Source of the DNA: a virus
Strand: one strand, 5' to 3'
Virus record (IMG/VR): IMGVR_UViG_3300023179_000077
Span: 13,054 to 77,053 of that record
Length of the DNA: 64,000 nucleotides
Each line of letters starts with the position of its first letter. Positions within the stretch are counted from its first letter, which is position 1. The notes under the pieces were generated by a model. It did not search any database, was not told where the DNA came from, and saw only the letters and a list, made by a program, of their open reading frames with translations. The position numbers and the translations under genes were made by a program. Of this stretch, positions 1 through 64,000 are shown piece by piece.

Positions 1-525
1 TTAACTTCTAAAAAATGGTCAAATAAAAATAAAAATAAAATATCACAATATAATAAAGAAAAATATAATAATAATAAAGAATACTGGTTAAGTGAAAATA
101 GAAAATTATATAGTAAAGAATGGAGAAGTAATAATAAAGATAAATTAGCAAAATATTGGAAAATTAAATATGATACTGATATTAATTTTAAACTATCTTG
201 TTTGTTAAGACTTAGGTTATATAATGCTTTAAAACTAAATTTAAAAACTAAAAGTGCTATAAAATTAATAGGTTGTACAATAGATACTTTTAAACAATAT
301 CTTGAATCTAAATTTAAACCAGAAATGAATTGGAATAATCATGGTGATATTTGGGAAATTGATCATATTAAGCCATGTGATTCCTTTAATCTAACAGATA
401 TAGAACAACAAAAACAATGCTTTCATTATACTAATATGCAGCCATTATTTAAAACAACAAAAATTGCTGAGTCGTTTGGATATAATGAATTAGGCAATAG
501 AAATAAGACTAATAAATATTTATAG
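1..525 (+). CDS. HNH/endonuclease VII-like homing endonuclease, 5'-truncated by the window edge
   Basis: Frame is open from base 1. Motif IGCTIDTFKQYLE..F.PEMNW.N.G..WEIDHIKP...HYTNMQPL; paralogous to 9117-9665. Confidence 0.75.
   Translation, partial: LTSKKWSNKNKNKISQYNKEKYNNNKEYWLSENRKLYSKEWRSNNKDKLAKYWKIKYDTDINFKLSCLLRLRLYNALKLNLKTKSAIKLIGCTIDTFKQYLESKFKPEMNWNNHGDIWEIDHIKPCDSFNLTDIEQQKQCFHYTNMQPLFKTTKIAESFGYNELGNRNKTNKYL
516..524 (+). promoter_or_regulatory. Putative phage late promoter motif ATATTTAT(A), representative copy
   Basis: The same 8-mer lies just upstream of starts at 516, 2441, 4450, 6150, 9103, 10188, 10882, 15255, 21341, 31099, 33720, 35260, 36287, 38073, 38652, 39695, 42619, 50234, 51903, 56202, 56260, 59089, 62541. 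Confidence 0.75.
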
Positions 526-543
526 ACATAATAAAGCAATATA

Positions 544-2433
544 ATGGCAGAAAATAACCAACAACAACCCGGTTTATTTAGTAGGCTTACACGATTATTC
601 AGTACAGATGTTATTATTAGAAATGTTGGTGGAAATCAACTCAAAGTAGTAGATGTTGATAAAATTCAAGCTTATGGTAATGTAAAGACAAATGCATTAA
701 TAGATAGATATACAAAACTTCATCGTTATGGAGCTAATATGCCCTATAACCCAACAATGAACTATCAAACACTTCGTATTCAGTTATATACTGACTATGA
801 AGCTATGGATACAGAATCTATTATAGCATCTGCTCTTGATATTGTAGCTGATGAGGCTACATTAAAGAATGAAGCAGGTGAAGTATTACAAATCAGAAGT
901 GCTGATGAAAATATTCAACGTATATTATATAATTTATTCTACGATATATTAAACATTGAATTTAATTTATGGTTGTGGATTAGAAATATGTGTAAGTATG
1001 GTGATTTTTATTTACACATGGAAGTCGCTGAAAAATTTGGTGTATACAACGTAACACCTCTTTCAGTATATGATATGATTCGTGAAGAAGGACAAGATCC
1101 TGAAAATCCATCTTATGTTTGCTTCAGAATAGATCCAATGGTTATAGCTGCTGGTGGTATAAGCAATCGTGTTAAAGATAGAGATGGTAAAATTAAATTT
1201 GAAAACTACGAAATAGCTCACTTTAGGCTATTAACTGATGCAAACTATCTTCCATACGGAAGATCATATATTGAACCTGCTCGTAAAACATATAAGCAAT
1301 ATGTGTTAATGAAAGATGCAATGCTATTGCATCGTATCACTCGTGCCCCAGAAAAACGTGTGTTTACTATTAATGTTGGTAACATTCCTCCTCATGAAGT
1401 AGATGCTTATATGCAGAAGGTAATGCAAAAAATGAAAAAAACACCTTACATTGATCAACAAACAGGTGAATATAATTTAAGATATAATTTAATGAACTTA
1501 ATGGAAGACTTTTATCTTCCAGTTCGCGGTAATGATACAGCAACTAAAATAGATACTGTAAAAGGTCTTGAGTATAATGCTATTGAAGACGTAGCATTCT
1601 TACGTGATGAAATGTTAGCTGCACTTAAGATACCTAAAGCATTTTTTGGTTTTGAAAAAGATCTTGAAGGTAAAGCTACATTAGCCGCTGAAGATATTCG
1701 TTTTGCTCGTACAGTAGAACGCGTACAGCGTATTGTTATTTCTGAATTGTATAAAATGGCATTAGTGCATTTATATGTTCAAGGATATGATGGTGAAGCA
1801 TTAACTAACTTTGAGTTATCATTAACTACTCCATCTATCATTTACGAACAAGAGAAAGTAGCATTATGGAAAGAAAAAGTTGACTTAGCTAAATCAATCC
1901 AAGACACTAACTTATTACCTTCAGATTGGATATATGATAATGTATTCCAATTCAGTGAAGATCAATATGATGAATATCGTGATTTAATGCTTGAAGATAA
2001 AAAACGTGTGTTTAGATTAGCTCAAATTGAAAATGAAGGTAATGACCCCGCTAAATCAGGTAAATCATATGGTACACCACATGATTTAGCTTCACTATAC
2101 GGCAAAGGCAGAACAGGAATGGATACTGATGGACCTATACCTCCTGGATATGATGAAAAGCGTCCTGTTGGTCGTCCTAAAGAAAGAGCATCTATTATTG
2201 GTACTCAACAGGATCCATTAGGTAAAGATAGACTTGGTAGAAAAGCAAATAGTACTCTTTATACTGCTAATATTCCTTCTGAAGATGGTACTCCAAAAGG
2301 GGGTTCACCTGTTGCTTTAGCTGAATTAAAGAAAAATAAAAGCTTATTAGAAAGTATCAACGTAGAACGCAAAAAGCTAATATACGATGAAGAAAATAAT
2401 ATGCTAAGTGAGAAAAATATCAAGGGTATATAA
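544..2433 (+). CDS. Portal protein (T4 gp20-like)
   Basis: HRITRAPEKRVF.INVGN.P, MEDFYLP.R and ALKIP motifs; first gene of the head module. Confidence 0.92.
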   Translation: MAENNQQQPGLFSRLTRLFSTDVIIRNVGGNQLKVVDVDKIQAYGNVKTNALIDRYTKLHRYGANMPYNPTMNYQTLRIQLYTDYEAMDTESIIASALDIVADEATLKNEAGEVLQIRSADENIQRILYNLFYDILNIEFNLWLWIRNMCKYGDFYLHMEVAEKFGVYNVTPLSVYDMIREEGQDPENPSYVCFRIDPMVIAAGGISNRVKDRDGKIKFENYEIAHFRLLTDANYLPYGRSYIEPARKTYKQYVLMKDAMLLHRITRAPEKRVFTINVGNIPPHEVDAYMQKVMQKMKKTPYIDQQTGEYNLRYNLMNLMEDFYLPVRGNDTATKIDTVKGLEYNAIEDVAFLRDEMLAALKIPKAFFGFEKDLEGKATLAAEDIRFARTVERVQRIVISELYKMALVHLYVQGYDGEALTNFELSLTTPSIIYEQEKVALWKEKVDLAKSIQDTNLLPSDWIYDNVFQFSEDQYDEYRDLMLEDKKRVFRLAQIENEGNDPAKSGKSYGTPHDLASLYGKGRTGMDTDGPIPPGYDEKRPVGRPKERASIIGTQQDPLGKDRLGRKANSTLYTANIPSEDGTPKGGSPVALAELKKNKSLLESINVERKKLIYDEENNMLSEKNIKGI

Positions 2434-2471
2434 TAGATAAATATTTATAGATAGTGTACACTAACTAAATT

Positions 2472-3326
2472 ATGAAAATAAAACATTCTAAATTTCGAAA
2501 CACTGGTATATTATTTGAATTATTGGTGCGTCAGATAGCATCTGACACTTTATCTAATAAAGACTCTGCAGCTGTTAATTTAGTTAAAAAGTATTTTAAC
2601 AAAACCGAATTAACTAAAGAATATAAAATATATCAGACTTTAATTAATTCAAAACTTTTAAGCGAAGCTAAAGCTGAAACATTCATAAATACAGCATTAG
2701 ATGCTTCTTTGCGTTTAAATAAAACTACTTTACGTAAAGAAAAATATAATTTAATTAAAGAAATCAAAGAAAACTACGACTTAGAAGAATTCTTTAAAGC
2801 AAAAATCAATCATTATACTCAATACGCTGCTGTATTCAATTTAATTGAATCTCATAGCTCAACAGAATTTATTGATCCTAAACTTATTATTGATAATAAA
2901 ATTACTCTATTAGAGCATATTACACGTAAAGAAGTTAATAAAGAAGACGTTAAAGATCGTGTAATAGAAGAATACATGAAACTAGATAAAGGTTCTCGTA
3001 TACTTGCTTATCGTATGTTATTAGAGAAATTCAACACAAAATACGCTGAGTTGAATGATAAGCAAAAAAATGTATTAAAAGAATATATCAATAATGTAAC
3101 TAATACTGTTAAATTAAGAGAATTCGTTAATAATAATTTTAATGTTATTATTAGCGAATTAAAGTTAATTATCCCCACAATAGAAGATAAAACAACTCAA
3201 ATTAAATTAACAGAAATAACTAATTTCCTTCAACCATTGGATAAAAATCAAAATGTAAAAGATGAAAATATAATTTCACTTTTGCAGTTTTATCAGTTAT
3301 TAAATGAGTTAAAAGCCATTAAATAA
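2472..3326 (+). CDS. Hypothetical protein, likely prohead core/assembly
   Basis: 284-aa helical protein between portal and protease, preceded by the late motif. Confidence 0.5.
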   Translation: MKIKHSKFRNTGILFELLVRQIASDTLSNKDSAAVNLVKKYFNKTELTKEYKIYQTLINSKLLSEAKAETFINTALDASLRLNKTTLRKEKYNLIKEIKENYDLEEFFKAKINHYTQYAAVFNLIESHSSTEFIDPKLIIDNKITLLEHITRKEVNKEDVKDRVIEEYMKLDKGSRILAYRMLLEKFNTKYAELNDKQKNVLKEYINNVTNTVKLREFVNNNFNVIISELKLIIPTIEDKTTQIKLTEITNFLQPLDKNQNVKDENIISLLQFYQLLNELKAIK

Positions 3327-3871
3327 TGGATCAATTAAGAGAAAAATTAAAGCAATTAATACGTAAAGAACTAGAGGAGATGTCTGCTACTAGTGGTGGA
3401 GAAGCATATTCTACTCCTTTTGCTTTTGCTAAAAAAGGTCAAAAAACAAACGCTGCTATTCAAACAGCTAAATCTCAAGGAATGAAATTAGCTCCTACAG
3501 GAATACCTAGTGACTCTAAAGTAAGAGATTATAAAGCAATTTGGAAATCAGCTGAAAAATCTAAATATAAGATGTATAAAGAATCTTTAGAAAAAATTGT
3601 TAAAGAAGAGTTACTCAACGAAGTAACCTATTCTAAATTCAAAAACGAAGTTAAATTTAGAACTAAATCAGAACAACTTCATAAAGCAATTCGTGAAGTA
3701 AAACGTAAACTACAAGAAATTGATCGTATTGTTGAATATACTTCACGCATGAAACAAGAATTAAGTGAAGACGGCGGTATCAACTATTGGAAAGCCACTC
3801 AAAAGAATATAGGTACTATATCTGAAATGGTAAACCAATTAAATAATAAGATTAAAAATTTACATCAATGA
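3326..3871 (+). CDS. Putative prohead core/internal protein
   Basis: Leader LREKLKQLIRKELEE, internal LEKIVKEELLNE, coiled-coil C-terminus; head-module position. Confidence 0.5.
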   Translation: MDQLREKLKQLIRKELEEMSATSGGEAYSTPFAFAKKGQKTNAAIQTAKSQGMKLAPTGIPSDSKVRDYKAIWKSAEKSKYKMYKESLEKIVKEELLNEVTYSKFKNEVKFRTKSEQLHKAIREVKRKLQEIDRIVEYTSRMKQELSEDGGINYWKATQKNIGTISEMVNQLNNKIKNLHQ

Positions 3872-4302
3872 AAAAGCAAATTAACGAAATCCGCAGAATG
3901 CAGCAATTAGCTGGGATTTTAAAAGAAAATAATATAAACGAAGCTCCTCAGCCTGATTGGGGTTCTATGGGACTTACATATAGTGATACAATAGGAGATG
4001 ATAATGAAGGTGAATATAATGAGATTGTGGATATAACAAAAAAATTATATCAAGACTTCATAGAACAATATGAGAAAATGCCAGATCAAGAAAAAATTGA
4101 ATATAAAATATCACAAGATATAGATAACGATATTACGAATATGTTAGATGCAATATATAGCTTTTCTTTTAGAAAGGATAATAATGTTAAACTTAGTGAT
4201 GGAAGAACAGTTAGTATTAACTATCTTATGAACAAAATGCTTGAAAAGGGAGAATACAGTAAACTAGCTCAAGATATCTTGGAAATAATTATAGGCTTAT
4301 AA
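3868..4302 (+). CDS. Putative head-packaged protein with scaffold-like leader
   Basis: N-terminus INEIRRMQQLAGILKE resembles the scaffold C-terminus. Confidence 0.5.
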   Translation: MKKQINEIRRMQQLAGILKENNINEAPQPDWGSMGLTYSDTIGDDNEGEYNEIVDITKKLYQDFIEQYEKMPDQEKIEYKISQDIDNDITNMLDAIYSFSFRKDNNVKLSDGRTVSINYLMNKMLEKGEYSKLAQDILEIIIGL

Positions 4303-4321
4303 ATAAAAATTAATATCAATA

Positions 4322-4450
4322 ATGGCAAAAGGTAAAGGTGGTAGTGAAAGCCGTAAAATAACATTCGGCAAACGCAAATTAGGAAAAGCAAAAAAATCCT
4401 ACAATAAGCACGATAGAACAGAAAAAAACTACCGTAGACAAGGACGATAA
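4322..4450 (+). CDS. Small basic 42-aa protein MAKGKGGSESRKITFGKRKLGKAKKSYNKHDRTEKNYRRQGR (absent from the ORF track)
   Basis: ATG 4322 to TAA 4450; fills the gap, has an A-rich leader and is very Lys/Arg rich. Confidence 0.7.
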   Translation: MAKGKGGSESRKITFGKRKLGKAKKSYNKHDRTEKNYRRQGR

Positions 4451-4484
4451 TATTTATACATAACAAACCATAAATTATAACACA

Positions 4485-4877
4485 ATGAAAAAAAGCGAAT
4501 TACGTGAATTAATAAAAGAAATAATACTTCAAGAAATAACTAAAGTAGAGGAAAGTCAAGAAGAAAGAGGAATTACACCTAGTGGTCAAATTCAAACTCC
4601 CGCACAAGCTCTTGGCCGTGCTCGCCCTAGAACTTCCGCTGAGTTAGCTTGGGAAAATTATGGTTTGGACAGATATACTGCTGGAGTAGCATATAACGGA
4701 GGATATACTAAAAAAGATGGAACATTTGTTCCAGTAGATGAACAAGGATTAGTTAATATAGTAATATCCATGTTAAAGAAAAAATTACCAAATGCTGATT
4801 CTGAAATTGTAGATTGGATGAAAAATAAAACTAGAGAGGTGTATAAAAGACAACAATCGTTTAAAAAAGGTAGTTAA
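4485..4877 (+). CDS. Putative head-packaged protein
   Basis: Leader MKKSELRELIKEIILQE; own late motif at 4450. Confidence 0.5.
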   Translation: MKKSELRELIKEIILQEITKVEESQEERGITPSGQIQTPAQALGRARPRTSAELAWENYGLDRYTAGVAYNGGYTKKDGTFVPVDEQGLVNIVISMLKKKLPNADSEIVDWMKNKTREVYKRQQSFKKGS

Positions 4878-4887
4878 AAATAATATA

Positions 4888-5517
4888 ATGAAAAGCATAC
4901 AAAACCAATATCGCGATCTTAAAGAAGGAAAAATGTCACAAGCTAACTTTATGCGTAATGTGCGTATGACTTTTCCTCATTTAGTTACTAATGTAACATC
5001 ATTTGATGATACTGTCAGAATACTTAAAAATAAACAAATATTAAGCGAAGCTAAAACTAAACTACACCCAAATCAAATTCACCCACAAGAATTAAGAATG
5101 GGTATTAAAGTAGAAATGGAACACACAGATGATCCTAAAAAAGCAGAAAAAATTGCTTTAGATCATTTAGCAGAAAATCCATTTTACTACACAGCATTAA
5201 AATTATCAGGCATTGAATCACCTTCAGCTCCTAAAACTAAAACACCTGCTAAAGCTAAAGCTAAAAAAGAATCAGTTGAATTAGTTGATAAAGAAAATCA
5301 AATGAAAACACCAAAAGGTGTTGAAAAAGCAAAAGCATCAGCTAATAAAGCACATAAAGAAACAAACAAAGGTGTTAAAGGAGTAGAAGAACTCACTCAC
5401 GCTGCTAAAAAAGCTAAAGGCATTAAACAAGTAATGTCTCCTACTGGTGGTAAAATGAAAACCATTAGAGAACAATTAGAAAAACTTGTGCGTGAAGCCA
5501 TAAATGAATATTACTAA
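4888..5517 (+). CDS. DUF5661-like domain protein, putative head internal protein
   Basis: ELRMGIKVEMEHTDD...A.KIALDHL.E.PFYY motif; Lys/Ala-rich tail. Confidence 0.6.
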   Translation: MKSIQNQYRDLKEGKMSQANFMRNVRMTFPHLVTNVTSFDDTVRILKNKQILSEAKTKLHPNQIHPQELRMGIKVEMEHTDDPKKAEKIALDHLAENPFYYTALKLSGIESPSAPKTKTPAKAKAKKESVELVDKENQMKTPKGVEKAKASANKAHKETNKGVKGVEELTHAAKKAKGIKQVMSPTGGKMKTIREQLEKLVREAINEYY

Positions 5518-6122
5518 TGAAATCATTACTCATAGACCATACTCCTTTCCAACATGCTAAGCTTACTTTAGTTGAAGGTAAAGTAAACAATGGTACTGTC
5601 ACTTTAGTTGGTAAATTACAAGAAGCTGAACAAAAAAACGGCAATGGTCGTGTATATCCTCGCGAAATACTTGAAAGAGAAGTAAAAAAATATGCTGAAG
5701 GACCAATAAAAACACGCACTGCTTTAGGAGAACTCGATCATCCTGAAGCCTCTGTTGTTAATCTAGCAAATACTTCCCATGTTATTACAGAAGTATGGTG
5801 GAAAGGAAATGACTTAATGGGTAGATTACAACTATTACCCACACCCGCGGGCAATATCGCTAAAGCACTTGTATTATCTGGTATTCCACTTGGTATTTCA
5901 TCACGCGGTATGGGTAGTGTTAAACAACTTGGTGAAACAGTTGAAGTACAAGACGATTTTGAATTGTTATGTTGGGATTTAGTATCAGTACCTAGTACTC
6001 CACAAGCATATATGAGAATAGCTGAAGCAAAGCAATATGCTTCTATTAAAGATTATAGCAAAGTAAATAGTTTAATTACAGAAATTATTTGTCAACATAC
6101 TGGAGTTTGTCCTTTATGTTAA
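5517..6122 (+). CDS. Prohead core protease (T4 gp21-like)
   Basis: NGNGRVYP, ALGELDHP, GISSRGMGS and DLVSVPS motifs. Confidence 0.95.
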   Translation: MKSLLIDHTPFQHAKLTLVEGKVNNGTVTLVGKLQEAEQKNGNGRVYPREILEREVKKYAEGPIKTRTALGELDHPEASVVNLANTSHVITEVWWKGNDLMGRLQLLPTPAGNIAKALVLSGIPLGISSRGMGSVKQLGETVEVQDDFELLCWDLVSVPSTPQAYMRIAEAKQYASIKDYSKVNSLITEIICQHTGVCPLC

Positions 6123-6155
6123 ATAATTCACGTCTTTCCATATCTCCATATATTT

Positions 6156-6270
6156 ATGAGCATCCTACAATAGGTTGCTCATTCTTATGCAACCTCGGGT
6201 ATATTACAAACCCCTATTAAGATTTTCTAATAATCTTATTTCCGAAAAAAAATTTAAGGAGAAAAATTTT
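6156..6270 (+). promoter_or_regulatory. Structured 5' leader of the scaffold-capsid operon
   Basis: Stem ATGAGCA/TGCTCAT with inner CCTA/TAGG (6156-6182); alternative AGGTTGC/GCAACCT; further stems GGGT/ACCC and TAAGATT/AATCTTA. Confidence 0.5.
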
Positions 6271-7353
6271 ATGACAAACCAAGATTTGTTCAAAGAAGCA
6301 ATTGCTGACGCTAAAGCTATTCGTGAAACTGCTTTAGCTAATGCAAAAGTTGCTCTTGAAGAAGCTCTTGCTCCTAGACTTCAATCTATGCTTGCTGCTA
6401 AATTGCAAGAAATGGATAATATGGACGAGGCTGAAGAAGAGAAACTTGAAGAAAAATCACTCGGTCAAGACACTTATCGTACAGGCGATGTACAACATGT
6501 TGGTGCTAGAGAAAGACATGCTGCACTCGAAGAAAACGAAGAAGAACTTGAAGAAGATTTTGATTTATCTGAAATTTTAGCTGAACTCGAAGAAGCTAAA
6601 GAAGAAGAAGAAAAAGAAAAAATGAAAGAAGCTAAAAAAGAAGAAGAGGAAGATGAAGAAGAAGGTGAAGAGCCTGCTGAATCTGAACCTGCTGAATCTG
6701 AAACAGTGGCTGATCTTTCAGTTGATGAATTAAAAATGATTATCAAAGACATTATTTCTAGCGAAATGGAAGACGGCGGCATGGAAGACATGGGCGGCGA
6801 CGAAACAGAAGCTGGAGACGAAATGACGGTTGATGTATCATCTGATGAAGGTGAAGGAATGGAAGAAGATCTTAATTTAGAAGAATTATTAGCTGAACTT
6901 GACGCTTTAGACGAAGACTATTCTGAAGAAGAAACAGAATACGAAGAAGGTGGAATGTACGAAGCTAAGAAAAAAGCTAAAAAAGAAGATGATAAAATGA
7001 AAAAAGAGTTAGATGAAGCTATTGCTACTATCCATACTCTTCGTTCAGAACTTAACGAAGTTAATCTTCTTAACGCTAAATTACTCTATGTAAATAAGAT
7101 TTTCAAAGCCAAGAACTTAACTGAATCACAAAAACTTAAAGTAATCGCTCAATTTGACAAAGCATCTACTGTTAAAGAAGCTAAGATGATTTATGAAACT
7201 ATGGACGTTGCTATTGCAAAATCTGCTAAGTCTTCAATTAAAGAATCTATGGGTTTTGCTTCCAAAGCAGCAGGTGTTGCTAAAAAACCAATCGTCGAAG
7301 TGGACGAAACAATGTCAAGATGGCAAATGCTTGCTGGCATTAAAAAACACTAA
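6271..7353 (+). CDS. Prohead scaffolding protein (start moved to ATG 6271)
   Basis: Highly acidic coiled coil with many L/I-x-E sites, between protease and capsid; begins MTNQDLFKEAIADAK. Confidence 0.85.
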   Translation: MTNQDLFKEAIADAKAIRETALANAKVALEEALAPRLQSMLAAKLQEMDNMDEAEEEKLEEKSLGQDTYRTGDVQHVGARERHAALEENEEELEEDFDLSEILAELEEAKEEEEKEKMKEAKKEEEEDEEEGEEPAESEPAESETVADLSVDELKMIIKDIISSEMEDGGMEDMGGDETEAGDEMTVDVSSDEGEGMEEDLNLEELLAELDALDEDYSEEETEYEEGGMYEAKKKAKKEDDKMKKELDEAIATIHTLRSELNEVNLLNAKLLYVNKIFKAKNLTESQKLKVIAQFDKASTVKEAKMIYETMDVAIAKSAKSSIKESMGFASKAAGVAKKPIVEVDETMSRWQMLAGIKKH

Positions 7354-7383
7354 AAATTAATTTAACAAAAAACTCTTTAAAAA

Positions 7384-9030
7384 ATGAACGTACAACAATT
7401 ACTCGAGTCATCTAACCAGTATAAAGTTATAATGGAAGATGCACAACGTTTGTCTGGTAAGTGGGCTAAATCCGGTCTTTTAGAAGGCATTAGCAACACT
7501 CAAGACAAAAACACAATGGCTATTCTCCTTGAGAACCAAGCCAAGCAATTAATCACTGAAGCTTCTGCTACAGGTGGTACTACCTCAATGTCTGGTGCTG
7601 GATATAATGCAGAAAACTGGGCTGGTGTAGCTTTGCCATTAGTTCGCCGCGTATTCGGTGAAATCGCTGCTAAAGAATTCGTTAGCGTACAACCAATGAA
7701 CTTACCTTCAGGTCTCGTATTCTATCTTGATTTCAAATACGGTACTGGTGTTAAGCCATTTACCAGCGGTGGTTCACTTTATGGTGCTAACGCTACTACA
7801 AACGTAACCGATATTGCTTCTCAATCACTTTATGGTGCTGGTAAGTTTGGTTACTCAATCAACCAATTCTCAGCTTCTATTGTTGCTGTAACCGGTTCAA
7901 CCACATGGGCTGACTTTAACTTAGATTCTACCTATTCAGCTTCTGCTGCTACTGGTTGGAAAAAGATTTCAGTTCCTCTCCCAGCTGCTGCTGATACAAA
8001 TGCTGTTAGATCATTTGTATTTACTTCTGGTTCTTCCGGAACATTCATCAGCGCTAATGACATTTTACAGCAATTTACAACTGTAGCTAATAGCACAGCT
8101 TCATTCATTGTAACTGGTTCATTAGTATCTGTTTCTAGCTCAACTCCAACAGTAACCTTGTTCTTCTCTGTAGCTCCTACTCCAGCAGCTCGTGGTGATT
8201 TCGAAGATCAAACAACAGGTGGCGGTGCTGGTAACGGCGGTAATGGTGGTTATCCTGGTGCTAACACTACTTCTGCTGCAATTGCTATCCCAGAAATCAA
8301 CGTTCAGTTGAAATCAGAAGCTATTGTTGCTAAAACTCGTAGGTTAAAAGCACAATGGACACCAGAATTCGCTCAGGATCTTAATGCTTATCATAGTGTT
8401 GATGCTGAAGCTGAATTAACTGGTATCTTATCACAGTATATTTCAATGGAAATCGACCTCGAAATCCTTGATATGTTAATTCAAAACGCTTTCACTACTG
8501 AATACTGGTCAGCAGTTAACAACCAAGGCGTAGGTGCTTCTGGTGTTACTAATGGTAACCTCGGTTACTACAACACCCAAGGTGGTTGGTTCCAAACCCT
8601 CGGCACTAAGCTCCAGAAAGTTTCTAACATAATCCATCAGTTAACTCTCCGCGGTGGCGCTAACTTCCTCGTAACTTCACCAACCGTAGCTACAATCCTC
8701 GAATCAATTCCTGGATTTGCTTCTGACGGTGATGGTGAAAAAATGGAATTCAACTTCGGTATTCAGAAAGTTGGTTCACTTAACAGCCGTTACAAGGTTT
8801 ACAAGAACCCATACATGACTGAGAACGTAATCCTCATGGGTTACAAAGGTGCTCAGTTCCTTGAGTGCGGTGCTGTATTTGCTCCATATGTGCCTTTAAT
8901 CATGACTCCACTTCTCTACGATCCTAACACCTTCACTCCACGTAAAGGTTTGATGACTCGTTACGCTAAGAAGATGATTAGACCGGACTATTATGGTCGT
9001 GTATATGTTGCTGGTTTAAATACTCTTTAA
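7384..9030 (+). CDS. Major capsid protein (T4 gp23-like)
   Basis: VQPMNLPSGLVFYL, AKTRRLKAQWTPEFAQDL, FAPYVPL and FTPRKGLMTRY motifs; probable maturation cut at ITE|A. Confidence 0.97.
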   Translation: MNVQQLLESSNQYKVIMEDAQRLSGKWAKSGLLEGISNTQDKNTMAILLENQAKQLITEASATGGTTSMSGAGYNAENWAGVALPLVRRVFGEIAAKEFVSVQPMNLPSGLVFYLDFKYGTGVKPFTSGGSLYGANATTNVTDIASQSLYGAGKFGYSINQFSASIVAVTGSTTWADFNLDSTYSASAATGWKKISVPLPAAADTNAVRSFVFTSGSSGTFISANDILQQFTTVANSTASFIVTGSLVSVSSSTPTVTLFFSVAPTPAARGDFEDQTTGGGAGNGGNGGYPGANTTSAAIAIPEINVQLKSEAIVAKTRRLKAQWTPEFAQDLNAYHSVDAEAELTGILSQYISMEIDLEILDMLIQNAFTTEYWSAVNNQGVGASGVTNGNLGYYNTQGGWFQTLGTKLQKVSNIIHQLTLRGGANFLVTSPTVATILESIPGFASDGDGEKMEFNFGIQKVGSLNSRYKVYKNPYMTENVILMGYKGAQFLECGAVFAPYVPLIMTPLLYDPNTFTPRKGLMTRYAKKMIRPDYYGRVYVAGLNTL

Positions 9031-9069
9031 TCTAGTATAACATAATAGCCCTGTAAGGCTTAAAAAAAC

Positions 9070-9100
9070 AAAAGGCTCGAGGTAATACTCGGGCCTTTTT
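9070..9100 (+). terminator. Intrinsic terminator after the capsid gene
   Basis: AAAAGGCTCGAG-GTAATA-CTCGGGCCTTTTT. Confidence 0.85.
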
Positions 9101-9116
9101 GTATATTTATACACGT

Positions 9117-9665
9117 ATGAAAACATGTAAAAAATGTGGTATTGAAAAACCACTAAATGAATATTGTAAACGTAAAGAAGAAAAAGATGGATTACATCGT
9201 TATTGTAAACCATGTATGAGACAACGTCTTAAAAATGAGTACAATAGGGATAAAGAAAAACATCTTAAACGTACTCGAAAATATCAAGAGGAAAATAGGG
9301 AATATTTTAGAAATAAATCTAATAATCACTACCACACCAAAAAAGACTACTATCGCGAATGGAATCGAACTAAATATTCTACTGATTTACTATTTCGTCT
9401 CCGCCATACTCTCAATTCTATCATAAACCATCACCTTAAAGAAGGTAAATCACAAAGCAGCATTGACTATCTAGGCTGCACAATACAAGAATACAAAGAG
9501 TATCTTGAACCACTATTCACACCAGAAATGAATTGGGAAAATTATGGAACTTATTGGGAAATAGACCACATTCATCCATTAGCTAAAGGTGGATCATTTC
9601 ATTATACCAACACTCAGCCACTTACTGTAGTTGAAAATAGAATAAAATCAGACATAATATTATGA
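9117..9665 (+). CDS. HNH/endonuclease VII-like homing endonuclease with N-terminal Zn ribbon
   Basis: CKKC...CKPC, LGCT...MNWENYG..WEIDHIHP...HYTNTQPL...N; ATG at 9117. Confidence 0.8.
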   Translation: MKTCKKCGIEKPLNEYCKRKEEKDGLHRYCKPCMRQRLKNEYNRDKEKHLKRTRKYQEENREYFRNKSNNHYHTKKDYYREWNRTKYSTDLLFRLRHTLNSIINHHLKEGKSQSSIDYLGCTIQEYKEYLEPLFTPEMNWENYGTYWEIDHIHPLAKGGSFHYTNTQPLTVVENRIKSDIIL

Positions 9666-10135
9666 AACTTAAAAATATTATACAACAATTAATTCAAGAA
9701 AATAAAGATTTTCCATGGGTAGAACAACGAGAATATGAATTATTAATTGAATTTAATTATAATTTAGACGATACATATTTTATAACAAATGAATTACCTT
9801 TCAATATTGAATTTAAAGATGATCAAAATAGATTAAACATTACTAAAGGTAAATTAAATAAAGATTTTATTGAAATAAAATTATATTGGGTTGATGATAA
9901 AGGAAAAGTTAGAATGGATACTCCTGAAGGTATACTGCCTAAAACAATGAATACTCATTTAAATAATATTATAAATAAATTTTTACCTAATTATGATAAG
10001 TTTTTAATTAGACCTAATGATGATATAAGGTATAGATTATTCCAATTATTGTTAAACAAATATATAGATAAAAATCAATGGAATATTACATTTAATTCTA
10101 ATGATAGATCTATATTTTTAATTAAAAAAAATTAA
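9662..10135 (+). CDS. Hypothetical protein with capsid-targeting-like leader
   Basis: MKLKNIIQQLIQE leader. Confidence 0.45.
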   Translation: MKLKNIIQQLIQENKDFPWVEQREYELLIEFNYNLDDTYFITNELPFNIEFKDDQNRLNITKGKLNKDFIEIKLYWVDDKGKVRMDTPEGILPKTMNTHLNNIINKFLPNYDKFLIRPNDDIRYRLFQLLLNKYIDKNQWNITFNSNDRSIFLIKKN

Positions 10136-10157
10136 TCCCGTAAGGCTAAAAAATAAG

Positions 10158-10187
10158 AGATCCGAGCTTAGCTCGGGTCTTCTTTTT
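10158..10187 (+). terminator. Intrinsic terminator
   Basis: AGATCCGAGC-TTA-GCTCGGGTCT followed by a T-tract. Confidence 0.85.
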
Positions 10188-10210
10188 ATATTTATAATAA
10201 ATAATGTTAT

Positions 10211-10879
10211 ATGCGTGAATCTAATCGTGAAAGAAAAAATGATATTAAATCCATTAGTGCGGTACAGTTAAATGAAGAACAAAAAGAAGCAAAACGATTA
10301 ATAGTAGAAAATCAAATAGTAATTATAACAGGTAGAGCAGGCTCGGGTAAATCATTAGTATGTGCTCAAGCCGCATTAGATTTTCTTAAGAAAAAACAAA
10401 TCAATTGTATTTACAATACGCGTGCTGCAATTGAAGTAGGAAAAAGTTTAGGATTTTTACCTGGAGATATTAATGGTAAGTTTGATCCATATATGGAAGC
10501 ACTTGTTGAAAATCTTAATAAATGCTGTTCCAATAAAAACGAAGTACCTAATCTTGTGTCTGAAGAAAAAATAAAAGCATTACCAGTACAATTTATACGT
10601 GGTAAAACAATCGATGATATATTGATTGTAGAAGAGGCACAAAACTTAACTAAAGGTGAAATGCTAGCTATATTAACACGTTTAGGTAAAACAGGTAAAA
10701 TAGTAATTAACGGTGACAATGAACAAACCGATATAAAAACGCATACAGGCGAAATAAACGGATTAAGTTACGTAATCGAACTATCTAAAAAAATAGAAGA
10801 AATTAAGTGGATTAAATTGAAAGAAAATCATCGTTCTGATCTAGTTGGGAAAATACTTGAATACGAATATGGGAAATAG
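10211..10879 (+). CDS. phoH: PhoH-like ATPase
   Basis: GRAGSGKS Walker A, LGFLPGD, IRGKT, EEAQN, LTRLG, GD..QTD, NHRS. Confidence 0.93.
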   Translation: MRESNRERKNDIKSISAVQLNEEQKEAKRLIVENQIVIITGRAGSGKSLVCAQAALDFLKKKQINCIYNTRAAIEVGKSLGFLPGDINGKFDPYMEALVENLNKCCSNKNEVPNLVSEEKIKALPVQFIRGKTIDDILIVEEAQNLTKGEMLAILTRLGKTGKIVINGDNEQTDIKTHTGEINGLSYVIELSKKIEEIKWIKLKENHRSDLVGKILEYEYGK

Positions 10880-10912
10880 CTATATTTATACGTGTTAAAT
10901 ACTACTTAAATA

Positions 10913-12484
10913 ATGGCTATAAATCTTAAAGACTTATATGATAAATACTATGGGGATACTTCATACTTAACACCAGTTAAATGTAATACTCCATTTGAAT
11001 ATTATGATAACGATCCTGAATTTGTAAGAGATGCTAAAAGTGTTGCACGATTTGTAGCTCAACGCTTAGGTACTGGTTTAGGTCTTACTCAACTCAACAT
11101 TAGTGATTTAACCGTGTATGCTGCTTTTGAAGAAGCAGTTACTACATACGGTAATATGGTCTATCAATATAAAATTAGAGACCAATACTTAAGTATGGAA
11201 GGAGCAGAATCGTCTCCTTTTAATAACGCTACTGTTACTTATGTAAATAGTATAGATGTAAGTTCACCTGTTACTTGGTCTGGTGCTAGATTAGCTACTT
11301 TAACTGATATAGATAATAATCCAACTTACACTCAAGCAGTAAATGATGGAAGCATATATGTTATATCTGCTTCATTATCTAATTTTATATTACCTAATTT
11401 AGATTATGTTAAATCATTCACTTTAGCTACAGAATATGTAAGTGGATCTATTACTTATGATTTAAGTCAATACGTTTATAATAAATTAAATAAAGTAAGT
11501 GGTAGTTATCTTTATTTCTTTACTACTAGTCCTCAAATATCAAGTGGATCTGCTTTATTTGGAACCGGATCTATACCTACAGTTTATATTCAAGATGTAT
11601 TAGATCCTGAATTTAATAATAAATTAATTAGTGATACTTTAGCTACTTTAACTACTACTATAGCTGAAAACTATGCTAGTGAAGCAGGTATAGGTGGAAA
11701 CTATACAGTATATAGTGGTACTCTTCCAATGACAGCGGGCGTTCAAGATTATGATTTAAATACTTGGGCTGCTAACTCAGCATCATTAAATCCAGGTGAC
11801 AGAATAGAAATTAGAAGAGTATTCTATGAAGAACCCCCTGCTATTGTTCGTTACTTTGATCCATATGCCGGTACAGGTACTGGTATCCAATCATTACTTG
11901 AAACATTTGGATTTGGTCAGTTTTCTCCGGGTATTAACTTCTTATTAATGCCTATCTACTTTGATATACAAAAAATACAAGCGATTGAATTTAACGATCA
12001 AATAAGAAAAGCAGCTTATTCATTTAATTTAGTAAATAATAAATTAAAAATATTTCCTATACCTACTGAAAATAAAAATTTATTTTTTGAGTATGTAAAA
12101 GTAAGTGAAAAGTTCAATCCTATCAAAGACAACAGAAATAATGTTGTTACTGATGTAATGAATGTTCCTTATAGAAATCCAATATATTCTAGAATAAACA
12201 CTGTAGGTAGAACTTGGATATTTAAATATGCCTTAGCATTATGCCGTGAAATTGAAGCACATATTCGCTTAGAATATTCTACAGTTAACGTTCAAGGTGT
12301 AGGAGCATTACAAGGATCCGATTTAATTCAAGATGCTAGAACAGAAAAAGAACAATTGTTGACTGAATTAAAAGAAATGTTAAATGAAGTATCGCGTAAA
12401 GCACAATTAGAGCGTCAACAACAAGAAGCCCAATTTGCTCGTGATACTTTAACTCAAATACCATTACCAATTTATATATTCTAA
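10913..12484 (+). CDS. Neck/head-tail adaptor (gp13-like) with Ser/Thr-rich insertion
   Basis: Position after the head genes; WIFKYALAL...E...L..EL C-terminal pattern; ends PLPIYIF. Confidence 0.6.
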   Translation: MAINLKDLYDKYYGDTSYLTPVKCNTPFEYYDNDPEFVRDAKSVARFVAQRLGTGLGLTQLNISDLTVYAAFEEAVTTYGNMVYQYKIRDQYLSMEGAESSPFNNATVTYVNSIDVSSPVTWSGARLATLTDIDNNPTYTQAVNDGSIYVISASLSNFILPNLDYVKSFTLATEYVSGSITYDLSQYVYNKLNKVSGSYLYFFTTSPQISSGSALFGTGSIPTVYIQDVLDPEFNNKLISDTLATLTTTIAENYASEAGIGGNYTVYSGTLPMTAGVQDYDLNTWAANSASLNPGDRIEIRRVFYEEPPAIVRYFDPYAGTGTGIQSLLETFGFGQFSPGINFLLMPIYFDIQKIQAIEFNDQIRKAAYSFNLVNNKLKIFPIPTENKNLFFEYVKVSEKFNPIKDNRNNVVTDVMNVPYRNPIYSRINTVGRTWIFKYALALCREIEAHIRLEYSTVNVQGVGALQGSDLIQDARTEKEQLLTELKEMLNEVSRKAQLERQQQEAQFARDTLTQIPLPIYIF

Positions 12485-13077
12485 TGCCCAGAGGAATAGT
12501 AAAATATGTACCTGTAGATAATTGTCCTGATCCAAATTATCCCGCTGCAGCGCCTTCAGCACCTGTAACAAAAGCAGGTACACCTACTGCTCCTGAATTA
12601 CCTCCAACTGGTGCTGATTTTATAAATACATTTATAGATCAAGCAGCTAAATCATCTATTCGTTTTAGTAATATGACTGTAGGTTATTTTAAATTAGATT
12701 TAACCAATACTAAATCAAATATGTATGGTGAATCAATAGAAAAATGGTATTATCCACCAGTGGAAGTAAGATGTTTAATTGAAAGAGGTGATTTTGCTTA
12801 TACCGATACTGAATATGGACCTGATATTAATCAAACATTAACATTAACAATACCAAAAATAACTTTAGTTGAGCTTGACTTTTTACCTGAAGTAGGAGAT
12901 ATAGTTACTGATCAAGAAAGATATTATGAAGTACATGATTCAAACAGATCATTCATAACTATACCAGGTACAGGTAGATCTGAATCAACTGTTGGCACTC
13001 CGGGTCAAATAGTAGTATATAAAGTAACAGCTCACTTAACAAGAACAACAAAACTTAACCTAATACAGTATAGCTAA
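12484..13077 (+). CDS. Neck/head closure protein (gp14-like)
   Basis: NMYGES..K and PEVGDIV...RYYEV motifs; position. Confidence 0.6.
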   Translation: MPRGIVKYVPVDNCPDPNYPAAAPSAPVTKAGTPTAPELPPTGADFINTFIDQAAKSSIRFSNMTVGYFKLDLTNTKSNMYGESIEKWYYPPVEVRCLIERGDFAYTDTEYGPDINQTLTLTIPKITLVELDFLPEVGDIVTDQERYYEVHDSNRSFITIPGTGRSESTVGTPGQIVVYKVTAHLTRTTKLNLIQYS

Positions 13078-13418
13078 TGGGACTTTTAGAAAAAATATTA
13101 TTAAATGAAGGTATTACTATTTTTAGATGTGATATTCTAATTAAAACAGAAGCTGAGCAAAATAAAGTAGAAATATACAATGAAATTAGAGCATTAGAAG
13201 GTGTAGTTGTTGTAACTGTAGTACAAAGTGATTTCTTAAATAGAAAAAGAACACCACGATATGAATATTCTTTAATTAAAATAAAATATATTGGAAGAGG
13301 TGATGCTAAAACATCAATCAAACAAATTGGTATAAATGCAGTAACTAAAAATAAAGTTCCTGGTTTATTACAGTTTATTCCAAGATACGATACAATTACT
13401 AAAGTAGGATCATACTAA
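13077..13418 (+). CDS. Hypothetical virion-associated protein
   Basis: 113-aa ORF with MGLLEKILLNE leader. Confidence 0.45.
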   Translation: MGLLEKILLNEGITIFRCDILIKTEAEQNKVEIYNEIRALEGVVVVTVVQSDFLNRKRTPRYEYSLIKIKYIGRGDAKTSIKQIGINAVTKNKVPGLLQFIPRYDTITKVGSY

Positions 13419-13428
13419 AACATATAAA

Positions 13429-13782
13429 ATGAAATTATTAGATATATTAAGAGAAGCAAATGAAAATATTACTGATATCATTGCTAATCTAACGCCAGAG
13501 CAACGTAAAGAATTATTTCAAAGAGGATCACTATTAATTCCTCAATCTCAAGATCCATCTCGTCCATCAACTATATCTTCAAAAGTAGTTCGTTTACCTA
13601 AAGCAGAAGAAATACAAAGAAAATTAATTAATGATAAAAAAGAATTTGAAGCATATCAATACCATCCTGATGAAGATATTAAAAAAATAGCTAAAGAAAT
13701 AAATAAACTATATAATCAATTATATGGTACTATAAAAGCTCTAGATAAAACATTAGAATTAAAAAAACTAGGTAAATTATAA
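13429..13782 (+). CDS. Hypothetical protein with capsid-targeting-like leader
   Basis: MKLLDILREANE leader. Confidence 0.45.
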   Translation: MKLLDILREANENITDIIANLTPEQRKELFQRGSLLIPQSQDPSRPSTISSKVVRLPKAEEIQRKLINDKKEFEAYQYHPDEDIKKIAKEINKLYNQLYGTIKALDKTLELKKLGKL

Positions 13783-15029
13783 TGCAACAATTCCGTAAAC
13801 CAACACCAAAAAATCAAGCAGAAATAGTACAAGATACTATTAATCCTTACTATCAGGGTAAACCAGTTAGTCAAAATGTATTTACTCATCGTGATAATAG
13901 AGCATTAAATACTACTCGTAAAACGGATAATGTAAAGGATATTACTGTTGGTTTAGAAGATATTGATTATGCTATTAAATATTATTTTGAAACTGCTATT
14001 TTACCTACTGTAGTACAAGATGGTAATGTAATTAATGTTCCTGTGATGTATGGTTCTCCTGAGCGTTGGAAATCAGTACAACAAGATGGTTATTATAGAG
14101 ATACTAATGGTAAATTAGTAATTCCTCTTATAATGTTTAAACGTAATGGGATTGAAAAAAATAGAAATTTAGGTAATAAAATAGATGGTAACTTAGCATC
14201 TTTATTTCAAGTATTTGAAAGTAGATATAATCAAAGAAACCAATATGATAAGTTTTCTATATTAACAAATAGAATACCATCAAAACAATATTATGTTTCT
14301 GTAGTACCTGATTATGTTACTATAACATATGAGTGTGTTATATTTACAAATTTTGTAGAACAAAATAATAATATAATTGAAGCAATTGAATTTGCAGCTG
14401 ATTCATATTGGGGAGATAAAAATAGATGGCAATTTAGAACTATGATTGATAATTTTGCTACAACAAATATTATTAACACTGGTGAAGATAGAGTAGCAAC
14501 TACTAATATTACTTTAAAAGTAAATGGATACTTAATTGCTAATAGCATTAATCAACACCTATCAGATACTAATATGCATTATTCTCCATCTAGAATAACA
14601 TTTACATTTGAAACATCAGAAACTGCTGAAACATTTTCACCCACTGGTAAAGCTACTCCTGTACCTAAAACAGCAATGGGAGCTATATCCGCTGTTGATT
14701 CTTATAATGTGAACGTAACAAATGCAACTGTAGCTTTAAATACTGATTTAGCTTCATACTTAGGAACAAGCATAACAAAATACGCTGTTACTATTACATC
14801 AAATACAGCTGTATTTAATGGATCTTTCTTAACAGCACCATCACCATTACCCGCAACGTCAGCTGCTAACTTTAATTTCTTTGTTAATGGCCAGTATGTA
14901 GATGCAAATGCTATAACATCATTTGTTGATAATGGAAACGGAACTTGTACTTTAACTGTAAATACTACTAACTTAGAATATTCACTTGAATCAACAGATC
15001 AAATAATAGCCGTAGGTAAATTCGCTTAA
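13782..15029 (+). CDS. Tail terminator/sheath stabiliser (gp15-like) with C-terminal extension
   Basis: VPVMYGSPERW, VPDYVTITY, NNIIEAI and LKVNGYL motifs. Confidence 0.65.
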   Translation: MQQFRKPTPKNQAEIVQDTINPYYQGKPVSQNVFTHRDNRALNTTRKTDNVKDITVGLEDIDYAIKYYFETAILPTVVQDGNVINVPVMYGSPERWKSVQQDGYYRDTNGKLVIPLIMFKRNGIEKNRNLGNKIDGNLASLFQVFESRYNQRNQYDKFSILTNRIPSKQYYVSVVPDYVTITYECVIFTNFVEQNNNIIEAIEFAADSYWGDKNRWQFRTMIDNFATTNIINTGEDRVATTNITLKVNGYLIANSINQHLSDTNMHYSPSRITFTFETSETAETFSPTGKATPVPKTAMGAISAVDSYNVNVTNATVALNTDLASYLGTSITKYAVTITSNTAVFNGSFLTAPSPLPATSAANFNFFVNGQYVDANAITSFVDNGNGTCTLTVNTTNLEYSLESTDQIIAVGKFA

Positions 15030-15030
15030 A

Positions 15031-15255
15031 ATGGCACGATTAAAATTAAAACAAGTATTATCTAATTTATCATATAATGCTACTACTAATCAATTAACTC
15101 TTAGTGGTAGTTCAGACCCATCATTTATAATCTCAGGCTCAGTTTATGTAGCATCAACACCAACAATAACAGGTTCTGTTACAATTCAAAACGTAGATAC
15201 ATTCGGTGATAGTGGCAGCTTCTATACGTTAGACCTAGGAAATAATTCATTTTAA
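15031..15255 (+). CDS. Small virion protein
   Basis: 74 aa with four SGS/TGS motifs. Confidence 0.5.
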   Translation: MARLKLKQVLSNLSYNATTNQLTLSGSSDPSFIISGSVYVASTPTITGSVTIQNVDTFGDSGSFYTLDLGNNSF

Positions 15256-15293
15256 TATTTATATTCAACACTGTTGACGTTGTAATATAAAAT

Positions 15294-18200
15294 ATGCCAA
15301 AGATTATTCCAAATTATACAACAATTCCTGGACAGGGATTTACTATTTTAGATTTAGATTTAGGAGAAATAGCACTTAACGTTAGTGATGGTAATCTATA
15401 TCTTAAAAAAGAAACAGCAGGAGTACCAAGTGTTGTTATACTAGCAGGTCCTGGAAATGTTGCTGTTAGTTCATCATATGCTTTAACATCATCATATGCT
15501 AATTATGCTGCTGTAGCATTAAATGCTACTAATTCTCTTAATACTTTATTTGGTATATTTTCACTTCATTCGTATTACTCTCAATTAGCAAGAACAGCAT
15601 CGTTTGCATATAAAGCAGATTATTCTGATTTTGCATTAAAGGCTTTAACAGCTACTAATGCTTCAACAGCATCTTTACCTATACGAGGTATAATAACAGC
15701 ATCAGCTGCTGGTTCTACAATTACATTTACTAAAGGCGATAGCAGTACTTTTAACGTTAGCGTAACAACAGCAACTGCTCAAACAGCATCATATGTTACT
15801 TCATCTAACGTTGATGGTCCTTATGGTAAAAATAGTATACTAACAGCATCATACGCTCTAACAGCATCATTACCGCTTCGAGGTTTAATAACAGCATCCG
15901 CTGTCGGCTCTACAATCACGTTTACTAAAGGTGATAGTAGTACTTTTAATGTTACTATAACAACAGCAACTGCCGAGACTGCATCATATGTATCTTCTTC
16001 TAATGTTGATGGTCCTTATGGAAAAAATAGTATATTAAGTGCGTCGTATGCTGTAACAGCATCTTATGTTTTAAATGCAATAAGCGCCTCGTATGCTCTT
16101 AGTGCCTCACAAGCATTTAGTTCATCATATGCGTTTAGTGCATCACAAGCAGTTAGCTCATCATACGCACTTAGTGCATCGTTTACTTCAACAGCAAGCT
16201 ATTCCCTATCATCATTATCAGCATCATATGCTAGTACTGCTTCTAATATAGAAGGAGGTGCTACAAATTATATTACACTATGGAGAACCAATACTGCTTT
16301 AACAAGCAGTGTAATGTATCAAAGTAGTAGTAATATTACTATAGGTGGTGGAGCTATTTTACCTTCAGCTAGGTTAGAAGTAAAAGGAGCAGGCTCTACA
16401 TCAGCTACTGCTGCTTTAAACGTTATAAATGCTTCATCAACAGATTTATTATACTTAAGAAATGATGGTTTTGTAGGTATAGGAACAGCATCTGCTGCTT
16501 CTACTGAAAATATGTTCATTAAAAAACAGTGGACTATATTTGATCAAGGAGTTGATCTTACAAATTATACTATAGTTGATATATCAAATACAACTAGTGT
16601 TTTAAGATTAGGAGTTGAAACTAATTCTGGAGGAGGTATAGCAACAAATTCTACAGCTTATGCTGGTATAATTGGTACTACAAAAAATATTCCATTACAG
16701 TTTATTACTAGCGGCAGTGTAAAAACTACTATAACATCAACAGGTAATTTTGGAATAGGTATTACATCACCGTTATATACTTTAGATGTATCAGGCAGTG
16801 CTCGTATTACTAGCTCAGTATTCTTACCAGGATTAATTAATACTAGTCAATCTCATCTTATAAGCTATAATTCAAGTTCAGGACAACTTTATTATTTAGG
16901 AACCGGTTCGTTTACAGCTAGTTGGGCTAATAATACTATTAGTGCTTCTAATGCACAAACAGCAAGTTATATTCTTAACGCTGTATCTGCATCGTTTGCT
17001 TCTACAGCTTCATACGTGTTAAATGCAGTCAGCGCATCATTTGCATCAACTGCTTCGTTATCTCAGAATGCATTAACAGCGTCATTTATAACAGCTTCTA
17101 ATGTTTGGGGCCCGTTTGGCTCAAACAGTATTATCAGTTCATCGTTTGCATCAACGGCTTCATATGTTCTTAACGCTGTGTCTGCATCATTTGCAGCAAC
17201 AGCATCATCCGCAGATAATTTTCTAGTTAGAGGCACACTTACTGCACAAACTATTATAGCACAAGTAATAACTTCATCAACTGACTTTGTTACTGGTTCA
17301 ACTCGTTTCGGTACTCAACTCACTAATACACATCAATTTACCGGCAGCGTAAGTATAACTGGTAGTTTAACTGTTACTGGAGCTGGAATTACAGGATCGC
17401 TGTTTGGAACAGCAAGTTGGGCAGTGAGCGCATCACAAGCACTTACAGCTTCATATGTGTTAAATGCTGTATCATCATCCTATGCACTAAGTGCATCACA
17501 AGCTCAAAATGCAACTACAGCATCATACGTGTTAAATGCTGTTTCAGCATCATTCGCTAGTACAGCATCGTTTGTTCAAAATGCTATATCTGCTTCGTTT
17601 GCTTCTACTGCTTCATATGTGTTAAATGCAGTTAGTGCATCATTTGCATCTACTGCTTCATTCGTTCAAAATGCAGTTAGTGCATCATTCGCATCAACAG
17701 CATCCTTAGCTCAAAATGCTTTAACAGCATCATTTGTAACAGCGTCTAATGTTTGGGGCCCATTCGGATCAAATAGTATTATTAGCTCATCGTTTGCTAG
17801 TACAGCATCCTTAGCTCAAAATGCAGTTAGTACTTCATTCGCCGCAACAGCATCATCCGCAGATAACTTTACAGTACGTGGTACACTTACTGCTCAAACA
17901 ATAGTAACTCAAGTTATAACTTCAAGTACTGATTTTGTAACTGGTTCATCTCGATTCGGTACATTATTAACAAATACACATCAATTTACAGGTAGTGTAA
18001 GTATAACAGGAAGTTTAAATGTAGTAGGAGCTGGAATTACAGGTTCATTGTTTGGAACATCATCGTGGGCTAACAATGCAATAAGTTCATCTTATGCATT
18101 ATCAGCATCACAAGCACAAAACGCAGTTAGTGCATCTTATGTATTAAACGCTGTAAGTGCTTCATTTGCTAGTACAGCATCCTATGTACTTAATGCAGTT

Positions 18201-20792
18201 AGTGCTTCATTTGCTAGTACAGCATCGTTCGTTCAGAATGCCGTTTCAGCATCGTTTGCTTCTACGGCTTCATTAGCTATAAATGCTCTAACAGCATCTT
18301 TTGTTACTGCTTCTAATATATTTGGCCCATTTGGTTCAAATAGTGTTATTAGTTCATCATTTGCTTCAACTGCTTCATTCGTCCAAAATGCCATTTCAGC
18401 ATCATTTGCTGCAACAGCATCTTCAGCTGATAATTTTACAGTACGTGGTACTCTTACTGCACAAACTATTGTGACACAAGTAATAACATCTTCAACGGAT
18501 TTTGTAACAGGTTCATCACGTTTTGGAACATTACTTAGTAATACACATCAATTCACGGGCAGTGTTTCAATTACAGGTTCGTTAAATGTTACTGGAGCCG
18601 GTATAACAGGATCATTATTTGGAACATCATCATGGGCGGTTAGTGCATCACAAGCAGTAACAGCTAGTTATGTACTCAATGCCGTATCTGCATCATTTGC
18701 TAGTACAGCATCGTTTGTTCAAAACGCAGTTAGTGCTTCGTTTGCATCAACTGCTTCATTCGTTCAAAACGCAGTTAGTGCATCATTTGCTAGTACAGCA
18801 TCATATATAACAGCATCTGGTGTATTCGGCCCATTCGGATCAAACAGTGTAATAAGCGCCTCACACGCAGTAACAGCAGCGTTTGCTGCTAATTCTAGCG
18901 GCGTGAGTGGCGGTGCTGCAAACTATATCACGATGTGGACTAGTGCTACAGCATTAAGCAGCAGCACAATATATCAAAGTACTGGTAATATTGGTATTGG
19001 TACTATAACACCTAATGCTAAACTTGATGTTAATGGCAATGCAATTATCACCGGTTCATTAACAGTAGCGCCAAACAGTAATATAGAATTTCAAGTTCAA
19101 ACTGCAGGTGTTAAAATAGGTAACGTAATTACTGATGCTCATACAATAACAGGTAGTGTAAATGTAAGTGGCAGTGTAACTGCAACTAACTTTACTGGTT
19201 CTTTATTTGGTACATCATCGTGGGCAGTAAATGCATTACAAGCATCAACAGCCAGTTATATACTTAATGCTATTTCAGCATCGTTTGCATCAACAGCCTC
19301 ATTTGTTCAGAACGCTGTTTCAGCATCATTTGCTAGTACAGCCTCATTCGTTCAAAACGCAGTTAGTGCTTCATTCGCTGCTATAGCATCATCTGCAGAT
19401 AACTTTGCTGTAAGAAATACATTAACTGCTACTACTATAGTAGTACAAACTATAACATCATCAATTGATTTCGTAACAGGTTCTAGTCGTTTTGGAACAT
19501 TACTTAGTAATACACACCAGTTTACTGGTTCAGTAAGTATGACGGGTAGTTTAACTGTTACTGGAGCTGGAATTACAGGATCATTGTTTGGTACATCATC
19601 GTGGGCAGTAAGTGCATCACAAGCATTAACAGCTAGTTATGTACTTAATGCTATTAGTGCTTCGTTTGTAGCAACCGCGTCATATATAACAGCATCAGGA
19701 GTATTTGGTCCATTTGGTTCAAACAGTGTTATTAGTGCTTCACACGCAGTAACAGCAGCGTTTGCTGCTAATTCTAGTGGTATAAGCGGTGGGGCTGCAA
19801 ACTATATTACAATGTGGACTGGGGCTACTACATTAAGCAGTAGTGTAATATATCAAAGTGCTGGTAATATAGGAATTAATACTATTTCTCCTAATGCTAA
19901 ACTTGACATTAATGGTAGTACTATTATTACAGGATCTTTAATTGTTAGTTCTTCTGCTGTAAGACTTACTGTTAGTGGTTCTCAAGCTTTATTTAATCTT
20001 ACTGGTACTACTCCTTCAATAGTAATATCAGGAAGTGGTTATACATTTGCTGCAAGAATTGGTTCAACATCTAATAATCAATATTCTTGGCTTACTAATA
20101 TATACTATGATGGAGCTAATTTCCAAAAAGATGATACTTCTCGTAGTGGTTGGAGAATGAATCAAGTAGCAGAAACTACTGATACTACTAGTTCAATGGA
20201 GTTTAATTATTTCCCTATTGGAACTACTATTTCTGTTCAACCTTTAGTAATAAAAAGAAATAGTTTATTAATAAATAACCAAATTACACCTGTTAATACG
20301 GGTTCTGTATCTTTTGTAAATTATGCTTTTGCAAACCAAACTGGATCTGGTTTTTATGGTAGTGGTTCTAATTTAGATAGTGTTAAACTAGCATTCAATA
20401 GATCTGATGAATTTGAATTCTCTTCAAGCGGCATGTTTAGAGCAGCCGATGATATAGTTGGTTTCTACTCATTCTCAGACCGCAATCTAAAATACGATGT
20501 AAGACAAGTATGTGGTAGTGTAGCGCTTGATCAAGTACAACAATTACAAGGTGTATATTATAAATGGGTAGGAGATCAAGGTAGTAGAGCAAATAGAGAA
20601 GAAATAGGTTTAATAGCACAAGATGTAGAAAAAATAATACCTCAACTTGTACGTGAACAAGAACGTTTAGGTCAAGGTACATTTAAAACAGTCGATTATG
20701 ATCATTTAACTGCGTTATTAATTGAAGCAATTAAAGAACAACAAAAACAAATCGACGAATTAAAATCTAGACTAGATGCCTTTACCAAGTAA
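15294..20792 (+). CDS. Giant tail fibre with C-terminal peptidase S74 intramolecular chaperone
   Basis: N-terminal LGEIALN..DG.LY anchor; SASFASTAS repeats; C-terminal SDRNLK...GLIAQDVE...VDY...LIEAIKEQQ. Confidence 0.88.
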   Translation: MPKIIPNYTTIPGQGFTILDLDLGEIALNVSDGNLYLKKETAGVPSVVILAGPGNVAVSSSYALTSSYANYAAVALNATNSLNTLFGIFSLHSYYSQLARTASFAYKADYSDFALKALTATNASTASLPIRGIITASAAGSTITFTKGDSSTFNVSVTTATAQTASYVTSSNVDGPYGKNSILTASYALTASLPLRGLITASAVGSTITFTKGDSSTFNVTITTATAETASYVSSSNVDGPYGKNSILSASYAVTASYVLNAISASYALSASQAFSSSYAFSASQAVSSSYALSASFTSTASYSLSSLSASYASTASNIEGGATNYITLWRTNTALTSSVMYQSSSNITIGGGAILPSARLEVKGAGSTSATAALNVINASSTDLLYLRNDGFVGIGTASAASTENMFIKKQWTIFDQGVDLTNYTIVDISNTTSVLRLGVETNSGGGIATNSTAYAGIIGTTKNIPLQFITSGSVKTTITSTGNFGIGITSPLYTLDVSGSARITSSVFLPGLINTSQSHLISYNSSSGQLYYLGTGSFTASWANNTISASNAQTASYILNAVSASFASTASYVLNAVSASFASTASLSQNALTASFITASNVWGPFGSNSIISSSFASTASYVLNAVSASFAATASSADNFLVRGTLTAQTIIAQVITSSTDFVTGSTRFGTQLTNTHQFTGSVSITGSLTVTGAGITGSLFGTASWAVSASQALTASYVLNAVSSSYALSASQAQNATTASYVLNAVSASFASTASFVQNAISASFASTASYVLNAVSASFASTASFVQNAVSASFASTASLAQNALTASFVTASNVWGPFGSNSIISSSFASTASLAQNAVSTSFAATASSADNFTVRGTLTAQTIVTQVITSSTDFVTGSSRFGTLLTNTHQFTGSVSITGSLNVVGAGITGSLFGTSSWANNAISSSYALSASQAQNAVSASYVLNAVSASFASTASYVLNAVSASFASTASFVQNAVSASFASTASLAINALTASFVTASNIFGPFGSNSVISSSFASTASFVQNAISASFAATASSADNFTVRGTLTAQTIVTQVITSSTDFVTGSSRFGTLLSNTHQFTGSVSITGSLNVTGAGITGSLFGTSSWAVSASQAVTASYVLNAVSASFASTASFVQNAVSASFASTASFVQNAVSASFASTASYITASGVFGPFGSNSVISASHAVTAAFAANSSGVSGGAANYITMWTSATALSSSTIYQSTGNIGIGTITPNAKLDVNGNAIITGSLTVAPNSNIEFQVQTAGVKIGNVITDAHTITGSVNVSGSVTATNFTGSLFGTSSWAVNALQASTASYILNAISASFASTASFVQNAVSASFASTASFVQNAVSASFAAIASSADNFAVRNTLTATTIVVQTITSSIDFVTGSSRFGTLLSNTHQFTGSVSMTGSLTVTGAGITGSLFGTSSWAVSASQALTASYVLNAISASFVATASYITASGVFGPFGSNSVISASHAVTAAFAANSSGISGGAANYITMWTGATTLSSSVIYQSAGNIGINTISPNAKLDINGSTIITGSLIVSSSAVRLTVSGSQALFNLTGTTPSIVISGSGYTFAARIGSTSNNQYSWLTNIYYDGANFQKDDTSRSGWRMNQVAETTDTTSSMEFNYFPIGTTISVQPLVIKRNSLLINNQITPVNTGSVSFVNYAFANQTGSGFYGSGSNLDSVKLAFNRSDEFEFSSSGMFRAADDIVGFYSFSDRNLKYDVRQVCGSVALDQVQQLQGVYYKWVGDQGSRANREEIGLIAQDVEKIIPQLVREQERLGQGTFKTVDYDHLTALLIEAIKEQQKQIDELKSRLDAFTK

Positions 20793-23700
20793 TGGACCAA
20801 TATCGTTTGGAGATATAAATGAAGAAGCTCATCTAACAAGAAATACAGCTAATACTATATTAGCAGGTGGAAGTACTCCCCAAGTCGGTTCATTAGTAAA
20901 GTTATATGAAGCTACTGTTAATCAAAGTGCACCTCACGCGTTATCTGAGTTTAGAGGAGTATATTATGATGCTGTTAGTACTACTTTAGAAGTTAAGTAT
21001 GAAACAAACTATTTTTACGCTAATATATATGATTATATAAATTCAACAACAATAACAATATCTGCTGCTTCGCTAAATGTAATTGGTTATGATGATGGCT
21101 CCTGCTCATCTCTTTCAGGAGAATCAGATACAAGTTCAAATGCTTTAGTAATAAATGGTGGTTCATTAAATGCTAATCAACCTGGTAATTATGGAATGAC
21201 TTGTAATACAACTTATTATAAATTTTCTGGTAATTTAGTAATAAACGGGACTAGTAGATATGATGGAGAACAATTCTATATAGGATCAACCTATGTTACT
21301 CTATCATTTCCGCAGTCTTGTACTCCCTATTTCTGTTAATATATTTATTGCTGCCTATATAGGCCTTAGAACACCATAGATATGGCTCAACAAATACTTA
21401 AGCTACGTCGCAGTAGCATACCCGGGAAAGTTCCTAGTACTTCTTCTTTAGATTATGGAGAAATAGCGCTTAACACGTATGACGGTATAGCATACATGAA
21501 GCGATCTGGCTCTAATGGAGATGAAATAATTGCTATAGGCGTTGGAACATCAGGTAGCTTTACTGGTTCGTTTTTTGGTACTTCAAGTTGGGCCTACAAT
21601 GCAATATCTGCTGCTTACGCAGCAACCGCATCATCAGCTGATAATTTTACTGTTAGAGGTACACTTACCGCACAAACAATAGTAGTACAAGTTATTACTT
21701 CATCACAAGAATTAATAACTGGTTCTCTTATTGTTAATGGTCCTTTAACTGTTAATGGTGGAATAACAGGTTCATTACAAGGTACATCAAGTTGGGCTAA
21801 TAATGCTGTACAAGCAATAAATGCTGCTACTGCCTCTAATATATTAGGTGGTACTGCAACATATATACCTTTCTTTAAAACTAATACTACATTAGGCAAT
21901 AGCACAATGTATCAGATTAGTAATAGTTTTAGCACAACAAGCATTGCTATTAATGAAACTAATATCACTTCAGCTAATCCTGAAGCATTATATGTGTTTC
22001 AGACACATCCAACATCAATAAATGTATTAACAGGTAAAGGTAACTTAAATAACTATTTACAAAATAATATACAAAACACCAATCAAGGAGTTAGTGCTTC
22101 ATCTGATGTAGTTGCCACTGCAAATAACGGTAATGAAGATACCAACTACATTGATATGGGTATTAATAGCCAAAACTATAGTGCTGGTTTTATTGGTGAA
22201 GCTAATGATGCTTATTTATATTCAATAGCAAATAATTTACATATTGGTAATGCTAATGATAATGGTACTCATGTTGGTTTCTTTGTTGGAGGAACTGATG
22301 TAGAAGCATATAATAAATTACAATTAAGTCCCAACAACCAGCATAAAATGTCTGGTTCATTAGATATAAGCGGTAGTTTAACTATTAATAATGGTATTAC
22401 TGGATCTTTATTTGGAACTGCGAGTTGGGCTATAAATGCTTTAACAGCTTCCTATGCTGCAAACGTACCTGCAACAGCATCATATGCATTACAAGCATTA
22501 AGTGCATCATTTGCATCAACAGCTTCCTATGCTGCAAACGTACCTGCAACAGCATCATATGCATTACAAGCATTAAGTGCATCAAACGCATTAACAGCAT
22601 CTTATGCTTTAAATGCTCAAGGATCAGGATTCCCATATACTGGATCTGCAATAATAACTGGTAGTTTAATAGTAACTGGTTCTGTAAATGCAAGTTTAGG
22701 CTTTACTGGATCGTTATTTGGCACTGCATCATGGGCTGTTAGTGCATCACAAGCATTAACTGCTAGTTATGTGTTAAATGCAGTATCTGCTTCGTTTGCT
22801 ACATCAGCATCTAGAGCAGTAACAGCATCACTTGCTACAACAGCATCATATGTACTAAATGCTGTTAGTGCATCGTTTGCTACCACTGCTAGCTATGTAC
22901 TTAACGCTGTTAGTGCATCGTTCGCTACTACATCTTCATATGTACTAAATGCTATTAGTGCATCGTTTGCTTCTACTGCTTCATCTGTCAACCAGCTTAA
23001 CCAAGCAGTAGTAATATCAGGATCATTAACAGTAACTGGAAGTTCAGGTACAACACTACTTGTTTCAAACGCTGACACTTTAACGTTTACTGGCTCTATA
23101 TTCACAAGCGGTTCTATTGTATCAACAGGTAGTTTAAGTATAACTAGTATAACTAGTTCATTATTTGGAACAGCATCATGGGCAAATAATGCTATATCAG
23201 CATCATATGCATTATCTGCTTCGCAAGCACAAAATGCTGTAACTGCCTCTTATATACTCAATGCTGTTAGTGCCTCATTCGCTGCTACAGCATCATCAGC
23301 AGACAACTTTACAGTTAGAAATACACTTACTGCTCAAACTATAGTAGTACAAACCATCACTTCATCAGTTGATTTTGTTACTGGTTCTACTCGTTTTGGT
23401 ACTTTACTATCAAATACACATCAATTTACTGGATCAGTAAGTATAACAGGTAGTTTAAATGTAGTTGGAGCTGGAATAACAAGTTCATTATTTGGAACTG
23501 CTAGTTGGGCTAATAATGCTATAAGTTCATCATATGCTGTAAGTGCATCACAAGCTCAAAATGCTGTAACAGCATCTTACGCATTAACAGCTTCTTATGC
23601 TTCTAACGTACCTGCTACTTCATCATATGCTTTACAAGCATTAAGTGCATCGTATGCCAATAATGCAGTAACAGCATCTTATGTATTAAATACAGTTAGT

Positions 23701-26700
23701 GCTTCGTATGCTTCAACTTCATCTTTACCTTTAGAAGGTATAGTAACCGCTTCGGTTGCCGGTTCAACAATAACATTCACTAAAGGTAATAGCAGTACTT
23801 TTAATGTTACTATAGCAACAGCTACTGCTGAAACGGCATCATATGTTACTTCATCTAATGTTGATGGTCCTTATGGAAAAAATAGCATATTAAGCGCTTC
23901 GTATGCTGTCACGGCATCATATACTGTATCTGCTTCATATGCTACTAGTGCATCACAAGCATATAATGCTACTACAGCATCATATGTACTAAATGCAATA
24001 AGTGCATCTTATGCTACTAGTGCTTCTTACGCTGTATCTGCATCACAAGCTCAAAATGCAACAACTGCAAGCTATACATTAAACGCAGTTAGTGCATCAT
24101 ATGCTCAAACAGCATCTTATGCTACAAACATTACAATATCAGGATCAATCACTGGAGTTGATTATATTAATTTTGATACTACAGCTTCATTTGCTGCTGC
24201 TGTTGGTAGATTAGGATATGACAATGGTGAAGGTACTTTAACTTTAGGACTACAAGGCGGAAATGTTACTTTAAAAATTGGAAATGATTTATACCAATAC
24301 GTCTATAATAATACAACATCATCATTAACATTAGGTCAAGTAGTTTACATTTCAGGATCGCAAGGTAATAGAATAGCAGTTAAACTAGCTTCTGCAACTG
24401 CAGAACAAGGTTCAGCAAATACATTAGGATTTGTAGCTGAAACTATTGCTGCTGGTGCTGAAGGTTGGGTAATGACTGAAGGTACTTTAAGAAAATTAAA
24501 TACTACTGGATTAATAGGAGGACAATTAATATACTTAGATGTTATACCTGGTGCTTATACTCAAACACCTCCTGTAGCTCCTGCTCACGGAGTAAGATTA
24601 GGATACGCTGAAAGAATAAGTGCTACTGTAGGATCTATCTATGTAAAAATAGATAATGGATATGAATTAGGAGAATTACATAATGTAGTTGATTCTACTA
24701 CAACGTCTTCATTTGGGGATTTACTTGTTATAAGTGGTAGTGTTTGGATAAATTCAAAACAACTAACTGGATCTTACGGATTAACAGGTTCGTTAAGTGC
24801 TACATCATTTACTGGTAGTTTATTTGGAACATCAAGCTGGGCGAACAATGTAATTAGTGCTTCTTATGTTTCAAATGCTGGTTTATTAAATGGAACTTCA
24901 TCTGCTGTTTTTGCTACTACTGGTTCAAATAATTTTATAGGAATTGAAAATATAACAGGTAGTTTAAACGTATCAGGTTCTCAATCGTTTATAGGAACTT
25001 CTATTAGTGTAGGAAACCAAATAGTTACTGGTAGTTTAATTACTAGTGGCTCTAACACATTAATAGGAAATACTAGTCTTACTGGATCTGTAAATATATC
25101 TGGTTCTACAACACAAGTTGGAAATAATAATTTACTTGGTAGTACTACTTTATCAGGTAGTGTTGTTGTGTCTGGATCTCTTAATGCTTCTGCTAATCTT
25201 ACATTACAAGGTCATTTAAGATTAGATCCAGGACAAGATCCAGGCAATAATAACTTCACAGCATCTTACTTGTTTACGTCTGCTTCTAATACAAATACTG
25301 GCTATGATTTATATTATCGTCAAGATGGTAACTTAATCAAGTTCAAATGGTTAGAAGGTGGGTTAAGTTCAGGTATATTATATGGAGGAACAATTTCTTA
25401 TAGCGGCAGTGTAATATATGTTAAAAAAGGTACAGGCATCATTAATAACATGAATGCTACTACCAGTTCAGAAATTAACCCAATTCTTACATATGTTAGT
25501 TGGAATGATTATACCTCGTCTGCTCAATATATTACATCATCTCAAATTACTTATCTATATGTTAATCCATCAGGAAGTATAGTTCAACAAACTTCTTACT
25601 TTGATCAAACACAGTATGAACAAGCTCTGCCTTTAGGATTAGTTGTTCATCCAAACTATACTACTATTACTTCACAAGAAAGTAGCGTTCAAACTACATA
25701 TGATAGTGATACTCAACAAAATGATTTTATTAGAGCATTTGGTCCTATAAAAGTAAATGGATTTACTCCTTCTGGTCAAACTGGTTCTTTAAGAATTAAT
25801 ATTGGAAGCGGTACTGCATTTACTTTAGGAGGATTTTACAGTCAAAATCAAAACAGTCCTTCACACTATACAGCGACTGCTGCAACTACTGCTTCTCTAG
25901 CTAGAGCTTACAGAACAGGCTCAGGAGTATACTTAGACAGTAATAATAATGCTTATTATACTGTTATTGATCCTTCAAAGTATGATAATGGAAATGGATT
26001 ATCAAACGTAGCTGGAACTAATGCTACTATACAACGTATATTCTATAATCCTGTAGATAAACGAGCAGTAGTTTATTATGGTCAGAACACATATAGCTCA
26101 TTAGCAAACGCATTAACTGCTTTACCATCAGATAGTTTCACAGAAGGAGAATTTACAGCTAAAGCATTACTTTTTGTTGGTTATATAATAGTACAAGGTA
26201 ATGCTAGTGATCTATCCAATACCGGTCAAGCACTTTTCATTCAAGCAGGTGTATTCCGAAATACAGCTGGTGGTTCTTCTGGTGGAGGAGCTATAGCCCA
26301 ATCATTAGACGATTTATCAGATGTAACTATTACTACCCCAACAAATGGACAAGCACTAATATATCAAGGTGGTGTATGGGTAAATGGTACACCTCTAAAT
26401 GCAACTTCTGCTTCATTTGCTACATCTGCTTCTCAAGCACAAAATGCTGTGACAGCATCATATATAATAAACGCGGTTAGTGCATCATATACTTTATCCG
26501 CTTCAAATGCTCAAACAGCATCTTATGTTTTAAACGCTATCAGTTCTTCATTCGCTACTAGCGCATCGTATGCATTATCAGCTTCACAAGCCCAAAATGC
26601 GGTATCTGCTAGCTATGTACTAAATGCTATTAGTGCATCATTCGCTACTAGTGCATCATACGCATTATCAGCATCACAAGCACAAAACACAGTAACAGCT

Positions 26701-26964
26701 AGCTATATATTAAACGCTGTTAGTGCATCATATGCCGCTACCGCTTCATCAGCAGACAATTTCTTAGTAAGAAGTACATTAACTGCTCAAACATTAATAG
26801 TTCAAACTATTACTTCAAGCACTGACTTTGTAACTGGTTCATCTCGTTTTGGTACACTGTTTAGTAATACTCATCAGTTCACAGGCAGTGTAAGTATAAC
26901 TGGATCATTAAACGTTGCTGGAGCCGGAATAACAGGATCATTGTTTGGAACGGCATCGTGGGCA
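17211..26964 (+). repeat. Six 213-nt (71-aa) module copies ADNF.VR.TLT...GITGSLFGT.SWA shared between two fibre genes
   Basis: Copies at 17211-17423, 17859-18071, 18426-18638, 19395-19607, 23299-23511, 26752-26964; partial copies near 21637, 29680 and 31742. Confidence 0.9.
20776..21339 (+). CDS. Putative fibre-tip/adhesin protein
   Basis: LP.NGPIS..DI..E...PHALSEF.G N-terminal motif; overlaps the end of the S74 fibre gene. Confidence 0.5.
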   Translation: MPLPSNGPISFGDINEEAHLTRNTANTILAGGSTPQVGSLVKLYEATVNQSAPHALSEFRGVYYDAVSTTLEVKYETNYFYANIYDYINSTTITISAASLNVIGYDDGSCSSLSGESDTSSNALVINGGSLNANQPGNYGMTCNTTYYKFSGNLVINGTSRYDGEQFYIGSTYVTLSFPQSCTPYFC

Positions 26965-29900
26965 AGTAATGCAACCACTGCAAGTTATATATTAAACGCA
27001 GTTAGTGCTTCGTTTGCTAGCACGGCTTCTAATGTGTTAGGAGGAGCTACTAATTATATTCCACTATGGAACGGAGCTACTACGTTGAGTAGCAGTGTAA
27101 TATATCAGAGCAGTGGAAACGTTCTTATTGGTACTACAACAGATAATGGATACAAATTGAGTGTCCAAGGAGGAGATGTTACTATACAATCTGGTCGTAC
27201 ATTGGATTGGGGTTTTGGAAACATGCGTATAATAAATAGTACGTACGACATGGTGTTCCAAACCTACAATGGCGCATCTACTGCTGAAGCGATGCGTATA
27301 AAGGGATCTGGAAATGTAGGTATTGGTACTTCTGCTCCATCAGCAAAACTTCACGTATCTGGTTCTAATACTGACTCACTATTACTGTTAGCATCTCCCG
27401 GCGCTACGAGTGCTTTGTTTGTAAGTGGTAGTGGTAATGTAGGTATAGGTACTACGAGTCCTGCAGCTTTTGCTAATTATACAACTACAACGATTGATGG
27501 AACTTTAGGTTCTGTCATCCAGTTTCGACGTGCTACTGTTGACGGTTTGCAAATTGCAATAGACGCAAATAAGACTCAATTTCTTGAGCAACGCGCATTA
27601 AGAATGGCCTTCGGTACTAACAACACCGAAAGGATGAATATTTTAGCTAACGGTAATGTCCGTATTGCAGCAAATGCTACAGATTCAGGAGAGCTTTTTC
27701 AAGTTGATGGAACAGCAAGAGTAACGCAGGATGCTTATTTTGCAACGACATCAGGTGGCATATCCATTGGTTCAACCTCTACTGGTGGGGCAAAACTCAA
27801 TATAGTAAATGGTGACTTTCAAATGTCGCCTACATATAAACTAACATTAGCATCAACTACCGGGCAAATATATTTAAGGGCAACTTCAGGTACAGGTGAC
27901 TTGCAAATGTTCACCAACTTCACTGAACGTATGCGCATCACATCCGCTGGTGATGTCGGCATCGGCACCACATCCCCTAACGCAAGACTCGACGTAAGCG
28001 GCAGCACAATAATATCAGGTTCCTTCACAGTAGCTCCAAGCAATGCCATAGAACTACAGGTGACTAGCACAGGAACAAAAATAGGCAACGTTATAACAGA
28101 TACTCACACCGTAACAGGTAGTTTAGGAGTGAGTGGTAGTGTAACTGCAACTAGCTTTACAGGTTCTCTATTCGGAACCTCATCTTGGGCAAGTAACGCC
28201 GTAAGTGCTTCGTTTGCTAGCACGGCTTCTAATGTATTAGGAGGAGCTACTAGTTATATTCCGTTATGGAACGAAGCTACTACGTTGAGTAGTAGTGTAA
28301 TATATCAGAGTGGTAGTAACATAGGAATTGGAACTACAACTCCAGCAGAAAAATTAAGAGTTAATGGAACATTTTCAAGCAACGCTTTATGGACAGATAA
28401 TACAACAATATCATATTGGGGAAATTATCCAACACCATACGGAGGTTTTACTTGGGATACTGGATATGCTACAATATACGCTATTGCAGGAAATATATTA
28501 AGATTGGGTTCTAACGGAGCTAGTCCTGATATGACTATAGATTTATCAGGAAATGTAGGAATAAATACTACTTTACCAACAGCTAGACTACACGTTTCTG
28601 GTTCAAGTGCAGACTCTTTATTGCTATTATCATCTCCTGGAGTTACAAACGCATTGTTTGTGAGTGGTAGTGGAAACGTTGGTATTGGAACAACTACTCC
28701 TGGAGATGCTTTGCAAATAACTAAATCAAATCCGTACATAATAATGACGGGCGATGATGCAAGTTATACGAATGCTGGTATACAAATGATTGCCAACGGT
28801 GCATCTAACCAAAGAGCTTTGGGAATATTTATGTTCCAATCTGTTGCAGGACATGAGTGGTTTATGGGTCAACCTTATGCAGGAGCAGATAGTTTTGTTA
28901 TCAATCGAAGAGTAACAAGTACGCCATCATCGCAATCAAATCCGAAAGGTATTGGCGCGTCTACAGGAACAGTATTTATCGTAACCTCATCAGGTAGTGT
29001 TGGTATCGGCACTACGAATCCGCAAGGAAAATTACATGTTAATGGAGGAGATGTCTTTTTTGGAGATGAAACCAATGTAGCAACAAATATAAGATTAAGA
29101 AGAAATGGAGCTACTGTTGGCTCAATCGGTACATACAATTCACAACTTGAATTATGTGGTGGTAGTTCGATTGGAGCATCTCATATGGTTATTACCTCTA
29201 CTGGTAATGTTGGTATTGGAATAAATGCTCCTACAGCAAAACTTCATGTTTCAGGCAGTACAACAACTAATTTATTAGTTGGGACTAATGACTTGTTTGT
29301 AAGTGCGAGTGGGAATATAGGAATAGGAGAAACAAACCCAACAAGTAAATTAGTAATAAAAGATCTTTCAACATCAGTATTTCAGGCTATAAATGCAGGA
29401 GTAGGTAGTACAGCAGGAATATCATTTCAAAACAACAGCGTTGAACAACTAATAGTTCGTTCAAGAGGTGATATAAGCCGCAGTACAATATATTCGCAAG
29501 TATGGGATTTTGAATTAGGAACTAATGCTGATAAAAATTTACTTTTATATACTAATGGTCAAGAGCGCGTAAGAATAAATAATGGAGGAAATGTCGGCAT
29601 CGGCACCACCACCCCCAACGCCAAACTCGACGTTAACGGCAACGCAATAGTGACCGGTTCTCTTACCGTCACCGGTACAATCACTGCTCAAACGCTAGTA
29701 GTACAAACTATTACTTCATCAATAGACTTCGTAACAGGTTCGTCTCGCTTCGGTACTCTACAAAGCAACACACATCAATTTACAGGTAGCGTAAGCATAA
29801 CTGGATCATTAAATGTAACTGGAGCTGGAATTACCGGATCGTTGTTTGGAACTGCATCGTGGGCAAGTAATGCAATAACTGCATCTAATGCATTAACTGC

Positions 29901-30903
29901 ATCGTTTGTACAGAATGCAGTCAGTTCTTCTTTTGCTACTAGCACTGCTGCTGTAGCAGGTACAACAAACTATATAAGCAAGTTTACTAGTAACACTGCA
30001 ATTGGCAATTCACAGATATTTGACGATGGAAATAGTGTTGGCATAGGCACAGCAAGTCCTACAGCCAAGCTTGAAATTTCTAATACGTCTGCTAATATAT
30101 TATATTTATATTCTACTTCTACTACTGGTACAACAAATAATTCAAGTTTTAGAATTGGCTCGTACGATGGCACGCAAGTATCCGTTGGTACGTATCTTAC
30201 TGAACTAGCTAGTAGTTGGAATAGCTCTAATTTTGCTGGTGGGAATTTTCCTAATTCAAGTGTTTTACTTGGATCAAAAGCTAATGGTTTAGGAATTGGT
30301 GCAAGTTCAGCAACAGGAAATATACGTTTCTTCACGGGCGGTGAAACAGGAGGTAATGAACGTATGCGCATCACTTCTGGTGGTAATATCGGCATCGGTA
30401 CTACTACCCCCAACGCTAAACTCGACGTAAGTGGGAGCGCAATCATCACCGGCTCACTCACCGTCACCCAAGGCATCACCGGCTCACTCTTCGGCACCGC
30501 ATCATGGGCAAACAATACAACAAGCGCATCATACGCCGCCACAGCATCATACTCAAATAACTTCACAGTTGCAAACCAACTCATAATAGATTCTACACTC
30601 ACTGATTATACTACAGTAGCATCATCAATAGTAGGATCGAATAACTTATTCACTCAAGCAACTGGCTCATACACATCAGCATTCTTCAAATACACTGCTA
30701 CTACAGGTAGCAACAGCAGAGCTGGTGAAGTAGTAGCAGTATGGAACGGCACAACAGTACAATACTACGATAATTCAACTGTAGATATAGGTAATACAAC
30801 AGCAGTAACATCATCTGTTTCTATTGTAGGCGGTGATGTACAGTTTAATATGCAAACCAATACTTCAGGATGGAGAATAAAATCATTAGCAACGTTCATG
30901 TAA
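21382..30903 (+). CDS. Giant modular tail fibre (3173 aa)
   Basis: LKLRRS..PGKVP...LDYGEIALN..DG anchor, SAS/TAS repeats and arrays of GNVGIGT-delimited modules. Confidence 0.85.
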   Translation: MAQQILKLRRSSIPGKVPSTSSLDYGEIALNTYDGIAYMKRSGSNGDEIIAIGVGTSGSFTGSFFGTSSWAYNAISAAYAATASSADNFTVRGTLTAQTIVVQVITSSQELITGSLIVNGPLTVNGGITGSLQGTSSWANNAVQAINAATASNILGGTATYIPFFKTNTTLGNSTMYQISNSFSTTSIAINETNITSANPEALYVFQTHPTSINVLTGKGNLNNYLQNNIQNTNQGVSASSDVVATANNGNEDTNYIDMGINSQNYSAGFIGEANDAYLYSIANNLHIGNANDNGTHVGFFVGGTDVEAYNKLQLSPNNQHKMSGSLDISGSLTINNGITGSLFGTASWAINALTASYAANVPATASYALQALSASFASTASYAANVPATASYALQALSASNALTASYALNAQGSGFPYTGSAIITGSLIVTGSVNASLGFTGSLFGTASWAVSASQALTASYVLNAVSASFATSASRAVTASLATTASYVLNAVSASFATTASYVLNAVSASFATTSSYVLNAISASFASTASSVNQLNQAVVISGSLTVTGSSGTTLLVSNADTLTFTGSIFTSGSIVSTGSLSITSITSSLFGTASWANNAISASYALSASQAQNAVTASYILNAVSASFAATASSADNFTVRNTLTAQTIVVQTITSSVDFVTGSTRFGTLLSNTHQFTGSVSITGSLNVVGAGITSSLFGTASWANNAISSSYAVSASQAQNAVTASYALTASYASNVPATSSYALQALSASYANNAVTASYVLNTVSASYASTSSLPLEGIVTASVAGSTITFTKGNSSTFNVTIATATAETASYVTSSNVDGPYGKNSILSASYAVTASYTVSASYATSASQAYNATTASYVLNAISASYATSASYAVSASQAQNATTASYTLNAVSASYAQTASYATNITISGSITGVDYINFDTTASFAAAVGRLGYDNGEGTLTLGLQGGNVTLKIGNDLYQYVYNNTTSSLTLGQVVYISGSQGNRIAVKLASATAEQGSANTLGFVAETIAAGAEGWVMTEGTLRKLNTTGLIGGQLIYLDVIPGAYTQTPPVAPAHGVRLGYAERISATVGSIYVKIDNGYELGELHNVVDSTTTSSFGDLLVISGSVWINSKQLTGSYGLTGSLSATSFTGSLFGTSSWANNVISASYVSNAGLLNGTSSAVFATTGSNNFIGIENITGSLNVSGSQSFIGTSISVGNQIVTGSLITSGSNTLIGNTSLTGSVNISGSTTQVGNNNLLGSTTLSGSVVVSGSLNASANLTLQGHLRLDPGQDPGNNNFTASYLFTSASNTNTGYDLYYRQDGNLIKFKWLEGGLSSGILYGGTISYSGSVIYVKKGTGIINNMNATTSSEINPILTYVSWNDYTSSAQYITSSQITYLYVNPSGSIVQQTSYFDQTQYEQALPLGLVVHPNYTTITSQESSVQTTYDSDTQQNDFIRAFGPIKVNGFTPSGQTGSLRINIGSGTAFTLGGFYSQNQNSPSHYTATAATTASLARAYRTGSGVYLDSNNNAYYTVIDPSKYDNGNGLSNVAGTNATIQRIFYNPVDKRAVVYYGQNTYSSLANALTALPSDSFTEGEFTAKALLFVGYIIVQGNASDLSNTGQALFIQAGVFRNTAGGSSGGGAIAQSLDDLSDVTITTPTNGQALIYQGGVWVNGTPLNATSASFATSASQAQNAVTASYIINAVSASYTLSASNAQTASYVLNAISSSFATSASYALSASQAQNAVSASYVLNAISASFATSASYALSASQAQNTVTASYILNAVSASYAATASSADNFLVRSTLTAQTLIVQTITSSTDFVTGSSRFGTLFSNTHQFTGSVSITGSLNVAGAGITGSLFGTASWASNATTASYILNAVSASFASTASNVLGGATNYIPLWNGATTLSSSVIYQSSGNVLIGTTTDNGYKLSVQGGDVTIQSGRTLDWGFGNMRIINSTYDMVFQTYNGASTAEAMRIKGSGNVGIGTSAPSAKLHVSGSNTDSLLLLASPGATSALFVSGSGNVGIGTTSPAAFANYTTTTIDGTLGSVIQFRRATVDGLQIAIDANKTQFLEQRALRMAFGTNNTERMNILANGNVRIAANATDSGELFQVDGTARVTQDAYFATTSGGISIGSTSTGGAKLNIVNGDFQMSPTYKLTLASTTGQIYLRATSGTGDLQMFTNFTERMRITSAGDVGIGTTSPNARLDVSGSTIISGSFTVAPSNAIELQVTSTGTKIGNVITDTHTVTGSLGVSGSVTATSFTGSLFGTSSWASNAVSASFASTASNVLGGATSYIPLWNEATTLSSSVIYQSGSNIGIGTTTPAEKLRVNGTFSSNALWTDNTTISYWGNYPTPYGGFTWDTGYATIYAIAGNILRLGSNGASPDMTIDLSGNVGINTTLPTARLHVSGSSADSLLLLSSPGVTNALFVSGSGNVGIGTTTPGDALQITKSNPYIIMTGDDASYTNAGIQMIANGASNQRALGIFMFQSVAGHEWFMGQPYAGADSFVINRRVTSTPSSQSNPKGIGASTGTVFIVTSSGSVGIGTTNPQGKLHVNGGDVFFGDETNVATNIRLRRNGATVGSIGTYNSQLELCGGSSIGASHMVITSTGNVGIGINAPTAKLHVSGSTTTNLLVGTNDLFVSASGNIGIGETNPTSKLVIKDLSTSVFQAINAGVGSTAGISFQNNSVEQLIVRSRGDISRSTIYSQVWDFELGTNADKNLLLYTNGQERVRINNGGNVGIGTTTPNAKLDVNGNAIVTGSLTVTGTITAQTLVVQTITSSIDFVTGSSRFGTLQSNTHQFTGSVSITGSLNVTGAGITGSLFGTASWASNAITASNALTASFVQNAVSSSFATSTAAVAGTTNYISKFTSNTAIGNSQIFDDGNSVGIGTASPTAKLEISNTSANILYLYSTSTTGTTNNSSFRIGSYDGTQVSVGTYLTELASSWNSSNFAGGNFPNSSVLLGSKANGLGIGASSATGNIRFFTGGETGGNERMRITSGGNIGIGTTTPNAKLDVSGSAIITGSLTVTQGITGSLFGTASWANNTTSASYAATASYSNNFTVANQLIIDSTLTDYTTVASSIVGSNNLFTQATGSYTSAFFKYTATTGSNSRAGEVVAVWNGTTVQYYDNSTVDIGNTTAVTSSVSIVGGDVQFNMQTNTSGWRIKSLATFM

Positions 30904-30916
30904 AAAATAAAATAAT

Positions 30917-31099
30917 ATGTTTAAAGTAGAAATGCAATTTATTCCAGGAAACAGTCAGATGTGGGTCCTCAAACTAAATCCAGACGATCCCATTTACGAA
31001 TACGACAACGAAGCTGAAGCACAAGCTAAAGCAGAAGAACTTCAAGCAGCAGACTCAACAGGCAGGTTGTATCGTGTATCGACTGTTATGGCTGTTTAA
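30917..31099 (+). CDS. Small hypothetical protein, possibly a fibre accessory
   Basis: 60-aa ORF with A-rich leader between fibre genes. Confidence 0.5.
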   Translation: MFKVEMQFIPGNSQMWVLKLNPDDPIYEYDNEAEAQAKAEELQAADSTGRLYRVSTVMAV

Positions 31100-31117
31100 T
31101 ATTTATTGTAAACCCCC

Positions 31118-31141
31118 TTCCTAGGGAGAGTGAACTAGGAA
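31118..31141 (+). promoter_or_regulatory. 5'UTR hairpin with purine-rich loop
   Basis: TTCCTAG-GGAGAGTGAA-CTAGGAA between late motif 31099 and ATG 31151. Confidence 0.45.
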
Positions 31142-31150
31142 ACAAGTATA

Positions 31151-33718
31151 ATGCCAAATGAATTTGTCGCAAGGAACGGCATAATTGCCCTCAATAACTC
31201 AATAATTACCGGTTCACTTACTGTCACTCAAGGTGTAACAGCATCGCTGTTCGGTACATCATCGTGGGCAACTAACGCATTAACTTCATCTTATATATTA
31301 AGCGCTGTAAGCGCTTCGTTCGCTAGTACTGCTTCTAATGTATTAGGAGGAGCTAGTAGTTATGTTCCACTTTGGAATACTGCTACTAGTTTGAGTAGTA
31401 GTGTGATATATCAGAGTAGTGGAAATGTTGGTATTGGTACTACGAGTCCAAGCTCAAAATTGCACGTCTATAATTTATCCGCTGCTAATGATGTCAGCAC
31501 TACTATATTAGTAATTGAAGCAGGGACAGACGCGACGTTGGGCCCTCTTTCTTTTATTACAAATTTAAGGCCAAGCACAACAGCATCAAATCGAAGAGTC
31601 GAAATATATGCAGGGGATAATGGAAACTACCGAAATGTTACATTCCCTTATGCAAATATTGGCATCGGCACCACTACCCCTAACGCCAAACTCGACGTCA
31701 ACGGCAACGCAATTGTTACAGGATCTCTTACTGTTACTGGCACTATTACTGCGCAGACGCTAGTAGTACAGACAGTAACTTCTTCTGTTAGTTTCGTAAC
31801 AGGATCTAGCAGATTTGGTAGTTCGTTAAGCAATACTCACGATTTCACGGGATCTGTTGGTGTGACTGGTAGTTTGACAGTAACTGGTGATATATCTTCG
31901 ACAGGAAATTTTAAATCTCCAACTACTACTTACTATTTCAATCCAAATACTGGATTATTTAACATTACTAACGGATATATATCGGGATTATACAGCCCAG
32001 GAAGTGTTTTAAGAGCATCTTTCTCTGATACCGCCACTGTTTTTAGCGGAAATGTAAATTTCGCCGGATCAGGTATATGGAATTCTTCAGGAAATGTTGG
32101 TATAGGTACCACTTCCCCTACAGCTAGACTTCACGTTTCTGGTTCAAACAGCGATTCACTGTTACTAGTAGCATCACCTGGTGCTACGAGTGCTCTGTTT
32201 GTGAGCGGAAGTGGAAACGTAGGGATTGGCACTGTAAGTCCCACAGCACCGCTTACGTTTGGTAAATCTGTTTACGCTGCCCCAACAAGCGAAGACTTTT
32301 TCAGAATTAAATTTGAGGATGTAGGTGGAATTGCTAATGATGTAGGCATAGGAATGCCAGCGACTGGCGCAATCGGTTTTAATATTACTGACGTTTCCGG
32401 ATATTACGCATTCTATAAAGGTCCAACGGCAACGGAATTAGTAAGAATTACAAATGCCGGGAATGTTGGTATTGGTACCACTTCCCCATCCGCCCGCCTT
32501 CACGTCTCAGGAAGTACTACAGCTAATCTATTAGTTGGTACTAGCGATTTATTTGTGAGTGCGAGTGGAAATGTAGGTATTGGAACTACAAGTCCAACTG
32601 AAAAACTAACAATCAGAGGGAATGGAGCTAAGATGTTAATAGAAGCAGCATCCGATCCATCCGGGTATTATACTTACTTACAATCTAATTACGATGCTGT
32701 AAATCCATTTGTATTAGTTAGTCAAGGATTCGATATACTCGGATCAAGAACAGCTACATCTCCTGTAGGAACTAGAGCTACTTATCTAAACAGTTACTAT
32801 GATATTTCTTTAAATACAGGAGGAGCCACAGCTTCTTTAGCCACTTCTAAATTGTATATTTCAGCTAGTGGTAACGTAGGTATAGGAACCACTTCTCCCA
32901 ACGCTAAACTAGATGTAAGCGGTAGCGCTATAGTATCAGGATCATTCACTGTAGCTCCTAGCAACGCTGTAGAACTGCAAGTAACGAGTACAGGTACTAA
33001 AATAGGAAATATAATAATAGACGCTCACACTGTTACTGGTAGTTTAAGTGTAAGTGGTAGTACAGTAGTAGTAGGATCTTTAACAATAGGTACATCATCA
33101 CTAGGATCTACTGAAAATACTTTAGTTGTAGGACCATCCCCTGCAGGAGGAACTGGAGAAGGTGGACAAATACTACTTCAAGCAACAGGAGGTACGTATA
33201 CCTCAGCATCAATGCTTGATAATTATCAAAATAGATTCAGAATACTAAGAGGTACAAATGCTGTTAGTGATGCAGAATATTTTAATGTTAGTTTACATTC
33301 TGGTCAGCTTGGATTTAGCAGATATACCGGATCAGGAGCATTTCCTGGAACAGCTGTGGCAAACTTGGCTGTAGATAGCGGTGGTAATGTAATTACAGTA
33401 GCTACTGGAGGTGGTGGAGGTAGTGTAACTATAAACAACAACACAGACAACTATCTTATATCAGCAACAGGTACGGCTAATACTTTAAACGGAGAAGCCA
33501 ATTTACAATTTAATGGTACTGCATTATCAGTAACAGGATCATTTACTGTTATCACAGGCAGTTCAATAGAATTCCAAGTTACTAATACTGGTGTTATAAT
33601 AGGTAATACAACAACAGATACTCACACTATTATAGGAGACGTGACAATAACAGGAAGTATAATAGGAGCCGAACCAATACCTGCTGGAGCTAAATTATAT
33701 TTATTTTATAATTACTAA
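31151..33718 (+). CDS. Modular tail fibre (855 aa)
   Basis: Shares GNVGIGT-delimited modules with the 3173-aa fibre. Confidence 0.8.
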   Translation: MPNEFVARNGIIALNNSIITGSLTVTQGVTASLFGTSSWATNALTSSYILSAVSASFASTASNVLGGASSYVPLWNTATSLSSSVIYQSSGNVGIGTTSPSSKLHVYNLSAANDVSTTILVIEAGTDATLGPLSFITNLRPSTTASNRRVEIYAGDNGNYRNVTFPYANIGIGTTTPNAKLDVNGNAIVTGSLTVTGTITAQTLVVQTVTSSVSFVTGSSRFGSSLSNTHDFTGSVGVTGSLTVTGDISSTGNFKSPTTTYYFNPNTGLFNITNGYISGLYSPGSVLRASFSDTATVFSGNVNFAGSGIWNSSGNVGIGTTSPTARLHVSGSNSDSLLLVASPGATSALFVSGSGNVGIGTVSPTAPLTFGKSVYAAPTSEDFFRIKFEDVGGIANDVGIGMPATGAIGFNITDVSGYYAFYKGPTATELVRITNAGNVGIGTTSPSARLHVSGSTTANLLVGTSDLFVSASGNVGIGTTSPTEKLTIRGNGAKMLIEAASDPSGYYTYLQSNYDAVNPFVLVSQGFDILGSRTATSPVGTRATYLNSYYDISLNTGGATASLATSKLYISASGNVGIGTTSPNAKLDVSGSAIVSGSFTVAPSNAVELQVTSTGTKIGNIIIDAHTVTGSLSVSGSTVVVGSLTIGTSSLGSTENTLVVGPSPAGGTGEGGQILLQATGGTYTSASMLDNYQNRFRILRGTNAVSDAEYFNVSLHSGQLGFSRYTGSGAFPGTAVANLAVDSGGNVITVATGGGGGSVTINNNTDNYLISATGTANTLNGEANLQFNGTALSVTGSFTVITGSSIEFQVTNTGVIIGNTTTDTHTIIGDVTITGSIIGAEPIPAGAKLYLFYNY

Positions 33719-33745
33719 TATATTTATATATAAATACAAAATAAT

Positions 33746-34150
33746 ATGCCACAAAACACATCTCCTATTTTTGCACAAACTCCTATTCTAGCACAAACGT
33801 ATATTACTGGTTCATATACAGATAGAACAGGAGCAACTTCGGGATTGTACACTCTTGTAACTGCTGGTTCTAGCGGTTCTAAAGTAACTCAAATTGGAGT
33901 TAAATTTACAGGAAATACAGTTACAGGCTCTTTATTAGTATTTGTTACTAATACGGCAGGAGCAAGTCCTAGGTTATACGATGAAGTCCCTGTTACTGCT
34001 TTAACTGTTAGTACAACTAGCGGCTCCTACAGAAACGTAAACACATATACCGATTTTCAAATAAACGCAGGACAACTAATACAAGTTGGACTAACTGCTA
34101 TTTCTTCAAGTGTGTCATGCAGTGTGTTTGCTTCACAAGGTAATTTTTAA
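33746..34150 (+). CDS. Small virion/fibre-associated protein
   Basis: Beta-rich 134 aa with TGS/SGS motifs; late motif upstream. Confidence 0.5.
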   Translation: MPQNTSPIFAQTPILAQTYITGSYTDRTGATSGLYTLVTAGSSGSKVTQIGVKFTGNTVTGSLLVFVTNTAGASPRLYDEVPVTALTVSTTSGSYRNVNTYTDFQINAGQLIQVGLTAISSSVSCSVFASQGNF

Positions 34151-34155
34151 TTTAT

Positions 34156-34920
34156 ATGTTTTTACCTTTTCAACGGAATAGTAGCAGTTTTTCAGACAGG
34201 TTATATCCTAGAACTGATACAAGTAAGGTTGGCATTATATATACAGTTGAACCATCCGAATACATTAGAACAGGACTACAAGTATATTTAGATGCCGCAA
34301 ATTATCCTGGGACTGGGACTACTTGGTCGGATCTTAGTGGTAACGGTAGAAATTACACATTAGTGAATAGCCCAACGTACAATTCTGCTAATGGCGGTTC
34401 TTTGTTGTTTCAGACTAATCAATATTCTGACGGTCCTGCATCGAATAGTTTTAATATAGATCAAAATGTGACTATTGAATTAGTTTATAAATTAAATACA
34501 TCTTCAGGTACACAATGGGGATTTTTTTTCGACACTTCGGCAGCAGATAGAGGAATTAGTACTCACTTAAATGAAGGAGGATCGACCATTTTTGATACTA
34601 TGGGATACAATACTGGAAATGGAGATAGAATAAGCGTCGGAGCAGTATCTAATGGAACTATAACCCATTTGACATGTAGATATAGAAATAATACTACACC
34701 GCGTAAAAACATATTTAGAAATGGATCTTCAGTTGCGGACTCGGGGGCTAATACCCCTACAGCACTATCTCTTTCAAGTGGTGTAGCTCAAGTACCTGGT
34801 AACAAATATGGTATATATATTGATGCAAACATTTATTTATTTAGAGTATACAACATTGCGCTCACAGACGAACAAATACTATTTAATTTTAATGTTACAA
34901 AAACCAGATTTGGTTTATAA
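34156..34920 (+). CDS. Concanavalin A/LamG-like lectin domain protein
   Basis: GLQVYLDAA.YPGTGTTW.DLSGNG and RVYN.ALT.EQI..NF motifs. Confidence 0.75.
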   Translation: MFLPFQRNSSSFSDRLYPRTDTSKVGIIYTVEPSEYIRTGLQVYLDAANYPGTGTTWSDLSGNGRNYTLVNSPTYNSANGGSLLFQTNQYSDGPASNSFNIDQNVTIELVYKLNTSSGTQWGFFFDTSAADRGISTHLNEGGSTIFDTMGYNTGNGDRISVGAVSNGTITHLTCRYRNNTTPRKNIFRNGSSVADSGANTPTALSLSSGVAQVPGNKYGIYIDANIYLFRVYNIALTDEQILFNFNVTKTRFGL

Positions 34921-34937
34921 TACAAATATATTATAGT

Positions 34938-35240
34938 ATGGAAATAAATGAACATATTAATAAAAACTACATAATTTTTAGAGTAGAAGAGTTACAAAAA
35001 GTTGACTTTAGCGTTGTAAAAGAAACATCACAATACACAGTAAGAAAATCAGTCGATAAGTCAAAAACATTCATTAATTGGGATTCAGAAAAAGAACCTT
35101 GGTTTTTATACTTGTTGGAAACTAAAGAAGGGCCGTATACTCACGAAGAAATGCTTGATATACTGGCTACTGAGGAATGGACTAGTTCTTACATTAAGTC
35201 TCATTATATAAATAATGAGAACAATTTTAATGAATTTTGA
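34938..35240 (+). CDS. Hypothetical protein next to the LamG gene
   Basis: 100-aa ORF in the same operon. Confidence 0.55.
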   Translation: MEINEHINKNYIIFRVEELQKVDFSVVKETSQYTVRKSVDKSKTFINWDSEKEPWFLYLLETKEGPYTHEEMLDILATEEWTSSYIKSHYINNENNFNEF

Positions 35241-35288
35241 TTTTTTCTACATTCTTTATATATTTATATACACAAATAATAAAACAAT

Positions 35289-35756
35289 ATGGCAAAAACA
35301 ATTTTAAAATTACAAGAATTCTTTCAACTCGACGTTGAAATAAACGGTTTTACTAACCCCGAAACCGGCGAAGTATTAGTTAAAGGATTACTCGCCGAAA
35401 AAATATCAGTACCAACTAAATATTGGTTATACGATTTAGCTAAAAAAGTAACTGCTGAAAAAGAAGCAGTAAATTCATTAAGAGAAGAACTTATTAAAAA
35501 GTATGGTACTACTGATGAGCAAGGCAACATTAGTATTCCTATTTATATCAACGAAGTAGTTGATGATGATACTAAAGAAGTTGTTTCTCGCGAAATAAAT
35601 CTTGCGTATGTTGGTTTTCAAAATGATTTTAATTCATTGTTAAATGAAGAACGTGAATTAGAACATCATGCTTTTCAATTAGAAGACTTTGAAAATGTAT
35701 CAACAGAAGTTAATTATGCTGTTTTATTTAAATTAATTCAAGCACCTAATGCTTAA
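35289..35756 (+). CDS. Hypothetical helical protein, possible fibre chaperone
   Basis: LREELIKKYG motif; late motif upstream. Confidence 0.5.
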   Translation: MAKTILKLQEFFQLDVEINGFTNPETGEVLVKGLLAEKISVPTKYWLYDLAKKVTAEKEAVNSLREELIKKYGTTDEQGNISIPIYINEVVDDDTKEVVSREINLAYVGFQNDFNSLLNEERELEHHAFQLEDFENVSTEVNYAVLFKLIQAPNA

Positions 35757-35982
35757 AATAGTTGAAATAGCAAAAGCATGGATTGCTGCTGCTGACCCAA
35801 CGCCTGAACAAAAATTAATAGCTGAGTATAGGGCAAGTGTATGTGATGGGTGTGATAAAAAATCTCACAATTCAACTATAGACTTATACTATTGTGGTGA
35901 ATGTGGATGTCCTCTCTCTAAAAAATTGTTCAGTCCTAAACCAGGAAATGAAGCCTGCCCATTAGCTAAATGGAAAAAATAA
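35749..35982 (+). CDS. Cys-rich Zn-binding small protein
   Basis: C..C, CGECGC.L..K and CP..KW motifs. Confidence 0.6.
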   Translation: MLKIVEIAKAWIAAADPTPEQKLIAEYRASVCDGCDKKSHNSTIDLYYCGECGCPLSKKLFSPKPGNEACPLAKWKK

Positions 35983-35992
35983 AATAAAGTAT

Positions 35993-36256
35993 ATGGCACA
36001 ATTAGCACAAGAAGAATTACAATCAATTAAAGATCTTCAAACACGTTATAATCAAACTGCATTTGAAATAGGCAGTCTTGAAATTCAATTATCAACATAT
36101 AAAAAGTATGTTGTTTCTTTAGAAGAAGAAAAAGTAAATCTTCTTAAGGACATAACGTCTATTGAAGAAAAAGAAAAAGAATTAACGGACAAATTAGTAG
36201 AGAAATACGGAAATGTAACAATAGATCCTAATACAGGAGAAATTACATCCGTTTAA
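35993..36256 (+). CDS. Coiled-coil protein, possible fibre chaperone
   Basis: Heptad repeats ending KYG.V.ID..TGEI. Confidence 0.5.
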   Translation: MAQLAQEELQSIKDLQTRYNQTAFEIGSLEIQLSTYKKYVVSLEEEKVNLLKDITSIEEKEKELTDKLVEKYGNVTIDPNTGEITSV

Positions 36257-36337
36257 TATTGTTTTGCGTTTTATGATTAGTTTTAAATATTTATTAGTAG
36301 GTCAATCCTATTAAATTTATTAAAAAACAATTATAAA

Positions 36338-38056
36338 ATGGCAGAAAAAATCATTTCGCCTGGTGTGTTTCAAAACGAAACTGACCAGTCTCTAGTGCAG
36401 CGGGGTATTCAAGGAACAGCAACTGCACTTGTTGGCCCTACAGTATTAGGCCAGCCCTTTGTTCCTACTTATGTTACTTCATATAGTGAATATGTAGCTA
36501 AATTTGGTGAATCATTTAAAAGCGGTAGCTACTACTATGAATATTTTACATCATTAGCTGCTAAAGATTTCTTTCAAAACGGCGGTCAAACATTACTTGT
36601 AACTAGAATTGTTAGTGGTTCTGCTGGTCTTGGTACTTATTCACAAGCTACAGTTCCTGGAGTAGTTGATGCTTCTTCATTTGTAATTGAAACATTAGCT
36701 TGGGGTGATATCATGAATAATACTTCTAGTATATCAAGTGGTGCTTTAGCAAGCGGCAGTAACACTAACGTTCGCTGGGAAGTAACAAATGTAAGTACCG
36801 GTAGTGGTATATTTACTTTAGCTGTTCGCGCTGGTAATGATAATACAGCTCAACCTAATTATTTAGAAACATGGGCTAACTTATCATTAGACCCAGCATT
36901 ACCTAACTTTATTTCTCGCGTTATAGGTGATATTAAGCCTGTATTCACAATTGATAGTGATGGTAATTATATAGTTGATACTACAGGTTCATATAGCAAT
37001 GCTTCAAGATACATACGTGTTAAATCAGTAACTACACCTCAAGTAGATTCTATTGATAATAACGGTAACTATAAAGCAACTCAATATAGTGGTTCATTAC
37101 CTGCATTAGGAAGTGGTTCTTATGGTGGTTCATTTGCAGGAGGTGTAGCTGCAACTACTACTGCTCAATTAATGAATGAAACTATTACAACAAGTAACAT
37201 TCAAGGATTTTCAGCTAACGACTATATTACAGCATTCCGTATCTTAAATAACTCAGATGCTTATCAATTCAATGTATTGTTAGCTCCTGGTGTTGGTTTA
37301 AGTAATAGTGCGGTTTCAACTATGATTTCAACTGTTGAAGGTCGTGGTGATTCTATTGCTGTTGTAGATGCTGGTGTTTATGGTACTTCAATTGCATCCG
37401 CAAACGCAGCTGCTGCTGGCCAATCAAGTAATTATGCTGCTGCTTACTATCCTTGGGTTCAATTATACAGTTCAGCTTTAGGTAAATCTGTATGGACTCC
37501 TCCATCAACAATAGTAGGTGGTGTTTATGCCTTTAATGATCAAGTTGCTGCTAGTTGGTTTGCTCCTGCAGGTTTAAACCGCGGTGGTGTTCCTTCAGTA
37601 TTACGTGCTGAAAAGAGATTATCTCAAGCAGATCGCGATTCATTATACTCAGCTAATGTTAACCCACTTGCTACATTCCCTGGTGAAGGTGTTGTAGTAT
37701 ATGGTCAGAAAACATTACAGAAAAAACAAACCGCCCTCGATCGTGTAAATGTTCGTCGTTTATTAATTGCATTAAAAGATTATATTGGTCAAGTATCAAA
37801 CGGCTTAGTATTCGAACAAAATACTAATGTTACTCGTAACCGTTTCTTAGCTCAAGTAAATCCATATCTCGAATCAGTAGTACAACGTCAAGGTTTATAT
37901 GCTTATAAGGTAGTAATGGATGATTCCAACAATACACCTGATGTAATAGACCGCAACCAATTAGTAGGTCAGATCTATATCCAACCAACTAAGACCGCTG
38001 AATTTATTATATTGAATTTCAATATTCAACCAACTGGCGCTACATTCCCTGCATAA
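36338..38056 (+). CDS. Tail sheath protein
   Basis: SPGV...E.D, WFAPAGLNRG, GQKTL and RVNVRRLL motifs. Confidence 0.97.
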   Translation: MAEKIISPGVFQNETDQSLVQRGIQGTATALVGPTVLGQPFVPTYVTSYSEYVAKFGESFKSGSYYYEYFTSLAAKDFFQNGGQTLLVTRIVSGSAGLGTYSQATVPGVVDASSFVIETLAWGDIMNNTSSISSGALASGSNTNVRWEVTNVSTGSGIFTLAVRAGNDNTAQPNYLETWANLSLDPALPNFISRVIGDIKPVFTIDSDGNYIVDTTGSYSNASRYIRVKSVTTPQVDSIDNNGNYKATQYSGSLPALGSGSYGGSFAGGVAATTTAQLMNETITTSNIQGFSANDYITAFRILNNSDAYQFNVLLAPGVGLSNSAVSTMISTVEGRGDSIAVVDAGVYGTSIASANAAAAGQSSNYAAAYYPWVQLYSSALGKSVWTPPSTIVGGVYAFNDQVAASWFAPAGLNRGGVPSVLRAEKRLSQADRDSLYSANVNPLATFPGEGVVVYGQKTLQKKQTALDRVNVRRLLIALKDYIGQVSNGLVFEQNTNVTRNRFLAQVNPYLESVVQRQGLYAYKVVMDDSNNTPDVIDRNQLVGQIYIQPTKTAEFIILNFNIQPTGATFPA

Positions 38057-38066
38057 GGGAATGTAG
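38040..38066 (+). other. 11-bp perfect hairpin spanning the sheath stop codon
   Basis: CTACATTCCCT-GCATA-AGGGAATGTAG, with no T-tract. Confidence 0.6.
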
Positions 38067-38104
38067 TTGCTAATATTTATTAACAGCAATTAAAATTAAA
38101 TAAC

Positions 38105-38590
38105 ATGCCTGTACTAGACGCAAATGAAATTATGTTTACAGCGTTTGAACCTAAAGTTCAGAATCGCTTTATCATGTATATTGACGGTATTCCCGCATAC
38201 TTGATTAAAGCTGCTTCTGCTCCTGGATTTGAAGCTGGTGAAATTATATTAGATCACATCAACGTTTACCGTAAAGTAAAAGGTAAAGTACGTTGGAATG
38301 ATATGACTTTAAGTTTATATGATCCTGTAACTCCCTCTGGTGCTCAAGCTGTAATGGAATGGGCTCGTTTAGCACACGAATCAGTAACTGGTCGTGATGG
38401 CTATTCTGACTTCTATAAGAAAGACTTAACATTAGATATTTTAGGTCCTGTAGGTGATGTAGTAGGTGAGTGGATTGTTAAAGGTGCTTATTGTAAAACA
38501 GCAACTTTTGGTGAGTATGATTGGGCTAACGATGCTGCAATTAACTTATCCGTTACAATCGCTATGGATTACTGCGTATTGAACTTCTAG
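38105..38590 (+). CDS. Tail tube protein (gp19-like)
   Basis: FEPKVQNRF, W.DMTL.LYDP...AQAVMEW; follows the sheath gene. Confidence 0.9.
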   Translation: MPVLDANEIMFTAFEPKVQNRFIMYIDGIPAYLIKAASAPGFEAGEIILDHINVYRKVKGKVRWNDMTLSLYDPVTPSGAQAVMEWARLAHESVTGRDGYSDFYKKDLTLDILGPVGDVVGEWIVKGAYCKTATFGEYDWANDAAINLSVTIAMDYCVLNF

Positions 38591-38614
38591 TTTCTCTATA
38601 CTTCTTTCTTTTAT

Positions 38615-38648
38615 AAAGGCGTCTGCTTTTGCAGACGCTTTTACTTTT
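38615..38648 (+). terminator. Intrinsic terminator after the tube gene
   Basis: GGCGTCTGC-TTTT-GCAGACGCT followed by a T-tract. Confidence 0.85.
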
Positions 38649-38685
38649 CATATATTTATATATATCAAACAACAAAAAACGTTAT

Positions 38686-39429
38686 ATGGCTGAATTAAAA
38701 ATTCCAACAGAAACAGTTACATTACCCTCTAAAGGTTTACTTTATCCCGCTACATCACCATTAGCAAAAGGTGAAATTGAAATGAAGTATATGACAGCTA
38801 AAGAAGAAGATATTCTTACTAATGCTAACTATATTAAAAATGGCACAGTAATAGACAAATTATTACAAGCACTTATTATAACACCAATCGACTATAATGA
38901 ATTATTAGTCGGTGATAAAAATGCTATTTTAATTGCTGCTCGTATTTTAGGTTATGGTAAAGACTATTCATTTGAATATAACGGAAGGCAATATACAGTA
39001 GATTTGTCTACATTACCTGATAAGCAAATAGATGAATTTTCATTTAAAGCAGGTGTAAATGAATTTACATTTACTTTACCTCACTCAAGTAATACAATAA
39101 CTTTTAAACTTTTAACACACGGCGATGAACAAAAAATAGAAGCCGAAATTAAAGGTATGCAAAAAATAAATCCAAATATTACTACAGACGTTACAACACG
39201 TTTAAAATATATTATTACTTCAGTTGAAGGTAAACGTGACCAAAAAGATATTCGCGATTTCGTAGATAACTACTTAATTGCAAAAGATGCAAGAGCACTC
39301 CGTGAATACTACAATAAAGTATCTCCAGATATCGATTTAAAATACAAACCAGATGATGAAGATTATGTTGGGGAGGGCATAAATATTCCTATTTCAATTA
39401 ACTTTTTTTGGCCTGACGCCGGAATATAG
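38686..39429 (+). CDS. Baseplate hub/tail assembly chaperone (gp26-like), start moved to ATG 38686
   Basis: LPSKG, MTAKEEDIL, GDKNAIL..ARI..YG and NFFWP motifs. Confidence 0.8.
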   Translation: MAELKIPTETVTLPSKGLLYPATSPLAKGEIEMKYMTAKEEDILTNANYIKNGTVIDKLLQALIITPIDYNELLVGDKNAILIAARILGYGKDYSFEYNGRQYTVDLSTLPDKQIDEFSFKAGVNEFTFTLPHSSNTITFKLLTHGDEQKIEAEIKGMQKINPNITTDVTTRLKYIITSVEGKRDQKDIRDFVDNYLIAKDARALREYYNKVSPDIDLKYKPDDEDYVGEGINIPISINFFWPDAGI

Positions 39430-39685
39430 ATTATATGTTTTTTCTCAAATACATGAAATAGTATTTCATGGTAAAGGTGGGTATGATTGGAATACACTAT
39501 ATAATATGCCTATTTGGCTTCGTCGATTTACATTTGAAAAAATTAAAGAATTTTACGAAAAAGAACGTGAAGAAGCTGAAAAACAGCAAAACCTATTAAA
39601 GAATACATCAAGTAAAGAAATATCAAGACCAAACGTTACTCCTCCAAAACAACCAACATATATAACTAAAGCGCCCAAAAAGTAG
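39404..39685 (+). CDS. Frameshift extension of the chaperone (gp51/gpGT-like), absent from the ORF track
   Basis: The +1 frame through the T7 run (39403-39409) reads FFGLTPEYRLYVFSQIHEIVFHGKGGYDWNTLYNMPIWLRRF...KK to TAG 39685; no ATG until 39506. Confidence 0.7.
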   Translation, partial: FFGLTPEYRLYVFSQIHEIVFHGKGGYDWNTLYNMPIWLRRFTFEKIKEFYEKEREEAEKQQNLLKNTSSKEISRPNVTPPKQPTYITKAPKK

Positions 39686-39693
39686 GGCGCTTT
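39668..39693 (+). terminator. Hairpin/terminator at the end of the frameshift ORF
   Basis: AAAGCGCCC-AAAAAGTA-GGGCGCTTT. Confidence 0.7.
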
Positions 39694-39720
39694 AATATTT
39701 ATACGAAGTAACATTAAATT

Positions 39721-42603
39721 ATGGCAGTAACTCCAGATCCACAAGACCAGGCAGAATTAAATAAGCTATATCAAGAATATATTAGACTATTAGAAATAGT
39801 TGATGGGAAAACTGCTGCTCAAGCTAAAATACAAGCAGATGCTGCTAAAGTAGCAGGAAATTTAACTAAAGAAGTAAATAGATTAAATAAAGAATTAGAT
39901 AATACTTTATTTAAATCAGATTATTTATATCAATCTTTTAAAGAAACAACAGCTGAATTAAAAAATCAAAATACTTTATTACAAGCCGGCAGATCTACAT
40001 TTAAAGGGCTTACTGATATTGCATCTAATTTAAAATATTTTCAACAAGGAATTACAGATTTAAGTGATAAACAATTAAGAAAACAAAAACAAAAACTAGA
40101 ATATAGTAAGGAAGAGTTAAAAAGTATAGTAGATAGATTATCTAATTCTAAAGGAGAATATAATAAAACAAATCAAATATTAAATTTAGAAAGAGTATTA
40201 ACAACTTTAACTGGTGAAAGAAAAAAACGAGCTGAATTAATATTAGCTAGTTTAAAAAAAGAAGAACAAGTTTATCATACTTCTAAGAATGCTTTAGAAG
40301 AAATGCTTCCTGTATTAGAAAAAGAATTACAATTTTCTAAAGATATATCTAAAGCTAGAGAATCTTTAGGAGGAATTACAACAGCGGCTGCAAAAACTAT
40401 AAGTAAATATGGTGGTTCTTTATCTGAATTTTTAGATATAAATGAGTCAATAGAAGCTGTTGAAGAATATAATAGAAAAATTATAAACAATGCTCTAACA
40501 AGAGAAGATGTTTTAAAAAGTTTACATGAAAATGAATTAAAAAGAATTAAATTAGAAGCAAAATTAGAAACAGCAACAGGAAGTGATAGAAAGAAAATAC
40601 TTGAAGAAATAAATGCTTTAGAAGAAAAAAATCTAGCAATTAAACAAAACGCTGTTAAATCTACTGATACCTTATTAAATAAAATAAAAACATTAGGAGT
40701 ATTCATACAAGGATTAGGACCTGGTCTTAAAAAAGCATTAACAGATCCAATAACATTAATTACTTTTTTTGTAACTAAAGCATTAGAAGCAAATACTCAA
40801 GCAGTAAATCTAGGAAAATCACTTGGAATTAGTGCTGAAGCTGCAACAAAGTTAAGAGAAGAATCGGTAAAGTATGTTAATAATTCTAAAGATACATTTT
40901 TAACTGTAAAACGATTAGAACAAGCTCAATCTGATTTATCTGAAGAATTAGGTATTGCTGTTCGCTTTGGTCAGAAAGAATTAGAAACTCAAGCTCGTTT
41001 AACAGAATTAACAGGTTTATCTGGTCAAGAAGCAGCTAAATTAAATAGAATTGCATCTGCTACAGGTACAACAACTGAAAAGTATGTAGGTAATTTGCGT
41101 AAAGCTGTATTTTTTGCTCAACAAGAAACTAAAACTCATTTTAATAGTCAAAAAATATTACAAGAAATATCTAAATTAAGTGCAGGTATATTAGTTAAGT
41201 TCCAAGGTAATCCTAAAGCATTAGCACAAGCTGTTGTTGAAGCTAAAAAATTAGGTACTAATTTAGATACAATAGATAAAATTGGTGATTCATTATTAGA
41301 TTGGGAATCATCAATTCAAAATGAATTAGAAGCTGAATTACTAACTGGTAGAGAAATAAATTTAGAAAGAGCACGCGCCGCTGCTTTATCAGGAGATCAA
41401 CTAGCATTAACTAGAGAAATATCAGATCAAGTTGGAACATTAGCTGATTTTCAAAATTTAAATGTAATTGCTCAGACATCATTAGCAAAATCATTTGGAT
41501 TAAGTAGAGAAGAAATGTCTGAAATGTTAATGCAACAAGAAGCTATTAATAAGTATGGAGATAAAGCTGCTAAATTAAATAAAGATCAGTTAGCAGATAT
41601 GAAAAGACAAGGACTATCTGTTGATGAATATCTTACAAAACAAGAACAACAACAAACTACTCAACAAAAAATTAATGATACTATAGCCCAATTACAAGAA
41701 AGTATAGGTAATTTAGTTGCTGGTCCTTTAGGTTCACTTATTAATTCATTAGCTAAAGGTTTAGATATTATTAGTCAAATATGGAAATTTTTTGGAAAAA
41801 TAGGTAGTGTAATTAAAGGATTTTTTGGAGATAAAATTGGAGGTATTTTAGGTGATGTTGCTTCTGTAGCTACAATAGGTGCTTTAATAGCATTAGTTAC
41901 TAAGTCAATGTTAAAAGGCACTATCTTTAATCCAATGATTGTTGAGGATGTTAGTTCTATTGGTGGAGGTGGTGGCAATAGTGGTGGAGGTGGTGGATTT
42001 AAAGGTGGTATAGGTAGAATTGGAAAAGCATTTAGCAAAGGCGGAATGAAAGGTGGTGGTAAAGCAATAGGCAGAATACTTAGTAAAACATTAAAAGGAA
42101 ATGCTCTTACAGCTTTAGTAATGGGTGGTATAGATGCTGTTACAAATTTAAGTGAAGGAAAAGGTACAGGTGAATCTATAGGAAGAGCATTAATTACAGG
42201 ATTAACATCACTTGGTGGGGGTGCTTTAGGGTCACTTATAGCACCAGGAGCTGGAACTATAGGTGGCGGCATTGCTGGTGGGATGTTAGGTGATAAAATT
42301 AGTGATTGGATTTTTGGTGATTCACAACCAGTACAAGATGGTATAGCGCCTTCAAATCAAGGACCATTTATTATTAGAAACAAATATGGTAAAACTGCAA
42401 TAACAACTAAAGGTGATAGCTTAGCAGTATCACCTAATATCAATAATGCTTCATTAAATCTTACACCAATGATTAATGCAATTAATGAAGTTAAAAATGC
42501 TATACTTAATCCACCTTCTTCTCAATTACAACCAATAAAACTTTATCTTGATAGTAAAGAAATAACAACAGCACAACAAAAATCATCACGAGGACCTATA
42601 TAA
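39721..42603 (+). CDS. Tape measure protein
   Basis: Long helical Ala/Leu-rich protein with Gly-rich hydrophobic C-terminal part; follows the chaperone genes. Confidence 0.85.
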   Translation: MAVTPDPQDQAELNKLYQEYIRLLEIVDGKTAAQAKIQADAAKVAGNLTKEVNRLNKELDNTLFKSDYLYQSFKETTAELKNQNTLLQAGRSTFKGLTDIASNLKYFQQGITDLSDKQLRKQKQKLEYSKEELKSIVDRLSNSKGEYNKTNQILNLERVLTTLTGERKKRAELILASLKKEEQVYHTSKNALEEMLPVLEKELQFSKDISKARESLGGITTAAAKTISKYGGSLSEFLDINESIEAVEEYNRKIINNALTREDVLKSLHENELKRIKLEAKLETATGSDRKKILEEINALEEKNLAIKQNAVKSTDTLLNKIKTLGVFIQGLGPGLKKALTDPITLITFFVTKALEANTQAVNLGKSLGISAEAATKLREESVKYVNNSKDTFLTVKRLEQAQSDLSEELGIAVRFGQKELETQARLTELTGLSGQEAAKLNRIASATGTTTEKYVGNLRKAVFFAQQETKTHFNSQKILQEISKLSAGILVKFQGNPKALAQAVVEAKKLGTNLDTIDKIGDSLLDWESSIQNELEAELLTGREINLERARAAALSGDQLALTREISDQVGTLADFQNLNVIAQTSLAKSFGLSREEMSEMLMQQEAINKYGDKAAKLNKDQLADMKRQGLSVDEYLTKQEQQQTTQQKINDTIAQLQESIGNLVAGPLGSLINSLAKGLDIISQIWKFFGKIGSVIKGFFGDKIGGILGDVASVATIGALIALVTKSMLKGTIFNPMIVEDVSSIGGGGGNSGGGGGFKGGIGRIGKAFSKGGMKGGGKAIGRILSKTLKGNALTALVMGGIDAVTNLSEGKGTGESIGRALITGLTSLGGGALGSLIAPGAGTIGGGIAGGMLGDKISDWIFGDSQPVQDGIAPSNQGPFIIRNKYGKTAITTKGDSLAVSPNINNASLNLTPMINAINEVKNAILNPPSSQLQPIKLYLDSKEITTAQQKSSRGPI

Positions 42604-42642
42604 AACCAATATAATTAAATATTTATACTAAATATTAAAACT

Positions 42643-42945
42643 ATGCCACTATTAGACAAATTACCAACTAGCACTTTAGGATTAGGAGGAAATAAACCAC
42701 TATCCTTTGGAGTTAATCCTATTCCTCCTGGTTCATTGCATGATACTTATTCTGTAGATAGTAATCCAAATGTAACTTGGAGATTAATTAAGAGAAATTT
42801 ACCAATGAAACCACAGCCATCTGTATTAGACGAGACTGATATTAATGCTCCTAATTTAAGACCTGTAGGTGTTGTATCACAAATATATAAATCTTCCACT
42901 GGTCGTAGATACAAAGATTTAGGTCCAAAAGAAGGACGTTATTAA
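42643..42945 (+). CDS. Small baseplate/tail protein
   Basis: 100 aa; late motif upstream. Confidence 0.5.
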   Translation: MPLLDKLPTSTLGLGGNKPLSFGVNPIPPGSLHDTYSVDSNPNVTWRLIKRNLPMKPQPSVLDETDINAPNLRPVGVVSQIYKSSTGRRYKDLGPKEGRY

Positions 42946-42954
42946 TATACATAA

Positions 42955-45135
42955 ATGCCACTTCTTGATTTAAAAACCGATTTAAAATCTCTTAAATACG
43001 GAAACGATCAACCAGGAGGAGGTAGTAGTGGCCAACCATATGTAACAACTGATATTAATACAGTTGATACAGGATTTAACCGTTTTCGAATGACTAAATT
43101 CGATGATGGTCTAGTTCGAGGGGGTGTAGTTGGTGCCGCTAATGCTTCAATTGTTGATACTATTCGTGTAGGAAAATTTCTTAAGGACTTTCCAAAAGGT
43201 CCTTTATTTATTGTTAAACAAATAGGTTTACAATTATCTAATCCTAGATTAGAAATAAAAAAATTAAAGACAGATAATCCTACCTCTGGCGGTGGATTAT
43301 TAAGAAATGTAGGTAATTTTATTCTTAATACAGCAAATAAAATTCAAAATGCTGTAGGTCCTACTCGTATTTATAATTTAGGTATCAATACGCTTGCTCA
43401 AGTACCAATTAATGCTTTTGGTCAACATATAGTAAGACATGGTTTTACTCCTAAACGCAATGATGATAATTTATATTTTAAAGTTGCTCAATATAATAAT
43501 AATGAAGATAGTAATAGATTAACTCAATTAAGATCTATATTAGGTAATACTAATGATATTGCTAATTATATTAGTGGTCCTTCATCTGTTTATGGTATTG
43601 GTAAAACAATTATTAGAAGAAGAGGTGATTTTCTTATAGTAAATCAAGATATAACTGAAAATGAATGGGCTATTAAAGGGGCTAAAGAAGCAGGAATATC
43701 ATATAGATTAATAGGACATGAAGGGGGAACAAGAGATGGTTATATAGATGCTAGTAGAAGAATAACAGATTTTACAGGAGTATCAAACCAAACAGGTTCA
43801 ATTTTAGCTTCTAATTCTTTATTTTTTAAAGATAAAAAATCTATTCAATCTGTATTTAACAGTAGAAGATATAATACTCCATTAGGATTAAACGAATACG
43901 ATAAATTATCACAATATAGTGGAAGTAATACTTGGTTTCCCCAAAATGGAGAACCAAGACGAGCTAGTTTACGAACTGATTTAGGAGTATCAAAACAATA
44001 TTTTTCAGGATCAAATATTGGTTTACCTAATTTAGATATTACTACTTATTCTCAAATAGTAACAACTAATCTTCCTATACAAGTAAATGGAAATAAAGTT
44101 ACTTCTCTTCCTGTTGGAAATAAAGGAAAAATTTCTATTAAAAATGCTTCTTATCAAAAGTATAAAGATATAATTGATTCTAAAAAATTACGAGAAACAA
44201 CTTATACTCTTGATGAAAATCAAATAAATGCTTTTGGAATATATGGTAATAGATTTCCTATAAAGGAAACTTTAGGAAATATTCTTCCAGACTCAACTCA
44301 ACTTCCTGTTTATACTAATAAAGATAAAGTAGTAAAAATAAATATTCCATGGAATAAAGTTACTCGCGAAGAAAGAGTAGGTAGTGGACTACAAGATCAA
44401 ATTAATTTAACACCTATATTTAATGCTACAGCAGGTACTCATATAGATACTGTAAATATTTCTGGAATAGGAGAAAAAAATATAAATGATTTAGTTAAAT
44501 TTAGAATTCAAGCATTAAATGGAGATAATCCTACACAGGCTAATTGGATAATATTTAGAGCATATTTAACTCAATTTTCAGATAATACAGATGCTACTTG
44601 GAATCCAGTTAAATATGTTGGTAGAGGTGAAGATTTTTATATATACAATGGATTTAGTAGAAAAATACAAATTGGTTTTAAAGTAGCAGCATTATCAGTT
44701 GAAGAAATGGAACCAATGTATCAAAAATTAAATTATTTAATGGGTAATTTAATGCCTGATTATAAAGATAATTTATTAATGAGAGGTCCTTTAGTAAAAA
44801 TGACTGTAGGTAATTGGCTTGATGGACAAGATGGTATATTAACTTCTCTTAATTATACAGTACCAAACGATTCACCTTGGGAAGTATCACTAAATACATT
44901 AAATGGTAATGAACTTTTAGAATTACCTCATATTATAGAAGTAAGTTTAGGGTTTACACCTATCGGTTCTCAAACTAAAGGTGTTAATAAAATATCTCAA
45001 AAATCTCAAACTACATCTCATATTGCTCAAAATTATAATGACTACCAATACATAAAAACACGAGCAAGATCACAAGTAATAGTACCTTCTCCTGATAGAA
45101 TTTCTGAAGAACAGTTTAATAATCCTTCATTTTAA
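42955..45135 (+). CDS. Baseplate tube-initiator-like protein
   Basis: C-terminal FRAYLTQFSD...W...KY.GRGE.FY.Y.GF.R.I...F and PW...LP motifs. Confidence 0.6.
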   Translation: MPLLDLKTDLKSLKYGNDQPGGGSSGQPYVTTDINTVDTGFNRFRMTKFDDGLVRGGVVGAANASIVDTIRVGKFLKDFPKGPLFIVKQIGLQLSNPRLEIKKLKTDNPTSGGGLLRNVGNFILNTANKIQNAVGPTRIYNLGINTLAQVPINAFGQHIVRHGFTPKRNDDNLYFKVAQYNNNEDSNRLTQLRSILGNTNDIANYISGPSSVYGIGKTIIRRRGDFLIVNQDITENEWAIKGAKEAGISYRLIGHEGGTRDGYIDASRRITDFTGVSNQTGSILASNSLFFKDKKSIQSVFNSRRYNTPLGLNEYDKLSQYSGSNTWFPQNGEPRRASLRTDLGVSKQYFSGSNIGLPNLDITTYSQIVTTNLPIQVNGNKVTSLPVGNKGKISIKNASYQKYKDIIDSKKLRETTYTLDENQINAFGIYGNRFPIKETLGNILPDSTQLPVYTNKDKVVKINIPWNKVTREERVGSGLQDQINLTPIFNATAGTHIDTVNISGIGEKNINDLVKFRIQALNGDNPTQANWIIFRAYLTQFSDNTDATWNPVKYVGRGEDFYIYNGFSRKIQIGFKVAALSVEEMEPMYQKLNYLMGNLMPDYKDNLLMRGPLVKMTVGNWLDGQDGILTSLNYTVPNDSPWEVSLNTLNGNELLELPHIIEVSLGFTPIGSQTKGVNKISQKSQTTSHIAQNYNDYQYIKTRARSQVIVPSPDRISEEQFNNPSF

Positions 45136-45141
45136 ATTATT

Positions 45142-45450
45142 ATGAATCGCTACGATAACTCAACTATATTAACAATCCAATATACTAATCGTCCATATTA
45201 TAAAGGAAAATTTTATCCTAATATTCCTTTATCAGAAAACGATGTGTATGTTATTACTACAGTTGGTGATAGACTAGATTCATTAGCATATAGTTATTAT
45301 CAAGATGTTAATTTATGGTGGATTATTGCCGCTGCTAATAATAATATTACTAAAGGAGCATTATATCCAGCACCGGGTACTCAATTAAGAATACCAACAG
45401 ATATTAATAATGTTCTTAAACAATTTAACCAATTTAATCAAGTAAGATAA
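45142..45450 (+). CDS. LysM-like baseplate wedge protein (gp53-like)
   Basis: GDRLDSLAYSYY.D..LWWIIA.AN...G..LRIP motif. Confidence 0.8.
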   Translation: MNRYDNSTILTIQYTNRPYYKGKFYPNIPLSENDVYVITTVGDRLDSLAYSYYQDVNLWWIIAAANNNITKGALYPAPGTQLRIPTDINNVLKQFNQFNQVR

Positions 45451-45454
45451 TGTT

Positions 45455-48340
45455 ATGTCTATATTTAAAGATACATTTAAATTTGGAGTTAAAACTCAAA
45501 TAGAAAAAAGACAAGAAGCTATATTTGAACGCACTCCTACAGCTGTTCAATATTATAATGCTCGCAACGCTTGGATTAGAATGACCTCTTCTGTTAATGT
45601 TAAAGGTTCTGATAGTCTAGCTAAACAATATGTTTTAATAGGAGGAGTAATAAATAATAATGGTACTTTAAAATCAGGAATAGGAAATACAAATAATAAT
45701 GCTTATAGCACAGTAACTCCTGGAGGTGGAACTAATAGACTAGGTATTCGTCCTATGCCCGGTATTACTGGAATAGATGTACAATCATTAGGTGCCTATG
45801 GATCATTAAGAAATGTAGTTGTTAATTTTGTATGCTGGGATATACGTCAATTAGAAGATTTAGAATTACTTTATATGCGCCCTGGTTATACAGTGTTAAT
45901 AGAATGGGGGTGGGCTCCTTATTTAACTAATAATAAAACATTAGGAAATATTGTTAAATTTAATGATAGTGTTTTAAATGGAGGTAAATCAAAAGAAGAT
46001 ATTTGGAAAGAAATATTTACTCAAGCTTCAGCAGATGGTAACTATGATGCAATGTATGGTAAAATACAAAATTATAGTTGGAAAGCCAGAAATGATGGAG
46101 GATATGATTGTACTGTAACAGTTATTTCTATTGGAGAAATAATAGATTCTTTAAAAGTAAATTACGTACCTGCTGACCAACCAGATATTGAAAAAAAAGG
46201 AATCATTACTAATAGAATTACATCATTACAAGATTTAAATTTACAAAGTGAAATATCAGGATCGTATTCTAAAAATATAGTAGCCGGAGTATGTCATGAA
46301 TTATATGCTATAGCAAGTGCAAGAATAACATCACCTGAAGGATCTTATAGGATAGTAGATACTATAGGATCAAATTCTTATAATTATGATTTTTATAAAT
46401 TATCTATACCTTTTACAAATGTAGATGTATCTAAAACATCTATTATTAAAAATGATGTTCAAATTTATATTACTTTAGGTTCATTTATTGAAATTTTGAA
46501 TAAATACGTTTTAATAGAAGATAGTAAGCAAGGTACATCTTATGTTAAATTATCAGTTAAAGAATCTGATATAACGTCTGATGGAAAAAAAGATTTGTTA
46601 TGTTTAGGAAATAAATATCAACTATCAACTGATTTATCTGTTTGTTTAATAGCAAATGAAGCATGGTTAAACCCAGAAGGAGAACTGGGTATTAAAGGAT
46701 CATTTAATACTTTACAAACATTTACTAAAAATGCAACTAAAAAATATTTTTATAGTGATTCAAACATAAATAATAAATATCAATTTGGTATTATAGGAAA
46801 TATATATGTTAATTTAAATTATTTATACTCTTTAATTACTGATGATAATGTTGCTTCTCAAGATCAAAATGAAAAAAATGATATTCCTGTATATAGATTT
46901 GTAAAAGATATTTTATTTGGAGTATCTAAAGCAATAGGAAACGTTGCTAATTTTGATATACATGTTGATCCTATAGATAATAATGTAGCTAAAATAATAG
47001 ATGTAAACTATATAGACACAATAAGTAGAAAAGAAGCATATGATAATGCTTTTAAATTTGAAATGCATAATACAAAATCTATAGTTAGAAACTATAGTTT
47101 AGAATCTTCAATATTTCCTAGTCAAGGAGCTATAGTAGCTATAGGTGCTCAAGTACAAGGTGGAGTTATAGGAGCAGATACAAATACATTAGTTGATTTT
47201 AATCAAAACTTAACAGATCGTATTATACCTAAAGTAAATGCTCCTGTAAAAAATAAATCATTAGAGGATGATATTAAAGCTAAAATAGATAATTTAACTA
47301 AAAACGTAAACGTAATAATAACTTTTATAACAGGTCTTGATACTAATACTTCTGAAGGAGGAGGATTTGATGTTTCTAAAACATCTGAATATTATTCTGC
47401 TTTACGAGATATAATTAATTTTTATAAAGGATTTGTTAATGTTAATAATAAAAATAGAGCTATAATACCAACTAAATTATCTCTTGAAATAGATGGTATT
47501 GGAGGAATGATAATAGGAAATATATTTAGAATTCCTGATGAAATATTACCTAAAGGATATAAAGGTGATGATGGGATAGGAGCTAAAATTGGATTTGTAG
47601 TAACTAAATTAGGTCATTCTATTCAAAATAATGACTGGATTACTAAAATAGATTCACAATTTATCATTTTAGATAATCCCAAATCGGGTATTGATGAAGC
47701 TGCTTTTCAAGAACTACAAAAACAAATAATAACATCTATACAATCAGGTAATGTTGAAGAAGCAAAAAAAATTACATCATCTGCTATATCAACTATAAAT
47801 CCACCAGAAAAAGGAAATTGGAATACTTTAAATAATACTCTTTTAACTATAGCAAATCAAGGCTCAAAAACTTGGAAAGAGCAAAGATCTAATCCTCTTA
47901 TTCTTAACACATATAAAGAAATAGGAATTCCTCAAAGTTCAGATGCTGCTGCTTGGTGTGCTGCTTTTGTAGGATATGTTTTAAAAACATCTAAATTACC
48001 TTATTTAAAAACTTTAAGTAGTTTAGCATATGCTAAATATGGTCAAGAAGTATCTCTTAATGATCCGTCAAAATGGAGAAAATGGGATATAGCAGTATGG
48101 AAACATACTACTAAACCAGGAACAGGTCATGTATCTTTTATAACAGGAGTAACAGGAACTGGAACTACACCACAAGAACCAATAAGCGCTTTTGGAGGTA
48201 ATCAATCAGATACTGTGCAAGTTTCAAAATATCCTTATAGAGGAAGTGATATGGTTTTAATTGCTGTTAGAAGAGCCTGGATTCCTCCTAATAATATATT
48301 ACCACCAGCTTCAGGAAATACTGGAGGTAATACAATATAA
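45455..48340 (+). CDS. Baseplate hub protein with C-terminal NlpC/P60-type (TIGR02594-like) cell-wall hydrolase
   Basis: C-terminal AWCAAFV..VL, GHVSF and GGNQSD motifs; N-terminal RPMPGI and LIEWGW. Confidence 0.75.
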   Translation: MSIFKDTFKFGVKTQIEKRQEAIFERTPTAVQYYNARNAWIRMTSSVNVKGSDSLAKQYVLIGGVINNNGTLKSGIGNTNNNAYSTVTPGGGTNRLGIRPMPGITGIDVQSLGAYGSLRNVVVNFVCWDIRQLEDLELLYMRPGYTVLIEWGWAPYLTNNKTLGNIVKFNDSVLNGGKSKEDIWKEIFTQASADGNYDAMYGKIQNYSWKARNDGGYDCTVTVISIGEIIDSLKVNYVPADQPDIEKKGIITNRITSLQDLNLQSEISGSYSKNIVAGVCHELYAIASARITSPEGSYRIVDTIGSNSYNYDFYKLSIPFTNVDVSKTSIIKNDVQIYITLGSFIEILNKYVLIEDSKQGTSYVKLSVKESDITSDGKKDLLCLGNKYQLSTDLSVCLIANEAWLNPEGELGIKGSFNTLQTFTKNATKKYFYSDSNINNKYQFGIIGNIYVNLNYLYSLITDDNVASQDQNEKNDIPVYRFVKDILFGVSKAIGNVANFDIHVDPIDNNVAKIIDVNYIDTISRKEAYDNAFKFEMHNTKSIVRNYSLESSIFPSQGAIVAIGAQVQGGVIGADTNTLVDFNQNLTDRIIPKVNAPVKNKSLEDDIKAKIDNLTKNVNVIITFITGLDTNTSEGGGFDVSKTSEYYSALRDIINFYKGFVNVNNKNRAIIPTKLSLEIDGIGGMIIGNIFRIPDEILPKGYKGDDGIGAKIGFVVTKLGHSIQNNDWITKIDSQFIILDNPKSGIDEAAFQELQKQIITSIQSGNVEEAKKITSSAISTINPPEKGNWNTLNNTLLTIANQGSKTWKEQRSNPLILNTYKEIGIPQSSDAAAWCAAFVGYVLKTSKLPYLKTLSSLAYAKYGQEVSLNDPSKWRKWDIAVWKHTTKPGTGHVSFITGVTGTGTTPQEPISAFGGNQSDTVQVSKYPYRGSDMVLIAVRRAWIPPNNILPPASGNTGGNTI

Positions 48341-48364
48341 TATAAAATAATATTTTATATAACT

Positions 48365-48898
48365 ATGAAAATACCAGCAAATATAATTAAAAAAAATCAA
48401 TATACAATTGGAAATGAATTTATATATAAAAATTCATATAAAGAATATCAAGGATATTATTATGAATTAAATAATAAATTTTTTGCAGGCAAAGAATTTA
48501 ATGTTAATGCTCCTATTTTAATAAAAAAAAATTCTAATGAAATAAATAAATTACTATTAAATCCAAAAACATCAGAGTACGCAAGATTATCAAATAATAA
48601 AATTAAAAATTATAAATCTTTTTCTTTTTATTTTATTCCTACTGAACAAGATATTAAAGAAGGACAAACGATTAGATATTTTTGCCAACAAGTTAATACT
48701 AAATTAATAAAAGAAATAAATAAAAAAGATTATCAAGATATTTTTTCTAATCCATTATTTGTTGTTGTTGAAATTAAATGTTATATAATTGCAGATATTT
48801 TAAATCCTGTAGGAAATAATAATTATACATTTGATGAGATTAGTTTAGAAAATGCCCAAAAAACTATACCAGAAATTAGAGCTTTTTTGGAAGGCTAA
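48365..48898 (+). CDS. Hypothetical baseplate-region protein
   Basis: YT.G.EF...Y.GYY and PT..D...G...RYF patterns. Confidence 0.5.
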   Translation: MKIPANIIKKNQYTIGNEFIYKNSYKEYQGYYYELNNKFFAGKEFNVNAPILIKKNSNEINKLLLNPKTSEYARLSNNKIKNYKSFSFYFIPTEQDIKEGQTIRYFCQQVNTKLIKEINKKDYQDIFSNPLFVVVEIKCYIIADILNPVGNNNYTFDEISLENAQKTIPEIRAFLEG

Positions 48899-48917
48899 AA
48901 AATTTTCGTTAACTTTA
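48886..48917 (+). promoter_or_regulatory. Bacteroidota-type housekeeping-sigma promoter
   Basis: TTTG-N20-TAACTTTA versus consensus TTTG-N19-21-TAnnTTTG, at the start of the replication block. Confidence 0.6.
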
Positions 48918-48937
48918 AACTATAAAGGTTATGATAT

Positions 48938-50233
48938 ATGTTTTATATTATAGAGCGCTCAGATCAATTGTTTTCTCAATCGTTTAACGATTGTTTCGTT
49001 AGATTTATTTCTAAAAACGATAATTATCATCCGTCACTCACGTCACTAAGTCTAATATACGTTAGACCGCTTGATGGAAAGAAAGGATACATTTTGTGTT
49101 TAGATCACAATGAATCGTTTAGTATACCTCAAACTGAAATTATTAATTGGCTACTTAATAATACAGGTAAACTGTGGGTATTGAACAAAAAAGAAGCACT
49201 ACATTGGGTATATCCACTAGCTGATAAATTATACGATGCTCATCTACTCGAATTTATTGACTTAACTGAAATATTAGGAAATAATTGTATTAATCATTAT
49301 TATAGAAATAATATTAATTTACCTAATATTAATTGCTTAATACCAATCAGTAAACACTATGAAGAATGTGAAAAAATATTTCAAGCAACACTACCTATAA
49401 TACAAAAATACACACCCAGTAATACACAATTCCAATTTCAAAATTTTAATACAGTAAACGTATTCTATAATATAGAAAAAAACGGCATAAAAGTAGATAA
49501 AAACTGCTTTATTGACTGTTATGGCGATGATTTAAAATATCCCGAGTTTAGTTTATTTAAGGGAAGAATATATTCTTCTTATAATTTAAATACTACTACG
49601 TCTCGTCCGTCAAACACATATAACACTATTAATTTCGCAGCACTGAATAAAACAAACGGAGAACGTTTATGTTATAAACCAAATAACGATTCATTTATAG
49701 AGATAGACATTCAGGGCTATCATCCACGCTTAATAGGTGAATTAGTTGGTTTTGAATTTCCTAAAGATAAAAACACATATGATTACTTAGGTGAATTACT
49801 TAATGTATCACAGCAGGAAGCTAAAGAATTAACGTTTAAGCAGTTATATGGTGGTGTTTGGAGTGAATATCGTGATAAACCATTCTTTAAAGACGTAATA
49901 AAATACATTGATAATTTATGGAATACATACCAATATAATGGTTACTACGAAACTAAAAATAAAATATTTATACGTGACAAAACAATGACAATTAATAAAT
50001 TATTTAATTATGTAATTCAAAGTTATGAAACATCAACTAATGTTCAGTTACTTGAATTAATTTTAAATCATTTAAAAGATAAAAAAACAAAACTAGTACT
50101 ATACACGTATGATGCTTTCTTATTTGATTATAACAAAGAAGATATTAATTTAATTCAAGAAATAATAAATATACTAAAATACCCAGTAAATATCAAACAA
50201 GGCAAAACATATCACAGTTTAACCAAAATCTAA
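48938..50233 (+). CDS. Short divergent family A DNA polymerase
   Basis: TTTSRPS; motif A EIDIQGYHPRL; motif B AKELTFKQLYG; motif C YTYDAFLFD. Confidence 0.8.
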   Translation: MFYIIERSDQLFSQSFNDCFVRFISKNDNYHPSLTSLSLIYVRPLDGKKGYILCLDHNESFSIPQTEIINWLLNNTGKLWVLNKKEALHWVYPLADKLYDAHLLEFIDLTEILGNNCINHYYRNNINLPNINCLIPISKHYEECEKIFQATLPIIQKYTPSNTQFQFQNFNTVNVFYNIEKNGIKVDKNCFIDCYGDDLKYPEFSLFKGRIYSSYNLNTTTSRPSNTYNTINFAALNKTNGERLCYKPNNDSFIEIDIQGYHPRLIGELVGFEFPKDKNTYDYLGELLNVSQQEAKELTFKQLYGGVWSEYRDKPFFKDVIKYIDNLWNTYQYNGYYETKNKIFIRDKTMTINKLFNYVIQSYETSTNVQLLELILNHLKDKKTKLVLYTYDAFLFDYNKEDINLIQEIINILKYPVNIKQGKTYHSLTKI

Positions 50234-50239
50234 ATATTT

Positions 50240-50662
50240 ATGACAGAACATTATAATTTATTTGATCAATTGAATAAACTTTTCTGTACATTCACTTTAC
50301 CGGACGAACTAGAATCTACTATTAATAATATTAACCGCCGCTATGTTATATTATATAATAAAATATTCATACTCGAATCGCCTCAAAGTAACGAGTTAAT
50401 ATGCACTTATAACATAGACACCGGCAACGTTGCCGACAGCCCATTACCAAATACTATTCTAGTACATCGTAAAAAAGAATCAAACACACTCTACACTATC
50501 AATGCTTTAAATGCATTGATTAGACAACTTAATGAAGGAAGGCTAGATAAAAATTATATGGTTAATTGGTTAGACTATAGAAACTGTATATTATTGAATA
50601 ATGGCCCTGAATTACGTCGTTTAGATACAGCTATTTATAAAATTATAGACTTAGGTAAATAA
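50240..50662 (+). CDS. Hypothetical protein
   Basis: 140-aa ORF containing HRKKESNTLYTINALN. Confidence 0.6.
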   Translation: MTEHYNLFDQLNKLFCTFTLPDELESTINNINRRYVILYNKIFILESPQSNELICTYNIDTGNVADSPLPNTILVHRKKESNTLYTINALNALIRQLNEGRLDKNYMVNWLDYRNCILLNNGPELRRLDTAIYKIIDLGK

Positions 50663-50663
50663 A

Positions 50664-51005
50664 ATGGCTACATACACATCAAATCAATTATACGGCTCTG
50701 GTTCAATCGGAGAAAATTTATCAGGATTAAAAACATTTACGTTTTATAATGCTGATGCTTCAACTGGTTATTTTACTTTAGAGACTATAAGAAATGCTGA
50801 TGGATTTTACAATAGTGGTTCTAAAACTAACGCAGTAGGAACATGGGTTGTATCATCATCTATGGGATTTGTTTCATCATCTCATGTAGCTTCAGCTGTT
50901 ATTTCTCCAGGCACATCATCGCTTACATTTACACCAACAGTAGCTGTTACAGGTTCGACTTATTACTTAAGAGGAGCAGGGAATTTTACCTTGATCATAT
51001 CTTAA
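50664..51005 (+). CDS. Putative virion surface protein in the replication block
   Basis: 113 aa, Ser/Thr/Gly rich, with six [ST][GS]S motifs. Confidence 0.5.
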   Translation: MATYTSNQLYGSGSIGENLSGLKTFTFYNADASTGYFTLETIRNADGFYNSGSKTNAVGTWVVSSSMGFVSSSHVASAVISPGTSSLTFTPTVAVTGSTYYLRGAGNFTLIIS

Positions 51006-51007
51006 GT

Positions 51008-51038
51008 TTTGGTAGGCAATACAAATTTGTTATTTTTA
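51008..51038 (+). promoter_or_regulatory. Bacteroidota-type promoter before SSB
   Basis: TTTG-N19-TATTTTTA. Confidence 0.55.
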
Positions 51039-51057
51039 ATTCTAAATTATATTAGTT

Positions 51058-51882
51058 ATGGATATTAATCTTGCAAAGCAGAAGTTAGCCGCTGCTCAAA
51101 ATAAAGGGCAACAGAAGTACGAAAAAATTGATTACAGTAAAATTTTCTTCAAACCAAAACCAGGTAAGTACCAAGTACGTATTTTACCTAACAAGTACGA
51201 TAAGGCATGGCCTATTCGTGAAGTACGATTCCATTATGGATTCTCTAAAGGACCAATTGTAGCACTTACTAATTGGGGTGAAGCTGATCCTATTGTTGAT
51301 TTTGCAAAATCATTGCGCAAATCATCCGACAAGGAAGATTGGCAGTTGGCTAAAAAAGTTGAACCTAAATCTCGTTACTTTGCTGCTGTAGTAGTACGTG
51401 GTGAAGAGCATTTGGGTGCTCGTTTATGGGAATTTGGTAAGTTGACAAATGATCAACTCGTTGGTATTGCTGCCGATGATGATTATGGTGATTTTACCGA
51501 CATTACAGACGGCCGTGATTTTACAATCGAAGCAACTGAAGAAATAGTTGCTGGTAGAAAAGGTATTAAATGTGCATTGAGAGTTAAACCAAAAACATCT
51601 CCTATTTCTGAAGATGCAGCACTAGTAGAAAAAGTACTTAATGAACAGCCCGATATTCTTGGAATTAATCGTAAATACACTTATGATCAATTGAAAGATG
51701 TATTGGCTAAGTGGTTGAATCCTGAAGCAGAAGAAACAGCTACTGCAACTACTACTGCTGCTGTAACAGAAGAAGATGATTTCTTAACTGAAATGAATAA
51801 GCCCGTAGCGCCTGCTTATTCTTTGGAAACTAAAGCCAAAACAAGCAATGCAGATAAATTTAATGACCTTTTCAATGATTGA
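51058..51882 (+). CDS. Single-stranded DNA-binding protein (gp32-like)
   Basis: VRILP, LWEFGK and DITDGRDF motifs; acidic C-terminal tail FNDLFND. Confidence 0.85.
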   Translation: MDINLAKQKLAAAQNKGQQKYEKIDYSKIFFKPKPGKYQVRILPNKYDKAWPIREVRFHYGFSKGPIVALTNWGEADPIVDFAKSLRKSSDKEDWQLAKKVEPKSRYFAAVVVRGEEHLGARLWEFGKLTNDQLVGIAADDDYGDFTDITDGRDFTIEATEEIVAGRKGIKCALRVKPKTSPISEDAALVEKVLNEQPDILGINRKYTYDQLKDVLAKWLNPEAEETATATTTAAVTEEDDFLTEMNKPVAPAYSLETKAKTSNADKFNDLFND

Positions 51883-51924
51883 GTAAATTCCCGGAAAGAT
51901 TGATATTTATTATAAATAATAAAC

Positions 51925-52671
51925 ATGAATATCAATCTTTCCTCCCTTATAGGAATTTATAAAATTATTTCTCCCTCTAATAAAGTTTATATTGGACAAT
52001 CTATTAATATTAAAAACAGAAAAGAATCTTATAGAAGATTAGAGTGTAAAAGACAACCTAAATTATATAATTCTTTTCAAAAATATGGTTGGAAAAATCA
52101 TAAGTTTGAAATAATTGAAGAATGTTCTATTGAACAATTAAATGAACGTGAAATCTATTGGAAACAAATAGAATTAAATAAAGTTAATGAAGATTGGAGT
52201 AAAGTATTATTTTGTGGTTTATATGATAAATATGGAGGTCCTAAATCTGAATCTTGGAAATCTAACATAGGAAAATCAAATAGTAAACCTAAATCAGAAG
52301 AATTTAAAGAAAAAAATAGACAAGCTCATTTAGGTAAAAAACGTCCTACATATGTTGGAGAAAAAATAAGTAAATCTAATAAGGGACGTAAAAAAATATG
52401 GACTAAAATAAGAAAAGATATTGGAATTCCTAAATCTAACGAACATAAACAAAAAATGTCTTTAGCTAAAAAAAATAAACCATCAAATAATCCAAAAAAA
52501 TCTATATTACAATATGATTTACAATATAATTTTATTAAAGAATGGAATAGTGGATCAGAAATTAATAAAGAATTAAATATATCTCACGGTAATATAATTA
52601 AATGTTGTCAAGGATTAAAAAAACAAATTGGAGGATTTATTTGGAAATATAAAACAAACTCTGTAAATTAA
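51925..52671 (+). CDS. GIY-YIG homing endonuclease with NUMOD-type DNA-binding repeats
   Basis: GIYKI...KVYIGQS; C-terminal ILQYDL..NFIKEW...WKYK. Confidence 0.88.
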   Translation: MNINLSSLIGIYKIISPSNKVYIGQSINIKNRKESYRRLECKRQPKLYNSFQKYGWKNHKFEIIEECSIEQLNEREIYWKQIELNKVNEDWSKVLFCGLYDKYGGPKSESWKSNIGKSNSKPKSEEFKEKNRQAHLGKKRPTYVGEKISKSNKGRKKIWTKIRKDIGIPKSNEHKQKMSLAKKNKPSNNPKKSILQYDLQYNFIKEWNSGSEINKELNISHGNIIKCCQGLKKQIGGFIWKYKTNSVN

Positions 52672-52682
52672 AAAAAATAATT

Positions 52683-53789
52683 ATGGCACGAACAAAAGAT
52701 AATACTTTAACATCAATAGTGTCAGAATCACTTAAAAAATCATTTGACATTGACGCATTTAAAAAATCCAAGTTTCTAGATCAATCCTCTAAGTTTAAAA
52801 AACAAAAATGGATTCCATTCTCTCCAGCAGTGAAAGAAGCACTTTCAATTCCTGGAATTCCTATGGGTCATGTTTCTATTGCTAGAGGCGGTTCAGATAC
52901 AGGTAAAACTACGTTGATGATAGAAGTAGCAGTTGCTGCTCAAAAGATGGGCGTATTGCCCATCTTTATCATCACTGAGATGAAATGGGACTTCGCTCAC
53001 GCTCAAACAATGGGATTAGAGCTTGAATCTATACCTGATGAAGAAACAGGTGAAATAATGAATTATAAAGGTTTCTTCTTATATGTAGACCGAGCATCAC
53101 TCAATACCATTGAAGACGTAGCTGCATTTATTGCTGATATACTCGATGAACAAAAGAAAGGAAAACTACCTTATGATTTATTGTTCCTTTGGGACTCGGT
53201 AGGATCAATTCCATGTGAAATGAGTGTTAAGCAAGGTAATAACAACCCAATGTGGAATGCTGGAGCTATGGCTACTCAATTCGGTAACTTCATCAATCAG
53301 CAATTTCCATTATCACGCAAAGAAACATCAGCTTACACCAATACATTCTTTGTTATTAATAAAACAGGTGTTCAACCAGCATTAACTCCTATGTCTCAAC
53401 CTCGTATGACAAATAAAGGTGGTAATGCAATGTATTGGGATGCATCAATTGTAATTACATTTGGTAATGTAACTAATAGCGGTACAAGTAAGATTCATGC
53501 TCAACATAAGGGTAAAAAAGTTGAGTTTGCTAAACGTACTAAAATAGCAATTGATAAGATTCATGCTGATTGTGGAGTAGCAACTACATCTACTGTAATT
53601 GTAACACCACATGGATTTATTCCTGATGATAAGGATGAAGAAAAAGCATATAAAGCCGCTCATGCATCTGAATGGTTTGGAACTAATATTAATATAGATG
53701 AAATCCAAATTACAGAAGATAACAGCGAATGGGAGGAGAGTAGCAAAATATCACCTATTGTAGAAATAGATAATGATGAAGTAAACTAA
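52683..53789 (+). CDS. RecA/UvsX-like recombinase
   Basis: GIPMG, GGSDTGKT, WDSVGS and GGNAM motifs. Confidence 0.85.
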   Translation: MARTKDNTLTSIVSESLKKSFDIDAFKKSKFLDQSSKFKKQKWIPFSPAVKEALSIPGIPMGHVSIARGGSDTGKTTLMIEVAVAAQKMGVLPIFIITEMKWDFAHAQTMGLELESIPDEETGEIMNYKGFFLYVDRASLNTIEDVAAFIADILDEQKKGKLPYDLLFLWDSVGSIPCEMSVKQGNNNPMWNAGAMATQFGNFINQQFPLSRKETSAYTNTFFVINKTGVQPALTPMSQPRMTNKGGNAMYWDASIVITFGNVTNSGTSKIHAQHKGKKVEFAKRTKIAIDKIHADCGVATTSTVIVTPHGFIPDDKDEEKAYKAAHASEWFGTNINIDEIQITEDNSEWEESSKISPIVEIDNDEVN

Positions 53790-53791
53790 AT

Positions 53792-54817
53792 ATGAATAAA
53801 AAATATCATGAACTCTTATCCAATATACAACCAGATATACGAAAAGAATTCAATTCAATTTTAATAGTAGACGCACTTAATACGTTTTTAAGGAATTTTA
53901 CTATGATTAACCACATAAATCCTGACGGGCACCATATTGGTGCCCTCACAGGATTTCTAAAATCAGTAGGTTATGCTATTCGTATGTGTGATCCTACTAA
54001 AGTAGTTATCGTATTTGATGGTGTTGGAAGTTCAAACGCAAGACGAAATTTATTTCCTGAGTATAAAGCAAATAGAAATGCTAATCGCATGACTAACTAC
54101 TCTATATTTACTTCTAAAGAAGAAGAAACAGAGAGTATTAATAATCAAATGGAGCGTTTAATCCAATACTTAAAATGTTTACCAGTTACTATTATTAGTA
54201 TTGATAGTTTAGAAGCAGACGATATTATTGGTTATTTATCTTCACGATTTGCTGGATATGAAGAAACTCAAAGAGTAACTATTATGTCTGCTGATAAAGA
54301 CTTTCTTCAATTAGTAAGTGATAAAACACACGTTTATTCTCCAACTAAAAAGAAAATATACACTCCAAAAGATGTATTAGAAGAATATGGTGTTAGCAGT
54401 ACTAACTTTATTAACTATAAAGTATTATTAGGAGATCAATCAGATAATATACCCGGGATAGAGGGTATTGGGCCAAAAAAACTTATTAAATTATTCCCTG
54501 AACTAATAAACGATTATAGAGTTACTCTAGAGAATATAATAGAAAAATCAGCTGAACTAATTAATGAAAATAAATTATATTTGTCTGTTATAGAAAGAAG
54601 ACAGCAACTATTAATTAATGAAAAACTGATGTCTTTGGATGGAAGTTTCTTATCGCCGGAGAATAAACAATTAGTGAAAGACGCTTTTAATAGTTCTTAT
54701 GAGTTGAATATACCTATATTTGTTCAAATGTATCATAATGATAAATTAGGAGAAAGTATTCCTAATGTACAGTCATGGATCTTACAACTGTTTGGTTATC
54801 TAAATTCTTTCAAATAA
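53792..54817 (+). CDS. 5'-3' exonuclease/flap endonuclease (T4 RNase H-like)
   Basis: VFDG, YKANR, EADD, SADKDFLQL and GDQSDNIPGI.GIG.K motifs. Confidence 0.93.
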   Translation: MNKKYHELLSNIQPDIRKEFNSILIVDALNTFLRNFTMINHINPDGHHIGALTGFLKSVGYAIRMCDPTKVVIVFDGVGSSNARRNLFPEYKANRNANRMTNYSIFTSKEEETESINNQMERLIQYLKCLPVTIISIDSLEADDIIGYLSSRFAGYEETQRVTIMSADKDFLQLVSDKTHVYSPTKKKIYTPKDVLEEYGVSSTNFINYKVLLGDQSDNIPGIEGIGPKKLIKLFPELINDYRVTLENIIEKSAELINENKLYLSVIERRQQLLINEKLMSLDGSFLSPENKQLVKDAFNSSYELNIPIFVQMYHNDKLGESIPNVQSWILQLFGYLNSFK

Positions 54818-54826
54818 ATTTAAGTT

Positions 54827-56197
54827 ATGACGACCTTAAATAAACTAGCAACGTATGGCGCTGTATTTCAATTAAAAGTATTAGGTGCTCTACTCACACA
54901 ACGACAATTCTTACTTAATGTTATTGATTCGCTTGATTCTGATTATTTTGAATCAAGCGCTCATAAGTGGATTATAGAATATATTCAAAAATACTTTAGT
55001 GAATACCACACTACACCTACAGTAGAAACAATGTCTATTGAAGTGAAAAAAATTGATAATGAAGTATTAAGAATATCAATTACAGAAGCACTTAGAGAAG
55101 CATATAAACTATCAGATCAGAGTGATTTAGAATGGGTTGAAACTGAATTTAGTACTTTCTGTCGCAACCAACAAGTAAAAAAAGCAATTTTAAATTCAGT
55201 TAGTTTACTCGAAGTAAACGATTTTGACAGTATATTTCAATTAATTAGTAAAGCAGTTAAAGCAGGTGAAGATAAGACAGTAGGTCTAGATTATAATTTA
55301 GATATTGAAGCACGATATAGAGAAGATGATCGCAACTGTATTCCATTTCCTTGGTCTACGTTTAATGATTTAACACAAGGTGGCTATGGTAAAGGTGATT
55401 TAGTACTTGTATTTGGTAATCCGGGTGGTGGTAAATCATGGGCTGTAACAGCAATGGGTGCTTATGCTGCTGCTTTAGGATTTAATGTAGTACATTATTC
55501 ACTCGAATTGGGTGAAGGATATGTAGGTAAAAGATACGATGCTGTATTTTCTAGTATTGAAGTAGATAAATTACATTTACATCGTAAAGAAGTAGATGAA
55601 ATAGTAGGTAAAGTAAAGGGTAAAGTAATTATTAAAGAATACCCACCTAAAAGAGCATCATTCGATACTATCGAATCACATCTTCAACAGCTTGAACATC
55701 AAAATAATTTCAAACCAGACTTAATCATTATTGATTATCTTGATTATATGCGCACACGCTCAAGAAAAGATCGTAAAGAAGAAATCGATGATGTTTATAT
55801 AGCTGCTAAATCATTTGCTAAAGAAAAAGGTATTCCTGTTGTATCACCTTCACAAGCAAATAGAGGTGCTGCAAAATCTGATATTATTGAAGGTGATAAT
55901 GCAGCAGGTTCATATGAAAAAATAATGATTGGTGATATTATTTTATCTTTAGCACGTAAACGTAAAGATAAAGTTGAAGGTACTGGCAGATGGCATATTA
56001 TGAAAAATAGATATGGCGCTGATGGTATGACATTTAGATCAAAAATTAATACATCAAACGGTTTTATTGAAGTAGATGATAACCCAATTGACGATGATGA
56101 AATAGAAACAAGCAATAAAACAGTAAATAATTTTTCAGATGTTGATGTTGAAGAAAGACAAATACTTCAAAAGAAATTTTTTAAGCTTGAACAATAG
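54827..56197 (+). CDS. Replicative DnaB-like helicase
   Basis: GNPGGGKS, SLEL, IIIDYLD, SQANR and MKNRYG motifs. Confidence 0.92.
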   Translation: MTTLNKLATYGAVFQLKVLGALLTQRQFLLNVIDSLDSDYFESSAHKWIIEYIQKYFSEYHTTPTVETMSIEVKKIDNEVLRISITEALREAYKLSDQSDLEWVETEFSTFCRNQQVKKAILNSVSLLEVNDFDSIFQLISKAVKAGEDKTVGLDYNLDIEARYREDDRNCIPFPWSTFNDLTQGGYGKGDLVLVFGNPGGGKSWAVTAMGAYAAALGFNVVHYSLELGEGYVGKRYDAVFSSIEVDKLHLHRKEVDEIVGKVKGKVIIKEYPPKRASFDTIESHLQQLEHQNNFKPDLIIIDYLDYMRTRSRKDRKEEIDDVYIAAKSFAKEKGIPVVSPSQANRGAAKSDIIEGDNAAGSYEKIMIGDIILSLARKRKDKVEGTGRWHIMKNRYGADGMTFRSKINTSNGFIEVDDNPIDDDEIETSNKTVNNFSDVDVEERQILQKKFFKLEQ

Positions 56198-56220
56198 TAT
56201 TATATTTATCGCCCCAAAAT

Positions 56221-56250
56221 AAAAATAAATTATGGTTGGTGTGCCCCTTG
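56221..56250 (+). pseudogene. Relic 5' fragment of a thioredoxin gene
   Basis: AAAAATAAATTATG identical to 56919-56932, followed by TGG TGT GCC CCT TG (W-C-A-P-C/W). Confidence 0.5.
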
Positions 56251-56280
56251 GATTTTAATATATTTATTAGAAATAACAAT

Positions 56281-56916
56281 ATGGCTTATCTTTATAGACA
56301 TGTTCGTTTAGATAAAAACGAACCGTTTTATATAGGAATTGGATCTGATAATAATTATGAAAGATCTAATTCACATAAGTATAGAAATAGATATTGGGAA
56401 AATATAGTAGCTCAAACTTTATATGAAGTTGAAATATTATTAGATAATTTAACTTGGGATGAAGCGTGTAATAAAGAGATTGAATTTATTAATTTATATG
56501 GTAGAGCAGATTTAAATAAAGGCCCATTAGTAAATATGACAGATGGAGGAGAAGGAAATAATAACCCATCAGAAATAACTAGAATGTTAATAAGTAATAA
56601 GATAAAAACTAATAAAGAACGAGGTAAAAAGATATCTACTTCTAATAAAGGTAGATCAAGTTCTAACAAAGGTAAATCATTTACTGAAGAACATAAAGCT
56701 AAAATAAAAGCTAAACGAGGACATCTATTAGGAAGAAAAAATACATGGCAAATAAAACCTGTATTACAATATGATAAACAGGGTAATTTTATTAAAGAAT
56801 GGGAATCACAAGCTGTAGCTCAATCTTATTTTAATAAACCTAAAAGCGATGGTATTGGAGCAGTTTGTAGAGGTAATCAAAAAACAGCTTATGGGTTTAT
56901 TTGGAAATTTAAATAA
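56281..56916 (+). CDS. GIY-YIG-like homing endonuclease (start moved to ATG 56281)
   Basis: YLYRH...FYIGIG, E...I..YGR...G.L.N.TDGGEG, NUMOD3/NUMOD1-like C-terminus. Confidence 0.82.
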   Translation: MAYLYRHVRLDKNEPFYIGIGSDNNYERSNSHKYRNRYWENIVAQTLYEVEILLDNLTWDEACNKEIEFINLYGRADLNKGPLVNMTDGGEGNNNPSEITRMLISNKIKTNKERGKKISTSNKGRSSSNKGKSFTEEHKAKIKAKRGHLLGRKNTWQIKPVLQYDKQGNFIKEWESQAVAQSYFNKPKSDGIGAVCRGNQKTAYGFIWKFK

Positions 56917-56929
56917 TAAAAAATAAATT

Positions 56930-57190
56930 ATGATAATAATAAAAAAATTCTTTGCAAAGTGGTGTCAACCATGTCGCCAATTAGCTCCTTTATTTACTGA
57001 AATAGAAAAATCATTTCCAAATGTTTCATTTGAAACTATTGATGTAGATTTATCACCTGAAGAAGTACAAAATCATTTTGTAACTAGTGTACCAACAGTT
57101 ATAATTTTTAAAGATGGTGTTGCTAAACATCGATATGTAGGAATACAACCAAAATCTATGTACATAGATACTATCAATTCGCTTATTTAA
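56930..57190 (+). CDS. Thioredoxin
   Basis: FFAKWCQPC active site and VPT cis-Pro motif. Confidence 0.93.
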   Translation: MIIIKKFFAKWCQPCRQLAPLFTEIEKSFPNVSFETIDVDLSPEEVQNHFVTSVPTVIIFKDGVAKHRYVGIQPKSMYIDTINSLI

Positions 57191-57209
57191 GATTTAAAAT
57201 AGATATAAA

Positions 57210-59060
57210 ATGGACGTAACACAAGAGATCCTTAGTGATATTACTACTTATATGAAATATAGTAAGTATGTACCTGAGAAGCAGAGAAGAGAGACATGGA
57301 ACGAGTTAGTAACTCGAAATAAAGAAATGCACCAAGAAAAATTCCCTCAATTAAAAAATGAAATCGAAGAAGCTTATAAGTTAGTCTATGCTAAAAAAGT
57401 ATTACCATCAATGCGTTCACTACAATTCTCAGGCCGTCCCATTGAACTTAATAATACTCGTATATTTAACTGTTCTTTTCTTCCTATTGATGATTGGAGA
57501 TCATTTAGCGAAATAATGTTTTTACTTTTAAGTGGATGTGGAGTAGGATATAGTGTTCAGAACCATCATATAGATAAATTACCTGAAATCACTGTTCCTG
57601 TTAAAACAAAGCGTTACTTAGTAGGTGATAGTATTGAAGGATGGGCTGATGCTGTTCGTATGCTTTGTAAAGCATATTTTCAAGGAGCACCACTTCCATT
57701 ATTTGATTTTAGAGATATTCGCCCTAAAGGAGCTCAATTGATTACTGTAGGGGGTAAAGCACCTGGTCCTGAACCATTAAAAGAATGCTTATTTAACTTA
57801 CAAAAAGTATTTGAACGTAAACAAAATGGTGATAGATTATCATCAATTGAAGCACACGATATGGCTTGCCATATTGCAGATGCAGTATTAAGTGGTGGTA
57901 TTAGAAGAGCAGCATTAATTTCATTATTTGATTTAGATGATGAAGAAATGTTGACATGTAAGTTTGGTAATTGGTGGGAAGAAAACCCACAACGTGGTCG
58001 TGCTAATAACTCTGCTGTTGTATTACGCCATAAAATAGACGAAGAAGAATTCTTTAAATTATGGAAAAAAATTGAAAAGAGTGGTAGCGGTGAACCTGGT
58101 ATTTACTTTAGCAATGATAAAGATTGGGGTACTAATCCATGCTGTGAAATTGCTTTACGCTCGTATCAATTCTGTAATTTATGTGAGATAAACGCATCTA
58201 ATGTTGAATCACAAGAAGATTTAAATGAACGTGTTAAAGTAGCATCTTTTATTGGTACTTTACAAGCATCATATACTAACTTTCACTATTTGAGAGATAT
58301 ATGGCAGAAAACAACTGAAAAAGATGCTTTACTTGGTGTTGGAATGACTGGTATTGGTTCTGGAGCTGTATTAAAATACAACTTAAAAGAAGCAGCAGAT
58401 GTAGCTAAAGAAGAAAACGAACGAGTAGCTGAATTGATTGGTATTAATAAAGCAGCCCGTGTAACTACAGTTAAACCATCAGGTACTAGCTCATTAGTAT
58501 TAGGTAGTAGTAGTGGTATTCATAGTTGGCATGATAAATTCTATATTAGAAGAATTCGTGTAGGTAAAAATGAAGCAATTTATACTCATTTATCTATTTA
58601 CCATCCTGAATTACTAGAAGACGATTTCTTTAAACCAACAATTCAGGCTATTATTTCTATTCCTCAAAAAGCACCAGAAGGAGCTATAATTAGAAGTGAA
58701 GAAACTGCGATTGATTTACTAGAACGTGTTAAACATTTTAATACAGAATGGGTAAGAAAAGGTCATCGTAAAGGAGCTAATACTAATAATGTATCTGCTA
58801 CTGTTTCTATTAGAAATGAAGAATGGAAAGAAGTGGGAGAATGGATGTGGAATAATAGAAATACATTTAATGGATTATCAGTATTGCCTTTTTCAGATCA
58901 TACATACACACAAGCACCTTTTGAAACCATAACTGAAGAACAATTCAATGAAATGGCATCCCACTTGCATGCTGTAGACTTAACTAAAGTAGTTGAATTT
59001 GATGATAATACAGTATTAGGTGAAAATCTTGCTTGTGCTGGGAATAACTGTGAAGTATAA
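57210..59060 (+). CDS. nrdJ: Class II (adenosylcobalamin) ribonucleotide reductase
   Basis: RETW, FNC, GGIRRAA, TNPCCEI, KPSGT and C-terminal CAGNNC; no small subunit gene adjacent. Confidence 0.9.
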   Translation: MDVTQEILSDITTYMKYSKYVPEKQRRETWNELVTRNKEMHQEKFPQLKNEIEEAYKLVYAKKVLPSMRSLQFSGRPIELNNTRIFNCSFLPIDDWRSFSEIMFLLLSGCGVGYSVQNHHIDKLPEITVPVKTKRYLVGDSIEGWADAVRMLCKAYFQGAPLPLFDFRDIRPKGAQLITVGGKAPGPEPLKECLFNLQKVFERKQNGDRLSSIEAHDMACHIADAVLSGGIRRAALISLFDLDDEEMLTCKFGNWWEENPQRGRANNSAVVLRHKIDEEEFFKLWKKIEKSGSGEPGIYFSNDKDWGTNPCCEIALRSYQFCNLCEINASNVESQEDLNERVKVASFIGTLQASYTNFHYLRDIWQKTTEKDALLGVGMTGIGSGAVLKYNLKEAADVAKEENERVAELIGINKAARVTTVKPSGTSSLVLGSSSGIHSWHDKFYIRRIRVGKNEAIYTHLSIYHPELLEDDFFKPTIQAIISIPQKAPEGAIIRSEETAIDLLERVKHFNTEWVRKGHRKGANTNNVSATVSIRNEEWKEVGEWMWNNRNTFNGLSVLPFSDHTYTQAPFETITEEQFNEMASHLHAVDLTKVVEFDDNTVLGENLACAGNNCEV

Positions 59061-59061
59061 T

Positions 59062-59087
59062 AAAAAGGACCCTCAATTGAGGGTCCT
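59062..59087. terminator. Perfect 22-bp palindrome after nrdJ
   Basis: AGGACCCTCAATTGAGGGTCCT preceded by an A-tract, so the U-tract is on the minus strand. Confidence 0.6.
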
Positions 59088-59120
59088 AATATTTATTATT
59101 GACTAAAACAACAAATATCG

Positions 59121-59708
59121 ATGATAAATACATACTATATTTACTTTCATCGCAACTCAATAACAAAAGAAATATTTTATGTTGGGTTAGGATTAGGTAG
59201 AAGAGCTTGGGATAAAGATCGTGGACGTAATAAACACTGGATAAATTATGTTAAAAAACATGGTAATCCTACTGTTGAAATAATCCATAAAAATTTAACA
59301 TTAGAACAAGCATCAAATAAAGAACAGTACTATATTGGATTATATGGAAGAATAGGATATGAAGAAAAAGGTATATTAACTAATAAAAGTAAAGGTGGAG
59401 AAAGTGGTTCAAAAGGTATAAAATGGTCTGAACAATCTATTAAAAATAGAAATAAAAAACTAAAAGGTAGAACATTTACTCCTGAACATAACTTTAAAAT
59501 ATCCTTATCAAAACAAAATCATCCATCATATCAAAATAGAAAAAGCAATAAACCTATTTATCAAAAAGATTTAGAAGGAAATATTGTTAGTGAATGGAAT
59601 ACAATTAAAGAAGCATCTATTTCTTTACAATTAAGTGAGATGTATATCATCCAATGTTGCAAAGGTAAAAGAGAACAATATAAAAATTATAAATGGGAAT
59701 ATAAATGA
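59121..59708 (+). CDS. GIY-YIG-like homing endonuclease
   Basis: YYIYFH...FYVGLG, L.NKSKGGE, NUMOD1-like C-terminus. Confidence 0.82.
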   Translation: MINTYYIYFHRNSITKEIFYVGLGLGRRAWDKDRGRNKHWINYVKKHGNPTVEIIHKNLTLEQASNKEQYYIGLYGRIGYEEKGILTNKSKGGESGSKGIKWSEQSIKNRNKKLKGRTFTPEHNFKISLSKQNHPSYQNRKSNKPIYQKDLEGNIVSEWNTIKEASISLQLSEMYIIQCCKGKREQYKNYKWEYK

Positions 59709-60148
59709 TAAAACTAATAGATATATTAAACGAAGCAAAACAAGTAGGTACATTATATCATTTTACTGATACTAATGGTTTACTTGGAATTTTAAAAACT
59801 AATGAATTATGGGCTAGTGAAACTAATGTTAGTCATGTATCTCTTACTAGAGATAAACAAGGATGGCATGTTGGAACGTTAGATAATGCTTTTAGAATAA
59901 GTCTAGATGGAGATAAAATATCTAACAAATATAAAATTAGACCATATTCTTGGGGTGGAGACGGTATAGACAGAGGAGCAGGATCTACAGAAAGTGAAGA
60001 AGCTGTTTTAACAGACAAAATTGTTAATATAAGAGATTATATAATAGAAATAAGTGCCAATAAAGAACTATATAATAAATCATATGGATATGATATAGAT
60101 GACTTAAATCAAATAAAACAATTATATCCTGATTTAAAAATAGTATAA
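59705..60148 (+). CDS. Putative ADP-ribosyltransferase-fold protein with capsid-targeting-like leader
   Basis: MIKLIDILNE leader; LYHFT...IL....L...VSLTR...ESEE pattern. Confidence 0.5.
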   Translation: MIKLIDILNEAKQVGTLYHFTDTNGLLGILKTNELWASETNVSHVSLTRDKQGWHVGTLDNAFRISLDGDKISNKYKIRPYSWGGDGIDRGAGSTESEEAVLTDKIVNIRDYIIEISANKELYNKSYGYDIDDLNQIKQLYPDLKIV

Positions 60149-60149
60149 T

Positions 60150-60347
60150 ATGACTGAATTTATAAAAAACATTCATTACTATATGGATGATACGAGGGTA
60201 GTATTTACTGCCCTCTATCATATCGAACGAGGATATTGTTGTGGAAATAAGTGTAAACATTGCCCATATACTCCAAAACATAAAAAAGAAAGTAAAACTT
60301 TGGCAAAGGAATTTATTAACTTAAATCCAGAATATAAAGATAAATGA
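60150..60347 (+). CDS. Cys-rich small protein (DUF5522-like)
   Basis: VFT..YH..RGYCCGNKCKHCPY motif. Confidence 0.7.
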   Translation: MTEFIKNIHYYMDDTRVVFTALYHIERGYCCGNKCKHCPYTPKHKKESKTLAKEFINLNPEYKDK

Positions 60348-60694
60348 AATCATTCCTAGCTCAATTAGATCAAGAAATGAATAGTTACGCATACGCCGCA
60401 ACACCTCATATTAGACGTAGATCAAAAGACTTATTAAAAACAGAAGAACAACATCACCAACATGTAAAAAATATAATAGTAAAAATTACTGAAATGAACC
60501 ACGATAAAATATATAAGCGAGTAGTTGAAATACAAGATAATTTAGATTCAACACCCGATGAAAATAAAGTTGAAATGTTAAATGAGTTACTCGGTATGGT
60601 ATCTCAAATAGAACAATCCTTAGCTGAGCTTAAAATTGATATTGAATCACTTAATGATAATGAAAATGAACGAGCAGATGAGACAAATAATTGA
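60344..60694 (+). CDS. Hypothetical coiled-coil protein
   Basis: ORF track; overlapping operon arrangement. Confidence 0.5.
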   Translation: MKSFLAQLDQEMNSYAYAATPHIRRRSKDLLKTEEQHHQHVKNIIVKITEMNHDKIYKRVVEIQDNLDSTPDENKVEMLNELLGMVSQIEQSLAELKIDIESLNDNENERADETNN

Positions 60695-60890
60695 GAGTAT
60701 AGGTGCTATTATAGGTTTATTAGCTATATTAGCAATAATACTTGGTTATCCTGTTATGTTGTTATGGAATTGGTTAATGCCTACAATATTTGGTCTTACC
60801 AAAATTACCCTATGGCAAGCAATAGGAATTAATATATTATGTCGTATACTATTTCAAGATAGTATTAACATAATGAAGAAAGAAGAATAA
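60666..60890 (+). CDS. Small membrane protein
   Basis: Two hydrophobic segments; LWNWLMP.IFGL..IT.WQA. Confidence 0.6.
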   Translation: MNEQMRQIIESIGAIIGLLAILAIILGYPVMLLWNWLMPTIFGLTKITLWQAIGINILCRILFQDSINIMKKEE

Positions 60891-60901
60891 AATATAAACA
60901 T

Positions 60902-61372
60902 ATGGCAAAGTTTCAATCAACTAAATTATTTGACGGTTTTAGTTGTGTATTCCGTCAATGGAAAGCTGAAGGTACTCATTGCAAGTATCTTCACGGTTAT
61001 GGAATATCATTTAGAGTATGGTTTGAAGGTGAATTAGATGAGCGTAATTGGGTTTGGGATTTTGGGCACGCTAAGCATTCTCAATATAAAATTGATGGAA
61101 AAAGCCCTAAAGAATGGATGGATTATATGTTTGACCATACAACAATAATTGCAGCTGATGACCCGGGACTTGGTGGATTTAAAATAATGGATCAACTTGG
61201 TATTATCCAGCTTAGAATAATTTCTGCTGTTGGGTGTGAGAAGTTTGCTGAATATATTTATGATAAACTTAATCCATGGGTTTTAAGTGATTCAAATGGA
61301 AGAGTTAGAATAATACAAGTGGAAGTAAGAGAACATGAAAAAAACACTGCATTGTATATACCAACACTCTAA
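60902..61372 (+). CDS. queD: 6-carboxytetrahydropterin synthase
   Basis: HC..LHGY, WVWDFG, FDH, CE..A and V.EH..N.A motifs. Confidence 0.88.
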   Translation: MAKFQSTKLFDGFSCVFRQWKAEGTHCKYLHGYGISFRVWFEGELDERNWVWDFGHAKHSQYKIDGKSPKEWMDYMFDHTTIIAADDPGLGGFKIMDQLGIIQLRIISAVGCEKFAEYIYDKLNPWVLSDSNGRVRIIQVEVREHEKNTALYIPTL

Positions 61373-62000
61373 TCCAATAACAGGAGAAGTATTTTATATT
61401 GGATTAGGTCTTAAAGATAGACCATACAATTTCACTACAGGACGTAGTAAAGAATGGAAAGAATACGTTACTATTAATGGTAAACCTAATGTTAAAATAT
61501 TATATGATAATTTAACTGCGGAAGAAGCAGATCGAATTGAGCGAGAATTAGTAGCTAAATTAGGAAGAAAAGGAATAAATATAGATGGTATATTATTAAA
61601 TAAAAGTTCTGGAGGTCAAAAAGGAGCATTAGGGATTAAACAAAGTCCTGAAACTATTCAAAAGAAACGTTTAGCAATGCAAGGAAAAAAAATGCATTCT
61701 GATCAACAAAAACAAAAATGGAGTTTAGAAAGAACAGGTAGAAAAAATAACTGGGATCCTAACCATATTAAAGCAGATAAAGGTAGACCTAAACCATCTG
61801 GATTTACAGGAAAAGGATTAACTCCTGTTTTGCAATATGATCTACAAGGTAATTTTATTAAAGAATGGCCTAGTCATAAAGAAGTATTTAATAAATTAGG
61901 AATAAGATCTGCTGCTATATGGAGTAATTTAAAAGGAATAACAAAACAAGCTGGTGGGTATATTTGGAAATATAAAAATACCGCTATATATGAAGAATAG
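61335..62000 (+). CDS. GIY-YIG-like homing endonuclease overlapping the queD 3' end
   Basis: CIYQH...FYIGLG, L.NKSSGG, NUMOD1-like C-terminus. Confidence 0.82.
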   Translation: MKKTLHCIYQHSNPITGEVFYIGLGLKDRPYNFTTGRSKEWKEYVTINGKPNVKILYDNLTAEEADRIERELVAKLGRKGINIDGILLNKSSGGQKGALGIKQSPETIQKKRLAMQGKKMHSDQQKQKWSLERTGRKNNWDPNHIKADKGRPKPSGFTGKGLTPVLQYDLQGNFIKEWPSHKEVFNKLGIRSAAIWSNLKGITKQAGGYIWKYKNTAIYEE

Positions 62001-62184
62001 AAAAAAATATACATATCCACATTATACTGAAGGTCATTGGGACAAAACTGATATTAAAATAAGTACATCTACTTATAAAAAAATAAATAAGTGGACTAGA
62101 AAGTATAATAAAGCCAGCAGTTGGTTAGGTAAGTGGTATTGTCAAATTCAAATTGATAAATTAAAAAAGAAAACATTGTTATGA
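61990..62184 (+). CDS. Small basic hypothetical protein
   Basis: ATG at 61990 in the frame of ORF 61954-62184. Confidence 0.4.
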   Translation: MKNRKKYTYPHYTEGHWDKTDIKISTSTYKKINKWTRKYNKASSWLGKWYCQIQIDKLKKKTLL

Positions 62185-62522
62185 ATAAAGAATTTGTTCC
62201 TTACGAACAAGCGCTTGAACTCAAAGAGTTAGGTTTTGATGAAGAGTGTTACTTAACTTCCTACTTTAATGCAGAAAGCGAAGAGTTTATACCTACACCT
62301 CTCTGGCAACAAGTATTTAGATGGTTTAGAGATAAGAAACTATCCGATTCTTATGTATATCGTTACCAAGATAGAACAGATGGTAGTATAAACTTTGGTT
62401 ACTCAATTATACATAACTATGGAATAGAAGAAATAAGATTTATCAAAGAAAATTATACAAGTTATGAAGAAGCAGAACTTGCTTGTCTCAATAAATTAAT
62501 TGAAATAATTAAACAAAAGTGA
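62181..62522 (+). CDS. Hypothetical phage protein
   Basis: FV.YEQALELKELGFDE, P..QQVFRWFR and YEEAELACL patterns. Confidence 0.65.
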   Translation: MNKEFVPYEQALELKELGFDEECYLTSYFNAESEEFIPTPLWQQVFRWFRDKKLSDSYVYRYQDRTDGSINFGYSIIHNYGIEEIRFIKENYTSYEEAELACLNKLIEIIKQK

Positions 62523-62561
62523 GGAAGACAACAAAGTATAATATTTATTATAAATAACATT

Positions 62562-63176
62562 ATGATAGGTATTTACAAAATTACTAATCCTGAAGGTAAA
62601 ATATATATAGGATATACTACAAACTTATATAAACGTAAAAATTATTATAAAATAAATAAAGGTATAAGACAAACTAAATTATATAATTCAATAAATCAGT
62701 ATGGTTGGGAACAACACACATTAGAATTAATTGAAGAATGCAATAAAAATGAATTAAGAGATAAAGAACAACGTTGGATAGAACATTACAATAGTTGGAT
62801 TAATGGATTAAATTCAAATCCTGGAGGTGGAGGAATAATAACACATAGTAATGAAACAAAAGAATTAATAAGTAAAATGGGTAAAGCTAATAAAGGAAAA
62901 CGAGCTATATCTCATTGGAAGGGTAAAAGTAGAGGTGAGGAATTCGCTCGTAATATGTCATTAGCTAGAAAAGGTAAATCTAATCCTAAAAATGCTAAAC
63001 CAATATTACAATATGATTTAGAAGGAAACTTTATTAAAGAGTGGTCTTCTATCAAAGAAGCTAACTTATATTTAGGTAAGAATAAGGATAGTGGTTTAAT
63101 AAATGAATGTTGTAAAGGAAAAAAACAAACAGCTTATAAATTTAAATGGAAATATAAATATGAAAGTATTTCATGA
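62562..63176 (+). CDS. GIY-YIG homing endonuclease
   Basis: GIYKITN..GKIYIG; C-terminal KPILQYDLEGNFIKEW. Confidence 0.88.
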   Translation: MIGIYKITNPEGKIYIGYTTNLYKRKNYYKINKGIRQTKLYNSINQYGWEQHTLELIEECNKNELRDKEQRWIEHYNSWINGLNSNPGGGGIITHSNETKELISKMGKANKGKRAISHWKGKSRGEEFARNMSLARKGKSNPKNAKPILQYDLEGNFIKEWSSIKEANLYLGKNKDSGLINECCKGKKQTAYKFKWKYKYESIS

Positions 63177-63960
63177 ACTACCAATTGATTTAATGCATTA
63201 TGCTTATGAATGGACAGATGGAGACTATTGTCTTCCCCATTTGGTAGACAAATATGAGCGTTATAGATTATTCTTTCAAAAAGCTAGATTAGATGGTAGA
63301 TTCATTATCATGGATAATGGATTATTTGAAGGAATAACACATACAAATGAAGATCTAATATCTAAAATAGAATGGCTAGCACCAGATATATTCATTGTAC
63401 CTGATGCGTGGAACGATTCTACTACTACTATTAGGAATGCTAAACATTGGATGATAAACTATAAAAATAAATTACCTAAAAGAACATCATTAATGGCTGT
63501 ACTTCAAGGTAAAACATTTAGTGAATTAGTTTCTACTTATCAAATATTAGTTGATTTAGGTTATAAACATATAGCTATAAACCATTCATCCGAAGCATAC
63601 CAGACAATAGGAGGAGATATGTCTCCATTACGTAAACAAATGGTAGGAAGACATTACTTAATTAATAGACTGTTAGAAACTAATACTATACATCAAACAT
63701 ATTATCATCATCTATTAGGATGTTCATTACCTCAAGAAGTAATGTTATATAAAAACAACGATATATTCAAATATGATTGTATTAGATCAATAGATACTTC
63801 TAGTCCTATTATTAATGGTGCTTTAGGAATAAGATATGAAGATGGTGGTCTTATAAATAAACCTAAAGAAAAAATAGAAGACTTCTTTGATAAAGACTTG
63901 AGCGGGCAAATAGAAGATATTAAATTTAACGTACAAAAGTTTAAAAGTTATATAAAATGA
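63160..63960 (+). CDS. TGT-like transglycosylase, candidate DpdA-type DNA deazaguanine-inserting enzyme
   Basis: IMDNG..E, VPD, AVLQG, HLLG and SIDTSSP motifs; located between queD and queC; start moved to ATG 63160. Confidence 0.65.
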   Translation: MKVFHELPIDLMHYAYEWTDGDYCLPHLVDKYERYRLFFQKARLDGRFIIMDNGLFEGITHTNEDLISKIEWLAPDIFIVPDAWNDSTTTIRNAKHWMINYKNKLPKRTSLMAVLQGKTFSELVSTYQILVDLGYKHIAINHSSEAYQTIGGDMSPLRKQMVGRHYLINRLLETNTIHQTYYHHLLGCSLPQEVMLYKNNDIFKYDCIRSIDTSSPIINGALGIRYEDGGLINKPKEKIEDFFDKDLSGQIEDIKFNVQKFKSYIK

Positions 63961-64000
63961 AAAAACAAGCAGTATTATCATTAAGTGGAGGTATGGATAG
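63957..64000 (+). CDS. queC: 7-cyano-7-deazaguanine synthase, N-terminal fragment
   Basis: MKKQAVLSLSGGMD(S) PP-loop start; queD nearby. Confidence 0.8.
   Translation, partial: MKKQAVLSLSGGMD

Follow-up and report, generated by a model that had tools for sequence, protein, structure and literature searches.

Scaffolding proteins of several capsid-forming viruses act through their carboxyl termini. In phage P22 the scaffold C-terminus binds the capsid protein, and in herpesviruses the last 25 or so residues of the scaffold attach it to the major capsid protein until a cut just upstream of them releases it; the enzyme is a protease of the assemblin fold, and gp21 of phage T4 is its relative. 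Encapsulins possess no scaffold, portal or protease, and their cargo-loading peptides are usually C-terminal and are not removed. Among the internal proteins of phage T4, IPII and IPIII are basic. Targeting propeptides in T4 have lengths of 10-19 residues, and protease gp21 cuts after Glu in the sequence L/I-x-E (PMC9026906); according to a 2023 review of T4, the mechanisms localising proteins in the core 'remain mysterious' (PMC9958956). CpmB of SaPI1 has a stretch resembling the C-terminus of the 80alpha scaffold and competes with this scaffold for its site on the capsid protein (PMC5644958).

The DNA analysed here, called the window, is a stretch of 64,000 nucleotides from an IMG/VR virus record (IMGVR_UViG_3300023179_000077, positions 13,054 to 77,053). 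It is phage DNA with a G+C content of 32%, and its head module has the gene order of T4, with portal, six small ORFs, prohead protease, acidic scaffold and major capsid protein (Table 1); Pfam matches in the window were PF03420 (E 6e-33), PF07230 and PF07068. Besides the portal and the protease, terminase and tail genes are also encoded. The phage is T4-like, with hosts of the Flavobacterium type, and its nearest cultured relatives by capsid protein identity are Flavobacterium phage vB_FspM_immuto (58%), Microcystis phage Mel-JY01 (49%) and Rhodothermus phage RM378 (38%). Sequence comparison places it in the 'Far-T4' neighbourhood (cf. PMC4360716, a paper in which scaffold and internal proteins are not mentioned). 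The likely start of the scaffold gene is ATG 6271, which is preceded by aaggag. The N-terminus of the scaffold is homologous to that of T4 gp22, its motif D-L-F-K-E-A-I-A-D-A-K resembling T4 MLKEQLIAEAQK, and the N-terminal propeptide of the capsid protein is homologous to and aligns with the T4 gp23 propeptide; the nearest consensus site, L-I-T-E59|A60 (7558-7560), lies near the position of the T4 cut E65|A66.

Some further features of the head region were observed in this phage and its relatives. Two paralogous ORFs, at window positions 1-525 between terminase and portal and at 9099-9665 just 3' of the capsid gene, both contain an HNH-like W-E-I-D-H-I-x-P motif and are probably homing endonucleases. 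Some relatives have two tandem gp23-like capsid genes (L012:8343-11695; L017:10001-13446), possibly the major capsid protein and a vertex paralogue. The scaffold of immuto (L001:7731-8972, immuto_204) is named 'DNA polymerase phi-like protein' in GenBank, probably owing to a spurious match to its acidic low-complexity middle.

Table 1. Head-module genes and peptide elements of the cargo protein and the scaffold, in window coordinates.
Feature	Position	Strand	Remarks
Portal protein, gp20 family	544..2433	+	Portal_T4, E 8e-69; start of the head module holding the cargo gene
Cargo gene, 144 aa	3868..4302	+	acidic body after the leader, pI about 4.2
Leader, residues 1-20, MKKQINEIRRMQQLAGILKE	3868..3927	+	core R10-I17 at 3895-3918
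I5-N6-E7, [IL]-x-E site ahead of the core	3880..3888	+	aligns with scaffold P-I-V-E
Predicted protease sites L18-K19-E20 and I23-N24-E25	3919..3942	+	directly 3' of the core; putative cleavage
Prohead core serine protease, gp21 type	5517..6122	+	Peptidase_S77, E 6e-33
Scaffolding protein, gp22-like	6271..7353	+	acidic middle; directly upstream of the capsid gene
Conserved P-I-V-E, predicted protease site that would detach the tail	7288..7299	+	17 residues from the scaffold end
Scaffold tail peptide VDETMSRWQMLAGIKKH	7300..7350	+	core at 7318-7341
Major capsid protein, gp23 family	7384..9030	+	Gp23, E 6e-76; candidate receptor

The cargo ORF, whose ATG overlaps the TGA of the preceding head-module ORF (caATGAaa), begins with MKKQINEIRRMQQLAGILKENNINEA, and the scaffold ends in PIVEVDETMSRWQMLAGIKKH before its stop codon. 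The initial annotation had stated, with correct coordinates, that the N-terminus of this ORF resembles the last residues of the scaffold by the common element R-x-Q-x-LAGI, and the resemblance was confirmed. In the six-frame translation of the window the element was found exactly twice, at 3895-3918 and 7318-7341, as was plain LAGI; it occupies residues 10-17 of the cargo ORF and lies three residues from the end of the scaffold. The count expected for R.Q.LAGI from residue frequencies was 0.0018, and 300 Markov-shuffled windows contained no match.

The comparison of profiles built from relatives (18 leaders against 29 scaffold tails) by hhalign gave a probability of 96.8% (E 2.2e-10, 19 columns). 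In the alignment, Q-I-N-E of the leader faced P-I-V-E of the tail and the R-M-Q-x-L-A-G-I cores faced each other, with a four-residue gap between these elements. As controls, the reversed tail scored 0.3%, the scaffold N-terminus 5.9% and another leader class 0.4%, and none of 30 column shuffles exceeded 9.6%. The invariant residues R, Q, L, A and G are each encoded by 3-6 synonymous codons, so selection acts at the peptide level rather than at that of DNA or RNA. With an HMM built from the leader only, the scaffold tail was the next match in three other genomes (E 5e-4, 7e-4 and 0.33); in the present genome it was not reached at E ≤ 10. The likeness of leader and tail is real and recurrent, and lies far beyond chance.

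Among the relatives the consensus of the tail is R-[MWF]-Q-x-L-A-[GN]-I, followed by 1-5 residues and the stop codon. The tail is kept wherever a related locus extends upstream of the capsid gene, with a P-I-[VI]-E, likewise conserved, about 14 residues before its core. It also occurs in immuto, Mel-JY01 and RM378 (ending in ERIKRLAGL), and was absent from T4 gp22, which ends in VYAKVASRF, and from cyanophage S-SSM4. In one subclade the tail reads R-M-Q-K-L-A-N-I-(I)-K before the stop, with Gly replaced by Asn (L004, L006-L008, L010, L011, L016-L019, L021 and L023), and the leaders encoded on the same contigs as these L-A-N-I scaffolds retain L-A-G-[IL]. Since Gly and Asn are the favoured residues at a helix C-cap, the exchange of L-A-G-I for L-A-N-I fits a short capped helix, and a low-confidence AlphaFold model contained a helix at E20-L28 of the tail construct. 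It is proposed that the leader core is such a short helix, R-M-Q-x-L-A, with Gly as the cap and Ile next to it, and that it is a copy of the peptide ending the scaffold.

The leader was found to be a portable element. Its consensus is M-K-x-Q-[IL]-N-E-I-K-R-M-Q-x-L-A-G-[IL]-[IL]-x-E. In a set of 79 IMG/VR loci anchored on the capsid gene, 30 distinct ORFs start with M-K-x-Q-[IL]-N-E-[IA]-K-R-[MLW]-Q-x-[LI]-A-G-[ILV], and the bodies of these ORFs, after removal of the leader, form 21 clusters without BLASTP similarity to each other. The 26 leader ORFs that could be placed in these loci are all encoded ahead of the capsid gene and in its orientation, 24 at distances of 1.6-6 kb. Five complete related genomes were searched with the leader-only HMM: three gave two or three leader ORFs each, one gave a single ORF and one gave none. 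With the same HMM nothing was detected in T4 (E ≤ 1), RM378, Mel-JY01 or S-SSM4. The present genome contains three leader ORFs, two of which lie outside the window, at positions 559 and 974 of the contig (G000). In immuto, whose host is Flavobacterium sp. LMO8, the leader ORFs are immuto_188 (MW353175, 111675-112139) and one near 25.1 kb.

A search of 1.84 billion cluster representatives with the leader HMM retrieved 1,320 proteins at E ≤ 1e-3. The best 150 of these included 145 newly retrieved proteins, 142 of which have the core inside their first 14 residues; the 121 bodies with a length of 50 aa or more, whose median pI is 4.8, make up 87 clusters. One of 123 leader proteins contained a Pfam domain, that of a 5'-nucleotidase (NT5C), and the cargo body of the window ORF gave no usable match in Pfam, PHROGs or the ESM Atlas. 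A motif-anchored scan of IMG/VR for DNA encoding NEI[KR]RMQQLAGI yielded 59 stretches, all of which (59/59) are at the N-terminus of an ORF and 39 of which are flanked by homologues of the terminase, portal or head genes of this phage. The motif thus recurs at the N-termini of unrelated ORFs in related phages, which the initial annotation had proposed as a check of its reading.

The two leader genes outside the head module form a tandem pair (559-909 and 974-1303 on G000; L099:500-1400) about 12 kb ahead of the start of the window. They have a common upstream region with ATATTTAT, about 60 identical nucleotides of leader DNA and a repeated 28-nt 3' flank, and their bodies differ, a cassette-like layout reminiscent of T4 ipII/ipIII. 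The element ATATTTAT is located 25-30 nt upstream of both genes, as it is before the terminase, portal and neck genes. On the whole contig it was counted 35 times on the plus strand and 11 times on the minus strand (window positions 516, 2441, 4450 and 10882 among them), and its typical distance of 25-30 nt from the starts of terminase, portal, neck and leader-cargo genes makes it a candidate late-promoter element. Next to the leader-cargo gene, both here (window 4322-4450) and in immuto (L082:5889-6026), there is a very basic ORF of 42-45 aa (MAKGKGG...YRRQGR). Six proteins of the leader library (P0051, P0052, P0056, P0057, P0071 and P0122) repeat the leader internally, in some cases without Met, and look like two-cargo polyproteins or merged gene calls.

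Other terminal peptides were also noted in this group of phages. A second class of N-terminal helix, MKKS[EQ]L..[EY]IKE.I, is found at the start of 10 or more different ORFs of relatives (window 4485-4877; L003:6926, L033:267, L037:33, L038:592, L055:6063 and L070:6431), and it showed no profile similarity to the LAGI leader, the scaffold tail or the scaffold N-terminus; the idea that the MKKSEL.ELIKE... leader is a mimic of the scaffold N-terminus was ruled out by an hhalign probability of 1%. The members of a second protein family, of 313 aa in the present phage, encoded upstream of the terminase gene (L099:9616-10557; L009:949-1050; L022:642-743), end in a variant of the tail, [KQ]-Y-Y-A-G-I-I-K before the stop, and open with the other leader type (MKKSELQELIRE...); no match to the 313-aa protein was found in Pfam, or in cultured phages by tblastn. 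In T4 itself the ipII/ipIII leader MKTYQEFIAE resembles the gp22 N-terminus MLKEQLIAE by the pattern Q-x-[FL]-I-A-E (L094:8118-8927, L095/L096), and the scaffolds of the present clade open with the same motif as T4 gp22, D-L-[FL]-K-[EQ]-A-I-A-[DE]-A-K. To judge from these patterns, mimicry of scaffold termini by cargo leaders may be general, T4 included.

Both peptides are bounded by [IL]-x-E, the consensus of a T4 gp21-type protease. The core of the leader is preceded by I-N-E7 and followed by L-K-E20 and I-N-E25, and the scaffold tail is preceded by P-I-V-E. In the library, 134 of 143 leaders have [ILVM]-x-E directly after the core. Release of the cargo at LKE/INE, as suggested in the initial annotation, fits the L/I-x-E rule and the presence of a gene for an S77 protease of gp21 type; cleavage itself is taken here as a prediction. 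With protease sites on their flanks, the leader and the tail would become free peptides of about 17-20 residues after maturation.

The occurrence of the same start on more than 1,000 unrelated small proteins is most likely explained by a tag that directs cargo into the capsid and can be removed. Residues 1-20 of the cargo protein are therefore probably a capsid-targeting propeptide, the counterpart of the T4 CTS, which would copy the scaffold tail, use the same docking site and be cut off at maturation. The cargo gene would be expressed together with the head genes, and during prohead assembly the leader would take the docking site of the scaffold tail, so that the cargo becomes enclosed. The gp21-type protease would then cut at the [IL]-x-E flanks, at LKE20/INE25 in the cargo and at PIVE in the scaffold, by which the cargo body would be freed inside the head and the scaffold detached. 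The mature, mostly acidic small proteins probably reach the host with the DNA, like the T4 internal proteins. The detection of the tail but of no leader genes in RM378 and Mel-JY01 counts against this reading. The initial annotation had regarded docking by a copied scaffold motif as a second targeting route; the copied motif was borne out, but the route is not clearly a second one and may be the main cargo route of the clade.

By analogy with other scaffolds, the capsid protein, at its inner face or its propeptide, is somewhat favoured as the receptor. The scaffolding core is a possible but weaker candidate, and the portal or the protease is quite improbable in this role. The reading frames of scaffold and capsid protein are in register, with only three TAA codons between them; these were read as Gly, and the tethered construct of tail, linker and capsid protein was modelled with an alignment of 7 paired and 22 capsid-only rows. 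The resulting AlphaFold2 model was too poor to bear on docking (mean pLDDT 48.9, pTM 0.38), the ten-residue block with the tail helix reaching about 56. Co-variation of leader and tail was considered as a guide to the receptor and none was seen, L-A-N-I scaffolds coexisting with L-A-G-[IL] leaders; nothing there ties the two to one receptor.

The same tag function could be served by the scaffolding core, the leader associating with scaffold molecules and possibly bundling with their tails, in the manner assumed for the T4 internal proteins and gp22. In T4, gp22 and the internal proteins are purified together, and an affinity for the core has been ascribed to the CTS (PMC9026906), the scaffold N-terminus has its homologue in T4 gp22, and the small-residue pair A-G could permit close packing of helices. 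However, the solved systems, P22, 80alpha (PMC5644958) and herpesvirus, have the scaffold C-terminus bound to the capsid protein, and the conserved protease site immediately ahead of the tail is similar to the M-site at which herpesviruses free the scaffold from the shell; together with the lack of co-variation between leader and tail, this makes association with the scaffold rather unlikely. The contiguity of the leader core and the cleavage site (L-A-G-I-L-K-E, with [ILVM]-x-E right after the core in nearly all library leaders) invites another reading, that L-A-G-I, at P4-P7 of L-K-E, extends the sequence recognised by the prohead protease or serves it as an exosite, and that the scaffold tail recruits or regulates this enzyme, the recruitment and activation of gp21 being unresolved in T4 (PMC9026906, PMC9958956). 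The scaffold core, however, meets the stop codon without a following Glu and so is not part of a substrate site there, the predicted sites L-I-T-E in the capsid protein and P-I-V-E have no L-A-G context, and the T4 protease requires only L/I-x-E (PMC9026906); a role of this kind is very improbable.

A function unrelated to the virion was also considered, in which the shared N-terminus is, for example, a helix that serves oligomerisation, regulation or stability in early or accessory proteins and its likeness to the tail is due to convergence on a capped amphipathic helix. This is barely credible: the match to the tail far exceeds that of several helix controls, protease consensus sites occur on both flanks of the peptide, and most copies are within the portal-to-capsid module or beside the terminase gene. 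Some leader genes are indeed far from the head module (those at 559 and 974 on G000, and one near 25.1 kb in immuto), but the out-of-module copies have the same upstream element as structural genes; the bodies, with a Pfam domain in a single protein of the 123, are uninformative. The reading as a capsid-targeting propeptide is thus the preferred one.

One may tentatively extend this reading and regard the tail as a universal key to one pocket at the inner face of the gp23-type capsid protein, which Far-T4 Bacteroidota phages would reuse as an N-terminal address for loading a hypervariable set of more than 1,300 families of small acidic proteins; these might be injected and would most likely serve in anti-defence or host takeover. 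The visible copy of the scaffold tail would narrow the question of the CTS to one docking site, two classes of ligand and one releasing protease and, if true, would give the first concrete receptor model for CTS-type localisation in T4-like proheads. The leader is also a sequence handle, by which more than 1,000 uncharacterised small proteins from abundant aquatic phages of Bacteroidota are marked as candidates for packaging or injection, and it suggests a natural tag for the loading of foreign proteins into such capsids. The link between leader and scaffold tail was not described in the searchable literature, and searches with the motif strings returned no relevant paper.

The comparison with the known systems shows several partial likenesses. 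As in encapsulins, a short terminal peptide occurs on diverse cargo and, by analogy, would dock inside an HK97-fold shell; the element described here comes, however, from a bona fide tailed phage with portal, terminase, protease and tail genes, and the parallel is one of analogy only. SaPI1 CpmB and 80alpha likewise provide a second protein with a look-alike of the scaffold C-terminus, but CpmB is an alternative scaffold of a satellite that alters capsid size and not a cargo tag, and the mimic stands at its C-terminus and is not known to be cut off as a leader. The conserved P-I-V-E, 17 residues from the scaffold end, resembles the herpesvirus M-site, cleavage and binding being presumed for the present phage. 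To our knowledge, the reuse of the tail as a portable N-terminal cargo leader is not known in herpesviruses.

In T4, the CTS of IPI, IPII, IPIII and Alt is likewise a short propeptide, found at the N-termini of small, poorly conserved proteins with otherwise unrelated bodies, and it too ends in L/I-x-E. The homologues of gp20, gp21, gp22 and gp23 are present in the same gene order, and leader DNA is duplicated between neighbours in both systems (30 identical nt in ipII/ipIII and about 60 nt in the 559/974 pair of G000). In contrast, the leader has no sequence similarity to MKTYQEFIAE, is twice as long with about 20 aa, has [IL]-x-E on both sides and copies the C-terminal tail of the scaffold; the bodies are mostly acidic, unlike the basic IPII and IPIII, and the scale is far larger, with 1,320 clusters. 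As far as can be deduced from sequence, the system appears to work like the CTS and internal proteins of T4 with unrelated sequences, the link to the scaffold tail being its new element.

What the first reader, a model, noticed from the sequence alone, without database searches (positions are those of the whole stretch)
7384..51005. Virion-wide [S/T]-[G/A/S]-S motif: candidate glycosylation/modification sequon
Seen: TGS/SGS/SAS/TAS/SSS saturates the three fibres and also clusters in non-homologous virion proteins. Capsid insertion region: FSAS, VTGS, YSAS, TSGS, STAS, VTGS, VSSS. Neck insertion: ISAS, VSGS twice, SSGS, GTGS. N-terminal half of the sheath: KSGS, VSGS, ASGS, STGS, TTGS, YSGS, GSGS, but scarce in its conserved C-terminal domain. 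Also the 74-aa, 134-aa and 113-aa small proteins. It is sparse in portal, protease and replication enzymes. Inference: convergence on one tripeptide in exposed regions suggests an enzyme-recognised sequon, for example a phage glycan shield, distinct from the Bacteroidota D-[S/T]-[A/I/L/V/M/T] O-glycosylation motif.
Basis: partly seen in the sequence, partly recalled or inferred. Interest (0 to 1): 0.8.

Follow-up and report, generated by a model that had tools for sequence, protein, structure and literature searches.

The report
Serine tripeptide tag on phage surface
The outward-facing parts of this aquatic T4-like phage's head, neck, sheath and fibre proteins carry the short pattern Ser/Thr-Gly/Ala-Ser far more often than chance and keep it under strong selection; it may be where the phage attaches sugars to its own particle, but no sugar has been seen and a purely structural role is almost as likely.

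Summary
The window is 64 kb of a 77-kb fragment (about 46% complete) of a T4-like myophage. Its nearest isolate is Flavobacterium phage immuto.

[ST][GAS]S exceeds composition-preserving local shuffles in the three fibres (344 observed, about 105 expected) and in six unrelated non-fibre virion proteins (36 versus about 14). It is at expectation elsewhere (7 versus 7.5).

Refinements:
- In non-fibre proteins only [ST]-G-S is enriched (SGS 19 versus 4.3).
- SGS is the most over-represented of all tripeptides there.
- The third residue is Ser, not Thr.
- The full motif is hydrophobic-[ST]-G-S-hydrophobic (9 versus 0.9).
- The fibres' SAS/TAS copies come from 15-residue tandem repeats.

In 120 relatives the third-position Ser is kept at 98% (sheath) and 83% (capsid). 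Other Ser in the same regions are kept at 67% and 45%. T4 and cyanophage S-SSM4 show no excess.

No glycosyltransferase lies in the 90 kb recovered for this phage. All five complete relatives carry a conserved soluble GT4-GT4-x-GT2 core with variable sugar genes.

Glycosylation is plausible (about 0.4) but unproven. A structural beta-arc motif is nearly as likely. Earlier notes of this scan describe the same motif on other phage DNA.

The parts
7384..9030 (+). Major capsid protein (gp23 family, 548 aa). Seven motif sites, all at residues 163-253 (nt 7870-8142), inside the insertion region (residues about 120-300, nt 7741-8283).
   Evidence: Pfam Gp23 E 5.8e-76. 7 sites versus 2.5 expected. Six of seven sites keep the motif class in 120 relatives. 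96% of 493 sites in 80 relatives' capsid proteins fall at residues 120-300 and only 6 in the conserved core.
10913..12484 (+). Neck/adaptor protein (523 aa) with six motif sites at residues 152-291 (nt 11366-11785).
   Evidence: PHROG head-tail adaptor Ad2, weak. 6 versus 1.2 expected, p=0.001. Neck homologues of relatives are 3.1-5.4 times enriched. A lineage-specific insertion in G002 adds about ten new sites.
15031..15255 (+). 74-aa protein directly upstream of the first fibre gene; four [ST]GS sites.
   Evidence: 4 versus 1.1 expected. Homologue in G001 (69% identity), also upstream of a fibre gene, has 4 versus 0.9.
15294..20792 (+). Fibre 1 (1832 aa) with a C-terminal S74 intramolecular chaperone domain. 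It holds arrays of the 15-residue repeat SASFASTASYVLNAV alternating with TGS-rich modules.
   Evidence: 139 versus 39 expected. Peptidase_S74 E 2.5e-14. Spacings 6 and 9, periodicity 15.
21382..30903 (+). Fibre 2 (3173 aa), a paralogue of fibres 1 and 3.
   Evidence: 176 versus 46 expected. blastp to fibre 1 E 3e-104.
31151..33718 (+). Fibre 3 (855 aa) with GNVGIGTTSPxxKLxV modules.
   Evidence: 29 versus 10.5 expected. PHROG tail fibre families. Matches PDB 8OND, Bdellovibrio Bd2133 fibre, E 3.6e-8.
33746..34150 (+). 134-aa protein after fibre 3; five sites.
   Evidence: 5 versus 1.4 expected; site contexts.
36338..38056 (+). Tail sheath (572 aa). Eight sites at residues 62-261 (nt 36521-37120). 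None in the conserved C-terminal domains.
   Evidence: Pfam Phage_sheath_1 and 1C at residues 293-563. 8 versus 3.1 expected. Motif class kept in 112-120 of 120 relatives at every site, and third-position Ser kept at 98.4%.
50664..51005 (+). 113-aa protein after the baseplate genes; six sites.
   Evidence: 6 versus 1.9 expected. Homologue in G001 at 65% identity.

Best explanation
Hydrophobic-[Ser/Thr]-[Gly, or Ala/Ser]-Ser-hydrophobic is a recognition tag on outward-facing beta-rich parts of the virion proteins. The proteins concerned are the capsid insertion region, the neck insertion, the outer sheath domains, the fibres and three small proteins.

Proposed mechanism (inferred, not shown): soluble phage-encoded glycosyltransferases O-glycosylate the tag in the cytoplasm before or during assembly, giving the particle a sugar coat. 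The candidate enzymes are the GT4-GT4-small protein-GT2 core that every complete relative carries next to variable sugar-nucleotide genes.

In the fibres the Ala version of the tag was multiplied passively, because it sits twice in a 15-residue structural repeat.

Shown here: the enrichment, its dependence on residue order, its restriction to exposed virion parts, the selection on it, its restriction to one clade, and the enzymes in relatives.

Inferred: that the enzymes act on these serines, and that this phage has them in its unsequenced half.
For: 1. The excess survives local composition shuffles and depends on residue order. SGS is the top tripeptide of all in non-fibre virion proteins.
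2. At least six regions carry it without detectable homology.
3. It is absent from portal, scaffold, protease, tube, tape measure and all enzymes. In the capsid protein 96% of sites in 80 relatives lie in the insertion region.
4. Third-position Ser is kept at 98.4% (sheath) and 83% (capsid), against 67% and 45% for other Ser in the same regions. Ser-to-Thr change there is 0.3-2.9%, against 11-13% for other Ser. The middle residue swaps among G, A and S at homologous sites, which a Gly-only tight turn would not allow.
5. Sites turn over while density holds. Capsid proteins at 50-60% identity have 5.9 sites, only 3.2 at the window's positions. Lineage-specific insertions (G002 neck, Mel-JY01 and immuto sheath) arrive full of new sites.
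6. The excess is not generic to T4-type virions: T4 39 versus 44 expected, S-SSM4 27 versus 28.6. It is present in G001, G002, Microcystis phage Mel-JY01 (sheath 11 versus 3.6, neck 5 versus 1.0) and 82 IMG/VR capsid proteins.
7. The GT core is conserved at 48-60% identity between immuto and G001/G002. Among isolates, GTB1 homologues occur only in this capsid clade apart from one weak Tetrasphaera phage hit, across three host phyla.
8. The sugar islands have no membrane or export proteins, and no glycosylated nucleoside is reported for immuto DNA.
9. The best solved-structure match of both GT4 proteins is chlorovirus glycosyltransferase B736L.
Against: - No modified residue has been observed anywhere.
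- No glycosyltransferase lies in the 77-kb record or the 13.3-kb extension.
- The hydrophobic flanks fit a beta-strand-arc-strand structural element.
- The immuto capsid protein is not enriched (3 versus 1.8) although immuto has the enzymes.
- RM378 and LR756508 have distant GTB1 homologues but no excess in the capsid protein.
- Non-virion phage proteins do not clearly avoid the motif: G002 7 versus 14, p=0.06; G001 9 versus 9.7.
- The GT core has no late-promoter-like box directly upstream.
- GT4 and GT2 matches are generic and say nothing about the acceptor.
- The relatives are phylogenetically linked, so the conservation counts are not independent events.
Confidence: 0.42

Rival explanations
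1. The motif is purely structural. Hydrophobic-[ST]-G-S-hydrophobic is a strand-arc-strand (beta-arc or bulge) building block used by this clade's fibre modules and its beta-rich decoration domains. The small middle residue and the Ser hydroxyl are needed for packing or hydrogen bonding, and nothing is attached. The conserved glycosyltransferases do something else, for example modify a host envelope precursor or a small molecule.
For: - Hydrophobic residues flank the motif on both sides: 9 versus 0.9 and 60 versus 2.0.
- In the low-confidence capsid model three sites sit at strand ends: VTGS 169-172, FTSGS 212-217, FIVTGS 241-246.
- About half the capsid sites are positionally conserved down to 50% identity, and one (FIV-TGS) down to RM378 at 38%.
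- The homologous Bdellovibrio fibre module 8OND has V-AGT and I-TGT at matching places, so the Gly is part of the fold.
- Strict residue conservation is what a structural role predicts.
Against: - Homologous or positionally equivalent outer domains of T4 and S-SSM4 fold without the motif.
- G/A/S exchange at the same column argues against a conformational need for Gly.
- Thr, a better beta-former, is excluded at position 3, whereas the Bdellovibrio homologue uses Thr there.
- The motif recurs in at least six regions with no detectable common fold.
- New insertions acquire it at new places.
Confidence: 0.35
2. The motif is a recognition tag for something other than sugar: another modification of Ser (phosphorylation, acylation, a cross-link), or a docking site for a decoration protein or assembly chaperone that acts on many virion proteins.
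For: The same evidence of convergence, Ser-specificity and selection applies. None of it specifies the chemistry. The small conserved protein inside the GT core (130-152 aa, no family match) has no assigned role.
Against: No kinase, acyltransferase acting on proteins or decoration protein was identified in the 77 kb. The only clade-specific enzymes found that could supply a trans-acting factor are glycosyltransferases.
Confidence: 0.1
3. The excess is a by-product of Ser/Thr/Gly-rich composition, low complexity or tandem duplication, with no function of its own.
For: The motif-bearing regions are Ser/Thr/Gly-rich. In the fibres roughly half the copies ([ST]AS, 173 of 344) sit in 15-residue tandem repeats that multiply by duplication.
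Against: - Shuffling within 10-residue blocks keeps the local composition and still gives 14 expected versus 36 observed.
- Permuted motifs are at expectation.
- The non-fibre proteins have no internal repeats or mutual similarity.
- The sites are far better conserved than neighbouring Ser, Thr and Gly.
Confidence: 0.03

Closest known systems
Virion O-glycosylation of mycobacteriophages (Che8, Corndog, Myrna) by phage-encoded glycosyltransferases (Freeman et al. 2023, Cell Host Microbe; known to me from memory and from citing papers such as PMC11256854; the paper is not held)
   Same: Phage-encoded soluble glycosyltransferases are proposed to decorate capsid and tail proteins in the cytoplasm. 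The GT genes are conserved within a phage lineage.
   Different: In the mycobacteriophages the sugars were demonstrated. As I recall, the acceptors are Ser/Thr-rich C-terminal extensions of the capsid and tail-tube subunits, and the GT genes lie beside the structural genes. Here nothing is demonstrated. The candidate sites are internal, defined by a short motif and spread over at least nine proteins. The tube has none. In relatives the GT genes lie 17-30 kb beyond the homologue of the window's last gene, far outside the structural module.
Bacterial autotransporter heptosyltransferases (TibC/TibA, Aah/AIDA-I)
   Same: A soluble cytoplasmic enzyme hyper-glycosylates many Ser residues in a repetitive beta-helical surface protein, recognising a strand-short loop-strand element rather than a long sequence. 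This is the closest mechanistic analogue for a hydrophobic-[ST]-G-S-hydrophobic tag.
   Different: No member of that enzyme family was sought or found here. The relatives' enzymes are generic GT4 and GT2. The substrates here are many unrelated proteins, not one adhesin.
Chlorovirus capsid glycosylation by virus-encoded cytoplasmic glycosyltransferases; PDB 3OY2/3OY7 (NY-2A B736L)
   Same: A virus builds glycans on its own capsid protein with its own soluble enzymes. B736L is the best solved-structure match of both conserved GT4 proteins (E 1.7e-6 and 1.4e-3).
   Different: The chlorovirus glycans are N-linked at atypical Asn sites, and N-x-[ST] is not enriched here. The sequence match is weak and confined to the nucleotide-sugar-binding half. 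The role of B736L itself is not established.
Serine-rich repeat adhesin glycosylation by GtfA/GtfB (streptococci, staphylococci)
   Same: Two adjacent GT-B genes of about 490 and 440 aa, and an acceptor made of S-A-S-type repeats, glycosylated in the cytoplasm. This resembles the fibres' SAS/TAS arrays and the GT4 pair.
   Different: The second phage protein keeps an E-x7-E motif, whereas GtfB, as I recall, is a non-catalytic partner. No DUF1975 domain was detected, and GtfA/B are not among the structure matches.
General O-glycosylation of Bacteroidota, motif D-[ST]-[AILVMT]
   Same: The likely host phylum, and O-linkage to Ser/Thr at a three-residue motif.
   Different: That motif is not enriched (26 versus 22.6 and 10 versus 16.7). 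That system acts in the periplasm on exported proteins, whereas virions assemble in the cytoplasm (established knowledge).
Bdellovibrio mosaic adhesive trimer fibres (PDB 8OND, Bd2133)
   Same: These share the GNVGIGTxxPxxKLxV-x-G fibre module with fibre 3, so the fibre scaffold is a known kind.
   Different: At the aligned motif places Bd2133 has AGT and TGT, not [ST]GS. The 15-residue SAS/TAS repeats have no solved relative.

Membership tests
Phage-encoded virion glycosylation (mycobacteriophage type) | Glycosyltransferase genes in the phage genome | tested here: inconclusive
   None found in G000 (77 kb, 46% complete), in the 13.3-kb extension L124 or in the 97-kb record G005. Present in all five complete relatives.
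Phage-encoded virion glycosylation (mycobacteriophage type) | Glycans shown on capsid or tail proteins | not testable with these tools
   Needs mass spectrometry or glycan staining of virions.
Phage-encoded virion glycosylation (mycobacteriophage type) | Acceptor is a Ser/Thr-rich C-terminal extension of the capsid and tube subunits (feature recalled from memory) | tested here: not met
   The capsid C-terminus has no such tail and all sites lie at residues 163-253. The tube (38105-38590) has no site.
Bacteroidota general O-glycosylation | Enrichment or use of D-[ST]-[AILVMT] | tested here: not met
   26 versus 22.6 (non-fibre) and 10 versus 16.7 (fibres).
N-glycosylation at N-x-[ST] (HMW1C type or chlorovirus-like) | Enrichment of N-x-[ST] in the surface proteins | tested here: not met
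   99 versus 93 (non-fibre) and 92 versus 118 (fibres).
GtfA/GtfB serine-rich-repeat glycosylation | GtfA with a DUF1975 insertion plus a non-catalytic GtfB partner | tested here: not met
   Pfam finds only weak Glycos_transf_1. The second protein keeps E-x7-E. GtfA/B are not among the PDB matches.
Autotransporter heptosyltransferase (BAHT) system | TibC/Aah-family enzyme | not tested
   No specific search for that family was made. The Pfam and NCBIfam scans of the relatives' island proteins did not report it.
Gly-dependent tight beta-turn (type I'/II') | Gly required at the turn position, with Asn/Asp/Ser/Thr interchangeable after it | tested here: not met
   At homologous columns G is replaced by A or S (capsid site 170: TGS 53, TSS 28, TAS 25). 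Position 3 is Ser at 98% and almost never Asn, Asp or Thr.
Pentadecad (15-residue) coiled-coil stalk, for the fibres' SAS/TAS arrays | 15-residue periodicity with hydrophobic a-d-e-h-l positions | tested here: met
   Spacings 6+9 and autocorrelation 0.46 at lag 15. A8, V11, L12, V15 and F4 fit a-d-e-h-l (my reading of the repeat).
Pentadecad (15-residue) coiled-coil stalk, for the fibres' SAS/TAS arrays | Alpha-helical structure | tested here: inconclusive
   The AlphaFold2 monomer model of one module has pLDDT 42 and no secondary structure in the repeats. No solved relative exists.

The most novel reading that the evidence does not exclude
A widespread clade of aquatic T4-like phages that infect Bacteroidota and Cyanobacteria writes a sequence-defined O-glycan code on its whole outer surface. 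A conserved soluble GT4-GT4-GT2 module glycosylates Ser in hydrophobic-[ST]-[G/A]-S-hydrophobic tags on capsid, neck, sheath and fibres. Fast-changing sugar genes downstream vary the glycan. This would be the first short sequon for cytoplasmic protein O-glycosylation of a virus particle.
Probability: 0.4. Interest if true: 0.8.

Novelty: new variant of a known kind. Interest (0 to 1): 0.6.

Why it matters
Virion glycosylation in phages has been shown only in a few actinobacteriophages. It matters there for antibody recognition and particle stability. A simple tag that predicts where an abundant group of freshwater and marine phages coats itself with sugar would do three things:
- make glycan shields readable from sequence;
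- explain the large glycan islands without export genes that recur in aquatic phage genomes;
- give a testable link between those islands and host range, particle stability or grazing resistance.

A cultured relative (immuto on Flavobacterium sp. LMO8) makes the question directly testable.

If the motif turns out to be structural, it is still a strongly selected, clade-specific building block of unknown fold that current structure prediction does not capture.

Tried and rejected
- **DNA-level cause.** Codons at motif sites are diverse, so I rejected it.
- **Hidden homology between motif-bearing regions.** blastp finds none and hhalign gives probability below 6% for all 36 pairs, so I rejected it.
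- **Structure mapping.** The AlphaFold2 capsid model from 39 close homologues has mean pLDDT 39.8, with only the insertion region reaching 53-76. The fibre-module model from 16 paralogous modules has pLDDT 42 and no secondary structure. Neither is fit for fold search or exposure mapping.
- **Solved relatives of the motif-rich parts.** PDB matches cover only the motif-free cores (capsid 304-528, sheath 362-570). The 15-residue repeats have no match.
- **Avoidance of the motif in non-virion proteins of relatives.** G002 has 7 versus 14 (p=0.06) and G001 has 9 versus 9.7. This is inconclusive.
- **Late-promoter-like ATATTTAT box before the GT core.** It is absent there. One box lies inside the G002 island at 134778. 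This is uninformative.
- **Reaching this phage's own glycan island.**
  - An exact-match scan found a 21.7-kb contig extending 13.3 kb past the window, and a 97-kb IMG/VR record.
  - Both stop 5-7 kb short of where G001 and G002 have the GT core.
- **DNA glycosylation as the role of the GTs.** Two papers on glycosylated phage DNA do not mention this clade. No glycosylated nucleoside is reported for immuto DNA.
- **Literature.** I found nothing on virion glycosylation in immuto, Mel-JY01 or RM378. Freeman et al. 2023 is not held.

Full report
**What the window is**

All genes lie on the + strand. They run in this order: portal, prohead protease, scaffold, gp23-type major capsid protein, PhoH, neck, three giant fibres, sheath, tube, tape measure, baseplate, then gp32, UvsX, a 5'-3' exonuclease, a DnaB-type helicase, thioredoxin and ribonucleotide reductase.

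The window is bases 13054-77053 of a 77,053-base IMG/VR record that CheckV rates 46% complete. The nearest isolate is Flavobacterium phage vB_FspM_immuto (capsid protein 58% identical). Next come Microcystis phage Mel-JY01 (49%), an uncultured 484-kb phage LR756508 (49%) and Rhodothermus phage RM378 (38%). Metagenomes hold thousands of closer relatives.

Yes. I counted [ST][GAS]S in all 56 ORFs and compared the counts with shuffles.

| Protein set | Observed | Expected | Shuffle |
|---|---|---|---|
| Fibre 15294-20792 | 139 | 39 | whole protein |
| Fibre 21382-30903 | 176 | 46 | whole protein |
| Fibre 31151-33718 | 29 | 10.5 | whole protein |
| Capsid protein | 7 | 2.5 | whole protein |
| Neck | 6 | 1.2 | whole protein |
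| Sheath | 8 | 3.1 | whole protein |
| 74-aa protein | 4 | 1.1 | whole protein |
| 134-aa protein | 5 | 1.4 | whole protein |
| 113-aa protein | 6 | 1.9 | whole protein |
| Six non-fibre proteins together | 36 | 13-14 (p<0.002) | 10-, 20-, 40-residue blocks |
| All non-fibre ORFs in 7384-51005 | 47 | 26 | local blocks |
| ORFs outside 7384-51005 | 7 | 7.5 | local blocks |

- The other four permutations of the three residue classes are at expectation. Only S[GAS][ST], which overlaps the motif, is also high.
- Codons at the sites are diverse, so the signal is at the protein level.
- An unbiased scan of all tripeptides in the non-fibre virion proteins ranks SGS first (19 versus 4.4), followed by GSL and GSY.

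**Refinements**

- In non-fibre proteins only SGS (4.4-fold) and TGS (2.5-fold) are enriched. SAS, TAS, SSS and TSS are not.
- The third residue must be Ser. SGT is 3 versus 4.4 and TGT is 5 versus 4.5. In the fibres there are 110 [ST]GS against 11 [ST]GT.
- Hydrophobic residues flank the motif. [VILFY][ST]GS[LIVYF] occurs 9 times versus 0.9 expected in non-fibre proteins, 60 versus 2.0 in fibres, and never outside the region.
- In the fibres [ST]AS (173 copies) sits twice in each 15-residue unit SASFASTASYVLNAV. Spacings of 6 and 9 dominate, and the hydrophobicity autocorrelation peaks at 15 and 30. That part of the excess is therefore multiplied by tandem duplication.
- The three fibres are paralogues.
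- The repeat fits a pentadecad a-d-e-h-l pattern (my reading). I could not confirm a helix, because the fold prediction failed and no solved relative exists.
- Fibre 3 shares its GNVGIGT...KLxV module with the Bdellovibrio fibre Bd2133, PDB 8OND.

**Are the motif-bearing regions related?**

Not detectably. blastp finds nothing between them. Profile-profile comparison was run on nine regions: the capsid insertion, sheath N-terminal part, neck insertion, five small proteins and a fibre module. It gives probabilities below 6% for all 36 pairs.

**Selection**

In 120 relatives (77-100% identical) the motif class is kept at 112-120 of 120 sequences at each of the eight sheath sites. It is kept at 100-120 of 120 at six of the seven capsid sites.

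| Measure | Sheath | Capsid |
|---|---|---|
| Third-position Ser retained | 98.4% | 83% |
| Other Ser in the same region retained | 67% | 45% |
| Third-position Ser changed to Thr | 0.3% | 2.9% |
| Other Ser changed to Thr | 11% | 13% |

The first position toggles between Ser and Thr. The middle one toggles among Gly, Ala and Ser at the same column; at capsid site 170 the counts are TGS 53, TSS 28 and TAS 25. It also argues against a conformational need for Gly. The sequences are related, so these counts are not independent events.

**Clade distribution**

The excess is not a general property of T4-type virions.
- 28 T4 structural proteins give 39 versus 44 expected.
- A 41-kb structural region of cyanophage S-SSM4 gives 27 versus 28.6.

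The excess is present in:
- the complete relatives G001 and G002 (capsid, sheath, neck, fibres and a second fibre-like cluster);
- Mel-JY01 (sheath 11 versus 3.6, neck 5 versus 1.0, capsid 5 versus 2.2);
- 82 IMG/VR capsid proteins of 50-100% identity (2.2-2.5-fold) and 15 neck proteins (3.1-5.4-fold).

Of 493 capsid sites in 80 relatives, 96% lie in the insertion region and six in the conserved core. Capsid proteins at 50-60% identity keep the density (5.9 sites), but only 3.2 of those sites are at the window's positions. Lineage-specific insertions in the G002 neck and in the Mel-JY01 and immuto sheaths carry fresh sites.

Exceptions are the immuto capsid protein (3 versus 1.8), the RM378 capsid protein and the LR756508 capsid protein.

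**Glycosyltransferases**

None lies in the 77-kb record. I extended the sequence by exact match into a 21.7-kb contig that overlaps the window's end and runs 13.3 kb further, and into a 97-kb IMG/VR record. Both end 5-7 kb short of the place where G001 and G002 have their GT genes, and the 97-kb record has no GT1 match.

All five complete relatives have GT2 and GT1 matches. They share a core in the same order: GT4 of about 485 aa, GT4 of about 436 aa, a protein of 130-152 aa with no family match, and a GT2 of about 207 aa.
- The core is 41-60% identical between immuto and G001/G002 (48-60% for the three enzymes), about as conserved as the capsid protein.
- Variable sugar genes follow. In immuto these are a DegT aminotransferase, a PglD-like acetyltransferase, an epimerase, a methyltransferase and further GTs. 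In G002 they are a dTDP-glucose dehydratase, a nucleotidyltransferase and a B12/radical-SAM enzyme.
- By a crude hydropathy test, 62 island proteins in three phages include only one with a single hydrophobic segment. So there is no flippase, polymerase or initiating transferase.
- Among 50,697 phage records the first GT4 has homologues only in the capsid clade (immuto, Mel-JY01, LR756508, RM378), plus a weak hit in a Tetrasphaera phage. The hosts span three phyla.
- For immuto DNA, a preprint (10.1101/2023.04.13.536721) reports dA, dC and one other canonical nucleoside, with dG replaced by fdPreQ1. It mentions no glycosylated nucleoside, so DNA is an unlikely target there.
- Both GT4 proteins match best, though weakly, the chlorovirus glycosyltransferase B736L.
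- The small GT2's best NCBIfam hit is the SunS peptide S-glycosyltransferase family, far below its cut-off.

None of this identifies the acceptor.

**Weighing the readings**

The convergence on one ordered, Ser-specific tag points to a trans-acting reader of the motif. Several results support this: the tag is confined to exposed parts of unrelated virion proteins, it turns over while its density holds, and it is absent from T4 and S-SSM4 outer domains. The only clade-specific candidates found for such a reader are soluble glycosyltransferases without a known target.

Against this:
- nothing shows a modification;
- the hydrophobic flanks and the partial positional conservation (one site back to RM378) fit a strand-arc-strand structural element;
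- the low-confidence capsid model puts three sites at strand ends;
- non-virion proteins do not clearly avoid the motif;
- the immuto capsid protein lacks the excess.

I put the sequon reading at about 0.42, the purely structural reading at 0.35, another modification or docking role at 0.1, and composition or duplication alone at 0.03. The last holds only for the multiplication of [ST]AS in fibre repeats. The two main readings are not exclusive: a structural arc could itself be what an enzyme recognises, as in the autotransporter heptosyltransferases.

**Relation to what is known**

Phage-encoded virion glycosylation is established for some mycobacteriophages (from memory; the paper is not held). 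Virus-encoded capsid glycosylation is established for chloroviruses. A short, virion-wide O-glycosylation tag in T4-like aquatic phages would be a new variant of that kind.

The Bacteroidota D-[ST]-[AILVMT] motif and N-x-[ST] are not enriched.

Earlier notes of this scan describe the same motif and the same GT pair on other phage genomes. They are unverified AI notes. I re-tested two of their claims here: islands without export genes (confirmed), and excess travelling with the GT pair (partly confirmed, with RM378 and LR756508 as exceptions).

Noticed in passing
window 51925-52671, 56236-56916, 59121-59708, 61335-62000, 62562-63176: Five paralogous GIY-YIG/NUMOD homing-endonuclease-like genes are scattered among the replication genes (blastp E 1e-10 to 1e-34 between them). 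Four of them have the late-promoter-like ATATTTAT box 13-34 nt upstream.
   Followed up: partly
L112 (relative G001, record positions 45144-60078): Three giant proteins (2011, 1374 and 1084 aa) are about 70-80% Gly/Ser/Thr, with long collagen-like (G-[ST]-[ST])n arrays. One ends in the same S74-chaperone-type C-terminus as the window's fibre 1. They lie between the replication genes and the glycan island.
   Followed up: partly
window end (64000) and L124 1-13330, L126: Three independent assemblies of this phage population stop within about 14 kb after the window's end, 5-7 kb short of where relatives have the GT core. This may reflect a population-level hypervariable island that breaks assemblies.
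   Followed up: partly
window, upstream of about 25 genes (e.g. 544, 2472, 10913, 15294, 36338, 39721): An ATATTTAT box lies 20-50 nt upstream of many structural genes. In relative G002 there are 42 copies on the coding strand against 10 on the other, and 30 of 198 genes have one within 70 nt upstream.
   Followed up: partly
relative G002, record positions 60985-64433 (L104): Two capsid-protein paralogues lie side by side (75% and 72% identical to the window's capsid protein), presumably the major and the vertex protein. Both carry 7 motif sites. The window has only one such gene.
   Followed up: no
window 8200-8280 (capsid residues about 273-300): A Gly/Asn-rich low-complexity stretch (TTGGGAGNGGNGGYPGA) lies at the end of the capsid insertion region. 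It is variable or absent in relatives, including immuto.
   Followed up: no
L002 3170-4504 (G000, upstream of the window): A 444-aa FAD/NAD-type pyridine nucleotide-disulphide oxidoreductase lies near a DUF2201 metallopeptidase/VWA protein and an AAA ATPase, just before the terminase. Its role is unknown.
   Followed up: no

Follow-up and report, generated by a model that had tools for sequence, protein, structure and literature searches.

Two fibre genes of an uncultured freshwater myovirus probably encode chains of domains, each bounded by a capping-loop motif, and whole domains have probably been added, removed and replaced via in-frame recombination at or near the caps. The genes lie in a 64,000-nucleotide stretch (the window) of a 77-kb virus record that is about 46% complete, with about half of the genome outside the record. 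At these joints, related phages have different modules. The genes are thus one more clear instance of how phages are known to remodel their host-recognition fibres; they are not an integron-like system.

Fibre genes and module arrays

Three fibre ORFs are found on the plus strand: gene A (15294-20792, 1832 aa), gene B (21382-30903, 3173 aa), and gene C (31151-33718, 855 aa). A Pfam search found a C-terminal Peptidase_S74 chaperone in gene A (PF13884, residues 1728-1787, E = 2.5e-14), found no such domain in genes B and C, and found no domain in any module. Composition predicts 0.0004 matches to the exact motif GN[VI]GIGT in the 5860 residues, and 12 are found. Including near-variants, there are about 24 copies (14 in gene B, 7 in gene C, and 3 in gene A), and the longer form GN[VI]GIGT..P..KL.V occurs about 21 times across genes B and C.

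The last third of gene B has three module arrays. Array B1 (27115-27969) has modules of 65, 41 (a spacer), 107, and 65 aa, with cap motifs at 27115, 27310, 27433, 27754 (degenerate), and 27949 (exit). Array B2 (28315-29607) has modules of 78, 41 (a spacer), 107, 70, 36 (a spacer), and 92 aa, with caps at 28315, 28549, 28672, 28993, 29203, 29311, and 29587 (exit). Array B3 (30031-30402) is one 117-aa module with caps at 30031 and 30382. Gene C has array C1 (31421-31672), a single 77-aa module with motif copies at 31421 and 31652, and array C2 (32090-32890), whose units of 41 (a spacer), 82, 36 (a spacer), and 101 aa are accompanied by motif copies at 32090, 32213, 32459, 32567, and 32870. The cassette-like arrays that a preliminary description had reported in the 3173- and 855-aa genes are therefore present (from first to last motif, 27115-27949, 28315-29587, 30031-30382, 31421-31652, and 32090-32870). 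The modules range from 36 to 117 aa, with up to six cap-bounded units in series. Unit types were assigned by direct labelling; single-linkage clustering had merged spacers with exits.

Most arrays are preceded by the entry flank YIPLWN..T.LSSSVIYQS, which is absent at array C2 (32090), and the arrays end with the exit flank TTPNAKLDV[NS]G. Gene A has two places, 18984-19004 and 19863-19883, where one cap motif is all that stands between the entry and exit flanks, as had been described for the 1832-aa gene. The short spacers said to recur between genes were also located. The 41-aa spacer is found at 27310, 28549, and 32090 (75-78% nucleotide and 79-88% amino acid identity), and the 36-aa spacer is found at 29203 and 32459 (74% and 79%, respectively). 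The other claim, that the modules are mutually unrelated, agrees with profile-profile comparison of the module interiors with their conserved ends trimmed: 54 of 55 pairs are unrelated, the sole related pair being 27433-27753 and 30031-30381.

The motif as a published capping loop

Is the motif a special docking site for recombination? The string GNVGIGT was not found in a literature search. According to Caulton et al. 2024 (PMC10769870), this motif is a capping loop on the edges of beta-helices in the mosaic adhesive trimer (MAT) fibres of Bdellovibrio, with the consensus printed as V-G-G/N-pi-x-x-P-x-x-x-L. The ..VGIGT..P...L copies of the window (about 24 in genes A, B, and C) align to the motif copies of the Bd2133 fibre and agree with this consensus. 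The Bd2133 structure (8OND) is matched three times by the motif, with E-values of 3.6e-8 for gene C and 4.5e-10 for gene B; other matches to solved structures are 8OML (1.9e-5), 8OL4 (6e-4), and 8OJN (2e-3). By sequence alignment, the domain borders stated for Bd2133 (PMC10769870), G683 and E813|N814, correspond to the G of GNLGLGT and to the end of ..KLHVE. The array region is matched by more than 4900 proteins. Judged by these alignments, the motif is the capping loop already published as the boundary of trimeric beta-helix domains in S74-type fibres and Bdellovibrio MAT fibres, and is no special dock. Thus, each "cassette" may be regarded as a fibre domain with its own caps, and the earlier picture of foreign insertions splitting a native string is unsupported.

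Each module is predicted to adopt the trimeric beta-helix fold. A monomer model (pLDDT 64) has short strands around each cap and low-confidence interiors. In a Foldseek search with this weak model, the top 10 matches are all MAT fibres, yet the TM-score to MAT chains is only about 0.1.

The MAT fibres (Bd2133, 8OND; Bd3182, 8OJN/8ONC; Bd1334, 8OML) share with the window fibres the V-G-x-x..P...L capping-loop motif, a conserved strand ahead of it (..ERMRIT..G), and domain borders at the motif. Gene A has the S74 chaperone, while genes B and C lack it and resemble the NS74 subgroup. On the other hand, the MAT fibres belong to a predatory bacterium while the window proteins are phage virion fibres, and the arrays of up to six serial cap-bounded units distinguish the window fibres from MAT fibres. 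The MAT fibres have been likened to T5 pb1 and the K1F endosialidase, and their mosaicism was placed mainly at the tip domain, the caps not being treated as exchange points (PMC10769870).

Evidence for module exchange at the caps

The closest relative, L009, has about 85-90% DNA identity and is the one fairly close relative compared. At all three junctions of gene C, it is inside the 21-nt motif that nucleotide identity to L009 falls from about 85% to a random level of 25-30%, so that the breakpoints lie in the repeat, as the preliminary description had proposed to check in a close relative. At the C1 site, the 77-aa module is replaced by a 111-aa module in L009, and array C2 has four units here but nine units (564 aa) in L009. 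Past the last cap motif (residues 564-840), gene C is again 85% identical to a 1757-aa fibre of L009. Thus, L009 has other modules and other module counts between conserved flanks, in line with the claim that exchangeable modules are bounded by the motif; an identical number and order of modules, which would have spoken against that claim, was not found in L009. Gene A does have sites of the kind described as empty, with a single motif between the flanks, but the one at 18984 is also empty in the L009 orthologue, and thus no insertion was caught there.

All ten array-facing ends of the DNA matches lie 9 nt or less from a motif. A comparison of all DNA-match ends from 27000 to 33000 with the motif positions gave no significant association (10 of 64 ends, p = 0.73), because the repetitive framework contains most of them; only the array-facing ends are informative. 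The larger exchanges between this phage and L009 have breakpoints in SASxA and GSLFGTASWA repeats, not in GN.GIGT, which fits homology-driven exchange. In gene B of L009, 15-residue SASxA repeats replace the whole B3 unit, comprising entry, module, and exit.

A search of other proteins gave 23 matches between one of their modules and a window module, at 50-72% identity. Over the 40 residues past each cap, identity in these matches is 22%, and the background is 18%. Module c3 differs in that its upstream spacer accompanies it in two proteins. Single window modules therefore recur beside unrelated neighbours, and module exchange at the motif borders is supported by these sequence comparisons. 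No exchange was caught in progress. In a second freshwater study, eight identical pieces covering five junctions were found in the same order, and the arrangement was unchanged. Metagenome-contig "joints" and loose ends at motifs were considered as population rearrangement and rejected. Their sides are only 20-32 nt and fibre genes of other organisms share the motif word, so they are not evidence of rearrangement within a population. Of the metagenome runs, X3 and X4 have only small shares and give no indication of habitat.

The DNA spelling of the motif is conserved no more than the protein requires. The longest shared nucleotide run between motif copies averages 6.8 (maximum 19), and identical motif residues use the same codon less often (0.37) than in the codon-usage null (0.42). 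Since this DNA homology is small, the breakpoints may be placed by something other than homology at the motif. Patches of C-ending codons are found at four of the five array-exit motifs, all on the plus strand, and also on caps in L009. One at 27898-28026 covers the exit cap motif of array B1 and has a C3 of about 0.5, where the mean for the gene is 0.12; similar patches are at 29566-29682, 30367-30525, and 31640-31729. The C-rich exit word had no match in 2.9 million viral contigs, so that a DNA seam with this spelling is not widespread. One could suppose that the cap motif and exit flank form a selected, standardised in-frame seam, the patches being an exchange-favouring DNA signal or the footprint of repeated biased gene conversion at a hot spot of recombination, but I consider this quite doubtful.

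How might the domains be exchanged? Genes B and C would encode long trimeric tail fibres whose distal parts are beta-helix domain chains, with the structural motif GN[VI]GIGT..P..KL.V of this fibre class as the start and end of each domain. Because every domain of a large family has the same ends, in-frame recombination of two fibre genes at or next to a cap would still give a foldable fibre. The route may be general homologous or short-homology recombination (by a phage UvsX-like recombinase or host RecA) or unequal crossing-over between repeats. Whole domains would be gained, lost, and replaced over evolutionary time. The domains probably bear lateral receptor-binding surfaces, and the modules may thereby affect host range.

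Other readings have to be weighed against this recombination at or near the caps. Illegitimate or random recombination might occur anywhere, with only the chimeras joined at domain borders folding and surviving, so that the motif would mark breakpoints through protein selection and would not guide recombination. The position of the motif at a structural domain border, its DNA unconserved beyond protein need, and the short exact shared runs are all consistent with this. However, identity switches inside the 21-nt motif itself at all three junctions, and other breakpoints versus L009 lie in DNA repeats, the SASxA 15-mers, which are not obvious domain borders and point to homology-driven events. 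I regard such filtering by selection as unlikely. Far less likely is that nothing was exchanged, and that orthologous modules diverged at their sites through strong diversifying selection, with the caps conserved. Module c1 and its L009 counterpart both begin with ..LHVY and retain 57-67% nucleotide identity for about 40 nt past the motif, as such divergence would predict. This reading is nevertheless largely refuted by the differences in module number and length at orthologous sites, the counterparts with unrelated neighbours in other proteins, and the fall of identity, over about 20 nt, from 85% to a random level.

A dedicated machine acting on the repeat, whether an integron-like integrase, a shufflon or invertase, or a diversity-generating retroelement, is the least probable of all. 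It is suggested only by the cassette-like look of the arrays, and the half of the genome outside the record leaves room for it. In the 77-kb record, however, there is no match to RVT_1 (PF00078), Phage_integrase (PF00589), or Resolvase (PF00239). All modules are on one strand, and no inverted repeats bracket them; only six short, chance-like inverted pairs were found. The direct repeats are only 60-81% identical, so there are no near-identical template/variable pairs. The motif kept at the protein level only and the identical arrangement in the second freshwater study also argue against such a machine. The integron-like diversification proposed earlier is thus not borne out. The accompanying statement that no dedicated recombinase is visible holds for site-specific enzymes in the 77-kb record, but the window does have a general, UvsX-like (RecA-family) recombinase gene (52683-53789, plus strand), the only recombinase found in the record.

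Relation to known diversification systems

The likeness to integrons is only in the picture of unlike units separated by a repeat. Integrons have an IntI integrase, attI/attC DNA sites, and separate gene cassettes, none of which is found here, whereas the window units are in-frame protein domains and their repeat is kept at the protein level. A diversity-generating retroelement needs a reverse transcriptase and a template/variable repeat pair, and neither was found in the 77-kb record. Similarly, the site-specific recombinase and inverted crossover sites of shufflons and invertible tail-fibre segments (Rci, Gin, Cin, Pin) were not found here.

Smug et al. 2023 is reportedly a general survey of protein-fragment shuffling in phage receptor-binding proteins. 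As in the window fibres, domain-level tail-fibre mosaicism across unrelated phages is its subject. Another parallel is the T-even gp37/gp38 type. According to PMC3157838 (2011, citing Tetart et al. 1996, 1998), recombinants of related phages break in or near conserved glycine-rich motifs, which gives new combinations of recognition determinants. In both gp38 and the window fibres, variable segments are interspersed with conserved, glycine-rich structural motifs, and breakpoints between relatives lie in or adjoin the motifs. However, gp38 has a fixed number and order of motifs, and what varies is the loops within a single small domain, while the window fibres differ in how many whole domains (36-117 aa) they have and in what order. 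The two types are unrelated in fold and motif, and the motif DNA of the window is not conserved.

These results extend a known principle, that of mosaic fibres and exchange at conserved motifs, and do not reveal a new mechanism. They give a nucleotide-resolution view of an uncultured freshwater myovirus and its relatives rebuilding receptor-binding fibres by swapping, adding, and dropping cap-bounded domains. Thousands of fibre proteins from phages and bacteria have modules bounded by this cap motif. Domain borders drawn at the caps could aid the annotation of these giant proteins, which now lack it, and could help in designing chimeric fibres for laboratory phage-host systems.

Motif-bounded arrays in the fibre genes

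The IMG/VR record is 77 kb in length with an estimated completeness of about 46%, and the window covers 64 kb of it. The gene content is that of a myovirus (major head protein, tail sheath, baseplate hub). Three consecutive plus-strand genes are assigned to tail fibre proteins by PHROGs: gene A (15294-20792; 1832 aa), which has a C-terminal Peptidase_S74 chaperone domain, gene B (21382-30903; 3173 aa) and gene C (31151-33718; 855 aa). Between 15450 and 26750, genes A and B carry a 15-residue (45-nt) repeat (ASYVLNAVSASFAST type) in long runs, which are interleaved with a 300-nt framework unit present seven times (SADNFTVRGTLTAQT...FTGSVSITGSL...GSLFGTxSWA); together, the two presumably form the fibre shaft.

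Composition alone would give 0.0004 exact copies of the motif GN[VI]GIGT in 5860 residues; 12 were found. If close variants are counted, gene B has 14 copies, gene C has 7 and gene A has 3. The copies stand where the preliminary description had placed them, and its array layout was borne out. Motif-bounded modules form the plus-strand arrays B1 (27115-27949), B2 (28315-29587) and B3 (30031-30382) in gene B, and C1 (31421-31652) and C2 (32090-32870) in gene C. An entry flank (YIPLWN..T.LSSSVIYQS) precedes most arrays, C2 being without it, while an exit flank (TTPNAKLDV[NS]G) ends all five. In gene A, the two flanks enclose a single motif at 18984 and at 19863. The short spacers described earlier as recurring between genes were also confirmed: three copies of a 41-aa unit (27310, 28549 and 32090) and two of a 36-aa unit (29203 and 32459), at 74-78% DNA identity. 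With 12 residues cut from the start of each module and 10 from the end, 54 of 55 profile-profile comparisons of the interiors gave no relatedness. Untrimmed modules have in common the strand after the motif (KL.V.G) and the strand preceding the next one (..ERMRIT..G).

Module differences among related loci

The closest relative found, L009, is a 97-kb viral contig with 85-90% DNA identity in conserved genes. Gene C has its orthologue in the 1757-aa fibre of L009 (85% identity over C residues 564-840). The DNA match at 31313-31443 stops at the motif at 31421, and those at 31664-31875 and 32876-33608 begin inside the motifs at 31652 and 32870. In register, both exit junctions show the identity per 21 nt passing from 0.76-0.95 on one side of the motif to 0.19-0.43 on the other; the entry junction has a slower drop, which reaches about 0.3 some 60 nt beyond the motif. 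At both the C1 and the C2 site the flanks are conserved; C1 has a module of 77 aa in C and 111 aa in L009, and C2 has four units (260 aa) in C versus nine (564 aa) in L009. Gene C differs from its close relative in module number and length with DNA matches breaking at the motif, as the preliminary description would have it. Across 55 related loci, DNA matches have 10 ends that face an array, and each of them is no more than 9 nt from a motif; inside the arrays there is hardly any DNA match.

The larger differences in gene B follow another pattern. About 1030 residues with arrays B1 and B2 (26560-29660; aa 1728-2760), amounting to two framework-plus-array units, are absent from L009 (345-8543), and L009 has 15-residue SASxA repeats instead of the entry-module-exit unit of B3 (29960-30480; aa 2860-3033). 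Here the breaks are within SASxA and GSLFGTASWA repeats, so the claim that breakpoints fall in GN.GIGT holds for the junctions of C but not for these changes. As for gene A, the L009 site matching 18984 is likewise empty. L009 has a different fibre tip beyond the second site (19863), the replacement starting at the entry flank. The replaced tip lies between this flank (left border ..SSS.IYQ) and a conserved stretch before the S74 chaperone; against the related locus L065 (G001:C1:54538-58542), about 165 aa in the window (19840-20360; A aa 1520-1690) face a shorter, unrelated stretch of about 110 aa.

Counterparts of single modules with 50-72% identity turn up in other proteins and contexts. 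Module c1 (31421-31651) lies within multi-module arrays of the proteins P0009 and P0089; c2 (32213-32458) stands directly before the exit flank in P0005, and P0023, P0035, P0113 and L023 have it in other arrays; c3 (32567-32869) is present in P0004, P0006 and the related viral contig L012. In 23 module matches, the 40 residues outside each bounding motif are 22% identical, compared with 18% for random 40-mers; as an exception, the upstream spacer accompanies c3 in two proteins. The L012 fibre is in two overlapping ORFs (9989-11764 and 11755-13845) with the c3 homologue spanning the split, which may be a frameshift, real or due to an assembly error.

In a freshwater metagenome from a different study, eight pieces identical to the window span five module junctions in unchanged order; on that scale, therefore, the arrangement is stable. 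In metagenomic run X1 from the source lake, contigs of much higher depth (up to about 200x) match 27420-27703 and 32532-32815 for only 20-30 nt at the motifs and then diverge. Thus, the motif's DNA word is also used by fibre genes of other, more abundant members of the community.

Structural identity of the motif

The Bdellovibrio Bd2133 fibre (PDB 8OND) is matched by gene C (E = 3.6e-8), the alignment pairing the motif three times, and by the array-bearing part of gene B (E = 4.5e-10), which also matches 8OML, 8OL4 and 8OJN. This motif is what Caulton et al. 2024 (PMC10769870) call the "capping loop"; it edges the intertwined trimeric beta-helix domains of S74 and non-S74 fibres alike. The beta-helix domains of Bd2133 are G683-E813 and N814-A907 (PMC10769870). 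In the 8OND alignment, GNLGLGT begins with G683 and ..KLHVE ends with E813; thus, the crystallographic domain borders fall on the motif. An AlphaFold monomer of C aa 300-650 was weak (pLDDT 64), as expected if the fibre is an intertwined trimer, and its best-modelled parts are the caps and spacers; with this weak model, the top Foldseek hits were all MAT fibres (E 1e-5 to 1e-3, TM about 0.1). The array region has matches in more than 4900 database proteins, and an S74 domain is present in many of these. Structurally, the three fibres belong to the S74/MAT-type class. The cassettes are best read as beta-helix domains, each with its own caps. The "empty site" of the preliminary description does exist in A as a lone motif between contiguous flanks, but is best read as a single cap. 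From the clefts between the capping loops of Bd3182 (PMC10769870), the modules may be lateral receptor-binding surfaces.

Proposed recombination at the caps

Is the motif a special recombination dock? At the DNA level, its copies are no more alike than protein sequence and codon usage predict (same-codon fraction 0.37 versus 0.42 for the null), the longest shared run between copies averaging 6.8 nt with a maximum of 19; the joint in the window is conserved solely as protein. The 77-kb record, about 46% complete, has no reverse transcriptase, tyrosine integrase or serine recombinase. No inverted repeats bracketing modules were found, and direct repeats are just 60-81% identical. These results argue against the integron-like system proposed earlier. 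The accompanying statement that no dedicated recombinase is visible stands for those three enzyme types, but a UvsX-like RecA-family recombinase gene lies at 52683-53789 (phrog_97, E = 4e-18; PF00154 above cut-off).

Over four of the five exit motifs, the share of C-ending codons rises in sharp patches to about 50%, versus gene means of 8-15%, with no increase in G-ending codons. The plus-strand patches lie at 27898-28026 (B1), 29566-29682 (B2), 30367-30525 (B3) and 31640-31729 (C1). L009 fibre caps bear similar patches (10439-10543 and 12377-12487 of L009), while A/T-ending codons are used instead at the empty sites of gene A and in L019, a more distant relative. In 2.9 million viral contigs, the exact C-rich exit word had no further occurrence. 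Candidate explanations for the patches are an imported tract, biased conversion and a codon preference tied to the most conserved residues.

The arrays are proposed to have arisen by general homologous or short-homology recombination, together with unequal crossing-over, among the many repeats of the fibre genes, the partners being repeats of the same genes and those of co-infecting relatives. Recombinants with the joint at a cap would survive, since the ends of all domains in this family are compatible. The motif may then merely mark viable joints through selection, which fits its low DNA conservation, or it may attract crossover through homology, which fits the breakpoints seen in other repeats.

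Domain mosaicism of phage receptor-binding proteins is reportedly well documented. The closest functional analogue is T-even gp38/gp37, in which exchanges take place within or close to conserved glycine-rich motifs (PMC3157838). Unlike gp38/gp37, the fibres described here differ by entire domains, in number and order.

Follow-up and report, generated by a model that had tools for sequence, protein, structure and literature searches.

Synonymous C-rich tracts behind exchanged cassettes in giant tail-fibre genes of a freshwater myovirus

Changes of phage host range depend largely on the swapping of receptor-binding modules, and the choice of junctions is poorly known outside T-even phages. The locus described here raises the question of what process has left the codons at the 3′ end of such modules ending predominantly in C.

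Fibre genes and the exchange of their cassettes

The DNA analysed, hereafter the window, is a stretch of 64,000 nucleotides forming part of a 77 kb IMG/VR contig from an AT-rich freshwater (lake) myovirus. Complete relatives measure about 170 kb, and the two nearest contigs, the 77 kb one and a 97 kb sister, are 46% and 58% complete, respectively. The C-rich tracts are located in two of three giant tail-fibre genes (fibre genes 2 and 3):

15294..20792, + strand: fibre gene 1; 1832 aa, S74 chaperone domain at the C terminus; both uninterrupted ("empty") sites lie here
21382..30903, + strand: fibre gene 2; 3173 aa, with cassettes 1-3 in its distal third
31151..33718, + strand: fibre gene 3; 855 aa, containing cassettes 4 and 5

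Fibre gene 1 matched Peptidase_S74 (PF13884, E 2.5e-14), the PDB matches of fibre gene 2 were Bdellovibrio MAT fibres, and fibre sequence matches were obtained to 8OND (E 7e-10), 8OML (2.6e-5) and 8OJN. A capping-loop motif, G-N-V-G-I-G-T-x-x-P-x-x-K-L-x-V, is repeated in more than 20 copies in the fibre genes, and the proteins are predicted from these repeats to be trimeric beta-helix fibres. The repeated motif agrees with the capping-loop consensus V-G-G/N-pi-x-x-P-x-x-x-L that passages of PMC10769870 give for MAT and S74 fibres, and the mosaic architecture described there for Bdellovibrio MAT and S74 phage fibres, a conserved base with variable parts, is likewise found here. This likeness holds at the protein level and not for nucleotide bias; the passages of PMC10769870 on the searched terms do not treat codon composition or exchange junctions.

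The same motif forms uninterrupted sites in ORF1 and carries inserts in ORF2 and ORF3. The units concerned are listed below, with C3, G3 and T3 for third codon positions and L005 for the sister phage:

18876..19100, + strand: empty site 1; the 5′ unit directly joins the closing motif, with T-ending codons (T-type) and C3 3/24
19755..19980, + strand: empty site 2; T-type too, T3 up to 0.77
27007..27138, + strand: 5′ flank unit of cassette 1 (repeat D10/D18); close to the junction, three codons end in G
27142..27906, + strand: cassette 1; C3 and G3 both moderately raised, C/(C+T) 0.23 and G/(G+A) 0.23
28207..28338, + strand: 5′ flank unit of cassette 2
28339..29586, + strand: cassette 2; five internal motif copies, all T-type
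30037..30387, + strand: cassette 3
31313..31444, + strand: 5′ flank unit of cassette 4
31439..31657, + strand: cassette 4; a different insert stands at the same place in L005
31901..32875, + strand: cassette 5
32876..32971, + strand: fifth closing motif; moderately C-rich, C/(C+T) 0.42; L005 homology resumes here at 85%

Homology to relatives stops and resumes at motif copies, which bound the variable segments. The window matched L005 at 31313-31473, 31655-31881 and 32870-33611, with unrelated inserts in between. Closer orthologous proteins were found (P0001-P0004), and those of P0002 and P0003 have common ends and differing middles. Repeated cassette exchange, which an earlier reading of the sequence alone had proposed, was thus upheld by empty and filled motif sites across ORF1-3 and by the differing inserts of L005, P0002 and P0003. 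These arrangements indicate that putative receptor-binding cassettes are swapped in frame, probably through homologous recombination between capping-loop motif copies, the last motif of each cassette being the 3′ crossover segment at which the sequence returns to the shared scaffold.

For the cassette 1 protein, no relative was found in IMG/VR, and the cassette 2 protein had a single relative there, 30% identical. At third positions, the cassettes showed C/(C+T) of 0.23 and G/(G+A) of 0.16, and the scaffold 0.15 and 0.08; G3 was raised in the inter-cassette segments as well (0.23), near the cassettes' 0.16 (P 0.06).

C-ending codons at the closing motifs

Four of the five closing motifs are strongly C-rich:

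27907..28041, + strand: C-run 1, a closing capping-loop motif; 17/30 C, C/(C+T) 0.73, G/(G+A) 0
29587..29724, + strand: C-run 2; 20/30 C, every core codon able to end in C doing so
30388..30576, + strand: C-run 3, the longest; 21/30 C, with a weaker tail to about 30760 (C/(C+T) 0.81 in the run, 0.38 in the tail)
31658..31753, + strand: C-run 4; 16/30 C, the homologous place in L005 (10427-10570) being C-rich too

Windows of 30 codons from 27910, 29593, 30409 and 31625 held 17, 20, 21 and 16 C third positions, respectively, and were the top C3 windows among 18,987 from 54 ORFs (mean C3 0.089, 99.9th percentile 18; binomial P 7e-10 for 16/30 and 1e-14 for 20/30). The sequence-only reading had pointed to C-rich third positions at 27955, 29596, 30388, 31661 and 32481; the first four correspond to these top windows, the fifth proved only mildly raised (8/24 C), and the T-ending empty-site copy that it had quoted is present at 18993-19028. 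Pooled over the four tracts, third-position C/(C+T) reached 0.69, as against 0.15 in the scaffold (Fisher 4e-40). G/(G+A) was 0.08 in both tracts and scaffold, the tract value being if anything under the neighbouring 0.18 (P 0.06). C-richness was seen in four of the five cassette-closing motifs and in none of the 15 other motif copies matched by the scan (P 0.001).

The enrichment is graded. Counted in codons from GIGT, C/(C+T) was 0.79 over codons 0-10 and then 0.68, 0.55, 0.52 and 0.44, falling to a pooled 0.26 beyond codon 60 downstream, so that the fading claimed earlier was confirmed (0.79 to 0.26); on the upstream side it climbs within about 20 codons, and the gradient is one-sided. When the tracts were set against a T-type paralogue, T/C differences ran 11:0, 11:0, 8:0 and 7:0, there were no A/G differences, and transversions stood at the level of T-versus-T pairs. 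In the motif core, C was also found at sites that are mostly A in the reference copies (16/29). The tracts extend into three different downstream contexts that have T-type homologues, C-run 3 among them.

The shift does not depend on codon family. In Gly, Ala, Val and Pro codons, C/(C+T) was 0.71 in the tracts and 0.06 in the capsid gene (P 1e-14), and Lys, Glu and Gln remained A-ending in the tracts. These figures bear on the very improbable explanation that selection for translational speed or accuracy, or for a programmed pause behind each cassette domain, has favoured C-ending codons. The highly expressed capsid gene does shift to C without G (AAC 0.76, TTC 0.69, ATC 0.45), and some relatives carry C-only islands on other very conserved motifs. 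However, GGT (0.84) and GCT (0.87) are favoured in the capsid and sheath genes, where GTC never occurs; the tracts instead contain GGC (0.72), GTC (0.5) and GCC (P 1e-14 against capsid and sheath), a combination of the codons that are likely the fastest and the slowest. Moreover, where this amino-acid motif recurs internally in the same proteins, its copies are T-type. Codon optimisation was rejected on these grounds, Gly, Ala, Val and Pro codons ending in C in the tracts and in T or A in the capsid and sheath genes.

The 5′ side was claimed to carry a mirror-image A-to-G footprint. The G codons that had been quoted exist: the final 10 codons of the three 5′ flanks have G at 9/14 purine-ending third positions, against 0/14 in three cassette-free paralogues. 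This effect, however, amounts to three G codons per flank at the same sites in three paralogous flanks, with CAG common to L005 and ACG/CAG common to L008; since the flanks are paralogous and the G codons partly shared with L005 and L008, at most about four substitution events are represented. Over the whole 42-codon flank the G difference was not significant (P 0.20), and none of the G3-richest among the 18,987 windows of 54 ORFs was a 5′ flank. With so small an effect on the 5′ side, and one confounded by common ancestry, a symmetric two-flank footprint was not shown. A strand-specific process, as proposed in the same claim, fits the pyrimidine shift on the 3′ coding strand with its one-sided gradient, the 5′ mirror being slight.

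Candidate origins of the tracts

An improbable origin is import, in which the tracts would be the ends of conversion tracts from unsampled C-rich, G-poor donor fibre genes, spread between junctions by paralogue recombination. The whole distal region (27000-32900) is foreign-looking in composition, the C-type copies form pairs with common flanks, and variable tract ends would be expected to yield gradients. Against this, C/(C+T) and G/(G+A) rise together in 572 ORFs of related loci (r 0.72), where every ORF with C/(C+T) of at least 0.6 has G/(G+A) of at least 0.38, and the probability of four or fewer G among 53 sites was 5e-7; furthermore, Lys, Glu and Gln codons end in A and the cassettes adjoining the tracts are not C-rich. 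A strict C-type core pattern had no match in IMG/VR, a looser one matched only the two contigs of the sister phage there, and the core pattern occurred in no GTDB genome. Its metagenome matches were two unrelated contigs of ordinary G3 (one of 57% GC, one bacterial-like of 38.5% GC), and nothing in the GenBank (INPHARED) phage collection was matched by a distant blastn search. An ordinary GC-richer donor was thus rejected for the C-runs, whose third-position composition is unlike that of GC-richer relatives; the earlier suggestion of such donors does suit the inter-cassette segments and the cassettes, in which C3 is elevated along with G3, but not the C-only tracts. The tracts resemble the outcome of GC-biased gene conversion in being a local synonymous GC enrichment where recombination is frequent, but that process would lift G3 together with C3 and was rejected on the observed C/(C+T) of 0.69 and G/(G+A) of 0.08.

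The sister phage L005 carries the same C-rich feature behind different cassettes. At the place of C-run 4 its tract is C-rich even though 9/21 pyrimidine sites differ from the window, and in the flank of that tract 20/38 comparable sites differ, a saturated synonymous divergence. C-richness in both phages despite such divergence calls for a lasting force and not a relic. In the tail of C-run 3, the window branch had 6 T>C and 0 C>T changes, and the L005 branch one of each. The closing motifs of other related phages are not C-rich (C/(C+T) 0.25, n=5), and loci gained by a scan with P0001 added no further clear case. The tracts were identical in samples of 2015, 2018 and 2019, in a comparison that left out uncovered parts and motif-copy joints with short sides at 85% likeness, and contained no variant in Logan contigs, where rare variants do not show; this identity argues against fast ongoing mutagenesis.

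With a probability of about 0.35, the preferred reading is that the coding strand has long been subject to a T-to-C bias of its own, linked with recombination at the 3′ crossover motif. The crossover segment would have drifted in this lineage to nearly all C at third positions able to take a pyrimidine, under a long-acting T-to-C bias on the coding strand that would equal A-to-G on the antisense strand. Such a bias would originate where recombination starts or ends, being strongest in the motif core and fading over about 60 codons downstream, and its source may be repair synthesis or damage affecting the antisense strand, which has its 3′ end directed into the cassette. Slow build-up under purifying selection would leave only synonymous changes. 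On the other side, for C to reach about 80%, T-to-C change must locally be several times as fast as background C-to-T change, and C at the A-type core sites fits a pure transition bias only at long-term equilibrium. The absence of the feature from other related phages, the lack of a candidate mutator, the weak 5′ mirror and the identity of the 2015 and 2019 pieces also count against it.

Neither this contig and its sister nor three complete relatives were found to encode a reverse transcriptase, a CDA-type (cytidine/dCMP-type) deaminase or a Y-family polymerase. The suggestion that a reverse transcriptase, deaminase or error-prone polymerase drives the mutagenesis accordingly found no backing in these five related records, two of which are about half genomes. 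A GC-rich element (IMH) lies at the 3′ end of the variable region in diversity-generating retroelements, and a C-tract in the same position recalls it; nevertheless, the idea that such a retroelement, or other RT-based homing, uses the tract as its 3′ target element is close to refuted. RVT_1 (PF00078) was found neither in the 77 kb contig and its 97 kb sister nor in the three complete relatives, and there was no template/variable or near-identical repeat pair. The differences are T/C and not A-to-any, the cassettes are unrelated sequences and not point-mutated copies, and the tracts are identical across years. An IMH would be a GC-rich element with a hairpin; the tracts are C-rich, though not G/C-only, and showed no consistent structure (z -2.05 to 1.06) or relevant inverted repeats.

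A broader formulation, tentative and rather doubtful, takes the tracts as the mark left by, or a signal selected for, a polar cassette exchange that in this lytic phage would begin on one strand at the closing motif of each receptor-binding cassette. Such an exchange would leave, or require, a C-rich coding strand and a G/T-rich strand whose 3′ end enters the cassette. Its logic is akin to that of G-rich initiators of gene conversion in antigenic variation, here placed in a fibre gene of a phage, with no retroelement involved.

The main rival to the preferred mutational bias is selection, an unlikely but serious contender in which C-type recoding would make the closing motif a private homology arm, or another strand-specific recombination signal. 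C-type closing motifs would pair only with each other; as they would no longer pair with the about 20 T-type copies, cassettes would be exchanged whole and in register. All four tracts share 8-base words of the C-type core that are seen 0-1 times in the rest of the 64 kb, and the tracts are confined to closing motifs, lineage-specific, stable and retained in both sister phages in spite of saturated synonymous divergence, with C replacing A-type core sites as well. Yet A-to-G changes, which would add divergence or stability, are absent, a gradient is seen instead of a block, and the four C-type copies can still recombine with one another. This explanation also rests on second-order selection, and neither a genome-wide oriented Chi-like word nor a site-specific recombinase was found. 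A Chi-like hotspot was rejected because the core words are private to the four tracts and not over-represented along the genome. No resolvase or integrase was found and all motif copies are direct, with no relevant inverted repeats; a Gin/shufflon-type invertible or site-specific cassette system, lacking both recombinase and inverted crossover sites, was therefore rejected.

Known exchange systems and minor features

Tetart et al. reportedly described in 1998 the swapping of distal fibre adhesins in T-even phages, with His boxes in gp37 and glycine-rich motifs in gp38. As in those adhesins, short conserved motifs flank variable receptor-binding segments, homologous recombination takes place in the motifs, and the segment enclosed by given motifs varies among relatives; here, however, several cassettes stand in series in one gene, and neither the motif nor the fold is the same. 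To our knowledge, no report on the T-even system describes a 3′ motif recoded synonymously, with C alone and on one side, and a literature search returned no description of such C-only tracts.

In vertebrate mitochondrial DNA, strand-asymmetric deamination gradients are genome-wide and tied to replication: at third positions one strand is enriched in A and C and depleted of G and T, the single-stranded complement suffering A-to-G and C-to-T changes according to exposure. The tracts share the one-strand third-position bias with a gradient, but span 100-190 bases at a recombination junction of a dsDNA phage, where single-strand exposure would have to be supposed. Homing-endonuclease cuts in T-even phages yield co-conversion tracts and marker exclusion, likewise with a polar gradient decaying from a fixed site in conserved coding sequence; donor copying alone, however, creates no C-only bias. 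The phage has GIY-YIG endonuclease-like genes, and no endonuclease gene adjoins the fibre genes.

The 3′ cassette junctions carry a synonymous strand-specific mark (4/5 strongly C-rich). If mutational, it would preserve a legible trace of the point and the strand at which exchange begins; if selected, it would suggest how to design orthogonal homology arms so that modules stay whole. It is also a clean natural case of codon composition beyond expression, GC-biased conversion and donor composition.

Several local features of the tracts were also considered. Conserved RNA structure was rejected on the same z values, and a stem between 5′ and 3′ flanks on the lack of relevant inverted repeats. 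The idea of a Rho loading site was dropped: the tracts rank top for C minus G, but they have average G, and similar scores occur at other sites. Only two of the four tracts are covered by open antisense frames (89 and 210 aa), which were taken as a by-product of composition and not as an overlapping antisense gene.

Fibre genes and cassette exchange at the capping-loop motif

The phage is an AT-rich, lytic-type myovirus of lake metagenomes, whose 77 kb source contig was found to be 46% complete (CheckV), complete relatives measuring 167-174 kb. The window covers bases 13054-77053 of this IMG/VR contig. The contig harbors genes for the portal, the major head protein, the tail sheath, the tail tube and baseplate parts, and no integrase or resolvase was found in a search of it. 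The C-rich feature sits in two of the three very long fibre genes of the window.

Features of the fibre genes (window positions)
15294-20792: fibre gene 1, with a C-terminal S74 chaperone domain
18876-19100 and 19755-19980: uninterrupted (cassette-free) sites of fibre gene 1
21382-30903: fibre gene 2, matching Bdellovibrio MAT fibres
31151-33718: fibre gene 3, matching Bdellovibrio MAT fibres
27007, 28207 and 31313: copies of the 5′ unit in fibre genes 2 and 3
27907-28041, 29587-29724, 30388-30576 and 31658-31753: C-runs 1 to 4, synonymous C-rich tracts

The matches of fibre genes 2 and 3 are the solved Bdellovibrio MAT fibres 8OND, 8OML and 8OJN. The recurring motif of the fibre genes, G-N-V-G-I-G-T-x-x-P-x-x-K-L-x-V, agrees with the capping-loop consensus of Bdellovibrio MAT fibres and S74 phage fibres given in PMC10769870. 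A conserved 5′ unit, terminated by S-S-S-V-I-Y-Q-S, directly abuts the motif and its downstream scaffold in fibre gene 1. Between this 5′ unit and the closing motif, the last capping-loop copy, where the cassette returns to the scaffold, fibre genes 2 and 3 carry unrelated stretches of 0.2-1.2 kb that stay in frame and have motif copies of their own inside. The nearest relative, a sister phage represented by contigs L005 and L006 (92% nucleotide identity in the sheath gene), has 5′ units and closing motifs in common with the window and different inserts between them, the motifs being the points where homology breaks off and restarts. The same picture was observed for two orthologous fibre proteins of relatives (P0002 and P0003). 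Cassettes would thus be exchanged at the capping-loop motif, a reading well supported by alignment, since relatives carry different inserts between shared 5′ units and closing motifs.

In contigs of two other studies, window position 27446 was joined to 28135 with 37 other letters between, so that C-run 1 and the latter half of cassette 1 may be missing from a related phage; the evidence for this joint is weak, its sides spanning 23-31 letters at a likeness threshold of 85%.

Third-position composition on the two sides of the cassettes

The sequence-only reading had described the 3′ flanks as abruptly C-rich at third positions and fading downstream, and both observations were borne out. The four C3 peaks, at 27910, 29593, 30409 and 31625 (17, 20, 21 and 16 C per 30 codons), are the top four of 18,987 windows, in which C3 averaged 0.089, and all four sit on cassette-closing motifs. 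The C/(C+T) ratio rises within ~20 codons upstream, reaches its maximum of 0.79 on the motif core and decays over ~60 codons downstream, C-run 3 having a further, weaker tail of 60 codons. The fifth closing motif (32876) showed moderate C enrichment only; the scan matched 15 further motif copies, all with fewer than 12 C of 24 (P 0.001). In the pooled C-runs C/(C+T) was 0.69, versus 0.15 in the scaffold (P 4e-40), the tracts being mutually paralogous, so that site counts exceed the number of independent events; G/(G+A) was 0.08 in both.

Relative to a T-type paralogue, in which codons end in T, the closing motifs presented 7-11 T/C differences, with C always on the tract side, no A/G differences, and transversions at the level seen between pairs of T-type copies. 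The C-runs extend into three different downstream contexts. In C-run 3, the longest, C closes nearly every codon able to take it, and six homologues of this stretch are T-type. Parsimony with four outgroups assigned six T>C and no C>T changes to the window branch of its tail (sign test P 0.03), and one of each to the L005 branch.

At the opposite extreme, a cassette-free closing-motif copy in fibre gene 1 (19839-19975) has a T3 of 0.73-0.77 and almost no G3 or C3. Composition probably accounts for a 210-aa open frame on the minus strand (29970-30602) that lies over cassette 3 and C-run 3.

On the 5′ side, where A-to-G change had been proposed, the G-ending codons do exist: counted over the ten final codons, 9 of 14 purine-ending positions have G in the three flanks and 0 of 14 in three paralogues without a cassette. 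However, the flanks are paralogues with G at identical sites, one of them common to L005 and two to L008 (a locus of a related phage), which points to few events, and across the entire 42-codon unit the contrast was not significant (P 0.20). None of these flanks was among the G3-richest windows. Inter-cassette segments showed a G/(G+A) of 0.23, the distal scaffold 0.08 (P 6e-8) and the cassettes 0.16, and C/(C+T) was equally high in segments and cassettes (0.24 and 0.23). Since both ratios are raised in cassettes and inter-cassette segments alike, region 27000-32900 as a whole has the look of DNA that is somewhat richer in GC and probably foreign, rather than of a flank-specific footprint.

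Possible origins of the C-runs

Strand-specific mutagenesis, initially proposed for both flanks, was consequently dropped for the 5′ side and retained for the 3′ side. There, the C-runs may tentatively be attributed, with a probability of about 0.35, to a slow, coding-strand-specific T-to-C bias anchored on the 3′ crossover motif. Read on the antisense strand, which faces into the cassette with its 3′ end, the change would be from A to G, and it would build up under purifying selection. The main rival, somewhat less likely, is selection, either for a private homology arm or for a strand-specific signal of another kind; in its favour, the core words are private to the tracts and C occupies sites that are A in reference copies.

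Ordinary import was rejected: across 572 ORFs of related loci C/(C+T) and G/(G+A) climb together (r 0.72), none of these ORFs with C/(C+T) of at least 0.6 shows G/(G+A) below 0.38, the cassettes beside the tracts are not C-rich, and searches by pattern and by cassette protein found no donor. A C-only donor lineage so far unsampled is an improbable source. GC-biased conversion and a simple GC clamp were discarded because G3 did not rise. Translation is an unlikely cause, and codon optimisation was rejected: capsid and sheath genes favour GGT, GCT and GTA/GTT, the tracts GGC, GCC and GTC (P 1e-14), and internal copies of the same motif use T-type codons. RNA structure, a flank-to-flank stem and a Chi-like word were also ruled out. 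The sequence-only reading had suggested looking elsewhere in the genome for a reverse transcriptase, deaminase or recombinase; no reverse transcriptase, CDA-type deaminase or Y-family polymerase was found in the contig, the sister contig or three complete relatives; a retroelement was rejected as the source of the C-runs and is unlikely to have caused them.

Occurrence in relatives and minor observations

The C-run feature is lineage-specific, being seen in two phage lineages only; in other relatives C/(C+T) was 0.25 in closing-type motifs and 0.19 in internal copies. L005 carries a C-run at the same junction as the window and a second one elsewhere. Because 9 of 21 pyrimidine sites within the run and 20 of 38 comparable flank sites differ between window and L005, the C-rich state has persisted past synonymous saturation, or is regenerated. 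Contigs of other samples, taken in 2015 and 2019, contain identical pieces of the tracts.

In L039, a relative of 46% GC, GC3 is highest within the gene on the final capping-loop motif ahead of the C-terminal domain (2638-2832; 17 C and 5 G of 24). In five related phages the gene of a LamG-like protein has islands of C-only third positions, each with 11-14 C of 24 and 0-2 G (L016:3262, L026:11431, L027:9857, L030:11843 and L024:506), on the conserved C-terminal motif I-Y-N-R-A-L-S-x-x-E-I-L-Q-N-Y-N-A, GCC, CGC and CTC codons included; the LamG protein of the window (34156-34920) shows only a faint version. Further C-only islands (14 C of 24, 0 G) lie at L007:19569 and L059:6622, on motif N-T-T-G-A-N-N-x-A-L-G-T-N-S-G-C, in fibre ORFs with a GC3 of 0.17-0.18.

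Three to four ORFs resembling GIY-YIG homing endonucleases were found in the 77 kb contig (window 51925-52671 and 62562-63176; contig bases 1436-1666 and 2550-2726, upstream of the window) and several in the sister contig, none adjoining the fibre genes. Between the genes for sheath and tube, L005 carries an additional ORF of 239 aa (17960-18676) that matches GIY-YIG weakly (E 1e-3) and resembles the insertion of a free-standing endonuclease; the corresponding genes of the window, sheath (end 38056) and tube (start 38105), are adjacent, without this ORF. No stretch of the window is more strongly biased to G over C than 41781-42300 (80 bases at 41944 contain 35 G and 2 C), which lies inside a 960-aa ORF (39721-42603) without a PHROG match.
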